Assembly (NCBI RefSeq): GCF_964204645.1 | Contig: NC_134026.1 | Location: 13,204,050 to 13,268,049 of the forward strand | DNA length: 64,000 nt | Source of the DNA: Tubulanus polymorphus | Taxonomy: Eukaryota; Animalia; Nemertea | Direction of reading: 5' to 3' | In this document: piece after piece, positions 1-64,000 of the stretch | How the letters are laid out: every line of letters starts with the position of its first letter | How positions within the stretch are numbered: the stretch's first letter is position 1 | Position numbers and translations under genes: made by a program | Notes under the pieces: generated by a model | The model's input: only the letters and a program-made list of their open reading frames with translations | Databases searched by the model: none | What the model was told of the DNA's origin: nothing

Positions 1-187
1 CCCTTAGCCTATGTAGCGAATCATCATATATTTTAGCATGCGCATGTGCAGTCGGGACAGGTGGTTAGCCTGTGTGTGACCGAAATAAACGAGTATCTTA
101 TGATCTGTAGACTGAACCCGTCGTGTTTTTAGTCTTTCTCTTCTTTTATCTCCGAACCTGGTCTTCTTTGTGACTCGCAACGCCACA
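1..187 (+). repeat. 5' LTR (partial)
   Basis: Matches 5771-5958 except for about 3-4 differences; ends ...CGCCACA. Confidence 0.95.
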
Positions 188-188
188 T

Positions 189-206
189 TGGTGCCGTGAC
201 CAGGAT
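189..206 (+). promoter_or_regulatory. Primer binding site, probably tRNA-His
   Basis: TGGTGCCGTGACCAGGAT 1 nt after the LTR; complementary to a tRNA-His 3' end (...GTCACGGCACCA). Confidence 0.8.
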
Positions 207-213
207 CAGCCGA

Positions 214-2022
214 ATGGAGGATACTCAACTGAACCGGTCGACAATCACACGAACTGCAATCAGGCAGAAAGTTGATGATCTCGTCGTGAAATCGTCAACA
301 ATCGTCGAAGATTTTCGAATGACCGAAGACGATGTAGATTTACTAAATATCTACATCAAGCAGATCACAGAAAAGTTAAGTCGACTAGAGAAGCTAGACT
401 CGACGATCGAGGACCTAACTCCTTTAACGCATCTTTCAGACACGATTCAAGAAGCAGAGGACTTCAGATCTAGCGTCATCGAAAAACGCGGCCGAATAAT
501 CCGATTTGTAGAAAAGGCGAAGCACACAACGCAACCTCATAATTCTTCGATGAACAATTCCGGTGCTTCTGCGACGCCATTTCGCCCGAACAAGGTAAAT
601 CTACCTAAACTTACGCTCGCCAAATTCGACGGCGATTTACTCAAATGGCAGGAATTCATAGACGGATTCTATTCAGCGGTCAACGACGACCCGAATCTCG
701 ACGACGTCGTTAAGTTCCAATACTTACGCGCACAACTTAACGGCGAAGCTTACAGAACGATCGAGGGTCTGGCCCTCACCGCGTCGAATTATGTGAACGC
801 ACTTCAAGTACTGATAAAAAGGTATGGGCAACCGCAAATCCTTATCAGTGCATATATGCGAGCGTTATGGGAACTTTCGCGACCGACAGAAGACATGCAG
901 AGTCTGATGGAATTTTCGGACAAACTGGAAACATATATCCGAGGACTAAGTGCGCTCGGAAAAAACGAAGATAGCTACGGAGATTTGTTGACTCCGATTA
1001 TCTTAGATAAACTGCCTGGGATGATACGACGACAGATAACGAGGGATAATAACGGCGCGAATTGGAATCTCCAGTCGTTGCGAGATGCCCTTTCGAGAGA
1101 GATAACAGCGTTCCAGGCAGGAGTTTCAGTGTACCCAGAAACTGCTCACCTGGGTACCACGTCAGCGTTCCACGTGGGCAATGCGATCAAGAGAAAACCA
1201 TTAAAATGTACATTTTGTAAAGGGACACATTTCGCGTCAGATTGTGTTCTTGTAACCGAACCAGAGAAACGCCTGGATATCGTTAAACGAGATAAACTTT
1301 GTTTTAATTGCATGGGCACTCATCGTTCTCGGGACTGTAAATCCAAGAACACATGTAAAAAGTGCAGAGGGAAACATCACACGTTACTATGTGGTTCCTC
1401 CCTTACAGAAACGCGCGAGATTTCTACGAAAGATCGACCACAAAACGGAAGCAGAAGCGATTCTCACGATATAAAAACTGTTCATCAAACGTATGCCGGC
1501 GCCCAACAACCACGACCAGATGGGCCCATACTTCTTAAAACAGCTGTGGCGGAGATTTTTTCGCCATCAACTTCCGCTAATAACCGCTCGAATGGTCGTA
1601 AGATAAACATTTTACTGGACGAAGGCAGCCATAGATCGTTTATCACGACGCGAATTTCTGTCAGCTTAAATCTCCCACATCTGGGCCAAGAGGAAATCAA
1701 TCTAGCGACATTCGGAGAACAACTGGCCGGTCGGCGATTACTTCAAAGAACGAACTTTAACATCGCGTCATCAGAGGGTTCACCGATACTAATTGAAGCC
1801 CTCGTGATACCGACCATCTCCACGCCAATCAGCAATCTTGTAAACAATAAAGTTTTGGATCTTCCGCATCTGCGAAACCTAACTCTAGCGGAACAGCCAT
1901 CATCAATAACCGGCGACTTTGATATCGATGTATTAATTGGCGCCGATTACTACTGGTCTATAGTCGGCGATAATACCGTGAAGGGCTACGGCCCGACTGC
2001 CGTTTCATCACGTAGCCTATAG
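214..2022 (+). CDS. gag: BEL/Pao Gag plus aspartic protease (N-terminal part of the interrupted polyprotein)
   Basis: DUF1759-like LPKLTLAKFDGD..W; three Cys-His knuckles (CTFCKGTH, CFNCMGTH, CKKCRGKHHTLLC); protease ILLDEGSHRSFI and DVLIGADYY. Confidence 0.9.
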   Translation: MEDTQLNRSTITRTAIRQKVDDLVVKSSTIVEDFRMTEDDVDLLNIYIKQITEKLSRLEKLDSTIEDLTPLTHLSDTIQEAEDFRSSVIEKRGRIIRFVEKAKHTTQPHNSSMNNSGASATPFRPNKVNLPKLTLAKFDGDLLKWQEFIDGFYSAVNDDPNLDDVVKFQYLRAQLNGEAYRTIEGLALTASNYVNALQVLIKRYGQPQILISAYMRALWELSRPTEDMQSLMEFSDKLETYIRGLSALGKNEDSYGDLLTPIILDKLPGMIRRQITRDNNGANWNLQSLRDALSREITAFQAGVSVYPETAHLGTTSAFHVGNAIKRKPLKCTFCKGTHFASDCVLVTEPEKRLDIVKRDKLCFNCMGTHRSRDCKSKNTCKKCRGKHHTLLCGSSLTETREISTKDRPQNGSRSDSHDIKTVHQTYAGAQQPRPDGPILLKTAVAEIFSPSTSANNRSNGRKINILLDEGSHRSFITTRISVSLNLPHLGQEEINLATFGEQLAGRRLLQRTNFNIASSEGSPILIEALVIPTISTPISNLVNNKVLDLPHLRNLTLAEQPSSITGDFDIDVLIGADYYWSIVGDNTVKGYGPTAVSSRSL

Positions 2023-2102
2023 GGTATCTCTTATCAGGGCCCATACCGAGCCACACCTTACTCACCGGAGTAAGGAATTCAACCGTTCTCAACGTATCTT
2101 GT

Positions 2103-5100
2103 GTGAGAAATATGGATCTCAATTCGCACCGCGGAGAGGAAGTCTCATTACAATCGTTTTGGGACTTAGAAACGATCGGCATCAAAGATGACGCTTCTTT
2201 GATAAAAAACCGTGGACTTGCTTATTCGGACTATATTAAAACCCATCTAACTGTTGACAGCGATGGACGCTATACTGCGAAACTACCTTGGAAAGAAAGC
2301 CACGCCCCCTTGCCGGACAACAGACACGTGGCCGAAGCACGGACTCGCAGTATGATACGCCGTTTATCCGCAGAAATGAGAACCGTATACGATGCAATAA
2401 TTGAAGAACAACTGTCGCGTGATTTCATAGAGGATGTAACACATGACATCTCTAGTATCGGACACTATTTACCCCACCGAGGAGTAAAAAAGGACTCTAC
2501 TACCACGCCTCTCAGAATCGTTTTCGACTGCAGTTGTAGAGTCGGAAGCGAACCGTCGTTGAATGATTGCTTGGAAACTGGACCCCCGCTCCTTAACGAT
2601 TTGGTATCTATATTGTTGCGATTTCGATTGTACTCTACGGGAATATCCACCGATATCGAAAAGGCATTTTTAAAAATAAGACTCCACGAACACGATCGGA
2701 AGTATACCAAATTCTTGTGGTTAACCGACCCAAATGATCCGGAAAGCGATTTCAAAGTACTTCAGTTTAAAAGTATCCTGTTCGGAGCGGTCTCGAGCCC
2801 GTTTGTCCTTAATGCCACTGTCAAATCCCACTTAGCCAATTACGATTGCGAAACCGCGGGGAAATTGGCCGAAAACATATACGTGGATAATATCGTCACT
2901 GGAGTAACATCTGAGGACAAAGCGATAAACTTTTATGCACAATCAAACGAAATAATGAATTCTGCAGGCTTGGCCCTCAGAGCGTGGGCAACTAATTGCC
3001 AGAGACTGTGTAATTTGGCGAGCTCGGATGGAGTAGCCGAGTCGAAACCCATCGCGAACGTCCTCGGGATCCGATGGGACACTCATAACGACACCCTTAG
3101 CATCAAGGTAGATGACGGAACGTCCGATCTGGTGACAAAACGTGAGGTAGTTAGCGCGGCGTCGAAGTTATATGATCCGCTTGGTTTTCTGGCCCCCGTA
3201 CAGGTCAGGGCTAAGATGTACATCCAGGAACTCTGGAAACTTAATCTAGGCTGGGACGACCCAGTACAGGACGAATCAATGCGAGAAAAATGGTTCTCGA
3301 TTCGGAATGATTTGTCAAGTGCGTCAGAAATTGTGTTATCAAGGAAATACTTAAGTCAACCGCAAACCCAGAATTATGAAATACATGTGTTTGCTGATAG
3401 TAGCAAAGCAGCATTTGGAGCTGTGGTTTATTTACGAAACCAGCATGATACATCGTTTGTTATGTCTAAGACACGTGTCGCACCAGTGAAGGAATTAACT
3501 ATTCCACGACTGGAATTACTTGCTGCTTTGACCGGTTCGAAGCTTATCGATTATGTAACTGAATCGCTCGGTTCCGAAATCGCTATAACCAAAAAAGTGC
3601 TTTGGAGCGATAGTCAGATTGTGCTTTGTTGGTTGAACTCCGATCGAAAGTTACCAGTATTCGTCAGCAACCGCGTGGAACAGATTAAATCTATCAAAAT
3701 TGACGAGTACCGTTACTGCCCGACGTCTGATAATCCGGCAGACATACTATCGCGTGGAATCGACTCCGAGAAACTACGGCATTCTAATTTGTGGTGGTTT
3801 GGCCCCGAATGGCTGAAACATGGTGACTGGCCCGTGGATAAATTATACGCTGACACTAGCACAGTTAATATCCTCCACATCAACGATCCTAAACCCGGGC
3901 AGGTTGAAGACACGGAGGACGAACGGATTGGTTTGGTAGAAATAATCGACATTGAACGATTCATCGAGTTGGGATCATTATTACGTGTCACCGCTTACGT
4001 TTTCTTGTTTGTCGCGAAACTTCAACGCCAGACAGATCGGTCCGCCGCGGATCTGACGCCGAATGATATAGCCCGAGCTAGAACGGCGTGGGTTAAAGCT
4101 GTGCAAAATGCTAATTATTCGAATGAAATTTTCGTGCTGCAGGGTAATCATGCAAAATCGCGAGCGCCCCTGACAAAGCAGCTACGGTTGTTTATTGGCG
4201 ATGATAGTTTGTTGAGAGTTGGAGGGAGACTCCATAACGCCCCGATTGATTATGGCGCGAAATTCCCAATATTACTTCCCCCGAAAGGGCGATTTACCGA
4301 GTTAACTGTGATTGATGCTCACGCGAGAGCACTTCATTTGGGTACAGAATCAACGATTAACCGTATTCGACAAACTTATTGGATTCAAAGTATCAGGAAA
4401 GTCGTTAAATCTCTGTTGCGAAAATGTTACAATTGCAAAATCATTAGTGGTCAGCCATACCCACTACCGGACCCTGCACCGTTGCAGAAGAGCAGGCTGA
4501 CAGATGCCCCTCCCTTTACCGTAACGGGAGTGGATTTCACCGGACATTTGTTCGTGAGAGATAACAACAGAGAAGCGAAAGCGTATATAGTCTTGTTTAC
4601 ATGTGCGAACACACGTGCCGTTCATCTCGAGGTTGTTTCTGATATGTCGTGTGCCACATTTCTTCTCGCCTTCCGACGTTTCGCCGCACGTCGATCCTTA
4701 CCTCAAAAGTTGATAAGTGATAACGGATCGGCATTCGTGGCCGCGGTGGGAGAAATAAAGAAGCTTCTCGATATTCATTCGGTTCGAAAATACATGCTCG
4801 AGAAAAATGTTGAATGGGTATTTATACCAAAGGCCGCCCCATGGCATGGTGGCTTTTGGGAACGTTTAGTTGGACTTACGAAACAAGTTCTGAAACGTGT
4901 TTTAGTCCGCGCATACATATCGATGTCTGAACTTATTACGCTCATCGCGGAAATCGAAATGGTGATCAACAACCGCCCGCTTACGTATTTGTCCGATGAC
5001 GTAACTGATCCAGAACCGCTGACACCATCGCACCTCCTTCACGGACGAGTTATGTCGAATCTACCGCACCTATCTGATACCGATGCTATCAGTGATCCGG

Positions 5101-5543
5101 AGTATGGTGTTTCGATAAACACACAAAACCTCCAGAAACGCGCACAAAGAGTGATGGAACTCTTCGAACATTTTCGGTCTCGTTGGACCAACGAATACGT
5201 TATTGCGCTACGTGAACGACATCTGTCCATGCGAAATAATGGCAGAACAAGCAAGATTCGATCAGGAGACGTTGTACTCGTACACGACGACCAAAAACGT
5301 AGAATTAACTGGAAGCTTGCGATCGTAACGAAACTGAACTACGGGAACGACGGCGCAGTTCGTTCAGCAGAAATTAGAATGGGCACTACAAATACTAGCC
5401 GACCTATAAATGAACTGTTCCCGCTTGAAATTAACACCGATATGAACTTTAAAGAGCCTGGCTCCGTTATAGCCTCCGATCCGCGACCCGTGCGAAACGC
5501 AGCGCGAAAGGCTCGTGCAAAAATCGTCGAATGTTTGAAATAG
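2103..5543 (+). CDS. pol: BEL/Pao Pol (RT, RNase H, integrase)
   Basis: RT: DIEKAFL, LFGAVSSPF, YVDN. RNase H: HVFADSS, WSDSQI, NPADILSRG. Integrase: HHCC zinc finger plus GVDFTG, ISDNGS, GGFWERLV. The frame is open back to 2020. Confidence 0.95.
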   Translation: MRNMDLNSHRGEEVSLQSFWDLETIGIKDDASLIKNRGLAYSDYIKTHLTVDSDGRYTAKLPWKESHAPLPDNRHVAEARTRSMIRRLSAEMRTVYDAIIEEQLSRDFIEDVTHDISSIGHYLPHRGVKKDSTTTPLRIVFDCSCRVGSEPSLNDCLETGPPLLNDLVSILLRFRLYSTGISTDIEKAFLKIRLHEHDRKYTKFLWLTDPNDPESDFKVLQFKSILFGAVSSPFVLNATVKSHLANYDCETAGKLAENIYVDNIVTGVTSEDKAINFYAQSNEIMNSAGLALRAWATNCQRLCNLASSDGVAESKPIANVLGIRWDTHNDTLSIKVDDGTSDLVTKREVVSAASKLYDPLGFLAPVQVRAKMYIQELWKLNLGWDDPVQDESMREKWFSIRNDLSSASEIVLSRKYLSQPQTQNYEIHVFADSSKAAFGAVVYLRNQHDTSFVMSKTRVAPVKELTIPRLELLAALTGSKLIDYVTESLGSEIAITKKVLWSDSQIVLCWLNSDRKLPVFVSNRVEQIKSIKIDEYRYCPTSDNPADILSRGIDSEKLRHSNLWWFGPEWLKHGDWPVDKLYADTSTVNILHINDPKPGQVEDTEDERIGLVEIIDIERFIELGSLLRVTAYVFLFVAKLQRQTDRSAADLTPNDIARARTAWVKAVQNANYSNEIFVLQGNHAKSRAPLTKQLRLFIGDDSLLRVGGRLHNAPIDYGAKFPILLPPKGRFTELTVIDAHARALHLGTESTINRIRQTYWIQSIRKVVKSLLRKCYNCKIISGQPYPLPDPAPLQKSRLTDAPPFTVTGVDFTGHLFVRDNNREAKAYIVLFTCANTRAVHLEVVSDMSCATFLLAFRRFAARRSLPQKLISDNGSAFVAAVGEIKKLLDIHSVRKYMLEKNVEWVFIPKAAPWHGGFWERLVGLTKQVLKRVLVRAYISMSELITLIAEIEMVINNRPLTYLSDDVTDPEPLTPSHLLHGRVMSNLPHLSDTDAISDPEYGVSINTQNLQKRAQRVMELFEHFRSRWTNEYVIALRERHLSMRNNGRTSKIRSGDVVLVHDDQKRRINWKLAIVTKLNYGNDGAVRSAEIRMGTTNTSRPINELFPLEINTDMNFKEPGSVIASDPRPVRNAARKARAKIVECLK

Positions 5544-5715
5544 TTGCATAATAGTTACTATCAATGCCTGAATTTACTATTTAATCGTATTTTGAATTAA
5601 CGTTTAGTTGTTTATTGATTTCCATAAGCTTTATTTACCTAATCCATTGTAATAATTAGTCATATATCTCTCCGTTCTTACTCTTTATTTGTTTTCCTTT
5701 GTCGCCCCGGAGAAA

Positions 5716-5958
5716 TGTCGAGAACAGGATGTTTATGTAAATATGTCAGTAACCATATAGTGTTCACTCCCCCTTAGCCTATGTAGCGAATCATCATATA
5801 TTTTAGCATGCGCATGCGCTGTCGGGACAGGTGGTTAGCCTGTGTGTGACCGAAATAAACGAGTATCTTATGATCTGTAGACTGAACCCGTCGTGTTTTT
5901 TTGTCTTTCTCTTCTTTTATCTCCGAACCTGGTCTTCTTTGTGACTCGCAACGCCACA
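5716..5958 (+). repeat. 3' LTR, 243 bp, TG...CA
   Basis: Starts TGTCG after purine tract GGAGAAA and ends CGCCACA like the 5' copy. Confidence 0.92.
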
Positions 5959-8239
5959 AATCATTATATTTTCAGATCCTCACTTGCCGCAGAAGAATCA
6001 GACAAGCATTTGAAGAGATTTATCAAGTTCAGAAAAAATGAATGTATTAAAATGAATGTGTAAACCCTTGTTATTCTTTCAGAGATCCTTTAAAGATATC
6101 TCGAAAAAATATCTATATCATGATATCTCAGATTGTGGCTCGCAAGGAGGCGGCCATCTTGTTTTATGTCGATATTTCATCGGAAGTGACCAATTTCAAC
6201 AAAGTATGTCATGTTTGGTATCTAATGAAAGGTCTTTTTCCAGGAAGTTTCTTCTGTTGAATAAGAATGATGACAAACTAGCTCAATTGAATGTATTAGG
6301 CAAAGTATTAGTCTGTAAATATTGATCCCAGAAGATGAGATGCACAATCATGAACGTTAGGACATCCGTATTCACATCTATCATTTCACAACATAGGGCC
6401 TAGCCGATCAGTGAAAATAAACCTAACATAAAATGTTTCACTCATCAGTATGGCCACCCATGAAACATTAGTACCTCATAGTCATCATAGTCAAAGCTGT
6501 AGGCCTATTGGTTTGCCTATTGATGGAGGTTTCGGGAGCCAAAAGTCTTTTTTACTAAAACGCGATATCTCAAGGCCTTAGTTATATAGTTTTTTTTCTG
6601 ATTTTGAGTATATTCAACAACATCAAGAGGATAGACCTACGTAGGCCTATGAGAGGTTAGATTTAGGTGACCAACATCATTTGGCTCGAAAAACCATTGA
6701 TTGGGTGTTTTAGGCCTACTGCACTAGGCGGCAGTTACATTGCAGTGGTAGGCCTAGGGCTAGGAGGCCTTGAGTCAAAAAAGGTCAAATATTCATTTCA
6801 GGAGGTATCCTAGCATTTCCTTTGAAGATGAATATTTCAACTTATTAGGCAAAGGAGATTGGGAAAAGAAAATTTTTGGTTGGGAAAAAATTTGAGCAAG
6901 ACAAGGTCTGGATTCTGGTGGAAAATACTAAAGAATTTGCCATTCGATAGCCATTATTTTACTTATACTTGGCCGATTTCTTAATAAAGAATGAATTTAT
7001 TGAGTAACATTGTCGTTTTAGTTGCTAAATTGCCATTTAGAGTAGCAAAAACGAACCAGGAAGTGTTTTAATTGATCAGCTGGCAGCCGGCGTGTAGCCG
7101 GAAGTGACCCGGATGTAAACAATTTTAAGCACCTCGCCAACTTTAGGTCAAAATCCGCGAAAGACTACTAAATCAATCATAAAAGTAATTACAGAAAATG
7201 ATTAATAAAGTATTCAATTTTGAAACGTATGGGTGTACTTTTTGTCAATCATTATAATTTTCGCATATTGAAGCTTTGAAATACGTTCATCGCTTGAAAA
7301 TAGCAAATACACGGCCGGGCAAAAAAGTACGCACCACTACGTTATAGCCGAGAAATGTTTTTAAAATGTTCCGAGGTCAAATAATCAGCCAATCAACAGC
7401 GGGCTTGCGGATTTGACCTAAAAAAGTGCATGCGGTTTTCACGTGATTGAAAAATGCATGTTCAAACATGGCCGCCATTTTGTTTCCTAGAAATCCGGCG
7501 ATGCGCGCTGAACTACGATTTATTTCTCTGTAACTACGCAAGATACACTCATGAAATTTACACCACAACAAATAACCGGTAAATTGAGCATACTGAGCAA
7601 GTTTGGTTTCAATCGGATGTAAAATGCATTTTTTGTGAGTGAATAAAAATTTGAAGCGAGGAAAACGCTAATTATGACACATTTTGATCACGTGACCTGA
7701 AATCCCTACTACAAGGATTTATATAAAACTTCCAAGACGAAACGACAATTTTTATTTTTGATGGTTTTCCAACCTATATTTCAAATCTTCGTGTTTTCCT
7801 TAATAAATAATTAAATAATAACTTCTGGTAAAAGAAAAATGTGAATAAGTGTTGATTTCTTAATATTTTTTAATTTCGTCGTTTCGCTTCGTTAGTTTGT
7901 GCTGTTGTCCTGGCCTCAGTCCACAGGTGCCAGCACCTCCAGTAATTTTCAAAATGGTAGCTGTTGACTCAACGGAAATTTACTCTCACTTTACGGCCGA
8001 TTTGCACATGGATTAAGATCGTCAGGTGAGGTGTTATAGGTATCAGACAAACTACGAATCTGTTGTGCGTCGATTACAACAAAAATTAGACGGATATCTT
8101 AAGAGACAATGAAATGCCAGGCAAATTACTCGTCAGTCAAATTGGCTGACGAAGATTTCATACAAAAATGACCTTCCCATTCCTGACTGTGGTTTGTGAA
8201 AATATCCGGTCGTGAAACTAAACCACAGACAGGTTACTG

Positions 8240-8795
8240 ACTAATGTCTATTTATAAATGAATGAGACCTGTTTTTCTGGGATATTTTGCTTACTTTTTG
8301 GGATACGTACCTCATTTATGTCTTAACAGAATGCCAAAAGTCGCGGACAACAACTGAATATCCGACATATTTCCAGTTCTGTACCAATTAGATGGATTGG
8401 CAAAAAGACTCCTTAAGTCCAGTTGAATGAGAGAGAAAATCCTCCATTCTGTGAAATTTCTTGAATTTTTACATTGTCACCATGCCTACAACATGAAGTT
8501 ATTTTTCTTGTGGGGTCTCAACAACTAAATCAGGGTGGCGTAGGCATGGTAACAATGTTCAAATCCAAGAAATTTCACAAAATGGAGGATTTTCTCTCTC
8601 ATTCAACTGGACTTAAGGAGTCTTTTTGCCAATCCATCTAATCGGTACAGAACTGGAATAATATCGGATATTCAGTTGTTGTCCGCGATTTTTGGCATTC
8701 TGTTAGGCCTAAGACATAAATGAGGTATGTACCCCAAAAAGTAAGCAAAATATCCCAGAAAAACAGGTCTCATCCATTAATAAATAGACATTAGT
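8240..8795. mobile_element. Fold-back / MITE-like palindromic element
   Basis: About 250-bp inverted arms (8240-~8490 vs ~8540-8795) around a ~50-bp spacer; non-coding. Confidence 0.8.
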
Positions 8796-9200
8796 ACTAG
8801 ACTAACTACGGACTAATTTTTATTAGGTAGGTAGTTGAAATACAGATTGGTAGGCCTATAATAGAAAATTACCGCATGTATCCTTAAGTTCACAGAACAC
8901 TTGAAAGCTCGACGCGGCATAGTGTAGCGCAATACGACACGATTGTCTATGCCTAGCAACGAACATACACTGCATGTTCATTCCAAATTCAAATTGACAA
9001 GACCTTATTGATTCAAAATGTACCTAGACTGGTTGCCGCTCACTATCTTTAGTTTAGACTGGTTGCCTGTCCCATTCAATACAGAGGCGCATTTGTTTGA
9101 AAGCGGTTTGCACAAACTGGTTTATTTCGGTTTATTACGTCACAAACCGGTTTGCCGTAGTGTGAACAAATGCGACGGTTTACTGTGTGGGGTATTCAAA

Positions 9201-10493
9201 ATGGCCGATGATAGCGAGAAGAAAATCATCTGCGTTTGTCGATAGCTGAATTGTCTTCCTCTGTTCGTTCTGTGAACAATAGCAGTATTCGTTCAAACCG
9301 TTATCAAAATACGCTTCTAAAACGTTCGTCATCGACCCCAGCTTGTGTTCTGATAAATGTTTTTGAGAGTGTTAAACACAAAAAGAGGAGAACTGTAAAT
9401 CGGATTACAAATTACTGTGACGTTACAGTAAGTAGATATCTGCCAGAGGACTTTAGGCTACGTTTTAGAATGACTCGTGAAACATTTGATAGGGTTTTGG
9501 AGTATGTTGGACCGTACATCATCGAAAGTGGTACACGAAATATACCCGTGGAAAAACAACTACTTGTTTACTTATATTATGCAGGAACACAGGCAACACT
9601 CATGCATATTGCTGACATGTTTGGCGTGTGTGAAGCATCCGTGCATAAAATTATCGGTGAGTCGTTTGAAACTAGTTTCGATGGAAAATTTCTAATTGTA
9701 ATGTAATAATCATTTGTTGTATTTTTTTTCAGGTAAGGTATCTGCCTGTGTGGTTAGACATGTCATGCCAAAGGTTATAAAGTGGCCATCATTGGAACAT
9801 GCGAAAGAAATATTTGCGTGTTTCGAAGGAATTCAAGGATTCCCGAAAGTTTTAGGCTCTGTGGACGGCACGCACATACCAATAAAGGCACCAGTCAAGA
9901 GTCCAGAAGCATACATCAATCGAAAAAAAATTTATTCCATAAACGTATGTGCTATCTGTGATAGTGACTATCAATTTATTGACGTTTATACTGGTTGGCC
10001 TGGATCAACCCATGATTCTCGTGTTTTTCGAAATTCTCCCTTATGGCATGCAATCGAAAGTACTGATAACCAAGAAAGTATATTTCCTCTTAACAGTCAT
10101 TTACTTGGAGATTCTGCGTATTCTCTGAGCAGTGTCCTTACCCCCTTCAAAGATACTGGCAATCTAACCAGAATACAGAAAAATTTCAATTTCAAACATA
10201 GCTCAACACGCATGAGGGTTGAACATACTTTTGGTATTTCAAAAGGCCGATTCCGACGTTTGAAATATAAAGATATGAGCGACATGGAACGGATGATGAA
10301 CTTCATTAGTAGTTGTTTTGTACTTCACAACATTTGCATGTTAACTGACGGAGAATTTGAGGATTATATGCAAGAGGGCTTGCATAACATGCAGGAGAAT
10401 AATGTACCAGTGTTATGTGAAATGGAAGGAGAATCTGTAAATGGGCGACAGAAAAGAGATATTATATCTGTACTACTTAATACTGGTTTGTAA
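9201..10493 (+). CDS. Harbinger (HARBI1-like) DDE transposase, spliced; probable frameshift near the start
   Basis: FRMTRETF and HTH region, GSVDGTHIPI, GWPGSTHDSRVF, LLGDSAY, RMRVEHTFG, CFVLHN. A GT-AG intron at 9657-9732 joins the two ORFs in frame (KIIG-KVS). Confidence 0.9.
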
Positions 10494-11544
10494 TGACATA
10501 CTAAAAATGAAGATTTTCCCAATGGAAATTAAAATTGTTTTGATTCAATTTGTAAATTTGTACTTAAATATTGATGCAGACATTTCCATAGAACCAGTCA
10601 CTCAACATGTGGTTTTGTTATTAGATTTGTCCCAGAAATTGGTTTAATAAATCTCTTAGAAATAAAATTTAATGGTTAGTTTTTATTCTATGATGCATTC
10701 TATTTTCAACCAGAGATTCCTATTTGATTTGACTTGAGGACAAGAGGAATGATAAATTGGTGAACAAGAGCGCGGCCTTGGTAGCTGACTTGAATAAGGC
10801 GTAATGCTGGTGTACTATAAGTGCCGAGTGACAAGTGGGTTCGAGTCCTGCTGGGGCTGCTTACAGTGTGCGGGTGACTCTTCAAAGGCTGTGGTCCCGT
10901 CGTGAGGTTAAATGAACAATCCAATAGGGTTAATCTTGGGAAAAAAAGGTCCGTACAATGTTAAGATAGACAAAATATTTCAATTTGATGTCTACATCCA
11001 ACACATGAAGCTCTCCTTACAGAAAAACACAAAATGTTGAAGGAAATAATAAAAACATCTGATATAAAACTTGAATAAAATCGTTTATTATAAACAAAAA
11101 CTTAAAAATTATAGATGTCTTATACCGCCATCTTGACAGTGATTAACAGAACAACAAAACTTGTTAATTTCCTGAGATCTTCATTATACAATATCATGTA
11201 TGCATTAGTAAAATCTACTAGATACTATATCACTTGAGCTTCTAGGTAAGATTTGACCAATTACTGAACACTCGTAGAAAAATGTAAAAGAAATCACTTC
11301 AAAACTAAATACACCAATCCTAGGCTAAAGAATTTGATACATTGTTTCTCCTCTTTGCTGAGCTAAAAAGTTGACCCAGCCAGCTGCCTATCTACCCTGT
11401 ACAATACTATTATTAAACCATGATCGGACCCGGCAGTTATAAAAATGAAAAATGATTACAAATTTTATTGCAATATAAAAAATGACCCGGCTGATTAGGA
11501 GAAACAAGGTATCATTTTCTTTAGCCTTAACTCGACGGTTTATC

Positions 11545-13148
11545 CTACAACTTTTTTAATAATTCTTTGAGCACCTGGACTTTTTCCTTCTCGATTTCAG
11601 TTCTATCATTTTCTAGTTTCAAAAACTGTTCATGTTCCTTTTTCATCTCAGTCATAATTTCTTGGTGTTCTTCTCGCCTTACTTTTTCATAATCCGCCAA
11701 AATATCATGTAACTCCTGCGTCCGTTTATTTGGCCTTTTGCGCTTTGGGGGGTTCTGGGGGAATAAATCTGAAGGATCATCACTAGTACTAATGTCACAC
11801 TCTTCAATATCATTATTGTTGAGATTTTCAAATGCTGAGACAGAGAAATCAGGACGGGTGTTGGGCTTGGACCCTAGGATATTGTCCAACTCATCGAAAA
11901 ATTTACACGTTGCAGGGGAGTTCCCAGTTTGATTGTTTTTATCACAGGTTTGTTTGTACATATGAACCAAATTGTTCCATTTAGCTTTAATCTGCTCCCA
12001 AGTATATATATAACCTTCTTCTTTCAATTTTTCAGCAATTTTTTCCCAAAGTGGACGCTTCTTCTTCCCCATTTTACTAAAGTCCTCATCCATTTCTGTA
12101 CGAAGGTGAATGATAAGCTTAACAGCATTATCAGGCATTTGTTGTTTGTCAGAAAATAAAAAAATTTAATATGATATTGTTCAGAAAAAACTAACAAATT
12201 TAGGCATATTCTGTTTTTCTTAGCAAGACAAATAATGGGCTAAAAATATTGATAAAGCACGGATGACCAATGAAAGATGTCCCCTATAACAAAAATCATA
12301 AAACATAGCTATAATATTCAAAGATCAATAAACATGACTTAGTAAAGGAAAGGATACTAACTGTAGCCTATTTGATATATTAAAGACTTACCACTATCAA
12401 TACTTTTCACAGTTGTTTTACGGTTTACTGTTTGCCTGTTACCAGTAATTTCATCCGTATTAGATACACGTACATTATTTTCTGTTTGAATTTGTGGTCT
12501 CTTGTGAACTGGAAAAAAAGGAAACAAATTAACAAAGGATCTATGACTATGTCGAGCATTCATATCTATTTTCATCACATATGTCCTATGTAACATAAAA
12601 CGCAATGCTTTATACATAATATTTCAAACTTCTCATTTTCACGACGATTAAACATATGATACCGGTATTCATATGGCAATCAATAGCATTAGCACCAGGA
12701 CTGGGAGTAAAGTAGTCTACTGACTGGGTACTATTTTATTCACATCATAGATAGGCCTACTCTACTACATCTTAAAGAACTCTAAACATACTTAACACTT
12801 ACCATTACCAGGCAAAATATCGTCAGGAACCCTTATGTGAATTTTTTCGTCAGGAGGTAATGCAGCTAAGTCATAATCAGATTTAATTTGTTCAATGACA
12901 GCAGGTGAATCTGAAATAAGGATGTTTAATGAGCATTATCAATAAATTAACTTTGAATTTAGAAAGAATTGCATGCAATGGAGTTAATTACAGCACATAC
13001 AATCGCTATTAGAAATAATTTTACGAATTATATATAGTCCGTGCATCTATTTAATCTTACTGTCTCTGATCCATTTATAAGCGTCCATAGAGTCAGCTAT
13101 GGCGGATATTGTCTTATCAGCGATTACCAAATCAAAGGGGACCGCCAT
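11545..13148 (-). CDS. Harbinger Myb/SANT (trihelix) DNA-binding protein, probably 4 exons
   Basis: Last exon LWEKIAEKL..YTWEQIKAKWNNL..YK..CKFFDELD plus a coiled-coil tail. In-frame upstream exons 13148-13061, 12910-12803 and 12508-12392 have GTAAG donors. Confidence 0.8.
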
Positions 13149-13788
13149 GTTGGAAAAGTCGGTTTGGTCTTGCAAACCGCTCGGCGAACGGTTTGGTCGG
13201 TTTACGCAAACCGTTTAGGTTTACGCGTGAACAAAGACGACGGTTTATGAAAACCGGTTTGCAAACCGTTATGAACAAATGCGATTTTCCTACAAAGCGA
13301 AACGGTTTGTGCAAACCGGTTTCAAACAAATGCGCCTCAGGTTTTGCCCGTCCGCCATCTTCCGCGGAATTTACGGATCTGTCACAACCCAAGTGGCAAT
13401 CTTAGTATTCAAACTATTATAAATTGAAGATTTCAGAGGTGGCATGATGATTTGTTTGCGGGCCGCCTACGGCCAGGAAAAGAAGAAAAATAATTCATAT
13501 GAAGTAGAAGATTAAGAAATTATATAAACGGAAGCCTAATCATTCATAACGAGCGGGTGGATCCGATTGTTTTTTGAATTTTTGCCACGCTGGGCGGCAC
13601 CGCAACCGCCAATTCGTTCGTTGGAATTAATACAATTCATATCTCCCAGTTATGATGTGATTGGGATTTTGAAAAATCAATCTTGTGAGAATAGAATGGT
13701 ACCGGTATTAGTAGTACGTATTTATAGTTTAGTATGACGTAGTAATAGACTGCTTAGCGGGTGGATGATATCCTCGTTAGTAAGCCTG

Positions 13789-14129
13789 AGTAATAGGGGT
13801 AATGGGCTTTCAGATCAAAGGTCGAACGGTCGAGCTCATAAAAATGAAAAACATGAAAATAATAACAATTTCTACTTGAATTAGTCGCGAAACTCATAAA
13901 AAATGAAAAATAATTCTCACACACTCGAATTTATTTTTCATTTTTACTCGCTAGAAAAAAGTGTGAGTAAAGTGTGAGTGAAATAAATTCGAGCGCGCGA
14001 GAATTATTTTTCATTTTTTATGAGTTTCACTCCTAATTCAAGTAGAAATTGTTATTATTTTCATGTTTTTCATTTTTTATGAACTCGACCATTCAACCTT
14101 TAACCTGAAAGCCCATTACCCCTATTACT
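13789..14129. repeat. Terminal palindrome (hairpin) 1 of a Maverick-like element
   Basis: AGTAATAGGGGTAATGGGCTTTC...GAAAGCCCATTACCCCTATTACT with about 150-bp imperfect arms; marks the switch to very AT-rich DNA. Confidence 0.85.
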
Positions 14130-14249
14130 CTTAAAATATTCATATACATGAATAAAATATATATGAATAACATATAAATTGATAGATTATTCAATATAAA
14201 AGTGTGAGTGAAATGATTCATATTTAAAACATTGAATATTTATATTTGA

Positions 14250-14900
14250 ATGAGTTTTAATAAAAATTTTGTTATAAAAATGAAGAAAGAAGAAGAAGAA
14301 CCCAACTTTAAAATCGAAATCAATGAAACCAATAAATCATTTTCACAGTTTTACATTAAAAATTATATTTCAGCAACAAATTTAGTGTCCGCAAGGTATT
14401 ATAGAATTGAAAATATTACTGTAATTAATCAAATATTATCAAATGAAACATATTTGATTACTGAACTAGTAGATACTTTTGATAATGGTGTTAAAAATCC
14501 TAAAGTATTCAATACAGTTTTAAATTTTAAAGGAACTTTAGATGAAAACATAATTAATATTCTTAAAACTCCTTTCAATGAAAGAAATGATGATATAATA
14601 CTTTCAAAAGATTACAATGATTTGATTAACTTAAGAATTGAAAAAAGACAATTATATTATTTCAATTTTGATAATAAAAAAATTATCTATAATGAAAATT
14701 CATCAAATATTGGAATTCAATGTGAATTAGATAATGAAAAATCATTTAAAGATATTGCAGTTCAATGCAATTTAGATGATGAATTTAGAAAATTCAATCC
14801 TAATGAAAAAGTGCATTGTTATTGCGGAGGTAAATACTTAAAATCACATAAATCAAAGCATTATGAAACAATTAAACATAAAAACTGGCGTAAAGAGTAA
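14250..14900 (+). CDS. Hypothetical viral protein with a C-terminal C2H2-like zinc finger
   Basis: 216-aa ORF ending VHCYCGGKYLKSHKSKHYETIKH. Confidence 0.6.
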   Translation: MSFNKNFVIKMKKEEEEPNFKIEINETNKSFSQFYIKNYISATNLVSARYYRIENITVINQILSNETYLITELVDTFDNGVKNPKVFNTVLNFKGTLDENIINILKTPFNERNDDIILSKDYNDLINLRIEKRQLYYFNFDNKKIIYNENSSNIGIQCELDNEKSFKDIAVQCNLDDEFRKFNPNEKVHCYCGGKYLKSHKSKHYETIKHKNWRKE

Positions 14901-14953
14901 CAATTCTACATTATAATTATTGAATTGAGTTAAATGATTTAAATATCTAAATA

Positions 14954-17780
14954 GACTGTTAAAATGATAAATTGTTTGACAGTTGAAATGATAAATTGTT
15001 TGACAGTTGAAATGATAAATTGTTTGACAGTTGAAATGATAAGACAGTTGAAATGTTAAATTGTTTGACTGTTGAAATGATGAATTGTTTGACAGTTGAA
15101 ATGATACATTGTTTGACAGTTGAAATGATAAATTGTTTGACAGTTGAAATGATAAATTGTTTGACAGTTGAAATGATAAATTGTTTGACAGTTGAAATGA
15201 TAAATTGTTTGACAGTTTAAATGATAAATTGTTTGACAGTCGAAATGATAAATTGTTTGACAGTCGAAATGATAAATTGTTTGACAGTTGAAATGATAAA
15301 TTGTTTGACAGTTGAAATGATAAATTGTTTGACAGTTGAAATGATAAATTGTTTGACTGTTGAAATGTTAAATTGTTTGACTGTTGAAATGATAAATTGT
15401 TTGACAGTTGAAATGATAAATTGTTTGACAGTTGAAATGATAAATTGTTTGACAGCTGAAATGATAAATTGTTTGACTGTTGAAATGTTGAATTGTTTGA
15501 CTGTTGAAATGATAAATTGTTTGACAGTTGAAATGATAAATTGTTTGACAGTTGAAATGATAAATTGTTTGGCAGTTGAAATGATAAGACAGCTGAAATG
15601 ATAAATTGTTTGACAGTTGAAATGATAAATTGTTTGACAGTTGAAATGATAAGACAGTTGAAATGTTAAATTGTTTGACTGTTGAAATGATAAATTGTTT
15701 GACAGTTGAAATGATAAATTGTTTGACAGTTGAAATGATAAATTGTTTGACAGTTTAAATGATAAATTGTTTGACAGTTTAAATGATAAATTGTTTGACA
15801 GTTTAAATGATAAATTGTTTGACAGTTGAAATGATAAATTGTTTGACAGTTGAAATGATAAATTGTTTGACAGTTGAAATGATAAATTGTTTGACAGTTG
15901 AAATGATAAATTGTTTGACGGTTTAAATGATAAATTGTTTGACAGTTGAAATGATAAATTGTTTGACAGTTGAAATGATAAGACAGTTGAAATGTTAAAT
16001 TGTTTGACTGTTGAAATGATAAATTGTTTGACAGTTGAAATGATAAATTGTTTGACAGTTGAAATGATAAATTGTTTGACAGTTGAAATGATAAATTGTT
16101 TGACAGTTTAAATGATAAATTGTTTGACAGTTTAAATGATAAATTGTTTGACAGTTGAAATGATAAATTGTTTGACAGTTGAAATGATAAATTGTTTGGC
16201 AGTTGAAATGATAAGACAGCTGAAATGATAAATTGTTTGACAGTTGAAATGATAAATTGTTTGACAGTTGAAATGATAAGACAGCTGAAATGATAAATTG
16301 TTTGACTGTTGAAATGTTAAATTGTTTGACTGTTGAAATGATAAATTGTTTGACAGTTGAAATGATAAATTGTTTGACAGTCGAAATGATAAATTGTTTG
16401 ACAGTTGAAATGATAAATTGTTTGACTGTTGAAATGTTAAATTGTTTGACTGTTGAAATGATAAATTGTTTGACAGTTGAAATGATAAATTGTTTGACAG
16501 TTGAAATGATAAATTGTTTGACAGCTGAAATGATAAATTGTTTGACTGTTGAAATGTTGAATTGTTTGACTGTTGAAATGATAAATTGTTTGACAGTTGA
16601 AATGATAAATTGTTTGACAGTTGAAATGATAAATTGTTTGACAGTCGAAATGATAAATTGTTTGACGGTTTAAATGATAAATTGTTTGACAGTTGAAATG
16701 ATAAATTGTTTGACAGTTGAAATGATAAGACAGTTGAAATGTTAAATTGTTTGACTGTTGAAATGATAAATTGTTTGACAGTTGAAATGATAAATTGTTT
16801 GACAGTTGAAATGATAAATTGTTTGACAGTTTAAATGATAAATTGTTTGACAGTTTAAATGATAAATTGTTTGACAGTTGAAATGATAAATTGTTTGACA
16901 GTTGAAATGATAAATTGTTTGGCAGTTGAAATGATAAGACAGCTGAAATGATAAATTGTTTGACAGTTGAAATGATAAATTGTTTGACAGTTGAAATGAT
17001 AAGACAGCTGAAATGATAAATTGTTTGACTGTTGAAATGTTAAATTGTTTGACTGTTGAAATGATAAATTGTTTGACAGTTGAAATGATAAATTGTTTGA
17101 CAGGTGAAATGATAAATTGTTTGACAGCTGAAATGATAAATTGTTTGACTGTTGAAATGTTAAATTGTTTGACTGTTGAAATGATAAATTGTTTGACAGT
17201 TGAAATGATAAATTGTTTGACAGTTGAAATGATAAATTGTTTGACAGTCGAAATGATAAATTGTTTGACAGTTTAAATGATAAATTGTTTGACAGTTGAA
17301 ATGATAAATTGTTTGAAAGTTGAAATGATAAATTGTTTGACAGTTGAAATGATAAATTGTTTGGCAGTTGAAATGATAAGACAGCTGAAATGATAAATTG
17401 TTTGACAGTTGAAATGATAAATTGTTTGACAGTTGAAATGATAAATTGTTTGGCAGTTGAAATGATAAGACAGCTGAAATGATAAATTGTTTGACAGTTG
17501 AAATGATAAATTGTTTGACAGTTGAAATGATAAATTGTTTGACAGCTGAAATGATAAATTGTTTGACTGTTGAAATGTTAAATTGTTTGTTGAAATGATA
17601 AATTGTTTGACAGTTGAAATGATAAATTGTTTGACAGTTGAAATGATAAATTGTTTGACAGCTGAAATGATAAATTGTTTGACTGTTGAAATGTTAAATT
17701 GTTTGACTGTTGAAATGATAAATTGTATGACAGTTGAAATGATAAATTGTTTGACAGTTGAAATGATAAATGGTTTGACA
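14954..17780 (+). repeat. 24-bp minisatellite array (ATGATAAATTGTTTGACAGTTGAA), roughly 120 units
   Basis: Contiguous tandem units with a recurring 17-bp variant lacking ATTGTTT and a few recurring point variants. Confidence 0.98.
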
Positions 17781-18296
17781 ATAGAAATCAAAAAGATTTA
17801 AATAAAAAAACAATAAGTTACTTTATCTAATACTAACTTATTTAACTTATTGTTTTTTTATTTAAATCTTTTTGATTTCTATTCGCACTATTGGTTAACA
17901 AGAATTGACTAGAATTCAAATAGATTTAACAAGAAATTCAATAACTTAGTTAGTATCACTCTTGTATTATTTCATTGTTTCTCTTATTGAATAAGCCAAC
18001 TAACTAATATCACTCTTGTATTATCCTAGTCAAATGTAAAGAATTTACAATATCATACTTGAATGAATTAAAACATAAATTACTTCTGTTACTTCATTTT
18101 CAGAAATAAAGCATAATATGTATTTAATACCATTAATACGTATTTGATACCATCAATAGGTATTTGATACGTATTTAATACGTATTTAATACATTGATAC
18201 CTCAACCCTCCTTTTTTAACGTAAATATAATTTACTCATTTTCATACATTTCAACCAATATATTTTATATTTTCAGCTAATTAAACAGTTTATTTC

Positions 18297-18602
18297 TTAT
18301 TTTGATTCATATAATTCTTCATAAAGTTCGTGAAGATACATGTGATTCCTTAATGATTTTTTATTTTTATATCTTTTATTGCATATTTCACAGCATTTAA
18401 TATTATTCAATCTATCTGAAATATAATTCATATTTTCTATTAATTCAGTGTATCTAATTTTACAGCAATCATAGAATTCTAACAACTGTTTTATAGTATA
18501 AACTGAGAATGAAAATAAACCTGAAATCATAATAATTGATTTAATATTGTGTTGATTTTTATATATTAGATGTAATATTTCTAATACCTTATTTTCACTC
18601 AT
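18297..18602 (-). CDS. Small protein with a hydrophobic segment and a C2H2 zinc finger
   Basis: MSENKV...IIMISGLFSFSVY...CEICNKRYKNKKSLRNHMYLH; start context TAAAATG. Confidence 0.55.
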   Translation of the reverse strand: MSENKVLEILHLIYKNQHNIKSIIMISGLFSFSVYTIKQLLEFYDCCKIRYTELIENMNYISDRLNNIKCCEICNKRYKNKKSLRNHMYLHELYEELYESK

Positions 18603-18648
18603 TTTATAGTCAAAATATATAGAATAAATTAAATTACAAGATGCTGTT

Positions 18649-18867
18649 TTAATCCTCCAAATCATTTAAATCATTAACTTTTTTATTGTTATACTTTCTG
18701 TGATTGTTTCCATTTAACTTCTTTAATTTCTTGCTCAATTTTATATTTTCATTAATCAAATCCTTACTGACATTTTCATAATAAAAGAAAAGCGCAGCCA
18801 ATAAAAATCCACCTGCTACTAAATAATGTTTCAAATCACTTTTCCCAGTTGGGATGAAACCATCCAT
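18649..18867 (-). CDS. Small predicted membrane protein
   Basis: YLVAGGFLLAALFFYY segment; preceded by T-run plus TAAATG like the other element genes. Confidence 0.55.
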   Translation of the reverse strand: MDGFIPTGKSDLKHYLVAGGFLLAALFFYYENVSKDLINENIKLSKKLKKLNGNNHRKYNNKKVNDLNDLED

Positions 18868-18989
18868 TTATTTAAGAGAAAAATTAAACAGTTTATAAAA
18901 TATTTGCTAGTTTTTCATTAAATATTTTATCATCATTTTTAAAATATTAAACTTTTAAATGATTAAATCAAATAACAATTAAATTTACG

Positions 18990-20808
18990 GCCAAACAATT
19001 TATCATTTCAACTGTCAAACAATTTATCATTTCAACTGTCAAACAATTTATCATTTCAACTGTCAAACAATTTATCATTTCAACTGTCAAACAATTTATC
19101 ATTTCAGCTGTCTTATCATTTCAACTGCCAAACAATTTATCATTTCAACTGTCAAACAATTTATCATTTCAACTGTCAAACAATTTATCATTTCAACTGT
19201 CAAACAATTTATCATTCATACTGCCAAACAATTTATCATTTATACTGCCAAACAATTTATCATTTCGACTGTCAAACAATTTATCATTTCAACTGTCAAA
19301 CAATTTATCATTTCAACTGTCAAACAATTTATCATTTCAACTGTCAAACAATTTATCATTTCAACTGTCAAACAATTTATCATTTCAACTGTCAAACAAT
19401 TTATCATTTCAACTGTCAAACAATTTATCATTTCAACAGTCAAACAATTTAACATTTCAACAGTCAAACAATTTATCATTTCAGCTGTCTTATCATTTCA
19501 ACTGTCAAACAATTTATCATTTCAACTGTCAAACAATTTATCATTTCAACTGTCAAACAATTTAACATTTCAACAGTCAAACAATTTATCATTTCAGCTG
19601 TCTTATCATTTCAACTGTCAAACAATTTATCATTTCAACTGTCAAACAATTTATCATTTCAACTGTCAAACAATTTATCATTTCAACTGTCAAACAATTT
19701 ATCATTTAAACTGTCAAACAGTTTATCATTTCGACTGTCAAACAATTTATCATTTCAACTGTCAAACAATTTATCATTTCAACAGTCAAACAATTTAACA
19801 TTTCAACAGTCAAACAATTTAACATTTCAACAGTCAAACAATTTATCATTTCAGCTGTCTTATCATTTCAACTGTCAAACAATTTATCATTTCAACTGTC
19901 AAACAATTTATCATTTCAGCTGTCTTATCATTTCAACTGCCAAACAATTTATCATTTCAACTGTCAAACAATTTATCATTTCAACTGTCAAACAATTTAT
20001 CATTTCAACTGTCAAACAATTTATCATTTAAACTGTCAAACAATTTATCATTTCGACTGTCAAACAATTTATCATTTAAACTGTCAAGCAATTTATCATT
20101 TCAACTGTCAAACAATTTATCATTTCAACTGTCAAACAATTTATCATTTCAACTGTCAAACAATTTATCATTTCAACTGTCAAACAATTTATCATTTCAA
20201 CTGTCAAACAATTTATCATTTCAACAGTCAAACAATTTAACATTTCAACTGTCTTATCATTTCAACTGTCAAACAATTTATCATTTCAACTGTCAAACAA
20301 TTTATCATTTCAGCTGTCTTATCATTTCAACTGCCAAACAATTTATCATTTCAACTGTCAAACAATTTATCATTTCAACTGTCAAACAATTTATCATTTC
20401 AACTGTCAAACAATTTATCATTTATACTGCCAAACAATTTATCATTTCGACTGTCAAACAATTTATCATTTCGACTGTCAAACAATTTATCATTTAAACT
20501 GTCAAACAATTTATCATTTCAACTGTCAAACAATTTATCATTTCAACTGTCAAACAATTTATCATTTCAACTGTCAAACAATTTATCATTTCAACTGTCA
20601 AACAATTTATCATTTCAACTGTCAAACAATTTATCATTTCAACTGTCAAACAATTTATCATTTCAACTGTCAAACAATTTATCATTTCAACAGTCAAACA
20701 ATTTAACATTTCAACTGTCTTATCATTTCAACTGTCAAACAATTTATCATTTCAACTGTCAAACAATTTATCATTTCAACTGTCAAACAATTTATCATTT
20801 TAACAGTC
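18990..20808 (-). repeat. Second 24-bp minisatellite array, inverted, roughly 75-80 units
   Basis: Reverse complement of the 14954-17780 unit, with the same variants. Confidence 0.98.
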
Positions 20809-20979
20809 TATTAGATATTTAAATCATTTAACTCAATTCAATAATTATAATGTAGAATTGTTACGCTTTACGCCAGTTTTTATGTTTAATTGTTTCATAA
20901 TGCTTTGATTTATGTGATTATAAGTATCTGGACAATTTAATTGCTCCGCATAGATAGACAAAAGTAGTGAGATATTCAA

Positions 20980-21384
20980 TTAATTAAAAAAAATTATTTT
21001 TTTGCTTTTTTCTAAAATATTAGTCCATTTTTTTATTATCAATTTTGGAATTTCAGAAGTATTTTCATTTTTGATAGCAGTTGTTTCAGAATTATAAATA
21101 TCATGAATTTTATTTGATTTCTTATACCAATTACGCCCTATCAAAATGAATACCATTACAAATCCAACTGTAAAATATAAATATTTATCAAATATTCTAT
21201 TACCAGAAGGAGTAGAAATAACAATATTTTCACTATTATTAAAATTTTCATTATTTATTCCTTCTTTTTTAGCTTTTTTAAATTCTTGTGATTTAATTCC
21301 TAATTGTCGAGACCATTCATTTTGTTTCGGACTTCTCAGGCTTTTCTTCACAGTTAATTCCTTCACTTCTTCCACTTCGCTCAT
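20980..21384 (-). CDS. Small membrane protein (homologous to 38029-38397 and 47511-47858)
   Basis: Basic RSxKQxEWSRQLG motif plus one TM segment, shared by three copies. Confidence 0.65.
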   Translation of the reverse strand: MSEVEEVKELTVKKSLRSPKQNEWSRQLGIKSQEFKKAKKEGINNENFNNSENIVISTPSGNRIFDKYLYFTVGFVMVFILIGRNWYKKSNKIHDIYNSETTAIKNENTSEIPKLIIKKWTNILEKSKKIIFFN

Positions 21385-21921
21385 TTATTGTAGAAAAATT
21401 TTTACTTTCAATATTTGAAAATGTTATAACTCCAGTTGATAATAACGTCATAAATCCACCTAATTGAAATGATAAATATCCAATCCATTTATTTAATTCA
21501 GTCATGACTAAATAATCATTTTTTAAATCGGAATATAATCTTTTTTCATCTTGAATTGGCAGCATATAATTACATAATTTACTATAACCTTTTACTACAT
21601 TTTCTGATATCGCGTCATTATTCTAGCTGTTCTCGCGGTTTCATAAATCTTAAATAATCTAATAATTTCATCTGATTTCATTGTATCTAATTCATTATAA
21701 GTTAAATTTTTACCGATAAAATTTTTACATTTTCCAGATGCTATTAATATTTCTAATTGATGTTTACAATAAAGATAATATTCATAATTATTATTTGTTG
21801 TAACATTATTTAAAGCACCATCATCTGGAGTTAATTTTGTTTCTGTTATTCCAAAATCATCTAAAGATTTTTCAATTGGAACATCACCATTTTTAGATTT
21901 TATTTTCTTTTCACCTCCCAT
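21317..21921 (-). pseudogene. Conserved hypothetical protein, frameshifted (intact at 47791-48396)
   Basis: Two ORF pieces together equal the 201-aa ORF of copy C. Confidence 0.75.
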
Positions 21922-22072
21922 TTATATAACAAAAAAATTAGTTGTGATGTTGCAACTAGAATTTAACTAGAATGTAAATAGAATTCAACTAGATTAACAA
22001 GCTAGTTGAAATATTGTTGTTTTTATTTATTTATTGTTAGATCTAGTTGATTTTTGTTCCAACTACCAATAA

Positions 22073-23128
22073 CTAGAATTCAACTAGAATGGAGCTAAAA
22101 TATACTAAAATAAATTGAATTACTAAAATTATTATTAATTCTTCGTTCATAAAATGTTTTCTAATATCTGGCCATTGATCTATCATTCTCATTCCTTGAC
22201 AAAATATTTTATTTGCTATTCCTTCGATAGTTATTTCTACTTTTGCTATTTCAGGATTATAATAATTATCAACCTTTATTGCGCCATTAGAATATGTTGC
22301 AATGGTAAAAAATATTAATATACCTTTAATAGATCTTCTTGGGAAGTTAATATTCTCATTAATTATTTCATCATTTGCATTAATAGTTACAGTTTTAAAT
22401 TTATCAATATAATCATATAATAATGAAAATCCTTGATTGTATTGAGTTTGAATTGTGCTAGCAATATTTTCATTAGTTACTGTGTAATATTCTAAACATA
22501 TATTCGATAATTTATAACCCATATCTTTAACAACGCTAGATAATACAATTTCATTTACAGGAGCAAATGTTACCTCAAATATAATATCTTCTTGAATTAC
22601 ATATTTATATAAAGGTGCATTATTATTTATCAATTCAAAGTCTAATGGAATTTTATATTTGCTTCCATAAATCTTTTTAATCAAATTATCTGCGGCACGA
22701 GTTACTATTGCGTCATTAGCTCCTGATCTTAATTTATTATGGTTTTCCGATTGAATGCCTTGAAATATCATATTATTTCTATTTTCTTTAGTTAACCATA
22801 AATCTTTATAATGCATAAATAAATTATAATCATCTAATGACAAAACTGTTTCTGGACCAATCTTTATTGTTAATTTTTTAATCAAATATCTTCCAACATT
22901 ATCAACAACATAATTATTATTATTACCGATTACTTTTATATCGGCTGATAAATGAATACTATTTGGAACATAAAAAGTATTTTGTGTTAATCTAGGAATT
23001 CTAACATATAAAGTTTCATCAGGATTAATATTAGAAGGGTTATGAGTGATTATATGATGTGATCTTTCTGCTTTAATAGCATTAGATATTCTATGATTCT
23101 TAGAAGGATTGATATAACTCCCACTCAT
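22073..23128 (-). pseudogene. Putative major capsid protein (double jelly-roll), C-terminally truncated
   Basis: Beta-strand-rich, about 415 aa in fuller copies, highly conserved among copies, adjacent to integrase and ATPase in copy C. Homology stops near 22140. The fold is inferred, not computed. Confidence 0.6.
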
Positions 23129-23148
23129 TTATTTAACAAAAAAATTAA

Positions 23149-24549
23149 TCATTTATTTTTGTTGGTAAACATTTTCATGTTTACCAACCCAAAAATAATA
23201 GCACTTACAACTGTAATTAAAAATAAAATAATATGTTCAGCAGCAAAGTTAATAATATTTCCTGCTGATTTCAATATAAAACCAACAATTGATGCAATAA
23301 CTCCGGGCAATGCTGCAGCAGATTTTTTAGATAGTTCCCATAAATATTTTGCTAATTTCTTTAAACCATCTTTAACTTTATCTTGTATAGAATCTGGGGG
23401 TTTATCTGGTTTATTGGGAGTAGGAGTAGATTTCAGTGAATTTGATATAGCTAAACCGATTGTTGTGAATACCATAGTTACAGATGTTAGAATTGAAATA
23501 ATTGTTATACCTTCTAATTTAAATAATAATTTTATTCTATCTTAATGATATTTCAGAATTTGGTTTCATTTGATATCTTTTAAAAACATCTTTTAATCTT
23601 TTAAAATTATTACCATATTCTTTTAATAATATATCTCTTTCTTTTTTCTGTAATTCTAAATTATCTTTTAAATTATTAATTTCTTTTTCTAAACGTAATT
23701 CTTTTTGCCTATATTCTATTTCATCAATTACTTGTCGTTCTAAATCAGACTTTAATTGTTCTATTTCCTAATTTTTATCAGTTAATTCTTTTTCTAAAGT
23801 TCTAATTTTAAAATCTCATACTTTTATCGTGCGCAAATTTATCAGCTTTATTTCTTATATTAATAATTTCTCTAATTGCTTTATCAGAAAATATATTTAA
23901 ATCTTCTAATTGTTGATCTGTTGCATCAAGTAATCCATTCGGTAAAAGTTTTTCAGTTTGAACTTCGTTTGATTTAATTTTACTAGTTTTGGAAGTTTTA
24001 TTCTGTTCAGAAGTTGTTTCTGTTTTTGAATTATTTTTGATTGTTTCAAATAATTCATTAATTCTTTGTTTAAATACTCTTTCATTTTTAATACTTTCTT
24101 CTTGTGTTACATTTTCTATTTCATTACTATTTCTTATTCTTTTAATTCTAGATAGGTCTAACTTAAGCAAAGTTGATTCTTTTAATATTTTGTTTTGTTT
24201 TTTATAAGAGATATCAATATAATAATCACCGGTCAAATGATAATAATATTCACCATCTAAAAATTCTAAATTTTGTGCTAAAATTCTGGCGTCTCTAAAA
24301 TTTATATTATATTCAGATCTTTCAAATATATGTTGTAATCTACGCGCTTGGTTTATATTTTCTAAATCTTGTCTTATTAAATATGGATTTTCATTTTCAG
24401 GATTTATTCTCGATCTAGATCTTCTATCAAATGCATCTGTTGATGGGGCTTTATAACCACTATCTGTTAAATTAGAATTATATGCTGTTTCATCATTATT
24501 ATCAATATTAGTTTCAGCATCATTATAATCATCTTCATTCTTCTTCCAT
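23149..24549 (-). pseudogene. Acidic-N-terminus coiled-coil protein with C-terminal membrane segments
   Basis: Fragments homologous to 34648-36118 and 51731-53188. Confidence 0.7.
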
Positions 24550-24904
24550 TTATATAATAAAAAAAACTAAAATTTAAAATATAATATTCCTCCTATTACA
24601 GGGCCTATTATAGATTTACCGTCATTAAAACTTGTTTAAAATCAGGCGGTTGTTCTTCAGTTATGCCGTGTTCATCAAAAGTATCCATTCCAATATCTTC
24701 TCCATCTTCTACATCCATTTACATAATAAAAAAATTAAAATCTAAAATATAATATTCCTCCGATTACAATTCCTATACAAGTTATAGCTAATTTAGTATT
24801 TTCATGGGATTTATTTATCATCATCTAGTTTAATTATTTCATGTTGAATATTATCAGTTTTTATATCTTCTGATGTATTGTAATCTTTTATTTTAGAATC
24901 ATTA

Positions 24905-25394
24905 TTAGGGTTTTCTGACTTTCGTCGAAAACCCTCTTGAAATTCTGTTCATTATTATTATTATTTATTTTCCGCCGATTTCGTCAAATAAAATTCATCT
25001 TCATTCAGATTCGGCAACTGACAGCTTCGAAACGAAATGTATAAATTGATACTGTAATAACGGTCTCTCTGAACCAACAGATTGTCTGAATGTACTTTCC
25101 ATCCTATTTGAAACTTAAAATTACTTATTAGGTTACTGTAAATAAAGAATTGAATTGAATTGTTAGACAACAAGCACCGGCGAAATAACAGTTTGTGACG
25201 TCATTTAGTAAGTAAATAAAGGAGGGCTCCGAGAATTTCCAAATCACGGGGACTATACTGGGGTTAGACCATTCAACCAAAAAGAGGATTGCTCCGATAA
25301 TATCCAAATCATCTCATTTTATTTTTTCCATCGAATACCCGGTAATTAATTTTTCCTTTCGATCACATGCATCCAGAAAACCCGTTATCGCTGC
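24905..25394. mobile_element. Non-autonomous Helentron/DINE-like (HINE) insertion
   Basis: Absent from the paralogous position near 53370. Sub-terminal IRs GGGTTTTCTG / CAGAAAACCC, a 5' inverted partner GAAAACCC, a (TTA)n tract and a truncated 3' tail. Confidence 0.55.
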
Positions 25395-26569
25395 TTCTTA
25401 GTTTTACTTTCTGTCGATTGAATATGTTTTTTATTTTTTTCACCTTCCATTAATTTTGGAGCAGTGATAATCTTTTTATTTATATCATTTAATCCAAATG
25501 GATTATTTATTGTTGCAGTTTTAATTAGATTATTATAACCAATTATATTTCCCATCTTTAATACTAAATCATTAGAAATAATTAATAGATTAGGGCCTAT
25601 ACAATAATTTAATCTAATATGTGATTTATCTAAATAATTTTGATATCTTAAAATGTTTTCTGGAATCGATCTATTTTTATCATTATGAATTGAATCTTCA
25701 AATAATACTTTGAATTGTTTCTGTGTATCAAATGATGTATTTAAATTTCCTAGAATACATATCAAATAAGTTCTAATAGATTGATTTATTCTTTGTATAC
25801 CTGATTTTGTAAAACCTTCATTATTTTCTAAAATGAAATAAACCCAACCATTATTGTTTTCTTGTTTTAAATGATCATAAAATTTCGGTAATTTATTGAA
25901 ATCTAATGTTTCTAAATCCTTAGTTTCTATTTTACCATAACCTAATTTATTACTATAGATATTATACAAACTATTAGATGGTATGGGAAGTGCACAATAT
26001 TCTGCAATCTTTTTAGGGCAAGGAAGTGATCTTATTGTTCCAATTTTTGTTCTAAAATCAGAATTATTTATATCTATATTAAATTCATTGCAAATTTTAT
26101 AAAACTTTGATAAATTAATATTATTATCTAATTCTTTAAAATATCTAGATCCTGGTAAAGCACACTCTAATTCATTTAATATTATTCTGATTTGAAAGTA
26201 TGTATGATATCTAAATAAACTTTGAATTAATTTATATTTAGAATTATTCAAATGATCATTCCAACTAATTCCACAACCTGTTGTTGCACAATAAACGGCA
26301 AAATTTAATTGGTTCTGCCAATACGTCATATTAGATTTTAATAACCATTGTTTTTCATCTTTCAATTTTTTGAAATCAATTAAATATACATGAAATATAT
26401 TTTCCATCTTTGCATTACAATTATTAGTTTCAGTAACATAAATTTCTAAATTAGTTAATGAATCTAAAACTTCATTTCTATATGTAATATCTTTATTAAA
26501 ATCTATTGCAGGAATATTATATTTAATTGATTTATTATATTGGAAATCTTTTGGAAAAATATCTACCAT
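25385..26569 (-). CDS. Conserved hypothetical structural-block protein; C-terminal TM anchor cut off by the insertion
   Basis: YWQNQLNFAVYCATTGCGIS and FRxHTYFQIRIILNEL shared with 33331-34632 and 53205-54563. Confidence 0.75.
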   Translation of the reverse strand: MVDIFPKDFQYNKSIKYNIPAIDFNKDITYRNEVLDSLTNLEIYVTETNNCNAKMENIFHVYLIDFKKLKDEKQWLLKSNMTYWQNQLNFAVYCATTGCGISWNDHLNNSKYKLIQSLFRYHTYFQIRIILNELECALPGSRYFKELDNNINLSKFYKICNEFNIDINNSDFRTKIGTIRSLPCPKKIAEYCALPIPSNSLYNIYSNKLGYGKIETKDLETLDFNKLPKFYDHLKQENNNGWVYFILENNEGFTKSGIQRINQSIRTYLICILGNLNTSFDTQKQFKVLFEDSIHNDKNRSIPENILRYQNYLDKSHIRLNYCIGPNLLIISNDLVLKMGNIIGYNNLIKTATINNPFGLNDINKKIITAPKLMEGEKNKKHIQSTESKTKKQR

Positions 26570-27017
26570 TTATATAATTAAAAAAATAATAATTTATTAA
26601 TTCTTTTAATAATTTATCTTGTTCTTCAACTGTTATATGGCCATTTAAACTTATAATATAATCTAGTGTATTCTTTAATTTATTAATGTCTTTTATATTA
26701 GTTTTAATTTTTTCTTTATTACTTTTTATATTTAATTTTGAACTTATACCAGTTAAAACACTTGAACTTAAACCTAATACACCAATTGATATAGTTAAAG
26801 GTGTTAATGGGCTGAATATTGCTAAAAATGTTATTACAAAACTAATTGTAACCGAACCACTTATAATCAAATAATATATAATTTTACTTTTTAAATATTT
26901 TTTCTTTTTAACTTTTAAATCACTTTCAAATTCTAATATTTGTTTTTCTAAATATATTTTTAATTCAGTTTTACTTATATCATGAGGAATAATATCAATA
27001 TCAACTTTATCATCCAT
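26535..27017 (-). CDS. Two-TM membrane protein (homologue of 32880-33314)
   Basis: Near-identical to 32880-33314 with two hydrophobic segments; the stop codon is altered here. Confidence 0.7.
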   Translation of the reverse strand: MDDKVDIDIIPHDISKTELKIYLEKQILEFESDLKVKKKKYLKSKIIYYLIISGSVTISFVITFLAIFSPLTPLTISIGVLGLSSSVLTGISSKLNIKSNKEKIKTNIKDINKLKNTLDYIISLNGHITVEEQDKLLKELINYYFFNYINGRYFSKRFPI

Positions 27018-27379
27018 TTATTTAGAAAAAAAATTACTAATTAGTAAATTTATATGCTACAAATATAACAATAACTAATCCGCCTTAAATCCAAATTATT
27101 TCATATTTCTGTTGTTCTTTACCTGGGGTATAATAATCTGATATTGTAGGTTTATGTAGATGCAATTTTTCTTTATTGGTTACCGCGTTATATAAACTCA
27201 TTGCATCATCAACTGATTGAAAATCTCTATGTGAAATCTTCTGATCATATAATTCCTTGTTAATATGATCCATATAGTTTTGTCTTTTTTCTCTATATTC
27301 TTCTGCTGCTTTATTGTATTTTTCTAATGCTAAGTTATGTCTTCTTTGTTCTCCTAATGAACTATTTTTATCAATATTA

Positions 27380-29975
27380 TCAACCACATGTTTTGTTATT
27401 CCTTTTATCTTTTTAGCTTCATGATCTTTTGTTCTGTAACCATACATTTTACTTCTTATCCCAACAAATTCAATCATTTCATCACCCCCTAATTCATCTT
27501 TAAATTTACCAGGAATCTTTTTATCATCATTGCTAAATAGTTCATGATCTTTGGGATAATTGCTAAAATCAAAATGATGTTTTAATGTTTTTAAGTCTTT
27601 TGTTATGTCATTTGTCTTGATTTTTAGTATGTAGGCGTCCGTATTTTTGGCAATTAATGGAAATCCACAGTTGAATGTACCATCTTCAGTTGATTAATCA
27701 TATACATAATCTGATGAGTTACATATTTCAAATAAATCTTTAACTTCTTCTGTTAACTCATTTTCTACATGGTTTAAATTAAAGCAATTTGGTTTAGATT
27801 TAATCAATCCAATATTCATATTAAAACCTAATGAATTGCATAATATATTAACTTTTCCTTTTTGTGCAAAGGTTATCTTTTTATACTTAATAAATTTTTT
27901 AGTACCATCTGCTGCGTAGAATCCAATGAAGAACCATTTTCTTAAATTATCTTTTGCATTTAATACATAATCTGGAACTATCTTTTCTTTTGTTGAAGTA
28001 TTACTTTTCACTATTGCATGAATATAGAATTCATCATTATATTTTATAGCAAAATCTTTAGGATTATTTACAAGTATTCTATAAACTGCTGATGATTTCA
28101 TAACATCCATGATTCTAAATGTTTTATGTGAATAAACTTCTTCACAGAATTTCTTAATTCTTTCTAATAATTTCAAGTCTTGATTGCATAAATACCAACA
28201 ATATTTATTACCCCAAACATAATTATACACACCTGCTGAACCATCACCCATGAAAAATCCTTTGATAAAATATTCTTTTTCTTCTAATGTTTCAGGTTCT
28301 ATATTATAAATATTATCAATTATTTCATCAAATGACATATGATTTATTCTTTGGAAAAATCTTTTATGTAATAATTCATCTCCAATTTTTATATCAGTTG
28401 GTTTTATTTCATCGCCATTTCGTTCAATTGAACTATGATCTTCTGTAACATCTACAAACCCTAATTTAGTTCTAACTCTATAGATTTTCTTATTTGTTTT
28501 ATGCCTAATAATATTCTTCAATTTTTTCCATCCATTTCTTGTCCAAACATCCATTAAACCATTTATTTGTATTAATTCTTTTTCACCATATGAAATATAA
28601 CATTCATTTTGTTTTGGAATTATTTCTGAAATTCTTCTGATCAATATTTTATCATTACATTTTAATAATATTGGGGTGACAGCTGTTACAGAATCAAAAT
28701 ATAATATTTCAATATGCTTTTCCCCAAAAAGTGGTTGTAAAACATTATAATAAAAATCATACATTAATAATTTTGATACTTCTAAAACAGTTGAACCAAT
28801 GAATATAGGTTTATTAGATTTCATTGACGTTCTTTTTAATTTAACTACTGTTAAATAATCTTCAAATCTTTTTATTTCCTAAATGTCTAGGACTTGATTG
28901 TAAATGTCTTAATCGTTCAGAATTAATTACTAATTCAATATCATTTCTATTTCTAATATTTTCACATGTGTTACCATAAAAACTATTATTAATTAATTTG
29001 AAGAAATCTTTTTCAAAATCTGTTTTTGATATGGTTCTCTGTTGAGTATTGAAATCTATATATTTTTCTAACCACTTCGATTGATTAAATTCAATATATC
29101 TATGTACTTTCTTTAATTTCATTCCTTGTTTTAGATAAAATTTTAACATTCTATAATGAACAATATAATTATATTTATTATTTTGAGTAAGTATTAATTT
29201 TTCTGTAAAAACATGATCTTTCTGTTTTATTTTCTTCTGGTATTCATTTGAATAACTATCATCTACAGTTAAATGTTCTGGGCAATAAGGTAAGTTTCTT
29301 GTTTTAAACTTTATATTTTCAGGATATTCTAAATCAACTACAAAGAAATAACCAATTGGTGCTTCATCTTTTAAACTCGCAATTGCGCTTTCCCAATCAG
29401 TTTTATCATCATTTTCAACTTCTGTTAATATAAAATTTTTATATGGTTGAGGTTGCATCATCGCCCAACCATATTAATTATTGGCGTCACTATATAATAA
29501 TTTATATTCATCATTTGCTTTAAAATACCTATCTCCCATAACACCACTAATTCCACCTCTAATTGATCTTTCAAATAATAAAACCATGTCTGGTTCTTTT
29601 AATAAATCTAATTCTACATTTGTGTATTTTAAACCACATTGCCAGGTTAAACCAGGACTAGAGTAGCAATAACAAGGATCAACATTAAAATGATTCAAAT
29701 TAACTTCTCTAAATTTTTCAAATATGTCAGCCAATATCATAACATCTGATTTTAAATGTAAATCAACTAATTCGCCATGATTTTTCATCTTAAAATGGTT
29801 CCAAATATTTAATGTTCTATTAAACACTTCGTCTTTCACATACTCCTCTTTTAATTGATCATAAAATTGATCTTTTAATAATTCTGTTACATTAAAATCA
29901 TTGTGTGTTTTATAAAATGAATAAGGAATTGCACCTTTATATCTCAATAATTTAAAATCTTGTTCATTTGGATAA
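27380..29975 (-). pseudogene. polB: Protein-primed family B DNA polymerase (pPolB), partial, intein-containing
   Basis: SSPGLTW, IRGGIS, motif A DANN*YGWAM, motif B FFKLINNSFYG, motif C LYFD-[intein]-TDA, then IPGKFKDE and EFVGIRSKMY. Stops at 29474 and 27694; frameshift near 28860. Confidence 0.93.
27643..28692 (-). mobile_element. Intein with LAGLIDADG homing endonuclease (350 codons, one premature stop)
   Basis: Block A SVTAVTPILL, block B VDVTEDHS, blocks C/E FIKGFFMGDGS and FFIGFYAADGT, block F YVYD*STEDGTFNCG, block G LIAKN then +1 Thr. Removing it restores YFDTD. Confidence 0.93.
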
Positions 29976-30013
29976 TAATATCGAGTTATAACAAAATCAT
30001 TATCAACTAAACA

Positions 30014-30176
30014 CTAGAACAAAAGACCATGAAGCTAAAAAATTAAAAGGAATAACAAAGCATGTGGTTGATAAACACATAAAATTTCAAGATTATATAA
30101 AGTGTTTATATAACTCAATTGTAATGAAACATAAAATGAATTGTTTAAGATCAGAAGATCACGCGATGTACATTAA
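30014..30176 (+). pseudogene. polB: pPolB C-terminal fragment
   Basis: RTKDHEAKKLKGITKHVVDKHIKFQDY...NCLRSEDH, overlapping homology with 27380-27440 and 60558-60685; followed by unrelated, GC-richer DNA to about 30640. Confidence 0.8.
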
Positions 30177-30719
30177 CGCTGGGGATATATTTCTTCATTA
30201 TCCATTCAATGTGGGGGAATTAAATTTGGCCTTTATTGTCTTATGATTTCTATGTAAAGTTAGATACATTTCCAGTGTAGAGACCCTCCTAAAACCAGTA
30301 TCTGTTATGAAGCTAATAGGTATCTCTACCAGAAAATGTTAGTTACAAAAAGTTTGGACCTACGGGTGCAAGGTAGGACCCCCCAAAACCTGAGGTCAAG
30401 TTGAGGTCACGCAACCAAAAAAGTCGACGACAACCAGTACATACTGCCTGTGTGTGTAGAGTATATACAATCGCTTGTGAGCTCTCTATAGAGCATGCTG
30501 ACTCAGTGTCAGCAGCCAGGCTCGACTACTTTGCCATCTATCGGGGCTAATAGGAACCGTCACTTGAGGCGTGACCACGACCTAGTCTCTTTGTTTAAGC
30601 TGTCACGTGAGGCGTGACGACGCCAACTGAAGAGTTGAAAGAGAAGAAACAAAAGAGAACGAGATAATGAAAAGAATTCTAACGTGTTAATCAAATTTTA
30701 ATAAAAATATGTTATTAAA

Positions 30720-31055
30720 ATGGAGAGTAAACAAACACACAGGGAGAACAACAAATTATTTCTAGATAGAATAAAAGTTATCACAAATGTAAAATCTGTA
30801 GATTATAAATTCAAAAAGTTAACAGAATTAACAATTCATGAGAAATATCTAATTACAAATATTGATACTAATAACTATGGAGATGAATTAGTTATACACT
30901 TAGAATATGAAGGATTAAAAGGAAATACATATAAATTCAGAACCAGATAGATTTCATAGATTATCAAGTGAAGATTTAGAAGAATTATGTTCTGGAGATT
31001 TCTATTTCGTATACAAAGGTAAGAAAAGGGGCACCATGAAATAGATTTCGAATAA
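30720..31055 (+). pseudogene. Small hypothetical protein, frameshifted, distantly similar to 46171-46497
   Basis: Shared F-KL-(E/D), YG(D/E) and terminal GHH(E/D) pattern. Confidence 0.5.
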
Positions 31056-31072
31056 GAAAATATGTAAAATAA

Positions 31073-31827
31073 ATGGTAGAATTAAAAGAATACAGAATAT
31101 TTGTTGATTCAAGAAAACTTACAAATTATAAATCTCATAATTTACTAGTACAATTAGATGGGGAATATAAAAATTGTGTTGATTTAAAATTAGTTAATAT
31201 AAGTTTATGTAATTCTTTTCATAATATATCGAATAAAAGTCTTGATCATTAAGCTTTTAAAATTCATGTTAGAAATTTGGATAAATGGTTTCATCTTTAT
31301 CTAAAACCAGGATTATATAATTTAGAAACATTAGCGCAAGAAATTAATAGAAGAGCTCGTTTAAAAATGGGCGCAGCTGCTAGATTTGAAATTAAATTTA
31401 TCAAAAGTGATAGTTCGAATAAAATAAGAATGAAGTTAACTAATGAACAACATAGATTTCTAGTAAGAAAACCTTTAGCTAAACTGTTTGGAATTCTCCC
31501 AGATAGAGATTATTCAAGTATCGAAACTTATACAAATTTAATGACTTTTACACATTTTTATATTTATTGCAATTTAATTGATCCTACAAAAACATTTGAA
31601 GCAACTAAAGAAACAATTTGTAGTTCTAGTATACTAGATATTTTACCGCTAAAAATGTTAAACAATTTGTAACTCAAATAAATTATAATTTAACAGAATG
31701 TGATTTCAAACCATGCATTCCTAAATTTAATAATTTTAAATTAGAAATAAGAAATCATAATGGTTATTTAATTGATTTGAATAATTTCCCTGTAATTTAT
31801 GAATTAGTTATAAGATGTAGAGAGTAA
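31073..31827 (+). pseudogene. Putative minor capsid (penton, single jelly-roll) protein
   Basis: IFVDSR..., NSFHNIS, LKPGLYN, FYIYCNLI and C-terminal KLEIRNHNGYLIDLNN..YELVI, a pattern typical of Polinton/virophage/NCLDV pentons. One stop and one frameshift. Confidence 0.65.
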
Positions 31828-31844
31828 TTTTTTTCACTATACAA

Positions 31845-32147
31845 ATGAATATAACTGTTGGGCCGAGCATATGTTTTGGATTTGATTTTAAACGTGAGAA
31901 AGAAATGAAATTTAACGTTAATGATGTAATTACACATATTAAAAATATTGCATTTTCAAATGAAACAACATTTGAGTATGAAACAACAATAGATAAAGAA
32001 ACTTTAAATGTAGAAAAGATTACTAATTTAATTAGAGAATCTTTAAGATTTTATGAATTAGATGAAGATTTTATCATCGATGATATTAAAAAAATAATAA
32101 TTGAAATATATACAAATGAAACTAGTAATGAAATAAATGTTGAATAA
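31845..32147 (+). CDS. Hypothetical protein (homologue at 58058-58405)
   Basis: Near-identical ORF in two copies. Confidence 0.65.
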   Translation: MNITVGPSICFGFDFKREKEMKFNVNDVITHIKNIAFSNETTFEYETTIDKETLNVEKITNLIRESLRFYELDEDFIIDDIKKIIIEIYTNETSNEINVE

Positions 32148-32437
32148 ATAATCATAAATAAGATAACTAAATATTTTGATGATAGTAATTTTTTTGATAA
32201 ATAAATGAGTGATAATAAGTGGATAATAACTGGATTATATAATGGAGCATTACTATCAGTTGGAACTGTTGGTTATTCAATGTATTTAAAATGGGAAGTG
32301 TTAATGTTGATAGATTTGATATAAATGATATTTTAAAATTAACGTTAGCAGTTACTTTATCTAATTTAACTATTGATTATTTAGAAAAACAAAAATATAT
32401 TCCTCCCATATAAATGCATAATTATTTTACTAAATAA

Positions 32438-32863
32438 ATGGCTTCTGCAGTTATAACTATTATAGGATCGGCAATTGTTAACGCTTTAGCATTTACTGGT
32501 GGTGGATATTTATTTAAGCATATTGATAAAAATGGATCATTAACAGAACAAAAAAGACATAACTTAGCGTTAGAGAAATACAATGAAGCTGCAGAAGAAT
32601 ATAGAGAAAAGAGACAAAACTATATGGATTACATCAATAAAGAATTATATGATCAGAAGATTTCACACAGAGATTTCCAATCAGTTGATGATGCAATGAG
32701 TTTATATAACGCGGTAACCAATAAAGAAAAATTACATCTACATAAACCTACGATATCAGATTATTATACCCCAAGTAATGAACAGAAGAAATATGAAATA
32801 ATATGGATTTTAGGTGGAACTGTTATTGTTATATTTGTTGCTTATAAGTTTATTAATTGGTAA
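32438..32863 (+). CDS. Membrane-associated protein with hydrophobic N- and C-termini
   Basis: MASAVITIIGSAIVNALAFTGGGYLF..EQKRHNLALE..C-terminal TM; homologous remnants at 27040-27378 and near 55.1 kb. Confidence 0.75.
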   Translation: MASAVITIIGSAIVNALAFTGGGYLFKHIDKNGSLTEQKRHNLALEKYNEAAEEYREKRQNYMDYINKELYDQKISHRDFQSVDDAMSLYNAVTNKEKLHLHKPTISDYYTPSNEQKKYEIIWILGGTVIVIFVAYKFINW

Positions 32864-32879
32864 TTTTTTTGCTAAATAA

Positions 32880-33314
32880 ATGGAAGATAAAGTTGATAAT
32901 ATTGATATTATTCCTCACGATATAAATAAAACTAAATTAAAAATATATTTAGAAAAACAAATATTAGAATTTGAAAGTGACTTAAAAGTTAAAAAGAAAA
33001 AATATTTAAAATCTAAAATTATATATTATTTGATTATAAGTGGTTCGGTTACAATTAGTTCTGTAATAACATTTCTAGCAATATTCAGTCCATTAACACC
33101 TTTAGCTATATCAATTGGTGTATTAGGATTAAGTTCAAGTGTTTTAACTGGTATAAGTTCAAAATTAAATATAAAAAGTAATAAAGAAAAAATTAAAACT
33201 AATATAAAAGAGATTAATAAATTAAAGAATACACTAGATTATATAATAAGTTTAAATGGCCATATAACAGTTGAAGAACAAGATAAATTATTAAAAGAAT
33301 TAGTTAATTATTAA
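32880..33314 (+). CDS. Two-TM membrane protein
   Basis: Intact 144-aa ORF with two long hydrophobic segments and a TAAATG start. Confidence 0.75.
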   Translation: MEDKVDNIDIIPHDINKTKLKIYLEKQILEFESDLKVKKKKYLKSKIIYYLIISGSVTISSVITFLAIFSPLTPLAISIGVLGLSSSVLTGISSKLNIKSNKEKIKTNIKEINKLKNTLDYIISLNGHITVEEQDKLLKELVNY

Positions 33315-33330
33315 TTTTTTAATTATATAA

Positions 33331-34632
33331 ATGGGGTTTCCAAAAGCTTTTCAATATAATAAATCAATTAAATATAATATTCCTGCAATAGATTTTAAAA
33401 AATATATTACATATAAAAATGTAGTTTTAAATTCATTAACTAATTTAAAAATTTATGTTACTGAATCACAGTTTTTTATTTCTAAAATGGAAAATATATT
33501 TAATACATATGAAGTTACTTTTACTCGAGATGAATACCATATATATAAAGTAAAATCTAATATGAAATATTGGCAGAATCAATTAAATTTTGCTGTTTAT
33601 TGTGCAACAACAGGATGTGGAATAAGTTGGAATGATCATTTAAATAACTTAGATAAAAATTTGAAGTATTCTGATTTAAAATTAATTCACACAATATTTA
33701 GATTTCACACATATTTTCAAATCAGAATAATATTAAATGAATTAGAATGTCCTTTACCCGGGTCTAAATATTTTAAAGAATTGGATAATAATATTAATCT
33801 ATCTAAGTTTTATAAAATATGTTATGAATTTAATATAAATATTAATTCCGATTTTAGAGCGCATGGTAAATTGCAAGGTGTTGGTGAAGAGTATGAAATA
33901 AAAAGAATTGATTATATGCATAGAATTTCAGCTTATCATAATTATAAAATTGATAATAATAATGGTTGGGTTAATTTCATTTTAGAAAATGGTGAAGGTT
34001 TTACAAAATCAGGTATACAAAGAATAAATCAATCTATTAGAACTTATTTGATATGTATTTTAGGTGCGCAAGTTGAAACAAGATCACCAATAGTTGGAAA
34101 TGATAACACTTCATTCGATGCGCAGAAACAACTCAAAGTATTATTTGAAGATTCAATTCATAATGATAAAAATAGATAGATTCCAGAAAACATAGTAAGA
34201 TATCAAAATTATTTAGATAAATCACATATTAGATTAAATTATTGTATAGGCCCTAATCTATTAATTATTTCTAATGATTTAGTATTAAAGATGGGAATTA
34301 TAATTGGTTATAATAATCTAATTAAAACTGCAACAATAAATAATTCATTTGGATTAAATGATATAAATAAAAAGATTATTACTGCTCCAAAATTAATGGA
34401 AGGTGAAAAAAATAAAAAACACATTCAATCAACAGAAACTAAAACTAATAATATTAAATTAAATAATGATTCCAAAATAAAAGATTACAATACATCAGAA
34501 AATATAAAAACTGATAATATTCAACATGATATAATTAAACTAAATGATGATAATAAATCCCATGAAAATACTAAATTAGCTTTAACTTGTATAGGAATTG
34601 TAATCGGAGGAATATTATATTTTAAATTTTAA
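33331..34632 (+). pseudogene. Conserved hypothetical structural-block protein with a C-terminal TM anchor
   Basis: Single in-frame stop at 34177-34179; otherwise continuous and homologous to 25385-26569. Confidence 0.75.
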
Positions 34633-34647
34633 TTTTTTATTATGTAA

Positions 34648-36118
34648 ATGGCAGAAGGTGGAGAAGATTATGAAATGGAAGGCATGGGAAATAATAATGA
34701 AGGATATATTGATGATGATTATAATGATGCAGAAACTAATATTGATGATGGTAATGAATCAGCATATAATTCTAATTTAGCAGATAGTGGTTCTAAAGCC
34801 CCATCAACAGATGAACATGATAGAAGAACTAGATCGAGAATACCTACTGAAAATGAAAATCCAGGTTTATTAAAGGAAAATTTAGAATATAAATTCTTTA
34901 TACATAAACTCCAACCTGTATTTGAAAGATCTGGATATAATATAAATGATAGAGGCACCAGACTTTTAGTAAAAGAATTAAAGTTTTTAGATGGTGAATA
35001 TTATTATAGGTTGAAAGATGATTCGGATTATTATATTAATTTATAAAGAGGAAAAAATAATAGCAAAATCAACTTTGCTTAAGTTTGACTCATCTAGAAT
35101 CAAGAGAATAAGAAATAGTAATGAAATAGAAGATGTAACACAAGAAGAAATAAATCAAATTAAAAGAGTATTTAAACAAAGAATTAATGAATTATTTGAA
35201 ACAATCAAAAATAATTTAGAAACAGAAACAACTTCTGAACAGAATATAACTTCCAAAACTAGTAAACTTAAATCAAATAAAGTTCCAATTGAAAAACTTT
35301 TACCAAATGGATTACTTGATGCAACAGATCAAGAATTAGAAGATTTAGATATATTTTCTGATAAAGCAATAAGAGAAATTATTAGTATAAGAAATGAAGC
35401 TGATAAAATTGCGCATGATAAAAGTATAAGAGATTTTAAAATTAGAACTTTGGAAAAAGACAGAACTGATAAAATTAAAGAAATAGAACAATTAAAATTA
35501 GATAGAGATAATAAAGTTATTGAAGAAATTGAATTTAAAAAAAGAAATGCATCTTTAGGAAAAGAAAAAGATGATTTAGAATATAACATAGAATTACAAA
35601 AAGAAGAAATTAAATTATTATTAAAATCATATGATTATAATATTAATAGATTAAAAGTTATTTTTAAAGATTTGTTGATTAAACCAAATTCTGAAATATC
35701 ATTGAAAGATAGAATAAAATTGTTATTTAAATTAGAAGGAATAACAATTCTTTCAATTCTAACAGCTGTAACTATGTTATTTACAACAATTGGTTTAGCA
35801 ATATCAAATTCACTGAAATCTACTCCTACTCCCAATAAACCAGATAAACCCCCGAATGATAATAATTCTATACAAGATAAAGTTAAGGATGGTTTGAAAA
35901 AATTAGCAAAATATTTATGGGAACTATCTAAAAAATCTGCTGCAGCATTGCCTGGAGTTATTGCATCAATTGTTGGTTTTATATTGAAATCTGCAGGAAA
36001 CATTATTAACTTTGCTGCAGAACATATTATTTTATTTTTTACAGTTATATACAGTTGTAAGTGCTATATTTATTACAGTTGTAAGTGCTATTATTTTTGG
36101 GTTAGTACACATGATTAA
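34648..36118 (+). pseudogene. Coiled-coil protein with C-terminal TM/amphipathic helices
   Basis: Two overlapping ORFs (frameshift near 35040); a short duplication near 36040-36090 corrupts the end. Confidence 0.72.
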
Positions 36119-36148
36119 AAATAAATAATTAATTTTTTTGCTAAATAA

Positions 36149-37396
36149 ATGAGTGGGAGTTATATCAATCCTTCTAAGAATCATAGAATATCTAATGCTA
36201 TTAAAGCAGAAAGATCACATCATATAATTACTCATAACCCTTCTAATATTAATCCCGATGAAACTTTATATGTTAGAATCCCTCGATTAACACAAAATAC
36301 TTTTTATGTTCCAAATAGTATTTATTTATCAGCCGATATAAAAGTACTCGGTAATAATAATAATAATGTTGTTGATAATGTTGGAAGATATTTGATTAAA
36401 AAGTTAACTATAAAGATTGGTCCAGAAACAGTTTTCTCATTAGATGATTATAATTTATTTATGCATTATAAAGATTTATGGTTAACTAAAGAAAACAGAA
36501 ATAATATGATATTTCAAGGAATCCAATCAGAAAACCAAAATAAATTAAGATCAGAAGCTAATAGCGCAATATTAACTAATGCTATAGATAAATTGATAAA
36601 AAGTATATATGGAAGCAAATATAAAATTCCATTACATTTTGAATTGATAAATGATAATGCACCTTTATATAAATACGCAATTCAAGAAGATGTTATATTC
36701 GAAATAACATTTGCTCCTGTAAATGAAATTGTAATATCTAGCGTTAATAAAGATATGAGTTATAAATAATCGAATATATGTTTAGAATATGACACAGTAA
36801 CTGATGAAAATATTTCAAGTATAATTCAAACTAAATACAATCAAGGATTTTCATTATTATATGATTATATTGATAAATTTAAAACCGTAACTATTAATGC
36901 AAATGATGAAATTATTAATGAGAATATTAACTTCCCAAGAAGATCTATTAAAGGTATATTAATATTTTTTACCATTGCAACATATACTAATGGCGCAATA
37001 AATGTTGATAATTATTATAATCCTGAAATAACAAAAGTAGAAACAACTATCGAAGGAATAGCAAATAAAATATTTTGTCAAGGAATGAGAATGATAGATC
37101 AATGGCCAGAAATTAGAAAACATCTTATGAATGAAAAAGGAAAATCATCTGAAAATTGTAACATTAAACAAATTGATTATTATACCGGTAATAAATATGC
37201 ATTATGGTTAGATTTAAGAACAACAGAGGATAATTCATTACATGGTTCTGGAAAAAAGCTGCAGAATACTAAAGATGAAATACAATTATTCATGACAGAG
37301 AATAAAGGAATCAAAAATTTTAAAATGCACATTTATATTATATCTGACGCGCAATTAAATATTGTAAATTCACAATTAGATAGTGTTATGTATTAA
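36149..37396 (+). pseudogene. Putative major capsid protein, full length with one premature stop
   Basis: Same frame throughout; TAA at 36767 where the other copies encode Leu. Confidence 0.65.
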
Positions 37397-37429
37397 AATT
37401 TTAACTTTAATAAAAAATCTTATATTAAA

Positions 37430-37990
37430 TGGAAGGAGGTAAAGTATATAAACATATTCCATACATCGATACACATGAAAATAATGATGGTTTATATTAT
37501 GTAATACCTTGTAATATAGCTTTTGATATTTGATCCTATTTTCAAAATTTATAAAACTAAACTAATAGAAATCAATAATGATGAAAGTGAAGTTGTTGAT
37601 AATTTAAGTAATGTAATTGATAATAATGAAATACCTTCTACATCTAATAATGTAATACCTTCTACATCTAATAATGTAATACTTACTACATCTAATAATG
37701 TAATACCTACTACATCTAATAATGTAATACCTTCTACATCTAATAATGTAATACCTTCTACATCTAATAATGCAATAATATTAAATGTTAGTGAAAATAG
37801 AAATTATTGTGATTATTGTAATGGTGAATTTTCAAACGCTCCATCAAATTGGAATAATCATATGAATACAAATTCATATATTCATATATCACCGTGTGCG
37901 TGCCGTACGGCACCATTTTCATTATCAGATTTAATTTTATTCCATAATTCTGAAACGTTAGAATATGATACTTCACTCTCTGGGTTATAA
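37430..37990 (+). CDS. Hypothetical protein with NNVIPSTS repeats and a Cys pair, probably frameshifted
   Basis: TAAATG start at 37430; about six 24-bp repeats at 37620-37770; YCDYC motif. Confidence 0.5.
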
Positions 37991-38028
37991 TATAAATCTC
38001 TTAGATATTGTTCTTTTTTCATCTTATT

Positions 38029-38397
38029 TTAATCCATTAATAATAATCTTGGTTTATTTTCAATGACTTTATCATTTGACTTATTTTCTGGTATGATAGG
38101 TTTATTATCATTGGAATCATCTTTATCATCAGATTTGAATTTTGATTTATATATTACACCAGATAATATAATAACTGTTACTAATCCAATTGTAATATAT
38201 AATATACAATTACTTCCAGCATTAGAAGAATCAGATGGATTATTATTTGAATCAATATCAGATAAAGTCTGTGATTCATTTATATCAGTTAATTTCTTTT
38301 TCTTAGCTTTTTTTAATTCTGAAGATCTTTTACCTAATTCTCTTGCCCATTTAATTTGTTTCTCGGATCTAGCCTTTTTCATAACTCCATCACTCAT
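38029..38397 (-). CDS. Small membrane protein
   Basis: RSEKQIKWARELG plus TM; divergent homologue of 47511-47858. Confidence 0.65.
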   Translation of the reverse strand: MSDGVMKKARSEKQIKWARELGKRSSELKKAKKKKLTDINESQTLSDIDSNNNPSDSSNAGSNCILYITIGLVTVIILSGVIYKSKFKSDDKDDSNDNKPIIPENKSNDKVIENKPRLLLMD

Positions 38398-38995
38398 TTA
38401 TTTTAGTTAATTTTTGTTCTGATTCATTTTCTGTTTCGACGTTTGGTTGTAGTACATTTGTTTCGTTCTTACCTGATTTATATTCCATAGGCTTGATGTT
38501 CGAAAATGTTATGACACCAGTAGAAATTAATGTCATAACCGATCCTATTTGAAATGAAGCATAACCAACCCATTTTTGTAATTCAGACATAACTAAGTAG
38601 TCATTTTTCAAATCATTATATAATTATTTTCATCATCAATTGGCATTAACTGGTTACATAACTTAGAATAACATTTGACAATACCATCTGAAATAGAATC
38701 ATTTATTCTAGCTAATCTTGACTCTTCATAAATCTTAAAATATTTTATTACTTTATCTGGTTTCATAACATCTAATTCTTGAAAAGTAATAGTCTTAGTT
38801 AAAAACTCTTTAGTTTTTCCACCGGCAATCAATAGTTCTAGATGATGCTTACAATATAAATAGTATTCATAATCTATATTACAATTAACTTGAGCACAAT
38901 TAGTTACAACTGTATCTTTATTATCACTTATACCCAAATCATCTAATGTTTTTTCAATATCAATACTTTTCTTATTAGATTTCTTTGAAATTCAT
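38390..38995 (-). pseudogene. Divergent homologue of 47791-48396, frameshifted
   Basis: YEYYLYCKH, ARINDSIS and KNDYLVMSEL motifs. Confidence 0.7.
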
Positions 38996-39238
38996 ATTAG
39001 AGAAAAAAAGCAAAGAAAATATTATAAGTATTCTTCAAATGATACTAGTATCTCTTTGGGTTAATACTAGTTAGTTAAAGGTAAAGAATTTTAGTATTAG
39101 TTATTGTTTTTTTAGTATTTTTTATTTGTGATATAAAGTATTCTTTTTTTGAAAAGAAAATATTAAAAATATAATAGAATTCACTAGCAGTTAAAGTTAT
39201 GTAATTGTTAATATTTTTTATTTGAGATATATTAATCT

Positions 39239-39907
39239 TTAACCACGCATTAAAGACTCAACGTATTGTTCATTATTTGGATCATTGTTCCATTGATCAA
39301 TAAATTTCTTTGCCTTTGTTAACTGTTCTAAATATAACTGTAAATCTAGTTTATTAGATTTAATTATGTTTTCCTTCTTTTCTAAAGGTCTTAAATTCTT
39401 CCAATTCCAAATAAGTTTTTTATTGTATTCATCATTCATGTGAAATTTAGAAATCGGTAAGACGTGATCAATATGGTAATAATCCCCATAATTATCTATA
39501 TTCATTTTATCATCGAATTGAAATATAATCCATGATTTGAGAAATTCATCTGAACAACCCAATAGATTAGATAGTGTTTCTGAATGTGTTTCTTTGTTGA
39601 ATAATTGTGTTAATCTAGATCTTAAACATTGTTTCAATCTAAAATTAAGATCTGTTTGATATCTTTCTCTCATATATTCTGTCATATAATCATTATAAGC
39701 TTCTCTATTATCTTCCCGATATTGTTTGGTATATAGTTTAAAACAAGTTTTACAGCAATATTGAAAACCATCTTTGCTAATCTTACGCTTACTAAATTCT
39801 GTTAAAGCTAATTTATCTAATTCACACTTAGAACACTTCTTGTAATATATATTTATAACACCAGTGTTATTTGTAATATTGATAATTTGTGGTTGTTCTG
39901 GTTCCAT
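39239..39907 (-). CDS. HNH endonuclease with an N-terminal CxxC..CxxC zinc ribbon (large-DNA-virus type)
   Basis: KKCSKC..F..DG..CKTC; FRLKQCLRSRL; LLGCS; NYGDYYHIDHVLP; WKNLRPLEKKENIIKSNK. Confidence 0.8.
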   Translation of the reverse strand: MEPEQPQIINITNNTGVINIYYKKCSKCELDKLALTEFSKRKISKDGFQYCCKTCFKLYTKQYREDNREAYNDYMTEYMRERYQTDLNFRLKQCLRSRLTQLFNKETHSETLSNLLGCSDEFLKSWIIFQFDDKMNIDNYGDYYHIDHVLPISKFHMNDEYNKKLIWNWKNLRPLEKKENIIKSNKLDLQLYLEQLTKAKKFIDQWNNDPNNEQYVESLMRG

Positions 39908-40044
39908 TTATTATACGTATTTTTTTACTAAATTGGTTAATATTTTAGAATCCTCTTCCATTTCTTCGACCAACGTCATCCTTTTTCATTCCTCGTTGCT
40001 TTTGATAAGTTGTTTCGATTCCCTGATATCTAAATAATACCACT

Positions 40045-40705
40045 GGGCGAAACCGCTCTTATAGGAGCGTTTTTGCTTAATGCGCATGCGTTAATCATAA
40101 TTATATATTCATTCTATAAATTCTGTAAAATAGAAACAACACATGCGTTACATGCGTCACATGCGGCCATTGATGTCCGGTTTTGCTTAATGCACATGTG
40201 TTAATCATAATAGAAACAACCGACATGAAATATCTAAATAATACCACTGGGCAAACCGCTCTTATAGGAGCGTTTTTACTTAATGCGCATGCGTTAATCA
40301 TAATTATATATTCATTCTGTAAATTCTGTAAAATAGAAACGACCGACATAAAATATCAAAACGTGTTCGCATTAGGCAAAACCGCTCTTATAGGAGCGTT
40401 TTTGCTTAATGCGCATGCGTTAATCATAATTATATATTTATTCTGTAAAATAGAAACAACTGAACATAGAAAATTCAAACGCATGTGCACTAGGCAAAAC
40501 CGCTCTTATAGGAGCGTTTTTGCTTAATGCACATGCGCTAATCCTAATTATATATTCATTCTGAATAGAAACGACCGAACATAAAAAAATTCAAACGCAT
40601 GTGCACTAGGCAAAACCGCTCTAATAGGAGCGTTTTTGATCAATGCGCATGCGCTAATCCTAATTATATATTCATTCTGAATAGAAACGACCGAACATAA
40701 AAATT
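40045..40705. repeat. About 120-bp tandem repeat, 5 units, with internal palindromes
   Basis: AAACCGCTCTTATAGGAGCGTTTTT...TAATGCGCATGCGTTA recurs near 40051, 40253, 40379, 40497 and 40613. Confidence 0.9.
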
Positions 40706-40794
40706 CACCAATCAGATTTACACAATACATTATACAAATATGTTCGATCGTTGTATTGACAAAATTTATAGTTTCAACTAATACATTATTTTAT

Positions 40795-41361
40795 TTATAA
40801 TTCCAACCAGAACTTTTCAATTTCTGGATCATTGTCAAACATTTTTTCAATATCGTTTAAATATTTTACTATATCAGAAAATGACAAACTTAAAAATTGG
40901 AATCTGTTATATGTAATTAATCTCCCTACACTTCTTAATTTTCTTTCATACCCAGCACTAATACCTATATATTTTTTAACCCAAGAAGTCCAAGAAATCC
41001 CCGCAGTTTGTTTATTAAACTCATTTCCGCTCATTTTCTTTTTAGTTTTTGTTCCTTTTAGTCTTAACAATATTTCTACATTGGTTGTTGGTCTTTTCGG
41101 TAATGATGTTACGCTTGATTGCTTGTTTTCTATTATTTTTTCTAAAATTAATGTCATTTCTTGATGGTAATATAAATGTTTTTTAACTTCTTCTAACGTT
41201 TCATCTTCTATATCGAAAGATTCTTTTACTTCAGTACCCATTTCGGTTGGTTCATCTTCCATTTCGGTTGGTTCATCTTCCATTTCGGTTGGTTCATCTT
41301 CCATTTCGGTTGTCCTCTGAGAATCAAGAGTACTTCTTGATACACACGACATTTTATTCAA
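40795..41361 (-). CDS. Hypothetical protein with TEMEDEP repeats
   Basis: 188-aa ORF; three 21-bp repeats at 41240-41310; start codon uncertain. Confidence 0.55.
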   Translation of the reverse strand: MNKMSCVSRSTLDSQRTTEMEDEPTEMEDEPTEMEDEPTEMGTEVKESFDIEDETLEEVKKHLYYHQEMTLILEKIIENKQSSVTSLPKRPTTNVEILLRLKGTKTKKKMSGNEFNKQTAGISWTSWVKKYIGISAGYERKLRSVGRLITYNRFQFLSLSFSDIVKYLNDIEKMFDNDPEIEKFWLEL

Positions 41362-42099
41362 CTAAAAGGTATCAGCGGTAGAACAGGAACCGCGATATTA
41401 AATGATATAAATATTTTCAAGTCTATCGTTTCTAATTATTATAACTTATTATAGTTCAAGTTATTATCTATCTAACGTAAAATAGAATTAACTGTATGAA
41501 GTTGTAGTTGTCAAAAGCACTTAAAGGTTTCATATTTAATAGCCCCAATAACTACAAAAGAACAGTACTTACATTTAGATTTATAATTGTAAACTATAAA
41601 CTCCTAATTTCGTTTCGATAGATAGAATATCCTATGCACAATGTTACAGCGTCTGTTCATTTTCGGGGCGATTTCTAGAATGACACGTCGTTGATTATTA
41701 CACGTCATCTGGTTCCGGTACACCTTTCTAGAATATTCTACACGTTTCTGATTATGACATGTCATCTCTATTCAGAGTTCCAGCACACCTTTCTAGAATT
41801 TTCTCTACACGTTTGAAATATTATGACTCATATGTCTCGGCGTCATAGTAACAGCTGTAACAGCTGTGAATTTATAGATTTATTCAATAGTTCATTACAT
41901 GAAATGTATATAGGTTCAAATAGAATCATGTTCTAGTATAAACAGCTATGCATTATTTCAATCACACTTTACTAACACTTTTAATGTTTAAAAATCTAAC
42001 TCACACAAATATGAATATTGAAATAATGTTGTAAATATATACTTTTATATTGAATAATCTGTCAATTTAAATGTTATTCATTTACATGAATATTTTAAG

Positions 42100-42508
42100 A
42101 GTAATAGGGGTAATGGGCTTTCATATCAAAGGTTGAAAGGTCGAGTTCATTAAAAACAAATATTAAAAGTAATTTAAAACTATAATATATTTTCATAACC
42201 GTGTGTATTTCAGTTGAATAATAGAATAATTATTATTATTTGAATATATTTGATTATATGAATTTGTGTATTGTAAATAAATCAATTGGTCGCGGAGCGG
42301 AGCGGTAGCGAAGTGGAGCGACCAATTGATTTAATACAATATGCTTTTAAAATTTAAATTATTGATATCTTAGAATAAATATTTAGTTATAATATAAAAT
42401 GCACACGGTTATGAAAATATATTATAGTTTTAAATTACTTTTAATGTTTTGTTTTTAATGAGCTCGACCTTTCGACCTTTTGTATGAAAGCCCATTACCC
42501 CTATTACT
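42100..42508. repeat. Terminal palindrome (hairpin) 2, right end of an element
   Basis: Same terminal arms as hairpin 1, a GC-rich apex, and a near reverse complement of 60686-61089. Composition returns to host-like afterwards. Confidence 0.88.
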
Positions 42509-45500
42509 ATGACACTTTTTAGGCTCGAAAAGAGCCTTAACAAGAAGTGCCGAAGTGTAGGGAGCGACTAGTATTATTCGCACAATCAACCGTTCAGTTC
42601 GACAAGTTGAGTCGCTTTATCGCTTTTCTAGCAATCAATAAATGCTCCCTATTGTGCGTACTGATCACGCCGCTTAAAGCGTATGTATGTTTCAATGCGC
42701 GAAATTAAATAGTTCCAATTGTCACCTAATTTTACTTTGCTGTCCGGAAGAAATTCAAATGTGTCGCGTTACTTTTACGCGAAGAGTGAAACAAATTAAT
42801 TATTGGAAACAATACGATAGTTTTGTGCTTGAAGATAAGATACTGCCCGCGCGCATCAATCGACCGCGCTTTACTACAAGTATCCAAGTAGGCCTACAAC
42901 TGATGTGTCGAATCGATGATGAGTGTTGCATTATATTTATCTCTCTCTAAATCGCAAATCTTTCTCTGGCTTTGCGCATAGGTTATTTCAAGTAGTGAGA
43001 AAAAATTGTACGGTTAGCTTTGGTGCTACTGATGTCGATTTCTATTCTTCATCTCATCATTCCAGATAGCAGTGGAAATGTGTAGAGATTTAGGGGGATG
43101 AGGGTTATTGAGGCTTGGGTCACATAATTTTTCCGAGATCGGTAGATCACATTTTGCGGCCGTAAAAGCGCTGCGAACCGTAAAAGCGTTCATTGTTTGT
43201 GTTTTCCCGATCTCCGTTTACTTTACGTTGTACATGTATATATAAGTGTCACACGGAAAAAACCAATGCCAGTTATTGATGTGCAGTCGCGGTCATGGCC
43301 ATGTTTCAGAAGGTACCGGTATAATACCACGGAATATAAATGTTCTAAACTCGAAAGGGGGACACCTTCGAATTTCTGATATTTTTCGAGCCTCAGGATC
43401 TTTGGTCCTCTAGTTGCTTTTTTTGTAGTATCCGGTGAGCGTGGTTCACGTGTGTTCCAGGCACGGGGCAAATTTTTTTGGCTGTAGCCTGTTCCACGGC
43501 CAATTTGGTCCGTGCCCAATTGGCCTCTGTGTGATGACGGCTGATGTGATTTACAATTAACTGATAATCTGTAGTTCTAATCCAACCACTTGGACTTCAC
43601 TTAAACAATTGATCCAACACTATGGTTGCAGGTGACCTCTCATTACCCCTCAAAAGCCTTGTTACCTATTGAAATGTCTGATTTCTTGTTACTTATTCGC
43701 TAGGTGGCGCTCTCCTCTATCTGATAAAACGGTTAGCCAAACATTAAACATTGAAACATTGAACATTAAACATCAACAACGTTGACCTCGACCGCGGTCA
43801 ATCGAATACATGGACACAAAAAATCGCCAGGTGTTGGCGCAAGCAAATCATGACGTCTAAACACGATTGCGTAAGCATGTCTACTGACCGCGACTGGTTA
43901 CTACACGTAACGAAGATGCGTCTATTAATATCTAGCTATGGAAATAGGTTATTTTATAAAATATACTACAAGTGTGAACCTCATAGATATATACATATAC
44001 ATCTTCTTGTATTCATTGAATCATTTGTGAAATAAGCGAAATTAACGTAAATTTCATCCTTAATGTATACAGTGCAACAATGTTATCAAGTTTTTAGCAT
44101 TCTATCTAACTGGATCGTGAAGATAGTTGATCACAATCAATTAAGAAATATTGTAAATAATAGTTTATCAGCAAGTCGTTGACAATTCAATGTTTTCAAT
44201 GTTTAAAGACATGAGAATTTTAAACATAACATAGTGGATATACGGTAACGAAGGGCTAAATTATGAAGCAAATAAAGTCAAAATACAAAATGAGAATAAA
44301 GATTATAAGAGAGATGGAAAAAGATATATACATTCATCTACGAAGTCAATTAATTGCGGCGTATTACTACATCACTTGGTGTAAACGCGTCGCTGTGCTG
44401 AGAGGTGCGAAAACAGCAACATCGTTTCCAATCGAATATGAAATCATGGAATGATGTGGCAGAGCACTGATTCATTTCTTGAGGATTGACAAATTCGATG
44501 TTCACATTTTTGAATGTTTGGGGCTACAAGAACCAAGGTATCATTACCATAATAAGCTTTGTCCATTATCTATGAGAAATACACGGTCCGACCGATTAGT
44601 TTGGAATTGATTGGAACGCATTTGATTTGGGTCAGATACCAGGCCTACACCCACCTCACATATCAATAACTGTAACCTTCCCAAAACTAAGCCGCCAGAT
44701 AACGCTGCTCAATGGGAAGTATTACTGCTAAACTTGTCAAATCAAGTCTAGTTTAGATGTATATGAATCCATCGGGTAATATGTAAATAGTATGTTCTGT
44801 AAATGACGTTTGTTATGTTTTAAGATACGTTTTCATTTACCTCCTAAATGAATGCTTTTTTTCCTCCTCCATATGCCATAGAAGTGGTTGGAGTGTAATG
44901 GATATTCGTATTCGTATTAAAAGTATTGAGAGCAATCTGATCGAATAGTATTAAAACATTTGTGTAACTGAAGCTTTTATATGTATATACGTATTTATGT
45001 GCGCTCTCATTTCCAGCAACTTTCGGTTTAGGGATGAGAAAAATGTTCTTTTATGTTTTCTATGGAATTTCATAGATAGGAAAATATTAAGTTTTATAGA
45101 ATATTGAAGTGATTGTTTTTTCATCTTTGACAATGGATTTACCCTGCGTAAAGGGTGATTTATACGGCGGGCAGAAAGCATATGTTTATTTTATATCTTT
45201 CAACTTCATGGGCTTGCAGATATTGATTTCTTGGTGAGGGGATTCGATAACTTTCGTTAGAAACTTTCTCTCTTGTTAAGGGCTCGGGAACAATCTATGG
45301 TTTATTGATTAAATGGTTAAAGAGGCGAATAACATATGAAGAAGTCGATTCGGTGACGAGAAAAACGACCGAGCAATACACACGTTCTTAAACCAAGTTA
45401 TTAATAGACGCAACTTACTGACGTATAGCTACAGCTGACCGCTCTCGCGGTCGCATACGCAATCGTGTTTAGCCGTCTGGATTGGCTCGCGCCATCACCT

Positions 45501-45604
45501 AGCGATTTGTTGTCAAGGTCGAGGTCGAGTTTGTTTATCAGTAGAGTAGACATAGTTACGTAAAATGTCTGGACTACGGCACAGTGTATACCAGCGCCAC
45601 CTGG

Positions 45605-45985
45605 CGAATAAGTAACAGCGAGAAAATCTGACTTGTTCCTTATTGGGAGAAGAATTCTCAATAAGTAACGAAAATTGAACCGGTGAAAACGAAAATCTGA
45701 ATAAGTCACAAGTAACAAGTTACTTGTTCCTTATTGGGCGATGAATTCTCAATAAGTAACAAGAAAATCTGAATAAGTAACAAGTAACAAGTTACTTGTT
45801 CCTTATTGGGAGATGAATTCTCAATAAGTAACGAAAATCTGAACCGGTAAAGACGAAAATTTGAATAAGTAACAAGTAACAAGTTACTTGTTCCTTATTG
45901 GGAGATGAATTCTGAATAAGTAACGGAATAAGGAATAAGAAACAAGTAATGAACTTCACTGGGGATCTCCCAATAAGGAACAAGT
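45605..45985. repeat. Irregular tandem repeat (ACTTGTTCCTTATTGGGAGATGAATTCTCAATAAGTAAC core, 4 copies plus an inverted partial)
   Basis: Core near 45630, 45722, 45794 and 45885; probably the interior of a non-autonomous transposon. Confidence 0.75.
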
Positions 45986-46170
45986 CAAGGTCGAGGTAAC
46001 CGCTCGCCAGCATCTGAAACAGTTATGCAACCGCGTTAGAGACATCTGAATTGAATACGAATTTATTCGCAATTCAAACGATTTCAGTAATTGGAAGATG
46101 TGGGTTTCAGATCAGAGGGCGAGAGGGCGAGACACCTCTCATCACCACAAGTAATTTTTTTTCCTAATAA

Positions 46171-46497
46171 ATGGGAGATAGAAAAGCATTCTTAGCAACA
46201 ATGAATAACAGAATAAAACAAGCAAAAAAACAATTTGAAATAAAAAAGTTAATTGATGTTACAAAAGAAATTGAACATAAAATATTAAAATTAGAAAAGA
46301 TAAAAACTAAATATGGAGAGAAAGTATCAGCGAATTTAAGCTACTGTAATGTTAGTACATCGCGAGAATTTACAGTGTGTTTACCTGATAAATGGGTTTC
46401 ATTGAGTACAGAGGAATTAAAAGATTTAGAAGGATTTAAAATAATCTATCATGGGAAAAATGAAGACGGTCATCATGATTTAGAAATTGTTGATTAG
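46171..46497 (+). CDS. Hypothetical protein
   Basis: 108-aa ORF with T-run plus TAAATG start; similar to 30720-31055. Confidence 0.6.
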   Translation: MGDRKAFLATMNNRIKQAKKQFEIKKLIDVTKEIEHKILKLEKIKTKYGEKVSANLSYCNVSTSREFTVCLPDKWVSLSTEELKDLEGFKIIYHGKNEDGHHDLEIVD

Positions 46498-47510
46498 ATA
46501 AAAAATAAAAATAATGAATATCTAGAATCCAAAATAACCTTAGTCGTTTTACAAACAACTACAATCATACAGTCAAACATCTGTTACATGTTATTATAAG
46601 AGAGTGCTTCATGTGAATATTGATCGATCAAACAGGTGTTGCAATTCAACGTTGTTGTTATAGCAGTTATATAACGCAGTACATACAACACACACAGGAC
46701 AGGAGGATAGTCATTCTCTCTCGTGATTAAAAGGAATATTTCAATGTTTTTACGGTAAGTTTTAGCAAAATTGCCCTATCCTCGACCTACAGAGTTTTCA
46801 GGGGATAAGCATCCCATTATTGAAAGGCACCACGGGACGCTTATCCCCCGTCATTTCTACTTACACCCCCGCGACCCACGTCAACCGGGATCTCCTTCAA
46901 TGATTGGCAGAAATTACATTATATTAAAGGCGCCTAATGTAATTTCTACCAATCTCGAAATTCGAAACCTAAGGAGAAACCCGGAGAGTGGACGAAGGTG
47001 CATTTTCAAAATGCCTCTGCTGGCCAGAGCTACTCCAGCGTCAGAATGAATTGCGTTATATACTTAGCTAAAACACCTAAGTAAATGTTGTTGGTGTTTA
47101 CTAAAGAAATATGTGAAATTTGAAATTATAAATTATTCCGAATGAAAAGAATATAGGAATGAAAACTGATAAATGAATTACGGATTTTTAACTTAATTAT
47201 GATATAATTTTTAATCAAATTAGTAATCAATTACCATGTTAATTGATTAACAAATTCAAATTCAAATATTCATTTTAGCATCACGCCCAGTGCTGCCATC
47301 TTTCAATTTAAGAAAAAACTAATAATAAGAAACGACTGTAATACAATGTTCAAGTAAAAACAAAATAAATTAATAAAAATAATGAATATCTAGACTCCGA
47401 AATGACTTATCTGGACAATTTAATTGCTCCGCATAGATAGACAAAAGTAGTGAGATATTCAATTATTTTTTTTGCTTTTTTTCTAAAATATTAATCCATT
47501 TTTTTTATTA

Positions 47511-47858
47511 TCAATTTGGAATTTCAGAAGTATTTTCATTTTTGATAGCAGTTGTTTCAGAATTATAAATATCATGAATTTTATGTGATTTCTTATACCA
47601 ATTACACCCAATCAAAATGAATACAATTACAAATCCAACCGTAAAATATAGACATTTATCAAATATTCTATCATTAGAAGGAGTAGAAATAACAATATTT
47701 TCACCATTTTTATTAACGTTTTTATTACTTATTTTTTCTTTTACAGCTTTTTTATATTCTTGTGATTTAATTCCTAATTGCCGAGACCATTCAATTTGTT
47801 TCTGTGATCTCGGTTTTTTCTTTACAGTTAATTCCTTCACTTCTTCCACCTTGTTCAT
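47511..47858 (-). CDS. Small membrane protein
   Basis: Homologue of 20980-21384. Confidence 0.65.
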   Translation of the reverse strand: MNKVEEVKELTVKKKPRSQKQIEWSRQLGIKSQEYKKAVKEKISNKNVNKNGENIVISTPSNDRIFDKCLYFTVGFVIVFILIGCNWYKKSHKIHDIYNSETTAIKNENTSEIPN

Positions 47859-48396
47859 TTATTATAGAAATATTTTTACTTTCAATATTTGAAAATGTTA
47901 TAACTCCAGTTGATAATAATGTCATAAATCCACCTAATTGAAATGATAAATATCCAATCCATTTATTTAATTCGGTCATAACTAAATAATCATTTTTTAA
48001 ATCAGCATATAATCTATTTTCATCTTGAATTGGCAGCATATAATTACATAATTTACTATAACCTTTTACTACATTTTCTGATATCGCGTCATTAATTCTA
48101 GCTGTTCTCGCGGTTTCATAAATCTTAAATAATCTAATAATTTCATCTGATTTCATTGTATCTAATTCATTATAAGTTAAATTTTTACCGATAAAATTTT
48201 TACATTTTCCAGATGCTATTAATATTTCTAATTGATGTTTACAATAAAGATAATATTCATAATTATTATTTGTTGTAACATTATTTAAAGCACCATCATC
48301 TGGAATTAATTTGTTTTCTGTTATTCCTAAATCATCTAAAGTTTTTTCAATTGGAACATCACCATTTTTAGATTTTATTTTCTTTTCACCTACCAT
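47791..48396 (-). CDS. Conserved hypothetical protein
   Basis: Intact 201-aa ORF; three copies in the window. Confidence 0.75.
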   Translation of the reverse strand: MVGEKKIKSKNGDVPIEKTLDDLGITENKLIPDDGALNNVTTNNNYEYYLYCKHQLEILIASGKCKNFIGKNLTYNELDTMKSDEIIRLFKIYETARTARINDAISENVVKGYSKLCNYMLPIQDENRLYADLKNDYLVMTELNKWIGYLSFQLGGFMTLLSTGVITFSNIESKNISIINEQGGRSEGINCKEKTEITETN

Positions 48397-48424
48397 TTAT
48401 ATAACAAAAAAATTAGTTGTGATG

Positions 48425-48700
48425 TTGCAACTAGAATTCAACTAGAATGTAACTAGAATTCAACTAGATTAACAAGCTAGTTGAAATATTGTTGTTTTTG
48501 TTTATTTCTTGTTAAATCTAGTTGATTTTTGTTCCAACTACTAACAACTAGAATTCAACTAGAATGTAACTAGAATTAAACTAGATTAACAAGCTAGTTA
48601 AAATATTGTTAAATCTAGTTGATTTTTGTTACAACTACCAATAACTAGAATTCAACTAGAATGTAACTAGAATTCAACTAGATTAACAAGCTAGTTGAAT
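48425..48700. repeat. AACTAGA-based short repeat cluster (AACTAGAATTCAACTAGA...)
   Basis: Three blocks about 115 bp apart; a shorter homologue lies at 21950-22092. Confidence 0.8.
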
Positions 48701-48765
48701 TTAAATAAATTCATATTTAAATGGGTGTTGTAATCTAAATAGTAATTTTGATCTTTTAATATTTT

Positions 48766-49308
48766 TCAACTTATCCATATATTCATTATGTAAATATGTG
48801 GAATAATATCATTTTCCTCAAGTGCATTTTTCATCGATTTTCTATCTTTATTGTAGAATAAAACTAGAAATCTAATGTTTTCTCTAAAGTCTTTAACAAT
48901 TGAATTATATTTTTGGTTTAAAACCCAAGTTGTTATCCCAAAATGTCTGCCAGAAAAAGCTAAATAGCATAACTCACTCTCTCTAACTTTTGAATCATGT
49001 AGATTAGCACAATCATCTATAATGAATAATGTATTTGATCCTTTATAAATATCAATTGCTATTTTAATACAATTATCTAAATTTTCTTTTACTGTTTTAG
49101 GATCTAATATAATAAATTTATTATTTCTAGTAATATTTCTATCATAAGTTTGATTAAATTCATATGTTGGGCAAAATAATACTATATTATCAAAATAGTT
49201 TTTATAAACAGTTTCTAATAAATTTAATATAAAATAAGTTTTTCCACAATTTGTTACACCAGAAATTAACATATTATGAGGCTCAAATATAAATAATTCC
49301 TTATTCAT
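48766..49308 (-). CDS. A32/FtsK-HerA-like genome packaging ATPase
   Basis: Walker A SGVTNCGKT, Walker B LFIIDD, arginine-finger GRH and sensor Q (LNQKY). The C-terminus may be frameshifted. Confidence 0.88.
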   Translation of the reverse strand: MNKELFIFEPHNMLISGVTNCGKTYFILNLLETVYKNYFDNIVLFCPTYEFNQTYDRNITRNNKFIILDPKTVKENLDNCIKIAIDIYKGSNTLFIIDDCANLHDSKVRESELCYLAFSGRHFGITTWVLNQKYNSIVKDFRENIRFLVLFYNKDRKSMKNALEENDIIPHIYIMNIWIS

Positions 49309-50436
49309 TTATATATTTTTAATTTTACTTGATAATATCCATTCATTGAATTTATCTGGCCATCTAACCCATTTTACTAAAGAATATTTTTTTCTTTTAA
49401 TAATTTTTGTTTTTAATACTTTTTCAATTTTATATTCTTGTTCTAGATTTTCAGTAGTTAAACTCAATTCTTCTTCGTAAAAGTAGCCATCAACTTCTTC
49501 ACTATCTAAATCTTCTAATTTATAGACATATGGTTTTGTTGTTATAACCTTTTTTATTTTATATATTTCTCTAGTAAAATTTCGATCGTATCCTTTGTCA
49601 AATATCTTTTTATACTTAGAAATTCTAACATTTTGACCAACTTTAAATCTAGGTTCACCAAAATCATCTACAAGAAATGCTCCATATAAATTATTCCAAA
49701 CAATTTCAGCATTTTCAGGTTTTCCAGCATCAATAGGTTTCATTCCAATAGAAGAATGATAAGAATTATTACATCCTTCTATCAATTTTGGTAAAACATC
49801 AATCCATTTAAAAGTATTATTTGCTGTAAAATATTTCCACATTCTTGTTCTTAATGTTCTATTAAATCGTTCAACAACTGCTGCTTTTTTATCCGATTTT
49901 GTTGAAAAATATTTAATATTATGATTATCTAAGAGTTCATGAACAAGTGAATTATCAAACTCTTTTCCATCATCAAATTGTATTTTTTCTGGTTTTAGTT
50001 TATCATCCGAAAGAAATTTTCTTAAAACATTTGATGTTTGTACATCATCTTTTCTATAAAGTGGGAAGCTCCATACATAACGACTAAAAATATCAATTAT
50101 ATTCAATAACCACCAATAATCATCATTATCTTTCTTAACATTTTTTATATCAATTAAATCTCCTTGCCATTGTTGATCTACATAACTTACCATAGTTTTA
50201 CGAGTTTTATATTTTCTAACAATTCTTTTATGTGTTGTGTATGTTGGTTGTTCTAACTTAAATTCATTTATATCTTTATATTTAACTAAATTTTGTGGGA
50301 TTATCTTATCTAATTTATCTTGTTTTACTTGACGCCATATATTTTTAGTAGAAGAATAAGCAACCGAACTCTCAGGGTTGTAATATAAATTTCTTAAATA
50401 TTGTTCTTTAGTATTAGGAGTTTTTTTACCACCCAT
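49309..50436 (-). CDS. Retroviral-like (rve) integrase with a C-terminal chromodomain
   Basis: WQGDLID, IQFDDGKEF and VVERFNRT form the DDE triad; FKVGQNVRI; chromo YKIEKVL..LVKW..W. ORF intact. Confidence 0.95.
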   Translation of the reverse strand: MGGKKTPNTKEQYLRNLYYNPESSVAYSSTKNIWRQVKQDKLDKIIPQNLVKYKDINEFKLEQPTYTTHKRIVRKYKTRKTMVSYVDQQWQGDLIDIKNVKKDNDDYWWLLNIIDIFSRYVWSFPLYRKDDVQTSNVLRKFLSDDKLKPEKIQFDDGKEFDNSLVHELLDNHNIKYFSTKSDKKAAVVERFNRTLRTRMWKYFTANNTFKWIDVLPKLIEGCNNSYHSSIGMKPIDAGKPENAEIVWNNLYGAFLVDDFGEPRFKVGQNVRISKYKKIFDKGYDRNFTREIYKIKKVITTKPYVYKLEDLDSEEVDGYFYEEELSLTTENLEQEYKIEKVLKTKIIKRKKYSLVKWVRWPDKFNEWILSSKIKNI

Positions 50437-50466
50437 TTATATATCCTTAATTTTAACTTTATATTT

Positions 50467-51710
50467 CTAATATTGAATTCTATCTAATTGTGAATTTACA
50501 ATATTTAATTGTGCGTCAGATATAATATAAATGTGCATTTTAAAATTTAAGCTTCCTTTTTTCTTTTTCATAAATAATTGTATTCCATCTTTAGTGTTCT
50601 GTAGTCTTTTCCCAGAACCATGTAATGAATTATCCTCTGTTGTTCTAAAATCTAACCATAATGCATATTTATTGCCGGTATAATAATCAATTTGATTAAT
50701 ATTACAATTTTCAAATGATTTTACTTTTTCATTCATAAAATGTTTTCTAATTTCTGGCCACTGATCTATCATTCTCATTCCTTGGCAAAATATTTTATTT
50801 GCTATTCCTTCGATAGTTATTTCTACTTTTGTTATTTCAGGATTATGATAATTATCTACCTTTATTGCACCATTAGAATATGTTGCAATGGTAAAAAATA
50901 TTAATATACCTTTAATAGATCTTGGGAAGTTAATATTCTCATTAATTATTTCATCATTTGCATTAATAGTTACAGTTTTAAATTTATCAATATAATCATA
51001 TAATAATGAAAATCCTTAATTGTATTGAGTTTGAATTGTGCTAGCAATATTTTCATTAGTTAATGTGTCATATTCTAAACATATATTTGATAATTTATAA
51101 CCCATATCTTTAACAACGCTACATAATACAATTTCATTTACAGGAGCAAATGTTATCTCAAATATAAAATCTTCTTGAATTACATATTTATATAAAGGTG
51201 CATTATTATTTATCAATTCAAAGTCCAATGGAATTTTATATTTGCTTCCATAAATCTTTTTAATCAAATTATCTGTGGCACGAGTTACTATTGCGTCATT
51301 AGCTCCTGATCTTAATTTATTTAGCTTTCCGATTGAATACCTTGAAATATCATATTATTTCTATTTTCTTTAGTTAACCATAAATCTTTATAATGCATAA
51401 ATAAATTATAATCATCTAATGAGAAAACTGTTTCTGGACCAATCTTTATAGTTAATTTTTTAATCAAATATCTCCCAACATTATCAACAACATAATTATT
51501 ATCATGATCAATTACTTTTATATCAGCTGATAAATAAATACTATTTGGAACATAAAAAGTATTTTGTGTTAATCTAGGAATTCTAACATATAAAGTTTCA
51601 TCGGGATTAATATTTGAAGGATTATGTGTAATTATGTGATGTGATCTTTCTGCTTTAATAGCATTAGATATTCTAGAAATCTTAGAAGGACTTACATAAC
51701 TCCCACTCAT
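50467..51710 (-). pseudogene. Putative major capsid protein, disrupted
   Basis: Three ORF pieces homologous to 36149-37396. Confidence 0.65.
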
Positions 51711-51730
51711 TTATTTAACAAAAAAATTAT

Positions 51731-53188
51731 TTATTTTTTATTATTTTTTTCTTGATATCTTTTTGATATCATATTCACTAACCCAAAAATAATAGCACTT
51801 ACAACTGTAATTAAAAATAAAATAATATGTTCAGCAGCAAAGTTAAGAATATTCCCAGCAGATTTCAATATAAAACCAACAATTGATGCAATAATTCCTG
51901 GTAAAGCTGCAGCAGATTTTTTAGATAGTTCCCATAAATATTTTGCTAATTTCTTTAAACCATCTTTAACTTTATCTTGTATAGAATTATTATCATTCGG
52001 GGGTTTATCCGGTTTATTGGGAGTAGGAGTAGATTTCAAAGCATTTGATATTGCTAAACCAATTGTTGTAAATAACAAAGTTACAGCTGTTAGAATTGAA
52101 AGAATTGTTATTCCTTCTAATTTAAATAATAACTTTATGCTATCTTTCAATGATATTTCAGAATTTGGTTTTATCAATAAATCTTTGAAAATAACTTTTA
52201 ATCTATTAATATTATAATCATATGATTTTAATAATAATTTAATTTCTTCTTTTTGTAATTCTATGTTATATCCTAAATCATCTTTTTCTTTTTCTAAACG
52301 TAATTCTTTTTGCCTATATTCTATTTCATCAATTACTTGATGATCTAAATCAGACTTTATTGTTCTATTTCTTTATTTTTATCAGTTAATTCTTTTTCTA
52401 AACTTCTAATTTTAAAATCTCATACTTTTATCATGCGCAATTTTATCAGATGCAAGTCTTATACATTTAATTTCTCTAATTGCTTCAACAGAAAATATAT
52501 CATTTCAATCTTCTAATTGTTGAACTGTTGCATCAATTAATCCATTCGGTAAAAGTTTTTCAATTGGAACTTTATTTGATTTAAGTTTACTAGTTTTGGA
52601 AGTTATATTCTGTTCAGAAGTTGTTTCTGTTTCTGATTTCTTTTTGATTATTTCAAATAATTCATTAATTCTTTGTTTAAATACGTCTATATTATCATCT
52701 CTTTCTTTTTGTGTAACATCAGTTATTTCATTACTATTACTTATTCTCTTAATTCTAAATGTTTCTAAATTTTTCAAAGTTGATTCCGCTAATATTTTTA
52801 GTTTTGTCCTTTGATTAGTGATATCAATATAATAATCACCTTTTAAACGATAATAACATTTACCATTATCTAAAAATTTTAATTTATATGCTAAAGGTCC
52901 AACGTTTTTATCATTTATGTTAAATTCAGAATTTTCAAATATATGTTTTAATTTAGGTATTTTGGTTAAATTATCTAAATCTTGTTTTACTAAATGTGGG
53001 TCTAAATTTTCAGGATTTAATTGTGATTCTGCATTTTTAATATAATCAGGCATATTTAAATTATTATTATATTCTGGCTCATTACCATCATTAAAACTTG
53101 TTTCACTAAAATCAGGTTGTTGTTCATCAGTTATGCCAGGTTCATCAAAATTATCCATTCCAATATCTTCTCCACCTTCTACATCCAT
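51731..53188 (-). pseudogene. Coiled-coil protein with C-terminal membrane segments
   Basis: Homologous to 34648-36118 but with a different N-terminus. Confidence 0.72.
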
Positions 53189-53204
53189 TTATATAATAAA
53201 AAAA

Positions 53205-54563
53205 TTAAAATTTAAAATATAATATTCCTCCTATAACAATTCCTATACAAGTTAAAGCTAATTTAGTATTTTCATGGGATTTATTATCATCATTTTGTTT
53301 AATTATATCATGTTGAATATTATCAGTTTTAATATTTTCTGTAGTATTGTAATCTTTTATTTTAGAATCATTATTTAATTTAATATTCTTAGTTTTAGTT
53401 TCTGTTGATTGAATGTGTTTTTTATTTTTTCACCTTCCATTAATTTTGGAGCAGTAATTATCTTTTTATTTATATCATTTAATCCAAATGAATTATTTAT
53501 TGTTGCAGTTTTAATTTGATTATTGTAACCAATTATGTTTCCCATCTTTTATACTAAATCATAAGAAATAATTAATAGATTAGGGCCTATACAATAATTC
53601 AATCTAATATGTGATTTATCTAAATAATTTTGATATCTTACAATGTTTTCTGGAATCGATCTATTTTTATCATTATGAATGGAATCTTCAAGTAATACTT
53701 TGAATTGATTTTGTGTATCAAATGATGTATTTAAATTTCCAATTATTGGGGATCTTGTTTCAACCTGTGATCCTAGAATACATATCAAATAAGTTCTAAA
53801 TAGATTGATTTATTCTTTGTATACCTGATTTTGTAAAACCTTCATTATTTTCTAAAATGAAACCCAACCATTATTGTTTTCTTGTTTTAAATTATCATAA
53901 AATTTCGGTAATTTATTGAAATTTAATGTTTCTAAATCCTATAGATTCTATAGATATTATAAGGCTATTAGATGGTAAGGGAAGTGCACAGTATTCTGCA
54001 ATCTTTTTAGGGCAAGGAAGTGATCTTATTGTTCCAATTTTTGTTCTAAAATCAGAATCATTTATATCTGTATTAAATTCATTACAAATTTTATAAAACT
54101 TTGATAAATTAATATTATTATCTAATTCTTTAAAATATCTAGATCCTGGTAAAGCGCACTCTAATTCATTTAATATTATTCTGATTTGAAAGTATGTATG
54201 AAATCTAAATAAACTTTGAATTAATTTATATTTAGAATTATTCAAATGATCATTCCAACTAATTCCACAACCTGTTGTTGCACAATAAACGGTAAAATTT
54301 GATTGGTTCTGCCAATACTTCATATTAGATTTTAATAACCATTGTTTTTCATCTTTCAATTTTTTAAAATTAATTAAATATACATGAAATATATTTTCCA
54401 TCTTTGCATTAAAATTATTAGTTTCAGTAACATAAATTTCTAAATTAGTTAATGAATCTAAAACTTCATTTCTATATGTAATATCTTTATTAAAATCTAT
54501 TGCTGGAATATTATATTTAATTGATTTATTATATTGGAAAGCTTTTGGAAAACTATCTACCAT
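53205..54563 (-). pseudogene. Conserved hypothetical structural-block protein
   Basis: Pieces homologous to 25385-26569, with frameshifts. Confidence 0.72.
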
Positions 54564-54579
54564 TTATATAATAAATAAA

Positions 54580-55014
54580 TTAATAATTTATTAATTCTTT
54601 TAATAATTTATCTTGTTCTTCAACTGTTATATGGCCATTTAAACTTATTATATAATCGAGTGTATTCTTTAATTTATTGATTTCTTTTATATTAGTTTTA
54701 ATTTTTTCTTTATTACTTTTTATATTTAATTTTGAACTTATACCAGTTAAAACACTTGAACTTAATCCTAATACACCAATTGATATAGCTAAAGGTGTTA
54801 ATGGACTGAATATTGCTAGAAATGTTATTACAGAACTAATTGTAACCGAACCATTAATAATAAGATAATATATAATTTTACTTTTTAGATATTTTTTCTT
54901 TTTAACTTTTAAATCACTTTCAAATTCTAATATTTGTTTTTCTTAATATATTTTTAATTTTGTTTTATTTATATCATGAGGAATAATATCAATATTATCA
55001 ACTTTATCTTCCAT
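54580..55014 (-). CDS. Two-TM membrane protein copy (possibly disrupted)
   Basis: Nucleotide homology to 32880-33314 on the minus strand. Confidence 0.6.
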
Positions 55015-55409
55015 TTATCGAAAAAAAATTACTAATTAGTAAATTTATATGCTAAAAATATAACAATAACAGTTTCGCCTAAAATCCAAATTATTTCATA
55101 TTTCTGTTGTTCTTTACTTGGGGTATAATAATCTGATATTGTATAGGAGGAATATATTTTTGTTTTTCCAAATAATCAATAGTTAAATTAGATAAAGTAA
55201 CTGCTAATGTTAATTTTAAAATATCAAATCTATCAACATTAACACTTCCCATTTTGAATACTTTTTTAATACCATTGAATAACCAACAGTTCCAACTGAT
55301 AGTAAGGCGCCATTATATAATCCAGTTATTATCCACTTATTATCACTCATTAATTAATCAAAAAAATTATCATCAAAATAATCATCAAAATATTTAGTTA
55401 TCTTAGTTC

Positions 55410-55793
55410 TGTAACCGGCTGGTTGTTGTATCGGCAGGCTGGCTGGGGAACTAGCATTTACACCAGCGGTACATGATTCCATCCATCAGGAACAACAAGG
55501 CAGTTAAACCTTATATGTACAATCTTTATTGCATCCCGGAATGAGAATGATTATCATAGCTTTACATAGTCTTTATATACAGAATCATGAGTATAATGTG
55601 AGAACTAGGTGTCAGACAAGTTGTAGACATCAGGACGCACAAACAAACACCTAGTGACATGTTTGAGAGACATTAATTAATTATCGATGAGCACTGACTA
55701 TAGCTAATCATCGTGAAAACATGTTGAATAATGTCACATGTTGATTACGACCTTACGAAGCACATATTGACACTATAGTCATAAGTTATATTA

Positions 55794-55845
<52 letters not shown>

Positions 55846-57988
55846 AATATGTAGTAGAGCTATGAAATGTTATGAACTGTTCGATATGACATTGTAGATC
55901 TATATGATTATGAAATATGCAAATTATATCAGGGTGACAGATGCCCCCTTGTCCAATTAAATTTTGTCCTCAAAATTTGCGGAAAACGCAGATACTATAA
56001 GTTCATCAAAACTCCTTCCATCGCGAAAACATGAAAGATTGACTTTCACCGCGCAAAAATGTGCAAACGCTGGACAGTAACATCCGGATTATCAGTCATT
56101 CACGAAAGAGTCACATGTTGTTGTCGTTATATACGGACGATGCGATGATACGTTAACTGTAATTTTGAATGATCTGCAAACGATCCCCGAATTCTGGTTG
56201 GTTCTGCGACGAACCGAAGTAGCGACGTGTTGTGTAGTTATAGCGTCCCGAAGATCAGTTGGTGATGCAAGTTGCAAGTAGTACGCATTTCTCTGTTTTG
56301 AAGATCTTTCGATTACTGACTGGAAATAACTTCGTGACACAATGATAGTAACATGCAACATTTGACATCAGAGCAGAGTTCAGGCAATGACACAACACAA
56401 ATACAGTTACCATTGTCAACCAAAAGGAAAAAATTATCATCATCCAAAATAAGTGGTCAGAAGTAAATAAAGAATAACCATAGTAATTGAGCAAAGATGA
56501 CACCACCAGCATAACTGAACTGTTTTAACACCTATCATCGCAGTCTCAATTAATCCACGTTATATTATATCATTGATAAATTCATACCGTACCGTACACT
56601 GTTATGTCTCGTATTAGATTTACAATGACGTTATTTGCGTGTTTTCTACGAAAGATTTCATGCACTCTACTTAAAATGACTAGTATATATTAATTGAACG
56701 TATGAACTATCCGATCTTTGAACCGTTCAGGGCGTTAATAAACTGAAAATATACGTACGAGTAATAAGCTGATCAATTCATCGCTGATATCCATATGATA
56801 TCCTGGAAAGCTTAAGAAAACCTACTGTAGCTACTACTGAGTTTCGAAGAAATAGATTTTAAACGAGAAGCGTACTGACTTTGTGTGCCAGGAGGTGTTT
56901 CATACCAAGGCCATGCAGGGGGAGCGAACCGCCCAAATAAAACATAGTATTCTAAGACTCCCTGGTCGTTGAAACGTGTTGATACGGCTCGAGCGGCAGT
57001 AGGTATAATTTTTTAGAGCTCGGTTTCGGTGGGAGGCCTTTCATTTTCCAAGATGACATGATATATACCCCATACATGTTCAAGACTTTCTCCGTAATCA
57101 CTTACTTCAAACCAATCTCGTTTTGATGCCCGGTACCATGGACTGTCATGGTAATATTTTACGAATAGCACATTATTTTGAAATTTGGTAGCAACAACCG
57201 TTTTTCCTGTAGGGCATGGACATAATGCTCGACGATTTCCCGTCCGAATAGCCTCTTCGATAGCGACATTACTTGAATCTGAACTACTCTTAACGCTATC
57301 CTGATTCGTATGATCTTGGTGAGTTTTCGATCGAGCTGAACAATATACACTATTTACATTCTCATTATTTGATGAGTCTTCATTAGACATCTGATTATCA
57401 AATTCCTATGGCTGACAACAAGTTACCATAATGTGTTGTATCAACCAAAACAGCAGCGATTTCGGCGATCAGCACGGTCTTGTCACAAGTGTAGTTGAAT
57501 GCGATCTTCTATTTTGTGGTATGTTTCAGTCACAATCCGTATATCAGCAGCTTCATCTGTACTTGTGTAAGTCACGAGGACTTAAATTTGGGTTCTCCAC
57601 TATCTGTAACCGGCTGGTTGTTGTATCGGCAGGCTGGCTGGGGAACTAGCATTTACACCAGCGGTACAGGATTCCATCCATCAGGAACAACAAGGCAGTT
57701 AAACCTTATATGTACAATGTTTATTGCATCCCGGAATGAGAATGATTATCATAGCTTTACATAGTCTTTATATACAGAATCATGAGTATAATGTGAGAAC
57801 TAGGTGTCAGACAAGTTGTAGACATCAGGACGCACAAACAAACACCTAGTGACATGTTTGAGAGACATTAATTAATTATCGATGAGCACTGACTATAGCT
57901 AATTATCGTGAAAACATGTTGAATAATGTCACATGTTGATTACGACCTTACGAAGCACATATTGACACTATAGTCATAAGTTATATTA

Positions 57989-58043
<55 letters not shown>

Positions 58044-58099
58044 AATATGTAGTAGAGCTATGAAATGTTATGAAATATGCAAATTATATCAGGGTGACA
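55410..58099 (-). mobile_element. Non-autonomous LTR retroelement (about 2.7 kb) nested in Maverick copy C
   Basis: Direct repeats 55410-55939 and 57605-58099 bounded by TGT...ACA, each with a (TTA)n tract. On the minus strand, a PBS-like TAGTGGAGAA follows one LTR and purine tract GGACAAGGGGG precedes the other. No gag/pol and no clean TSD. Confidence 0.7.
57013..57390 (-). CDS. Hypothetical protein inside the LTR element
   Basis: 125-aa ATG-initiated ORF about 200 bp downstream of the putative PBS; no recognised domain. Confidence 0.4.
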   Translation of the reverse strand: MSNEDSSNNENVNSVYCSARSKTHQDHTNQDSVKSSSDSSNVAIEEAIRTGNRRALCPCPTGKTVVATKFQNNVLFVKYYHDSPWYRASKRDWFEVSDYGESLEHVWGIYHVILENERPPTETEL

Positions 58100-58405
58100 G
58101 ATTAATTCAACATTTATTTCATTAATAGTTTCATTTGTATATATTTCAATTATTATTTTTTTAATATCATCGATGATAAAATCTTTATCTAATTCATAAA
58201 ATCTTAAAGATTCTCTAATTAAATTAGTAATATTTTCTACATTTAAAGTTTCTTTATCTATTGTTTTTTCATACTCAAATGTTGTTTCATTAGAAAATGC
58301 AATATTTTTGATATGTGTAATTACATCATCAATGTTAAATTTCATTTCTTTCTCACGTTTAAAATCAAACCCAAAACATATACTCGGTCCAACAGTTATA
58401 TTCAT
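58058..58405 (-). CDS. Hypothetical protein (homologue of 31845-32147)
   Basis: Near-identical; its end runs into the LTR insertion. Confidence 0.65.
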   Translation of the reverse strand: MNITVGPSICFGFDFKREKEMKFNIDDVITHIKNIAFSNETTFEYEKTIDKETLNVENITNLIRESLRFYELDKDFIIDDIKKIIIEIYTNETINEINVELICHPDIICIFHNIS

Positions 58406-58421
58406 TTATATAGTGAAAAAA

Positions 58422-59182
58422 TTACTCTTTACGTCTTATAACTAGTTCATAAATTACAGGAAAGTTATTCAAATCAATTAAATAACCATTATGATTTCTT
58501 ATTTCTAATTTAAAATTATTGAAATGTGGAATACAAGGTTTAAAATCACATTCAGCTAAATTATAATTTATTTGCGTTCCAAATTGTTTAACATTTTTTA
58601 ATGGTAAAATATTTGATATACTAGAATTATAAATTGTATCTTTAGTTGCTTCAAATGTTTTTGTTGGGTCAATTAAATTGCAATAAATATAAAAATGTGT
58701 AAAAGGTATTAAGTTTGATCTACCTTCTGCGTATGCTGTAACAATATCTGGGTTAATTCCTAACAGTTTACCTAAAGGTTTTCTTACTGTAAATTTAAAT
58801 TGGCTAATTCATTAGCTAACCTAATCTTTATTTTATTAGAACTATCACTTTTTAAAATTCTAATACTAAATCCGGAATCACTTCCTAATTTAGCTCGAGC
58901 TTTTCTATTAATTTCTTGTGCTAATGTATCTAAATTATATAATCCTGGTTTTAAATATATAAAAAACCATTTATTCCTTTTTTTGCAAAAGATTGAAAAA
59001 ATTAAATGTTCTAGACTTTTATCCGATATATTGTAAAATGAGTTACATAAACTTATATTTACTAATTTTAAATCAACACAATTCTTAAATTCTCTATCTA
59101 ATTGTATTAGTAAATTATGTGATTTATAATTTGTTAGTTTTCTAGAATCAACAAATATTCTGTATTCTTTTAATTCTACCAT
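58422..59182 (-). pseudogene. Putative minor capsid (penton) protein, frameshifted
   Basis: Homologous to 31073-31827. Confidence 0.65.
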
Positions 59183-59230
59183 TATTTATAACATAAAAAA
59201 ATTAATTTTAATAAAATTTTTCGTAAATAA

Positions 59231-59680
59231 ATGGATGAGAAGATACCATGCAAAATTTGTGGTGAACTTCTAAGAAAAAGTAATATGGCTCGACATATGA
59301 AAAAACATGATGAAAATTATAAACCCCCTAAACTAAACTGTCCAAAATGTAATAAATTATTCTCAAGAAATTATGTTAAAAAACATTCAGAGAAGTGTAA
59401 AATTAATGGCGCAACGGCTAATGTTGATAGTATTGAAAGTAATAGTAATTCTGTTGAAGTTGAACCTGAAATTATTTGGAAAAGACCTTTCTTATTCTAT
59501 GATAAGGATAATATAAAAGATCATTTCTGTAAGCCTTGTCGAATAAAATATAGCCCTGAAAATATAGAAGATTGGGAGAATCATCAATTTCGTAAAGCAC
59601 ATATAGATAAAATTTCTAATAAATTTGAAGCAGAATTCAATGAAAGAAAAAATAGTTTATTAGAAAAAAATAAAATATGA
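59231..59680 (+). CDS. C2H2 zinc-finger protein
   Basis: CKICGELLRKSNMARHMKKH, CPKC..H..C and CKPC..H..H; T-run plus TAAATG start. Confidence 0.75.
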   Translation: MDEKIPCKICGELLRKSNMARHMKKHDENYKPPKLNCPKCNKLFSRNYVKKHSEKCKINGATANVDSIESNSNSVEVEPEIIWKRPFLFYDKDNIKDHFCKPCRIKYSPENIEDWENHQFRKAHIDKISNKFEAEFNERKNSLLEKNKI

Positions 59681-60272
59681 GAAAACGTTACCAGATAATA
59701 AAGAAACAGTTGAAAAGTTAGAAAAACAATATAATGAATTAACAAGAAAAACATATTATTGTAAATATTGTAAATTGATTATTACAACAAGTAATTCAAA
59801 TCTACATAATAGAACAATAAAACATAAAGAAAACGTAAGAAAATACCAAGAGCTTAATGAAGATCTATTACAAAGAAATTATAAACAAAAATGCCCACAA
59901 TGTCATTATGCGACCTTAAGACAAGAGGGAACTATGTTATTCTGTAATGAATGTGGATGGCAAAAGAATTTATGGGGTGAAGAAAAAACTAGAGATTTTC
60001 TCATAGAACCAAAATTAAATTATCTAGATGAAATTTTTAAAATATTTACTATAGAAGATCATACACCAGAATATATGCAATGGCTTGAAAAAATGAAAAT
60101 AATAGAAAATAAAAATGGTGAAATAACTAAAAAAGATATTATAAAAACAATTATTCCATCAACATTTAACACAAAACAAAAGAAAATGTATCTATATTTA
60201 TTATTTAACGATTATTATGAAAAACCTAAATTAACAGAAGAAGATATGGAAAATATAAAAAAAAATATTTAA
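59677..60272 (+). CDS. Zinc-finger / zinc-ribbon protein
   Basis: YYCKYCK..H..KH and CPQC..CNECGW; probable ATG near 59677, upstream of the listed ORF. Confidence 0.55.
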
Positions 60273-60282
60273 ACAAATATTA

Positions 60283-60561
60283 ATGTATCATTTGGAAAAT
60301 AGAATAACAGATTCAATTAATTATGAATTCTTTTTAAATAAGATTGTAAATTATTTAAACATCGATATTATAATTCCATTTGACGAATTAACAAACAAAA
60401 AGAAACAAAGAGAGCGATATGAAATGTGGTACAAGATAGAACTTTATTTAAATGAGAAAAATGAAATGGAAGAACCTAAACAAATTATACAAGAACAATT
60501 AAATGAAAATGAAGAAGCCAATAGTGATTTCGAGTATGATGATATTGATTTTATGTTTTAA
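60283..60561 (+). CDS. Small acidic hypothetical protein
   Basis: 92-aa ORF converging on the pPolB stop. Confidence 0.45.
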   Translation: MYHLENRITDSINYEFFLNKIVNYLNIDIIIPFDELTNKKKQRERYEMWYKIELYLNEKNEMEEPKQIIQEQLNENEEANSDFEYDDIDFMF

Positions 60562-60685
60562 TGGCCATAAGGTAATGTTTTTATACCATCATCTAAAATA
60601 TGCCTTTTATCATCAAATGGATTCAAACTAGTTTTTTCAACTTCATTAATGTACATCTCGTGATCTTCTGATCTTAAACAATTCA
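60558..60685 (-). pseudogene. polB: Extreme C-terminus of copy C pPolB, cut by the next element end
   Basis: NCLRSEDHEMYINEVEKTSLNPFDDKRHILDDGIKTLPYGH, the canonical Maverick pPolB tail. Confidence 0.88.
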
Positions 60686-61089
60686 AGTAATAGGGGTAAT
60701 GGGCTTTCAGATCAAAGGTCGAAAGGTCGAGCTCATTAAAAAACATATATTAAAAGTAATTAAAAACTATAATATATTTTCATAACCGTGTGTATTTTAT
60801 ATTAAAACTAAATATTTATTCTAAGATATCAATAATCTAAAAAGCATATTGTATTAAATCAATTGGTCGCTCCGCTTCGCTACCGCTCCGCTCCGCGACC
60901 AATTGATTTATTTACAATACACAAATTCATATAATCAAATATATTCAAATGATAATAATTATTCTATTGTTCAACTGAAATACACACGGTTATGAAAATA
61001 TATTATAGTTTTTAATTACTTTTAATATATGTTTTTTAATGAACTCGACCATTCAACCTTTAACCCGAAAGCCCATTACCCCTATTACT
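60686..61089. repeat. Terminal palindrome (hairpin) 3, left end of element D
   Basis: Reverse complement of 42100-42508; starts AGTAAT directly against pPolB coding sequence. Confidence 0.88.
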
Positions 61090-61169
61090 CTTAGAATATT
61101 CATATAAATGAATAACATTTAAATCATTGAACTTCTAAAATCAATTTTAATAGAAAATTTGATATTAAA

Positions 61170-64000
61170 ATGGAAGCAAATAAATACTACTGCCCAACAT
61201 GTAATATCGATATAGATAAGTCTCAAAAAGCAAGACACAATAAAACTATAACACATTTAGAGAATAAATTGAAACTAGAATATGAAGATGATATATTAGA
61301 AACTAAATTAGAAGAATTAAAGAATGAAAAAGAAACATACAAATGTGATACATGTAATCAATCATTCAGTGATAAAAGATATTATAATGAGCATTTAAAA
61401 TCTATAAGTCATATTAAAAATAAGAATAATGATATTTTAGGTGAAGATTATTTTGATAATGATAACGATAAGAAACAGAAGACAATTAAAAGCATAAAAA
61501 ATAAATTAAACAATAAAAGACCATACATGGAAGATGTAAGAAATTATATTAATTCATTAGATAATAAAAAAGATATAGAGATAACCGAAGCATTTAAAAG
61601 TGATATTGGTCCAGCAGCTATCGAGTTTAAATTTCATAAAGGAAAAACATTAGAAGAAAATAAAAAACATTTAGAAAATATGAAAAATATTATAAAAATA
61701 ATTACTGATGTTGAATATCCTAAAATTAGTATATCAGTTAAAGTAAAGTTTATAAAATCTGAAGATAAACCAATATATAATATAAATTCTCATTCACAAC
61801 ATATTATATCTAAACAACATATAGATGATAAATTAGATAAATGTTATAATGAAGTAAAAACTAAAATAGAAGAGAAATATTTTGAAGGATCTGGTTTAAT
61901 ATTTGATGAGATAATATTTATAACTTTACATGTTTATAACACAAAATATAATAAGTTAACTAAATCAAAACCAATTGATGAAAATAATTTATCATATTAT
62001 AAAGATGATAGTATAAATGGAACAAGTTATATTAAACTACCATTTAAAACTAATGCTGTAATAAATGTACAAAATTTTGATAATAAATGTTTTCTATGGG
62101 CTATAATAAGTTGTTTACATCCTGCAACTTATAATATTTGTAGATTAACTCATTATAAACCATTTAAAAATAATTATAAGATAGATAAGTATCCTGTTAG
62201 AATTAAAAATATTCCAAAAATAGAAAGAGATAATAATCTTAAAATAAATGATTTAATCAAATTACCAAATAAAAAAGGTAACAATATAAAACATTATACA
62301 TTAGAACCTTTATACCTATCAAAAGATTATGATTCAAATAATGTTATAGATATACTATATTATGAAAATCATTATATGTGGATTAAACAAATCGATTTAT
62401 TTTTCAAATCAGAAAATGATCACCATAAAATATATCTTTGTAGAAAATGTTTACATAGATTCAGTAATGAAAGTACGTTATTAAATCATAAACAATTATG
62501 TGAAAATCATGATTATTGTAAATTAGTTTTACCAAATGAAAAAGATAAAATATTAGAATTCAAAAAATATGATTACAAAAATAAAGTACCATTTGTAATA
62601 TATGGAGATTTTGAATCATTAAATAAAGAATTAACAGATAAAGATAGAAAAGAAATATATTATAAAAGAAAGAAATTAAATTCTAATGAAAGTGATTATT
62701 CAGAAGAACCACTAAAAACAAATACTATTAAAAAGATTCATCAATCAGCTGCAGCTTTCGGGTTATATATTAAATCTAATTATCCAGAACTAATTAAAAG
62801 TGAATATTATAATTATAGAAATGAAAATGTTATTAATCATTTTTGTGACTTATTAATTGAATATGAAATAAGATTTAGTAAATTATTGAATACAAATATA
62901 GAAATTATAATGACAGAAGAAGATAAAGAAGAATTTGAGTTTGCAGATAAATGTTATTATTGTAATCAAGTATTCTATTCATCTGATAAAAAGGTAAGAG
63001 ATCATGATCATTTGAATGGAAAGTTTAGAGGCGCGGCGCATGAGAATTGTAACTTACAAGCTAAGAAAATCAATTTTGTTCCAGTAATATTTCATAATTT
63101 ATCAGGATATGATGCACATTTATTTATCAAACAGTTATGCTATAAAATAGAAGAAATCAATAATGAAATAGAAATATTAAATTCAAATAGATCAAAAGAT
63201 AAAATACCAACTTATAAATTTAGAATGTTAGCTAGAACATCTGAGAATTATATATCATTCCAATTTGGTTGTCTAAGATTTATAGATTCATATAGATTTT
63301 TAAATAGTTCATTAAATAACTTATCAAAATCATTAGTTGATGATGAATTAAAGATATTAAAAGAATGTTACCCAAATAATGATGATTTTAAATTAATGAG
63401 ATATAAAGGAGCAATTCCATATTCTTTCTATAAAATTCATAATGATTTTAACATAACTGAATTATTGAAAGAACAATTTTATGATGAATTAAAAAATGAA
63501 TATGTTAAAGATGAAGTCTATAATAGAACATTGAATATTTGGAATCATTTCAAAATAGAAAATCATGGGCAATTAGTAGATTTATATTTAAAATCAGATG
63601 TATTATTATTAACCGATATATTCGAAAGGTTTAGAGATGTAAACCTAAAATATTTCAATATTGATCCTTGTCATTGTTATTCATCGCCAGGATTAACATG
63701 GGATTGTGGATTAAAATTTACAGATATAAAAATGGATTTGTTAATCTTTATGGTTGGGCAATGATGGAACCACAACCTTATGGGATGTTTGAAATAACTG
63801 AAGTTTTACAAATTGATAAATTTGATTGGAAGAAAAGAATCCTAGATATTGCAGATGATTCAGATATTGGTTACTTCTTCGTTGTAGATTTAGAATACCC
63901 TGAAAATATTAAATTCAAATCTAGAAATCTAGCATATTGTCCCGAACATAAAATTGTTAAACATGAAGAATTATCAAATTATCAAAAAAGAATTAAACCC
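61170..64000 (+). pseudogene. polB: pPolB of element D: N-terminal zinc fingers, endonuclease VII-like and 3'-5' exonuclease domains; internal deletion; runs off the window
   Basis: C2H2 fingers, NVQNFDNKCFLWAI, FVIYGDFES, CYYC..VRDHDHLNGKFRGAAHENCN, FHNLSGYDAH, FIDSYRF, YLKSDV, SSPGLTW. Near 63742 it jumps from DLL to NLYGWAM. Confidence 0.93.

Follow-up and report, generated by a model that had tools for sequence, protein, structure and literature searches.

The AT-rich block that begins at position 13,789 of the Tubulanus polymorphus genomic stretch analysed here (64,000 nt; hereafter, the window) consists of at least four damaged, partly nested copies (A to D) of one Polinton/Maverick-class virus. 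Nearly all of its genes start at a promoter of poxvirus late type, and the apparatus that reads such promoters is not encoded by the element; we therefore tentatively favour, at rather less than even odds, a reading in which a pox-like transcription apparatus of an unseen helper serves these broken and nested elements.

Four segments (14-30 kb, 31-40 kb, 47-55 kb and 58-64 kb) have a GC content of 0.20-0.26, as compared to 0.36-0.46 in the flank (1-13.7 kb), bearing out the AT content far above the flanking DNA described in the original prediction. GC-richer interruptions lie at ~30.2-30.7 kb, 40-47.4 kb and 55.4-58.1 kb. Of the backbone earlier claimed to be present in at least four copies, the capsid gene occurs three times (copies A, B and C) and PolB in four pieces (A, A', the tail of C, and D), whereas integrase and ATPase are each found once, both in copy C. 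Every copy is damaged, as had been proposed; many further copies are present in the species' DNA reads. The features are as follows, with P0002 denoting a related polymerase and L002 a related element.

13789-14130: end T1, foldback palindrome at the host/element junction, outer end 5'-AGTAATAGGGG
14131-14256: inner terminal repeat of T1, similar to 42099-41998 and 61090-61172, common to three ends
14250-14900, plus strand: first ORF inside end T1, 216 aa, no family match, no TAAATG start
14954-17788: 24-bp tandem array, ~121 copies
17789-18991, minus strand: unique centre between the inverted arrays
18297-18665: ORF in the unique centre, 122 aa, weak C2H2 zinc finger, TAAATG start
18992-20808: 24-bp tandem array, ~78 copies, inverted relative to the first
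20925-27148, minus strand: virion-gene block of copy A
22073-23128, minus strand: capsid gene of copy A, C-terminus deleted along with integrase and ATPase
25385-26569, minus strand: core gene of copy A, 394 aa
27379-30010, minus strand: PolB fragment of copy A, residues 746-1277 of P0002 (1365 aa), in-frame stops
27643-28692, minus strand: LAGLIDADG intein in copy A PolB, between YFD and TD(A/S), one in-frame TAA
30016-30210, plus strand: inverted PolB C-terminal fragment, residues 1259-1323 of P0002
30690-37432, plus strand: copy B, also holding membrane-protein genes and a 485-aa-type gene
30705-30947, plus strand: 114-aa-like ORF of copy B
31073-31821, plus strand: penton candidate of copy B
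33331-34632, plus strand: 442-aa-type gene of copy B, one TAG
36149-37396, plus strand: capsid gene of copy B, one TAA
37520-39907, minus strand: divergent right part of B
38029-38397 and 38608-38991, minus strand: ORFs in the right part of B, 71-72% identity to A and C
39239-39907, minus strand: HNH/endonuclease VII gene
40245-40707: 116-bp tandem repeat, 3.9 copies
40795-41352, minus strand: first ORF inside end T2, 185 aa, no family match
41998-42508: end T2, inner repeat (41998-42099) and palindrome (42100-42508)
46171-46497, plus strand: lone homologue of the L002 114-aa gene, ATAAATG start
47408-55407, minus strand: copy C, with 485-type, 442-type and membrane-protein genes after the capsid gene
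48766-49308, minus strand: ATPase of copy C (Pox_A32)
49309-50436, minus strand: integrase of copy C (rve)
50467-51710, minus strand: capsid gene of copy C, split into three frames
55408-58074: foreign insertion splitting copy C, GC 0.37, flanked by 469-bp direct repeats (98.7% identical)
58075-60561: copy C continued, the minus strand including a 115-aa ORF
58422-59185, minus strand: penton candidate of copy C
59231-59680, plus strand: zinc-finger gene of copy C, divergent from the minus-strand genes
59664-60561, plus strand: frameshifted gene of copy C with a weak VLTF3-like end
60564-60686, minus strand: last 41 codons of copy C PolB, residues 1299-1339 of P0002, 75.6% identity
60686-61169: end T3 of copy D, palindrome (60686-61089) and inner repeat
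61170-64000, plus strand: PolB of copy D, residues 1-882 and 925-1013 of P0002 at 73-74% identity

Copy D is nested in the PolB gene of copy C, whose tail it cut off; its own PolB has a break near 63743 and continues past the window end. Copy B is uninterrupted at the site that matches the foreign insertion of copy C, and the C-terminus of copy A PolB is fused to a membrane-protein gene. The inverted homology of the 24-bp arrays extends into unique DNA, with 14834-14950 matching 20927-20811 at 98%.

The elements are endogenous viruses of the Polinton/Maverick type (Polintoviricetes) present in many copies, in agreement with the class originally called. The protein-primed PolB of copy D (61170-64000) is 73% identical to P0002; many of the 1244 homologues found carry PF03175 and PF02945, as do relatives at 30-35% identity in ant, beetle and coral genomes. 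The integrase matched rve (Pfam; E 4.9e-10, scoring 40 bits where the cut-off is 32.6), with a Chromo match in copy C at E 0.006, below the Pfam cut-off, and the packaging ATPase is of the A32 type (Pfam Pox_A32; E 4e-13, 49.9 bits, cut-off 22.8). All three genes recur next to the capsid family in related contigs of 10-15 kb, a linkage that groups this family with ordinary animal Polintons. The nuclease at 39239-39907 is indeed of the predicted HNH type, or HNH/endonuclease VII (PHROG 1035, E 2.9e-16; Pfam HNH_4, E 0.063). A penton candidate of 254 aa (L002:565-1329, with window counterparts in copies B and C) had no family match.

The capsid is modelled as a double jelly roll (AF2 pLDDT 93.3). 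Foldseek matched this model to 107 viral models at E ≤ 0.001, with PBCV-1 and iridovirus capsids at E 9e-17, as compared to 4e-12 and 6e-11 for the capsids of mavirus and Sputnik; in BFVD, virophage capsids rank 28 and 38, below giant-virus capsids. The fold is nearer to giant-virus than to virophage capsids, and for this reason ‘virophage-like’, the term first applied to these elements, may describe a possible lifestyle rather than group membership.

Like the animal Mavericks/Polintons known as ‘adintoviruses’ (PMC8502044), the elements combine protein-primed PolB, rve integrase, A32-type ATPase, a double-jelly-roll capsid and probable terminal inverted repeats, and they are integrated in many copies in the genome of an animal. 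Homologues of VLTF3 and Bcl-2 have also been reported in animal Polinton-type elements. They differ in a GC content of 20-25%, in a uniform pox-late-type promoter on their start codons, in a terminal repeat whose outer 340-410 bp form a foldback palindrome, and in the protease: Pfam scans of L002 and of every element ORF that reaches 55 aa and lies outside the tandem arrays returned no protease family, the adenain-type cysteine protease included. Gene content is variable in the published group 2 of Polinton-type elements.

The promoter-like motif, TAA-T7-6 nt-TAAATG, is fused to the start codon. TAAATG starts 14 of 18 distinct genes, a tally over 26 starts, and is absent from PolB and the two end-proximal ORFs. 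Among the 42 first-ATG ORFs that reach 100 aa (20900-64000), 21 begin with ATAAATG, as compared to 60 of 1711 ATGs overall (3.5%; binomial P 7e-20, Fisher odds ratio 12), counts that include paralogous copies and are hence not independent. Upstream of TAAAT, positions 7-13 are T, the 10th upstream base being T in 18 of the 21 starts. In the AT-rich part there are 23 instances of the composite T5-N3-10-TAAATG, 16 of which precede an ORF of 70 aa or more; the 13.8-kb host flank has a single one. The motif also stands ahead of both genes of a divergent pair (59185 | 59231). ATAAATG likewise starts 13 of 14 ORFs in L002 (P 1.5e-15), and TAAATG starts extend to more distant capsid relatives (for example, six of six ORFs of L043). 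On the sense strand within ORFs, T5NT is depleted about threefold (5 against 18.6 ± 5.1 in L002; 6 against 18.5 ± 4.5 in the window). TAAAT shows no such depletion inside ORFs, which suggests that the specific element of the signal is the T-run. Relatives of other base composition have different motifs abutting the ATG (ATTTTCC..TATATAGA, TTTGAAC and GATTTAAAAATAATCT).

The vaccinia/mpox late promoter, as described in PMC11980589, comprises TAAAT, a following G that is also part of the start codon and, upstream, T residues among which the one at the 10th nucleotide is conserved. Judged by its sequence, the motif fits this description, sharing both the G that belongs to the ATG and a run of T residues with its centre 10 nt upstream, making the case for pox-like late promoters stronger than originally claimed and suggesting that it serves as a transcription start signal. 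We found no report of a uniform pox-late-type start-codon promoter in Polintons; the main texts of PMC11131425, PMC8502044 and PMC11296320 do not contain the word ‘promoter’.

On the favoured reading, an apparatus for these promoters would come from outside the element: Pfam found no RNA polymerase, capping enzyme, TBP or TFIIB in any element ORF of at least 55 aa outside the tandem arrays. By analogy with mavirus and CroV, a cytoplasmic pox-like virus could supply the polymerase. The element would be integrated by its rve enzyme from an open-ended duplex tipped by the unfolded palindrome and replicated by its own PolB, and intact copies would remain silent until a pox-like virus infects. Mavirus has an rve integrase and a protein-primed PolB, integrates into the host genome and is reported to carry its helper's late promoter motif before every gene; with the endogenous Cafeteria virophages (PMC10945749; bioRxiv 10.1101/068312), it is the model for silent copies induced by a helper. 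The host is an animal here and a protist there, the motif TAAATG here and TCTA there, and no helper virus is known here: the window contains no helper virus genes, and we know of no pox-like virus from ribbon worms.

A precedent, compared by description only, is provided by Barth et al. 2024 (PMC11296320), whose account places polinton-like viruses in entomopoxvirus occlusion bodies and proposes them as poxvirus hyperparasites in animals—insects there, a marine worm here. Some of these are described as encoding PolB and one relative as integrated in a beetle genome; their capsids are given as highly divergent, two elements as having no detectable integrase and two as having tyrosine recombinases. 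The broader proposal, that ribbon worms and, judging by the relatives, other marine animals carry a chromosomal reservoir of Polinton hyperparasites of an undiscovered pox-like cytoplasmic virus, with promoters and hairpin-type ends copied from the helper and intact copies firing only upon infection, is possible but doubtful. If true, it would be the animal counterpart of the defence that mavirus affords protists.

Nearly as likely as helper dependence is an autonomous, adintovirus-like nuclear Polinton, whose zinc-finger and VLTF3-like factors (59231-60561) would recruit host RNA polymerase II to the TAAATG promoters, the pox likeness reflecting ancestry shared by Polinton and giant-virus signals. 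Consistent with this, each capsid lineage has its own ATG-abutting motif, the capsid family is linked to integrase, PolB and ATPase in the 10-15 kb contigs, two of which have ordinary terminal inverted repeats, and relatives carry accessory genes of animal-virus type (Bcl-2 in L010, deoxynucleoside kinase in L002). A VLTF3 is, moreover, described for a polintovirus subgroup in PMC11131425. The VLTF3-like match in the window (PF04947 at 60259-60561; E 0.0056, 16.8 bits) is weak and falls below the Pfam cut-off of 25, as does the stronger one at L012:5070-5576 (23.9 bits). Both cover profile positions ~92-164 of 168, and their pairwise comparison, between two sub-cut-off matches, gave no significance. 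The window gene is frameshifted, and word-based search and the protein atlas returned no homologue of its ORF 59664-60272. A TATA-like element 2-7 nt before the ATG would, furthermore, place the polymerase II start inside the ORF, yet N-termini are conserved from this very ATG, capsid alignments starting at residues 2-6. The genes' sense strand holds one canonical AATAAA per 174 nt or so (56 in 9762 nt), a point against the autonomous reading. A test for avoidance of nuclear poly(A) signals had no power to discriminate, host transposon ORFs being likewise undepleted. VLTF3 also occurs in giant viruses that have no RNA polymerase of their own, and a VLTF3-like gene thus need not imply cytoplasmic transcription. 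Alternatively, the grammar of pox late promoters may descend from that of ancestral Polintons.

Further observations run counter to helper dependence. The element has its own PolB and integrase, and linkage places it with Polintons usually regarded as autonomous; the lineage-specific ATG motifs are at least as simply explained by an element-encoded factor co-evolving with its promoters; and PolB and both end-proximal ORFs do without the motif.

It is improbable that TAAATG is instead a translation-start or poly(A)-signal context (AATAAA/TATAAA) of an ordinary nuclear Maverick. AATAAA does occur in roughly half of the starts and TATAAA in the others, and T-run and hexamer directly follow the upstream gene's stop codon. 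However, the hexamer is locked in register to the ATG in the same 14 of 18 genes, a lock that a poly(A) signal does not need; the motif precedes both genes of the divergent pair, where there is no upstream gene; and the T-run has the spacing of the vaccinia late promoter.

We next consider the termini. The three foldback palindromes, imperfect and 340-410 bp long, are true element ends. Single-stranded DNA folding of T1 gave -133.3 kcal/mol as compared to -29.8 ± 4.1 for shuffles (z -25.6), and T3 yielded a z of -23.2. Could they be independent foldback (MITE-like) transposons that landed in the elements? Each palindrome alone does have the 5'-AG...CT-3' ends of a small inverted-repeat element, and T1 has no more than its outer 57-77 bp in common with T2 and T3. 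But in all three cases family homology lies on one side only, running for ~125 bp to the first ATG, and stops exactly at the palindrome's outer base; T2 and T3 are 93% identical over 445 bp in inverted orientation, as expected of left and right terminal repeats; and because the sequence outside T3 is the interrupted PolB frame of another copy, the inserted unit is palindrome plus PolB. We consider the transposon explanation a poor one. No copy has both ends within the window, which bears on the reading of a 6-bp target-site duplication.

Poxvirus telomeres are imperfect, hairpin-forming terminal palindromes followed by tandem repeat arrays. Of the hairpin termini predicted here, the long palindromes are present at three element ends, known only as integrated duplex DNA, and may adopt the hairpin form in vivo. 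The predicted adjacent tandem repeats lie 0.8-1.4 kb inside two ends and are missing from the third. Unlike poxviruses, the element has no poxvirus transcription or telomere-resolution genes.

The intein described as giant-virus-like and located at pol-c is present in copy A only, and its likeness to giant viruses holds solely for the insertion site: copy A reads YFD | S...AKN | TDAY where P0002 reads YFDTDSY, and a mimivirus intein occupies the same PolB site, YGD|TDS (PMC549080). The relatives P0002 and P0005 have DTDS with no insert. Pfam matches fell below the cut-off (Intein_splicing, E 7.4e-5; LAGLIDADG_3, E 0.0034), and among solved structures the archaeal polymerase intein PI-PkoII matches best (E 2.7e-4).

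Low GC is intrinsic to the element lineage, since the nearly intact relative L002 (11.5 kb) has 19.6% GC and substitutions in reads of the family run about equally in both directions (C>T 156, T>C 142). Host-driven decay of ordinary Mavericks through deamination of silenced repeats is a most improbable source of the AT-richness and in-frame stops, for although the CpG observed/expected ratio, 1.18 in the flank, is down to 0.46-0.68 in the copies and TAA accounts for four of the six in-frame breaks checked, L002 has a similar CpG ratio (0.62), read substitutions show no such bias, and dN/dS between copies is 0.13-0.32 (capsid gene and one membrane-protein gene). The copies thus diverged under purifying selection.

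Self-comparison of the window, combined with a tblastn map based on the full-length 1365-aa PolB relative P0002, resolved four integrated copies (A–D) of a Polinton/Maverick-class virus. They lie to the right of a compositional boundary at 13,789, where 36–46% GC on the left changes to 20–26% GC on the right, and GC-richer pieces break the AT-rich block at ~30.2–30.7 kb, 40–47.4 kb and 55.4–58.1 kb. In the left flank are a Myb-like gene, a Harbinger transposase and a BEL/Pao retrotransposon, whose polyprotein is 99% identical to an NCBI protein of the nemertean Tubulanus polymorphus; this ribbon worm or a near relative is accordingly the most probable host.

Features of the window, with the counterpart of one gene on a metagenome contig.
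133–5543, plus strand: BEL/Pao LTR retrotransposon gag-pol, intact-looking (Peptidase_A17, RVT_1, rve, DUF1759)
9215–10493, plus strand: PIF/Harbinger-type DDE transposase (DDE_Tnp_4, E 1.3e-36)
11545–12165, minus strand: Myb/SANT-like partner gene near the Harbinger transposase (Pfam)
~13789/20925–30210, genes on the minus strand: copy A, without integrase, ATPase and capsid C-terminus; PolB truncated, rearranged and intein-bearing
~30690–42508, plus strand: copy B, one TAA in the capsid gene; without integrase and ATPase; divergent right part including an HNH gene
47408–60686, minus strand: copy C, capsid gene in three frames; split by a 2.7-kb foreign insertion
55408–58074, no strand assigned: foreign insertion of 2.7 kb, GC-richer, flanked by 469-bp direct repeats (98.7% identical); splits copy C
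60686–64000 and beyond: copy D, end palindrome followed by PolB; break near 63743
25385–26569, 33331–34632, 53378–54563 and L002:2996–4324 (metagenome contig): ~440-aa core gene, conserved across loci

The original prediction had described every copy as damaged, and truncations, frameshifts, in-frame stops and splits across A–D bear this out; within the window, only copy C retains both ATPase and integrase. The in-frame stops mix TAA, TAG and TGA, which rules out an alternative genetic code as their source. The insertion in copy C resembles a small non-autonomous LTR element, with no clear target-site duplication seen around it. By self-comparison, copies A, B and C share 86–93% DNA identity, and PolB identity between D and A is 72–80%. 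Copy D is a nested insertion, since the 123 bases directly outside its palindrome (60564–60686, minus strand) encode PolB residues 1299–1339 by tblastn with P0002, that is, the tail of copy C's PolB gene. Among copies A, B and C, dN/dS amounted to 0.16–0.32 in the N-terminal half of the capsid gene and 0.13–0.30 in one membrane-protein gene, implying that selection was still acting on the genes when most of the divergence accumulated. Separate integration events of a virus in circulation would account for this better than duplication of a single dead copy. In a DNA sequencing run labelled as the same species, 33,428 reads matched positions 44001–54900 at ≥90% likeness, just 1,092 of them at ≥99%, and small indels set most reads apart from copy C of the window at a dozen or more sites. 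Read depth was 250–860 across the element as compared to ~40 across 44001–44728; since that flank is possibly repeated itself, we limit the claim to many divergent copies of the element in the DNA of this species.

The gene content was assessed at the levels of sequence and fold. Copy C encodes an ATPase (48766–49308; Pfam Pox_A32, E 4e-13) and an integrase (49309–50436; Pfam rve, E 4.9e-10; chromodomain below threshold), and the ORF at 39239–39907 encodes an HNH/endonuclease VII-type nuclease (PHROG 1035, E 2.9e-16). The PolB of copy D returned 1244 homologues, the nearest (66–73% identical) on short environmental contigs, and those at 30–35% identity were ant, beetle and coral proteins with PF03175 and PF02945. 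When translated across its single stop, with X at that position, the capsid gene yielded 1409 representative relatives at E ≤ 0.001; its profile had no match among PDB sequences. An AF2 model built from 55 aligned sequences (pLDDT 93.3) adopts a double jelly roll, with giant-virus capsids (PBCV-1, grouper iridovirus; E 9e-17) as the best Foldseek matches, as compared to 4e-12 for mavirus and 6e-11 for Sputnik; an adintovirus capsid protein ranked 25th among the fold matches in BFVD. Beside the capsid gene, at 13 or more loci throughout the capsid family, stands a core gene for a ~440-aa protein (442 aa in L002) in which Q, C, G-C-G, H and Y positions do not vary. Its model (pLDDT just 62) is chiefly helical, found no match at E ≤ 0.001 in Foldseek against BFVD, and reached a top Z of 4.8, confined to helices, in VIA-align wide. 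Neither a protease nor an RNA polymerase, capping enzyme, TBP or TFIIB emerged when all ORFs of the element with 55 aa or more, those in the tandem arrays excepted, were searched against Pfam.

Scanning metagenome contigs with the capsid alignment returned 80 loci, in which an A32 ATPase, an rve integrase and PolB recurrently neighbour the capsid gene. Based on this linkage, the family would belong with the animal Polintons/Mavericks. IMG/VR scans with the capsid N-terminal half, PolB P0002 and the capsid alignment returned no relatives. The nearly intact contig L002 (11.5 kb, 19.6% GC, capsid 77% identical) encodes, in order, a 114-aa gene, a penton candidate, small membrane proteins, the 442-aa and a 485-aa gene, capsid, integrase, ATPase, a 206-aa gene, a membrane protein, a deoxynucleoside kinase (10340–10981, E 1.7e-31) and a zinc-finger gene. 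Another contig, L010, carries a Bcl-2 homologue (2382–2858, E 3.4e-18); accessory genes of this kind, and kinases such as that of L002, are characteristic of DNA viruses of animals.

Inspection of the 80 bases upstream of each gene revealed a near-invariant signal, TAA-TTTTTTT-6 nt-(A/T)ATAAATG, in which the ATG is the start codon. Between 20900 and 64000, 21 of the 42 first-ATG ORFs of at least 100 aa, a set that includes paralogous copies, start with ATAAATG, as compared to 60 of all 1711 ATGs (binomial P 7e-20). Conversely, 21/60 ATAAATG sites open an ORF of this length versus 70/1651 other ATGs (Fisher P 3e-13). Counted per distinct gene from our list of starts, the signal is present on 14 of 18; PolB and two end-proximal ORFs have no standard signal, and the penton candidate has a variant. 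We counted the composite T5-N3-10-TAAATG 23 times in the AT-rich part, with 16 ahead of ORFs of at least 70 aa, versus once in the 13.8-kb flank. Thirteen of 14 ORFs in L002 start with ATAAATG (P 1.5e-15), and more distant capsid lineages at 36–38% GC carry the signal as well (6/6 ORFs in L043, for example).

The T-run occupies positions 7–13 upstream of TAAAT, with the 10th upstream base being T in 18/21 starts. A recent review (PMC11980589) depicts the late promoters of vaccinia and mpox as a TAAAT whose next base, a G, overlaps the start codon, and places a conserved T, among further T residues, at the 10th upstream nucleotide. The element signal is alike in both respects, so the match extends to the promoter architecture and not merely to a hexamer. 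Both genes of the divergent pair 59185/59231 are preceded by the signal, which counts against its serving purely as a gene-end or poly(A) signal. On the sense strand of ORFs, T5NT shows roughly threefold depletion and TAAAT none, and a T-run acting as the selective part of the signal would fit. Depletion of nuclear poly(A) signals has no discriminating power here, since host transposon ORFs show none either. Several other capsid-family lineages (L010, L012, L026, L076, L042, L040) have conserved motifs of their own within ~30 nt of the ATG (ATTTTCC..TATATAGA, TTTGAAC, GATTTAAAAATAATCT), and the family as a whole may be characterised by promoter-like signals next to the start codon.

Animal Polintons might be autonomous viruses, transposons or virophage-like parasites; the matter is debated, and we know of no virion or transcription mechanism for them. 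Poxvirus late transcription initiates within TAAAT. In the element, the signal lies 0–3 nt before the ATG and would likewise mark the transcription start: reading it as a host TATA box would place the start inside the ORF, and across the family the capsid alignments set in at residues 2–6, so that a polymerase initiating within TAAAT fits best. Such a polymerase, acting in pox late style, would transcribe the element genes. Given that no RNA polymerase was found in the element, we tentatively lean, at somewhat below even probability, towards a virophage-like lifestyle that would depend on a putative helper. A precedent comes from polinton-like viruses in entomopoxvirus occlusion bodies (PMC11296320).

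An autonomous virus, whose own factor directs host polymerase II to these promoters, is the main rival, and we judge it only slightly less probable. Each lineage having its own motif at the ATG speaks for it, as do the position of the family among animal Polintons and a possible VLTF3. The latter is a lead only: the frameshifted gene at 59664–60561 combines a zinc ribbon with a weak VLTF3-like end (16.8 bits, as compared to a Pfam cut-off of 25), and the match in a relative, L012, reached 23.9 bits, also below cut-off. A word-based search with 59664–60272 returned no homologues, the VLTF3-like ORF scored nowhere ≥0.8 against the protein atlas, and its pairwise comparison with the L012 counterpart was not significant.

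Animal Polintons are known from print, as are the VLTF3 and Bcl-2 that some of them carry and the pox hyperparasites in insects. In our literature searches, we found no report of Polintons in nemerteans or of pox-late-type promoters on Polinton genes. A start signal matching pox late promoters, spacing included, makes the question of Polinton lifestyle sharply and cheaply testable. If the element is helper-dependent, poxvirus hyperparasitism extends from insects to marine invertebrates, an outcome that would suggest that animals possess an inducible antiviral reserve encoded in their genomes. If instead host polymerase acts with an element-encoded factor, pox-type promoter grammar is present outside giant viruses, which bears on the proposed Polinton origin of that group.

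Three imperfect palindromes of 340–410 bp (T1, 13789–14130; T2, 42100–42508; T3, 60686–61089) mark the element ends, and their folding is far more stable than that of shuffles (z −25.6 for T1 and −23.2 for T3). All share outer arms starting 5'-AGTAATAGGGG and an inner flank of ~125 bp up to the first ATG. Their outer neighbours are unrelated, namely host flank at T1, GC-richer DNA at T2 and the interrupted PolB of copy C at T3. T2 shares 93% identity with the inverted T3, a relationship that right and left terminal repeats should show, and their comparison gave no sign of flip/flop inversion. The shared arms and inner flank, the unrelated outer DNA and the T2/T3 match argue for the palindromes being the tips of terminal repeats; that they are stray foldback elements is quite unlikely. 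Tandem arrays lie 0.8–1.4 kb inward of T1 and T2, and no copy has both ends inside the window. Two ~14.5-kb contigs of the family are bounded by ordinary inverted repeats of ~100 bp. The terminal palindromes could form hairpins. An endonuclease VII-like His-Me finger (CxxC...RDHDH...CN) sits inside PolB at residues ~595–643 (window 61131–63764), and a PF02945 finger is embedded in the PolB of many relatives too. The PolB finger, the separate HNH gene and the palindromic ends jointly suggest that cruciforms or hairpins may be cut.

In copy A, PolB is interrupted after EILYFD by an intein running from SVTAV through two LAGLIDADG motifs to IAKN, before resuming with TDAYILKIK; P0002 reads MYFDTDSYILKIK at the same place. 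The insertion site is that of the mimivirus PolB intein (YGD/TDS, the 'pol-c' allele; PMC549080), so the predicted giant-virus-like pol-c intein holds as to its site. It displays nothing specific to giant viruses, its best solved relative being the archaeal polymerase intein PI-PkoII (E 2.7e-4), and it is absent from P0002 and a second PolB relative, P0005.

CpG observed/expected is 0.46–0.68 in the element copies (20925–64000) versus 1.18 in the host flank (1–13788). L002 also stands at 0.62, so this bias may be a property of the lineage itself. Within the inner terminal repeat, a TAAATG at 61104–61110 opens just a 4-codon ORF ~66 nt ahead of the PolB ATG; it is conserved at T2 (42 kb) and T3, mutated at T1 (14.1 kb), and might serve as a PolB promoter with a short upstream ORF.

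Follow-up and report, generated by a model that had tools for sequence, protein, structure and literature searches.

According to two papers, poxvirus late promoters consist of a T-containing core, a spacer of 5-7 bp and TAAAT(G/A) at the initiation site with no 5' UTR (PMC5294985), and a conserved T occupies the tenth position ahead of TAAAT (PMC11980589). TAAATG is also used by entomopoxviruses (PMC3061580), and poly(A) leaders arise by slippage at TAAAT (PMC6211774). Virophages carry the late promoter of their helper (PMC6723459), and Polinton-like viruses have been found inside entomopoxvirus occlusion bodies (Barth et al. 2024, PMC11296320). The main text of the latter study contains none of the terms "promoter", "motif" and "TAAAT", the word "promoter" is absent from the text of the adintovirus paper, and no earlier account of poxvirus-type late promoters on Maverick genes was found in the literature searched.

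In the window, i.e. the whole analysed stretch of 64,000 nucleotides, Maverick genes are preceded by a comparable block. As in vaccinia and entomopoxvirus late promoters, TAAAT(G) overlaps the start codon, the T-rich core is located 5-8 nt upstream and peaks at positions -9 and -10, and the genes are intronless and tightly packed with no space for a 5' UTR. In contrast to poxviruses, the block stands on Maverick genes without a polymerase of their own, the likeness being one of sequence layout, and the roughly 20-bp core of vaccinia is represented here by 5-8 T preceded by AA. The virophages mavirus (helper CroV) and Sputnik (helper mimivirus) are likewise small elements with MCP, ATPase and integrase genes, and with pPolB in mavirus, that carry one helper-type promoter before most or all of their genes and are able to integrate into host genomes; they have protist hosts, mimivirid helpers and other motifs, whereas the host is apparently an animal and the motif that of poxviruses in the present case. 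The Polinton-like viruses are also small Polinton-related elements linked to an animal poxvirus, and an insect genome contains one integrated relative (PMC11296320). Compared by description, they differ in that AHEV_PLV1 and Ca_PLV1 have no detectable integration gene, two others encode a tyrosine recombinase and a primase-helicase, and the capsid proteins are highly diverged.

Maverick copies in the window

The window comprises three or four rearranged and decayed copies of one Maverick. These are integrated, decaying Maverick/Polinton copies with pPolB, rve integrase, MCP and A32 ATPase, a gene set also known from adintoviruses and animal Mavericks, including the endonuclease VII insert in pPolB. 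Copy A (20925..29975, minus strand; self-BLAST, Pfam, and comparison of its pPolB piece with P0089) is rearranged: the ATPase and integrase genes are deleted, MCP is truncated and, according to the comparison with P0089, the C-terminal pPolB half, which includes an intein, now adjoins the structural genes. Copy B (31067..37432, plus strand; ORF families and self-BLAST with 87-88% identity to copy A) is oriented head to head with copy A, and frameshifts disrupt its MCP, F4 and F5 genes. Copy C (47408..59187, minus strand; Pfam, self-BLAST, and ORF families) has the order F1, protease-like F2, A32 ATPase, rve/chromo integrase, MCP, F4, F5, F6, F8, and F9, and is split by an insertion with LTR-like ends (55408-58074). 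Its divergent arm (59231..64000, plus strand; Pfam among other evidence) harbours, besides a C2H2 zinc-finger gene and a broken zinc-ribbon gene, pPolB with the endonuclease VII insert; pPolB runs past the end of the window, so that the right end of the element is not covered.

Homologues of the pPolB ORF contain PF03175 and PF02945, and animal names occur among them. The integrase bears a chromodomain (Pfam), and the protease-like family F2 is kept in 31 Maverick loci. The element family is represented by thousands of contig pieces (7718) in a single DNA run from the organism. Pfam also detected domains of BEL/Pao-type retroelements in the window, which together with the animal names points to an animal as the probable host.

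TAAATG at the gene starts

A preliminary description of this DNA had proposed that TAAATG overlaps the ATG of most viral genes behind a T-run at a nearly fixed distance. All 17 starts listed for this arrangement have TAAATG on the first ATG and a T-run 5-8 nt upstream, as checked individually for the plus-strand starts at 32205, 32438, 32880, 33331, 34648, 36149, 46171, and 59231 and the minus-strand starts at 18867, 21921, 23128, 26569, 27017, 48396, 51710, 53188, and 58405. Small corrections concern the T-run, which is interrupted at 32438 (TTATTTT), has six T at 33331, for which seven had been claimed, and has five T at 18867 and 59231. The ORF behind 32205 is a 39-aa remnant.

The MCP start of copy A (23126..23150, minus) has the motif GATTAATTTTTTTGTTAAATAAATG, and the same site is present in copy B (36127..36151, plus) and copy C (51708..51732, minus). 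The sites at the protease-like F2 gene are identical in copy A (21919..21943, minus) and copy C (48394..48418, minus; 201 aa). F5 (394 aa) has the same site in copy A (26567..26591, minus) and copy B (33309..33333, plus), and a T to A change interrupts the T-run in copy C (54561..54585, minus). F6 (160 aa) starts with the block in copy A (27015..27039, minus) and in copy B (32858..32882, plus), where the upstream gene terminates at the TAA ahead of the T-run; a decayed F6 site in copy C (55012..55036, minus) lies ahead of a 23-aa remnant. F4 starts are found in copy B (34626..34650, plus) and copy C (53186..53210, minus), and two decayed F4 sites in copy A (24716-24740 and 24547-24571, minus; 24547..24740 overall) precede 4-aa and 36-aa remnants. 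In copy B, the motif further precedes the 39-aa ORF (32183..32207, plus) and, with the interrupted T-run, F7 (32416..32440, plus). The F8 start is preserved in copy C (58403..58427, minus), and its core has decayed to TACAAATG in copy B (31823-31847, plus). Two more sites belong to a 108-aa gene (46149..46173, plus), which has its orthologue at 125-469 of locus L001, and to a 72-aa gene with five T between two tandem arrays (18865..18889, minus). In the 48-nt divergent intergenic region between F9 and the zinc-finger gene (59180..59233), F9 on the minus strand has a T-run followed by TAAATAATG, and the plus-strand zinc-finger gene has five T followed by TAAATG.

Four genes deviate in the way that had been described. 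TAAATG without a T-run is present at the integrase (start 50436; 50434..50458, minus), at the ATPase (49308; 49306..49330, minus), where it follows AAAATTAA and its TAA doubles as the stop codon of the integrase, and, behind an A-run, at the endonuclease VII/HNH gene (39907; 39905..39929, minus), which has a PHROG endonuclease VII match (E = 2.9e-16). The pPolB gene starts with TAAAATG, also without a T-run (61170; 61148..61172, plus).

With a GC content of about 0.24 in the viral DNA and three to four copies of the same genes in the window, the motif might be an artefact of AT-richness and repetition. The arrangement T5+ N5-8 TAAATG has 21 matches on both strands of 37,435 bases of viral DNA and 2.32 +/- 1.49 (maximum 9) in 300 dinucleotide shuffles, which is above the expectation from AT content. 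TAAATG alone is only mildly enriched across the window (155 against 120 +/- 11 expected), so that the signal is positional: in the viral parts, TAAATG lies on 22 of 44 starts of ORFs of at least 80 aa but on 95 of 1407 other ATGs (Fisher P = 6e-14), and in the host parts on none of 14 ORF starts. Since several copies of one element are 87-93% identical, the instances in the window are not independent and represent about 16 independent gene families.

Occurrence in related Mavericks

As judged by sequence comparison, the relatives provide the decisive evidence for the motif. Fifteen metagenome loci belong to the same MCP clade (50-78% identity, GC 0.20-0.44), and in them TAAATG is found on 52 of 73 ORF starts and on 96 of 2243 other ATGs. 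The difference persists in the relatives L006-L008 with a GC content of 0.36-0.44 (7/12 starts versus 10/371 other ATGs). Distant Mavericks carry TAAATG on 10 of 599 starts, and on one of 59 at a GC content below 0.34; AT-rich IMG/VR contigs, chosen as controls because the motif occurs once in each, carry it on 13 of 155. Among 66 near-full-length members of families present in at least two sources, 55 have a TAAATG start and two more have TAAAT within 12 nt. The remaining nine comprise seven ORFs inside or antisense to real genes, one intein ORF and one integrase starting with AAAATATG. Nearly every real gene in the clade begins with TAAATG. In a quick MCP tree, every TAAATG locus falls into one group (15 rows, SH-aLRT 99), by which the motif maps to one clade, in contrast to the other Maverick lineages sampled, which do not have the TAAATG block.

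Layout of the block

At 74 distinct TAAATG starts, T occurs in 89% at -9, 79% at -10 and 71% at -11, A occurs in 81% at -15 and 72% at -14, and conservation ends at about -20. At 169 TAAATG sites off gene starts, by comparison, T ranges from 29 to 45% at each position from -20 to -1. This flat profile, the shuffles (21 versus 2.3), the AT-matched controls, the relatives with GC 0.36-0.44, and the mapping to one clade refute the hardly credible notion of an artefact. The motif is confirmed as real, bound to gene starts and kept across a diverged clade whatever the base composition.

Lineages with 50% MCP identity and GC contents from 0.20 to 0.44 have retained the T-rich tract, which peaks 9-10 nt upstream, but not the sequence beyond it. 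The upstream tract is a T-run at 37 of the 74 starts, an A-run at 17 and neither at 20. The spacer between T-run and TAAATG measures 6 nt at 19 of the 37 T-run starts, 7 nt at eight, 8 nt at six, 5 nt at three and 1 nt at one. Whether MCP orthologues have a T-run or an A-run varies between lineages, so that the presence of a T-run does not define a clean gene class.

The packing of the genes is too tight for separate upstream promoters: 30 of 49 same-strand gaps are at most 30 nt long, and divergent ATGs with TAAATG on either side are 19, 28, and 30 nt apart. Alternatively, the block could act post-transcriptionally within long polycistronic RNAs and serve as a splice acceptor, as a stop-restart signal in which ATG follows TAA, or as a poly(A) signal for the preceding gene. 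The T-run resembles a polypyrimidine tract, AATAAA is present at 34 of 74 starts, and one TAAATG joins the integrase stop to the ATPase start. However, a splice acceptor is ruled out because an AG lies within 14 nt before the ATG at only seven of 74 starts, a gap of 0 occurs in only two of the 49 same-strand gaps, 40 of 74 starts are without AATAAA, and divergent gene pairs use the block both ways, which makes a post-transcriptional role very improbable. Neither splice acceptor nor Kozak context, poly(A) signal or stop-start coupling fits the block.

Transcription of the Maverick genes

In its layout, the block agrees with the published poxvirus late promoter, which suggests that a poxvirus-type RNA polymerase from a helper reads the genes. 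With a probability of about one half, T-run, spacer of six bases and TAAATG form a conserved promoter whose initiator overlaps the start codon and which is likely read by a helper-supplied poxvirus-type RNA polymerase and late factors. Because no RNA polymerase gene was found in the element, the helper is something that we infer. A co-infecting helper virus would supply the polymerase and late factors, and transcription would begin in the AAA of TAAAT. Slippage of the polymerase at this AAA would produce a 5' poly(A) leader, by which a start codon at the extreme 5' end would become translatable as in poxvirus late mRNAs. Without helper, integrated copies would be silent, as is mavirus without CroV. 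If this is true, the element would be a virophage-like parasite of a poxvirus-type helper virus. The sequence TTTTTNT is depleted on the sense strands (9 versus 21.8), which lends no specific support since the same holds for other runs.

A poxvirus-like polymerase might also be encoded by a partner element or by the part of the element beyond the window, as in yeast cytoplasmic linear plasmids. The yeast pGKL virus-like elements share protein-primed replication, a TAAAN initiator near gene starts and slippage-derived poly(A) leaders, and have a poxvirus-like polymerase (PMC6211774); since the window stops inside pPolB, a polymerase gene may lie in the right end of the element. The pGKL elements differ, however, in having their own polymerase and capping enzyme, no capsid genes and an upstream element that resembles poxvirus early promoters. 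Pfam and other profile searches detected neither an RNA polymerase nor a capping enzyme nor any firm transcription factor among the ORFs of the element, and ORF searches found no recognisable late transcription factor. As no ORF in the window or in loci L001-L013 has the size of, or similarity to, a polymerase or capping enzyme, and the observed genes are the usual Maverick set, this origin is improbable.

It is possible, though doubtful, that host RNA polymerase II reads the block, perhaps with a zinc-finger protein of the element, with the TATAAAT/TAAATAAAT core as a TATA-like or initiator element; the Maverick would then be an adintovirus-like virus, nuclear and autonomous. Mavericks lack an RNA polymerase gene, and adenoviruses, to which they are related, are transcribed by Pol II. 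TBP reportedly targets vaccinia intermediate and late promoter elements, to go by the title of one paper. TATAAA is present at 29 of 74 starts, the element has two zinc-finger genes, and the chromodomain integrase and the very high genomic copy number suggest a nuclear life. Against this, with a TATA box on the ATG, transcription would start about 25-30 nt within the ORF, but the start is conserved at the first ATG, with MCP homology from residue 2-3 onwards, and nothing is conserved at -25 to -35. By the rules of Kozak and Cavener, a leader of 0-3 nt and a T at -3, the base found at TAAATG starts, are poor for scanning ribosomes. Pol II fits poorly because promoter information stops about 20 nt before the ATG, T stands at -3 and divergent ATGs are only 19-30 nt apart; moreover, GC-rich Maverick lineages of the same tree are without the motif.

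The earlier proposal that a viral RNA polymerase rather than host Pol II serves these genes is thus borne out as far as the motif, the layout match and the poor fit of Pol II are concerned, and the identity of the polymerase is a deduction at even odds. Several observations speak against transcription by the polymerase of a helper. The tracts upstream of TAAATG are often an A-run or neither type of run, the pPolB start deviates as TAAAATG, and germ-line spread to thousands of pieces is easier to picture for a helper-free element. In sister Maverick lineages, other AT-rich motifs abut the starts, with AAAATG in 12 of 30 and ATAT, TATA, GTAT, or ATAG ahead of the ATG in 20 of 37, which also counts for Pol II and makes a Maverick-intrinsic transcription start at the ATG possible.

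Composition of the window and hallmark genes

The first 14 kb of the window, parts of 40-47 kb and the region 55.4-58.1 kb have a GC content of 0.30-0.46. In this higher-GC part, Pfam searches identified a BEL/Pao-type retroelement (214-5543), a Harbinger-type DDE transposase (9765-10493) and a Myb/MADF ORF; no relative of the BEL/Pao pol was found in the PDB. The remainder of the window has a GC content of about 0.24 and is viral. Self-comparison revealed several Maverick copies, which are 87-93% identical to each other: copy A (20925 to about 29975, minus strand), copy B (31067-37432, plus strand) and copy C (47408-59187, minus strand, with an insertion at 55408-58074). In addition, a divergent arm begins at 59231 on the plus strand. 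Every copy is decayed. The gene for the major capsid protein (MCP) is truncated in copy A and frameshifted in copies B and C, and copy A lacks the genes for the ATPase and the integrase. The 2.1 kb carrying these two genes in copy C (48589-50713) are missing from copy A at 22113-22126, and the truncation of the MCP gene of copy A lies at the same junction. The viral DNA of the window is thus an integrated Maverick/Polinton family, and the genome around it most likely belongs to an animal. In the DNA-type sequencing run X1, 7718 contig pieces map to 7.5 kb of copy C (window positions 47400-54900). Identity to copy C reaches 99% or more in 2247 of the pieces, lies at 95-99% in 2573 and at 90-95% in 2185, and falls below 90% in 713. 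The family is therefore present in very large numbers in this organism, and its members differ in age.

The ORF for the protein-primed DNA polymerase (pPolB) at 61170 encodes 864 amino acids and contains an endonuclease VII insert. It has no Pfam match itself, and its homologs carry PF03175, the family of protein-primed DNA polymerases, together with PF02945; many of these homologs bear the names of insects, cnidarians and a mollusc. A pPolB piece in copy A has 71% identity to residues 929-1128 of P0089, a pPolB relative of 1363 amino acids. In copy A, an intein-like insert that includes a LAGLIDADG endonuclease (27694-28824, minus strand; Pfam Intein_splicing, E = 7e-5) interrupts pPolB at the catalytic YxDTD motif, and P0089 is uninterrupted at this site. 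The retrovirus-like (rve) integrase is encoded at 49309-50436 (PF00665, E = 4.9e-10) and has a weak chromodomain match alongside, as do the integrases of the related metagenome loci L001, L002 and L005. An A32/FtsK-type packaging ATPase is encoded at 48766-49308 (Pox_A32, E = 4e-13). For the MCP, a candidate double jelly-roll protein, Pfam searches of three related ORF sets gave only sub-threshold matches to Capsid_N (E = 9e-4 to 3e-3). Its homolog family is large: 88 homologs of the copy A protein were collected, and 159 related loci could be confirmed in metagenomes, of which 80 were kept. F2 (47791-48396), a candidate for an adenain-like maturation protease, is conserved across 31 Maverick loci and matched no Pfam or PHROG family.

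Further genes were observed beside these hallmarks. L001 carries a deoxynucleoside kinase gene on the minus strand (10340-10981; Pfam dNK, E = 1.7e-31) that is preceded by a T-run and TAAATG. It belongs to a type of nucleotide-metabolism gene found in large DNA viruses, and its product resembles solved deoxynucleoside kinases only distantly. In the window, a broken gene at 59682-60272 codes for a zinc finger of the U1 type as well as a zinc ribbon (CxxC...CxxC). The 92-aa ORF downstream of it (60283-60561) has a sub-threshold match to Pox_VLTF3 (E = 0.008). For the adjoining zinc-ribbon piece of 196 amino acids, no VLTF3 match, no homolog and no usable Atlas match were found. As the match is below the cut-off and nothing in the adjoining piece supports it, identification as VLTF3 was dropped.

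A conserved block at the start codons

The preliminary description had reported a poxvirus-late-promoter-like motif, consisting of a T-run, a spacer of about 6 nt and TAAATG overlapping the start codon, in front of most viral genes. Apart from trivial corrections this holds: at every start for which it had been reported, TAAATG lies on the first ATG of the ORF and a T-run is present upstream. The motif T5+ N5-8 TAAATG occurs 21 times in 37,435 viral bases versus 2.32 +/- 1.49 times in 300 dinucleotide shuffles, in which the largest count was 9. TAAATG as such is only in mild excess in the whole window (155 versus 120 expected), so the signal is positional. In viral DNA, TAAATG lies on 22 of 44 starts of ORFs with at least 80 amino acids but on only 95 of the 1407 remaining ATGs (P = 6e-14), and it is found on none of the 14 ORF starts in the host parts of the window. 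Because the copies are paralogous, ORFs were grouped into families, and about 16 families have one or more copies with TAAATG. In the window, pPolB (TAAAATG), the ORF family F9 (TAAATAATG) and the intein ORF deviate from this.

The composition of the block was determined from 74 distinct TAAATG starts (79 before identical 25-mers were dropped), with the T of TAAATG as position 0. T accounts for 62% of the residues at -12, 71% at -11, 79% at -10 and 89% at -9, and A for 81% at -15, 72% at -14, 72% at -3 and 85% at -1; beyond about -20, only AT-richness is left. Where TAAATG does not begin a gene (169 sites), T makes up 29-45% at each position from -20 to -1. The upstream tract contains at least five T in 37 starts, at least five A in 17 and neither in 20. 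The spacer following the T-run measures 6 nt in 19 of the 37 T-run starts, 7 nt in eight, 8 nt in six, 5 nt in three and 1 nt in one; in 36 of 37, a T-rich core is thus followed by a spacer of 5-8 nt. A division of T-run and A-run starts into temporal gene classes was rejected, since the tract is unstable for one and the same gene: MCP orthologs have a T-run in the window, L001-L005 and L009-L011, and an A-run in L008 and L013.

Genes are densely packed. Thirty of 49 same-strand gaps measure at most 30 nt, so that the block often overlaps the last part of the preceding gene, whose stop codon is frequently the TAA ahead of the T-run. Divergent ATGs are spaced by 19 nt in L002, 28 nt in L010 and 30 nt in L011 with TAAATG on both sides. 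Other functions of the block were considered and rejected. For a splice acceptor, just 7 of 74 starts have an AG within 14 nt upstream of the ATG; for a poly(A) signal, AATAAA occurs in 34 of 74; and for stop-restart coupling, stop and start codons abut in 2 of 49 cases. On sense strands, TTTTTNT is depleted (9 versus 21.8 in synonymous-codon shuffles, with none of 500 shuffles as low), and so are AAAAANA (118 versus 155) and TTTTT (41 versus 69); the depletion of TTTTTNT is therefore not specific to the poxvirus early terminator.

Distribution of the block among related elements

The pattern extends to the nearest other Mavericks. In 15 loci whose MCPs are 49-77% identical to that of the window (L001-L013, L059 and L062), TAAATG lies on 52 of 73 ORF starts versus 96 of 2243 other ATGs. 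The contrast is still seen in the three loci among them with a GC content of 0.36-0.44, where TAAATG is found on 7 of 12 starts versus 10 of 371 other ATGs. In the 65 farther loci, TAAATG lies on 10 of 599 starts and, where the GC content is below 0.34, on 1 of 59. No relatives of the MCP were found in IMG/VR. A scan of this database for one 21-nt block gave 27 single matches, none of them on a contig with the start-codon pattern, and these contigs were hence used as a control: on the AT-rich contigs chosen in this way, TAAATG is present on 13 of 155 starts. When the analysis was limited to near-full-length family members (80% or more of the longest one, in families from at least two sources), 55 of 66 genes of the clade start with TAAATG and two more have TAAAT within 12 nt. 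The remaining nine comprise seven ORFs within or antisense to real genes, the intein ORF and the L005 integrase, which starts with AAAATATG.

A quick maximum-likelihood tree of the MCP was calculated with 60 rows, namely the window and 59 of the 80 loci, with 21 loci left out whose MCP ORF is shorter than 330 amino acids. Every TAAATG locus falls into one group of 15 rows (SH-aLRT 99), and adjacent groups are without the motif. The counts in the relatives decide that the motif is real. An origin from base composition and copy number is refuted by these counts together with the shuffles, the IMG/VR control, the MCP tree and the profile of non-start TAAATG sites.

Two sister lineages, both AT-rich, have other sequences abutting their start codons. 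AAAA precedes the ATG at 12 of 30 starts in L018, L020, L023, L029, L032, L034 and L058, and ATAT, TATA, GTAT or ATAG precede it at 20 of 37 starts in L051, L052, L054, L060, L072, L074 and L075. In GC-rich Maverick lineages, no start-abutting motif was found. Such variation between lineages would suit a block that is read by the Pol II of the host, as would the fact that Mavericks have no polymerase, the chromodomain of the integrase and the thousands of genomic pieces in run X1. The absence of a start-abutting motif from GC-rich lineages argues against this explanation, as do the T at -3 counted from the ATG and the lack of conservation near -30. Furthermore, a TATA element on the ATG would place the transcription start inside the ORF, yet homology of the MCP extends from residue 2-3. 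Reading by host Pol II is a rather unlikely alternative.

Comparison with known promoters

In one account, the poxvirus late promoter has a core with T residues, a spacer of 5-7 bp and a conserved TAAAT at the initiation site, which is usually followed by G or A and leaves no 5' UTR (PMC5294985). Another account places TAAAT with G on the start codon and describes a T that is conserved 10 nucleotides upstream, with more T around it (PMC11980589). TAAATG is likewise found at an entomopoxvirus gene (PMC3061580). Judged by its sequence, the block in the Mavericks fits these descriptions to within one position. It differs from the vaccinia late promoter in that its tract is shorter than the vaccinia core, for which about 20 bp are given (PMC5294985). 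Vaccinia polymerase slips on the three template T at TAAAT, which leads to 5' poly(A) leaders; the same slippage leaders are formed in yeast linear plasmids, which combine a TAAAN initiator with a poxvirus-like polymerase that they encode themselves (PMC6211774).

A promoter common to a virophage and its helper is a known kind of system, and transcription is supplied by CroV for mavirus and by mimivirus for Sputnik (PMC6723459). In contrast to a promoter identity of this type, the likeness described here is to the published layout of the poxvirus family and not to any helper genome. Polinton-like viruses have been found within entomopoxvirus occlusion bodies (PMC11296320), which means that partnerships between Polintons and poxviruses exist in animals. 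For vertebrate Mavericks, a virophage-like role against iridoviruses has been proposed without promoter or sequence evidence (PMC8097293), and a preprint connects relatives of poxviruses with polintons of Trichomonas by a KilA gene common to both, without using the word promoter. The word is also absent from the adintovirus paper and from the main text on the entomopoxvirus-associated elements (PMC11296320). No paper linking TAAAT(G) to Polinton/Maverick promoters was found in the literature outside subscription journals and preprint supplements.

A candidate helper-dependent promoter

Within the clade, nearly all genes have a conserved block of about 20 nt that reaches up to and includes the start codon; no sequence is conserved farther upstream, and intergenic space is almost nil. 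The preliminary description had concluded that these genes are built for a viral RNA polymerase. In such a scheme, the block would be the promoter with TAAAT as initiator, and transcription would begin at AAA. An mRNA starting at its own AUG would be useful only with a leader added by slippage, a property described for poxvirus-type polymerases. None is encoded by the element, and profile searches recognized no RNA polymerase among its ORFs in the window and the relatives. As the window stops within pPolB, the polymerase might be encoded by a part of the element beyond it or by a partner element, which we consider improbable. Given that a leader would be needed and that the element does not encode a poxvirus-type polymerase, the polymerase and the late factors would come from a poxvirus-type helper virus, as in the pairs CroV/mavirus and mimivirus/Sputnik. 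By analogy with these systems and from the sequence of the block, we give a probability of roughly 50% to the reading that the block is a promoter for the poxvirus-type polymerase and late factors of a helper virus.

A true animal Polinton with a poxvirus layout on all genes would be new. It bears on the nature of animal Mavericks, which might be viruses in their own right, mere transposons or parasites of large DNA viruses in the manner of virophages. The clade-wide, gene-by-gene layout points to poxviruses as the candidate helper family, and by naming a family it makes the helper question testable. If the reading is true, this would be the first true Polinton, with pPolB and rve integrase, tied to poxvirus transcription, and the virophage idea would reach from protists to animals. 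The block would also serve as a sequence marker for such elements in invertebrate genomes and metagenomes, and thereby for undiscovered poxvirus-like viruses. A more far-reaching scenario, which we regard as doubtful, is that the clade consists of animal provirophages of a poxvirus-type virus. These would be silent in the germ line until the late machinery of the helper reads their TAAATG promoters, resulting in an inducible, mavirus-like system against poxviruses. The sister lineages with AAAATG and TATA-type starts would likewise be tuned to other families of large DNA viruses, namely iridoviruses (AAAAT) and asfarviruses (TATATA). AAAAT is described near iridovirus delayed-early start codons and TATATA at asfarvirus late promoters (PMC5294985).

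Element ends and other repeats

Mavericks have terminal inverted repeats and a target-site duplication. Of the element studied here, no copy is complete and only one end lies inside the window, where it adjoins inverted tandem arrays of a 24-nt unit. The two arrays consist of the same unit, GACAGTTGAAATGATAAATTGTTT, in opposite orientation, with 121.5 copies at 14954-17788 and 78 copies at 18992-20808, the latter directly adjoining the end of copy A. A flank of about 120 nt beside each array is inverted-repeated as well (14834-14953 with 20809-20927). The unique stretch of 1.2 kb between the arrays contains two small TAAATG genes with starts at 18867 and 18665. The inverted arrays and their flanks may be the terminal repeat of the element or two joined ends. 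The first array is bordered on its inner side by a perfect palindrome (17780-17883), which has arms of 41 nt with 100% complementarity and a loop of 22 nt, with a predicted DNA fold of -36.4 kcal/mol (z = -13.5). By analogy, this putative hairpin beside tandem arrays recalls poxvirus telomeres, but for pPolB elements protein-capped ends are expected.

The insertion in copy C (55408-58074, GC content 0.39) is LTR-like. Its ends are direct repeats of 470 bp with 98.7% identity (55408-55876 and 57603-58074), and it looks like a small LTR element. Immediately upstream of pPolB lies a MITE-like foldback element (60686-61124, about 440 bp). A second copy with 93% identity is found at 42065-42508, and a palindromic element resembling it at 13800-14118.

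Follow-up and report, generated by a model that had tools for sequence, protein, structure and literature searches.

A LAGLIDADG-type intein in the catalytic motif of a protein-primed Polinton DNA polymerase in an animal genome

The window (the whole stretch of 64,000 nucleotides analyzed here) carries an intein in motif C of a protein-primed family B DNA polymerase (pPolB) that belongs to a Polinton (Maverick). The insert is very probably a decayed intein of the LAGLIDADG type that occupies the pol-c site in an animal Polinton pPolB; intact copies are predicted to splice and likely home into empty copies. What was found is a real, old, and apparently unreported case in which the pol-c intein allele has reached protein-primed Polinton polymerases, with an animal genome as the setting. 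Its component parts are of known kinds, and the intein resides in a viral gene rather than in a host gene.

Anatomy of the intein and decay of the window copy

The insert is 1,050 nt long, is in frame, and separates ...IEILYFD from TDAYILKI on the reverse strand (Table 1). Class 1 inteins are spliced through Ser1, the TxxH motif, the terminal Asn, and the +1 Thr, while LAGLIDADG domains drive homing (PMC549080). The class 1 residues (Ser1, block B TxxH, block F Asp, terminal Asn, and +1 Thr) are all present in the window intein, in which S1, T83, H86, D150, D262, D332, K349, and N350 are in place. The splicing blocks, the Ser1, the Lys-Asn end, the +1 Thr, and the two LAGLIDADG motifs that had been quoted in the original prediction were thus all found as quoted. 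The penultimate residue is Lys and not the usual His, which occurs in relatives of the P0239 and P0003 types; among the matches listed, 44 of 120 distinct viral relatives have Lys at this position. The penultimate His of class 1 inteins is usual but not obligatory.

The original prediction had proposed a search with Hint/intein and LAGLIDADG profiles, and the 350-amino-acid product, with X at the stop, matched Pfam Intein_splicing (E 1.4e-5), TIGR01445 (E 1.3e-4), and LAGLIDADG_3 (E 2.7e-3), all below the curated cutoffs. A profile built from 80 relatives of the intein matches PI-PkoII (E 1.7e-16), PI-SceI, and I-DmoI, and the intact relatives P0044 and P0239 exceed the Pfam intein cutoffs. 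Taken together, these matches indicate that the assignment is not due to chance. A Hint fold is predicted for the window intein from the profile matches to solved inteins; a single-sequence structure model had a pLDDT of 35.5 and was unusable. A Hedgehog or bacterial intein-like Hint domain was ruled out, since a LAGLIDADG domain is present and the insert is missing from empty alleles. Without the insert, the flanks read as a contiguous motif C, and empty alleles lack exactly the length of the intein. Insert, motifs, and profile matches therefore agree with the claim of a full-length homing endonuclease intein at the pol-c site of an animal Polinton pPolB.

Table 1. Features of the window, with strand and supporting evidence
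Feature	Position	Strand	Evidence
BEL/Pao LTR retrotransposon, two long open frames	133..5543 (element to 5958)	+	Domain matches
Major capsid protein-like gene	22073..23128	-	Capsid_N E 8.7e-4, below cutoff
C-extein with Thr(+1)-Asp-Ala at its start; resembles intact pPolBs over about the first 100 codons	27346..27642	-	Extein comparison
Intein, 350 codons, in pPolB motif C (D/S ... KN/T)	27643..28692	-	Sequence, profiles, empty alleles of exactly matching length
C-terminal splicing blocks F (VYD, D332) and G (K349-N350), containing in-frame stop 27696-27694	27643..27711	-	Motif residues
Second LAGLIDADG motif (G257...D262-G263), with 5-codon gap after it, near 27850	27904..27930	-	Motif residues
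First LAGLIDADG motif (G145...D150-G151)	28240..28266	-	Motif residues
N-terminal splicing (Hint) region: Ser1, block B T83-x-x-H86	28360..28692	-	TIGR01445 aa 2-87; PI-PkoII aa 34-111
N-extein, pPolB polymerase part; stop 29476, frameshift 28889-28866, gene start missing	28693..30004	-	tblastn with P0240, 55% identity; PF03175 E 4.7e-4
Inverted piece of pPolB C-terminus adjoining the truncated gene	30019..30174	+	DNA/protein comparison
Further capsid-like copies	36149-36769, 51321-51710	+, -	DNA comparison
A32-type packaging ATPase and rve integrase with chromodomain, neighboring Polinton fragment	48766..50436	-	Pox_A32 E 4e-13; rve E 4.9e-10
Second, paralogous pPolB; frameshift near 63743; window end precedes its intein site	61170..64000	+	DNA comparison

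The window copy itself is a nonfunctional fossil, with two stops, a frameshift, and a lost N terminus, and it would have lost its function after integration. The stop within the intein falls at codon 333, ahead of block G. In X6, a genomic run of a related sample of which 12% was used and from which 8,024 reads were placed at 85% likeness, none of 154 covering reads carries this stop, in agreement with the proposal that it is a private decay of the window copy. A description of the copy as having a single stop holds for the inside of the intein and falls short of the gene, where there is more decay: the gap, the second stop, the frameshift, and the truncation. The 5-codon gap in the intein is in frame and is not found in P0008, and the intein deviates at 8 of the 58 columns that are conserved at ≥90% in 79 relatives. 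Compared with the intact P0240, the polymerase shows 55% identity across residues 747 to 1679, lacks the first ~746 codons, and has an altered C terminus. The gene at 61170 had been considered as the continuation of the intein-bearing pPolB, which proved incorrect: the gene lies on the opposite strand and is a paralogue in its own right, with 72 to 80% DNA identity over the overlap. A palindromic element of ~440 bp lies just upstream of this second pPolB (60686-61124) and has another copy, 93% identical, at 42065-42508.

Genomic setting and filled and empty copies

At least three fragments of a single Polinton family, rearranged and in both orientations, occupy 20925-38958, 47408-55411, and 58101-64000, with mutual identities of 86 to 93%. 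Across neighboring fragments, the hallmarks of Polintons were found, including the protein-primed PolB, the rve integrase, the packaging ATPase, and the capsid (weak matches); no match to a maturation protease was found among the ORFs scanned in the window. The inverted repeats listed for the window are gene duplicates and arrays of a 24-bp unit, and the region is a nest of Polinton fragments. The two 24-bp arrays, of ~121 copies (14954-17788) and ~78 copies (18992-20808), form inverted arms beside the Polinton genes and are open in several reading frames. In addition, a 116-bp tandem array of 3.9 copies is present at 40245-40707.

The gag protein of the BEL/Pao element points to an animal host, likely a ribbon worm: it shares 94% identity with a protein labeled Tubulanus polymorphus by its source. 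The next matches reach 42% identity at most, and those of them that are named all come from animals. The ends of this element are a 188-bp repeat, likely the LTRs, at 1-187 and 5771-5958; the element is probably young, since the repeats are 98% identical. A Harbinger-type transposon at 9215-12165 consists of a DDE_Tnp_4 transposase and, on the other strand, a Myb/SANT gene. It could be argued that the Polinton stretch lies outside the animal germ line, being either a chimeric join or the DNA of a food organism or protist symbiont, given that one marine metagenome has a small share of its words (0.10) and that other intein-bearing pPolBs are in records without a host label. The small share in the marine run X5 (11 contigs) was set aside as evidence. 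However, the Polinton fragments are interleaved with the BEL/Pao element, with its 94% identity to a ribbon worm protein, and with the Harbinger element; reads of a single genomic run cover the intein as well as the non-Polinton stretch at 40800-47300; and the copy shows neutral decay, as for an old insertion. We therefore regard a nonanimal source as very unlikely.

The X6 run does not come from the individual of the window, because only 253 of the 8,024 reads are ≥99% like the window. Its depth is 64 to 296 over the intein bins and 348 to 559 in the adjoining bins. In total, 78 reads (46, 29, and 3) come from empty sites, their joints taking out exactly 1,050 nt net at the intein position, and another 8 reads also skip this region by a net length that is not stated. 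In the non-Polinton stretch, at 95% likeness, the two lowest of 30 bins have depths of 8.4 and 8.6, which, provided that these lowest bins are single-copy, gives very roughly at least 25 filled copies. At the site itself, the empty-site reads differ directly from the filled copy (T-D-S codons, read by hand). Among 19 intein sites, drawn from a table listing 40 of 361 sites, third codon positions account for 5 of 7 segregating sites versus 3 of 12 copy-private sites (P = 0.07), a weak hint of purifying selection on the intein family and of neutral decay in the window copy.

Relatives of the window intein are present in many other pPolBs. Those in the pPolB fragments P0005, P0008, and P0010 are 65 to 71% identical to it, and those in pPolB clusters of 41, 55, and 14 members are 46 to 47% identical. 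Intact open frames with an intein are P0240 (61%), P0239 (48%; 136 members), P0243 (48%), and P0310 (37%), and PF03175 matches intact intein-bearing relatives with E values of 5e-17 and 7e-14. In the P0239 cluster, defined at 90% identity, the 16 of 136 members that are listed include 7 full-length filled alleles, 6 empty alleles, and 3 that end short of the site. The six empty alleles span the site without exactly residues 1042 to 1387. The filled inteins are 96 to 99% identical, and the empty N-exteins are 95 to 99% identical to P0239. Among the members listed, all 10 columns with no residue common to filled and empty alleles fall between -7 and +44 of the site, at which the empty alleles read YFD-TDA, YGD-TDA, or YTD-CDS and the filled ones read YMD/TDS (the slash marks the insertion point); the filled copy of the window reads YFD/TDA. 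A site-specific nuclease exerting pressure on the site would be expected to produce such unusual variation in the flanks of a catalytic motif. The pattern fits homing with co-conversion, which occurs during intein invasion (PMC10643990), and would also fit empty alleles that escaped through the uptake of resistant flanks; on either reading, a site-specific nuclease would be at work. This clearest homing pattern may be from a nonanimal host.

The intein may instead splice while its endonuclease is inactive in the animal lineage, with filled and empty Polinton subfamilies inherited side by side. The divergences of intein and extein run parallel across Polintons, as under vertical descent, the empty-site reads of X6 have other codons at the site and could be uncuttable, and the window endonuclease has its 5-codon gap. 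On the other hand, this gap is not found in P0008, the two LAGLIDADG motifs, Asp residues included, persist across ~50% protein divergence, and the differences between filled and empty alleles are clustered at the site in polymerases that are otherwise 95 to 99% identical. An inactive endonuclease is thus possible but seems the less probable state.

Under the favored reading of a splicing and homing intein, the precursor would be translated in frame, an acyl shift at Ser1 would be followed by attack of the +1 Thr and by Asn cyclization, and the catalytic D-T-D would be rejoined. That intact copies splice is inferred from the need to rejoin motif C for a working polymerase and from the multiplication of filled copies in an intact state. 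An empty site in a second Polinton copy of that nucleus would be cut by the endonuclease; the break would then be repaired with a filled copy as the template, so that the intein and short flanks are copied in together. We lean, by a small measure, toward the broader view that Polintons bring working homing inteins into animal germ lines, where they splice in animal cells and convert empty copies within the genome, having passed from giant-virus polymerases into two unrelated pPolB classes, possibly repeatedly.

Origin and phylogeny of the intein

The pol-c allele of the window, inserted between the first Asp and the Thr of motif C (YFD/TDA), is nested among YGD/TDS inteins. The best non-Polinton relatives show ~40% identity and are inteins at YGD/TDS of RNA-primed PolBs on giant-virus and metagenome contigs, and among the matches listed, 119 of 120 distinct bounded inteins from viral and metagenome loci are at this site. 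Viral and metagenome loci were taken as the best 80 from each of two scans; no pPolB was found among 195 loci on such contigs, and the bounded inteins examined were all at YGD/TDS or AGD/TDS. Searches with P0239 and P0240 matched no viral contig. The predicted kinship with inteins of large DNA viruses is thus borne out, in that the nearest outside relatives are the pol-c inteins of their PolBs.

For phylogenetic analyses, the viral inteins were reduced to 40 representatives at 70% identity and combined with 93 others in an alignment of 146 rows, after which sets of 67 and then 37 rows were chosen. Six pPolB inteins group into a clade (100/100) in the careful tree of 37 rows. The sister group of this clade (94/91, just short of the starred level) comprises ten viral pol-c inteins ending in GxPLIxKN-like motifs, with P0266 (named Mimiviridae sp. 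ChoanoV1) and a phage-like PolB among them. A quick mixture-model tree of 67 rows gave SH-aLRT values of 100 for the pPolB clade and 93 for the sister group, and the sister was left unresolved in a FastTree of 146 rows. The stem leading to the pPolB intein clade is long (0.48). These trees are unrooted; transfer from viruses to Polintons is suggested by the nested position of the pPolB inteins among viral ones and by the much greater diversity of the latter.

Intein and extein identities to the window run parallel in P0240 (61% versus 54 to 66%) and P0239 (48% versus 46 to 51%), and the base composition of the intein (GC 25.0%, GC3 14.6%) equals that of the extein (24.9% and 14.5%), which argues that the invasion was old and that the intein has since been resident among Polintons. 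The origin of the pPolB intein would thus be viral and old. In P0243, the intein is 48% identical, while the exteins have no detectable match, indicating at least one jump between pPolB classes, which are probably the two pPolB classes described in PMC8502044. Comparison of intein with extein therefore supports codescent in P0240 and P0239 and does not support it in P0243. According to this scenario, the intein would have come once, long ago, from a pool common to giant viruses and some T4-like phages and would then have diverged with one pPolB class, crossing at least once into a second.

A recent and direct jump from a Mimivirus-like virus into this element, as originally proposed, is suggested by the shared pol-c site, by a size close to that of the 351-amino-acid Mimivirus intein (PMC549080), and by the presence of P0266 in the sister clade. 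Nevertheless, the window intein is 37 to 39% identical to the three viral inteins compared versus 48 to 61% to other Polinton inteins, the long stem separates the pPolB clade from its sister, and both the matching composition and the parallel identities speak for long residence, so that such a jump is highly improbable. The supposed Mimivirus-like signature is also not specific to Mimivirus, since the KN end is shared by 44 of 120 and Ser1 by 120 of 120 viral relatives, in a set without the Mimivirus intein itself.

Whether pPolBs were invaded once or twice is more evenly balanced. The P0310 intein is placed in another viral clade (97/92) and has a different end, as would be expected if it had a separate viral origin. 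However, P0310 is a long branch, an approximately unbiased (AU) test does not reject a single pPolB clade (P = 0.20), and the identities of its intein (37%) and extein (35 to 43%) to the window are also parallel. A second invasion is therefore given a chance a little short of even.

The phage-like family B polymerases P0102, P0112, and P0252 carry inteins of the sister group to the pPolB inteins, which suggests exchange between phages and eukaryotic viruses. P0102 and P0112 were considered as possible pPolBs and were rejected, as they are of the PF00136 type and apparently T4-like. In addition, relatives of the intein occur at a second PolB site (after ...K.S.N) in P0094, P0099, P0101, P0104, P0107, P0125, and P0180, and P0241 and P0181 hold relatives of the window intein apparently in a type II topoisomerase.

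Significance and comparison with known systems

A survey from 2018 describes inteins as absent from metazoan genomes (PMC5784728, in the text accessible to us). Within the open full-text literature, as far as it is accessible, no report of a splicing intein in a Polinton pPolB was found, including in PMC12220804, PMC13768754, PMC5718144, and PMC3671162, and the word "intein" occurs 0 times in the accessible text of PMC8502044. The claim that such an intein is unreported in animals stands within that literature. Full inteins are now found in animal chromosomes, within a multicopy virus-like element and not in a host gene. The pol-c allele is extended from RNA-primed to protein-primed polymerases across ~20% extein identity, and such a jump is not easily explained by homing via close DNA similarity, a problem raised in PMC549080. 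The intein also attests that giant viruses and Polintons exchanged genes in the past, and because one genome contains both filled and empty copies, the cycle of intein invasion and loss can be measured from sequence alone. In practical terms, an unrecognized 350-amino-acid insert can disturb pPolB alignments and trees.

The window intein shares its insertion point in motif C with known pol-c inteins, namely, those at site III of archaeal PolB and at YGD/TDS of the Mimivirus PolB, and it also shares with them Ser1, the terminal Asn, the +1 Thr, TxxH, the double LAGLIDADG motif, and a size of ~350 amino acids (PMC549080). Unlike in the known hosts of pol-c inteins, the polymerase is here a protein-primed pPolB (PF03175) with ~20% extein identity to RNA-primed PolBs, the flank is YFD/TDA, and the gene is part of a multicopy element integrated in an animal genome. 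Entry into a nuclear genome via an endogenous viral polymerase gene is known from the inteins of Klebsormidium, Tetrabaena, and Hondaea (PMC10710043); as described there, those cases concern algae and a labyrinthulid, whereas the present one has an animal host, a Polinton as the vehicle, and many filled and empty copies.

Nuclease domains within Polinton pPolBs have been described in the form of HNH/VSR inserts (PMC10748475 and PMC11071308), and PMC11071308 speculates that these stem from intein invasions. In the accessible text of these reports, no splicing domain is described for the inserts, and "intein" occurs 0 times in PMC10748475. Unlike these inserts, a complete intein with Hint and LAGLIDADG parts interrupts the catalytic motif here, and the intein-bearing pPolBs also carry an Endonuclease_7-like domain that is separate from the intein. 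The inteins of invertebrate iridoviruses are likewise found in viruses of animals and presumably work in animal cells (PMC549080 and PMC5784728); unlike those in such large lytic viruses, the window intein lies in an element that is inherited in animal chromosomes.
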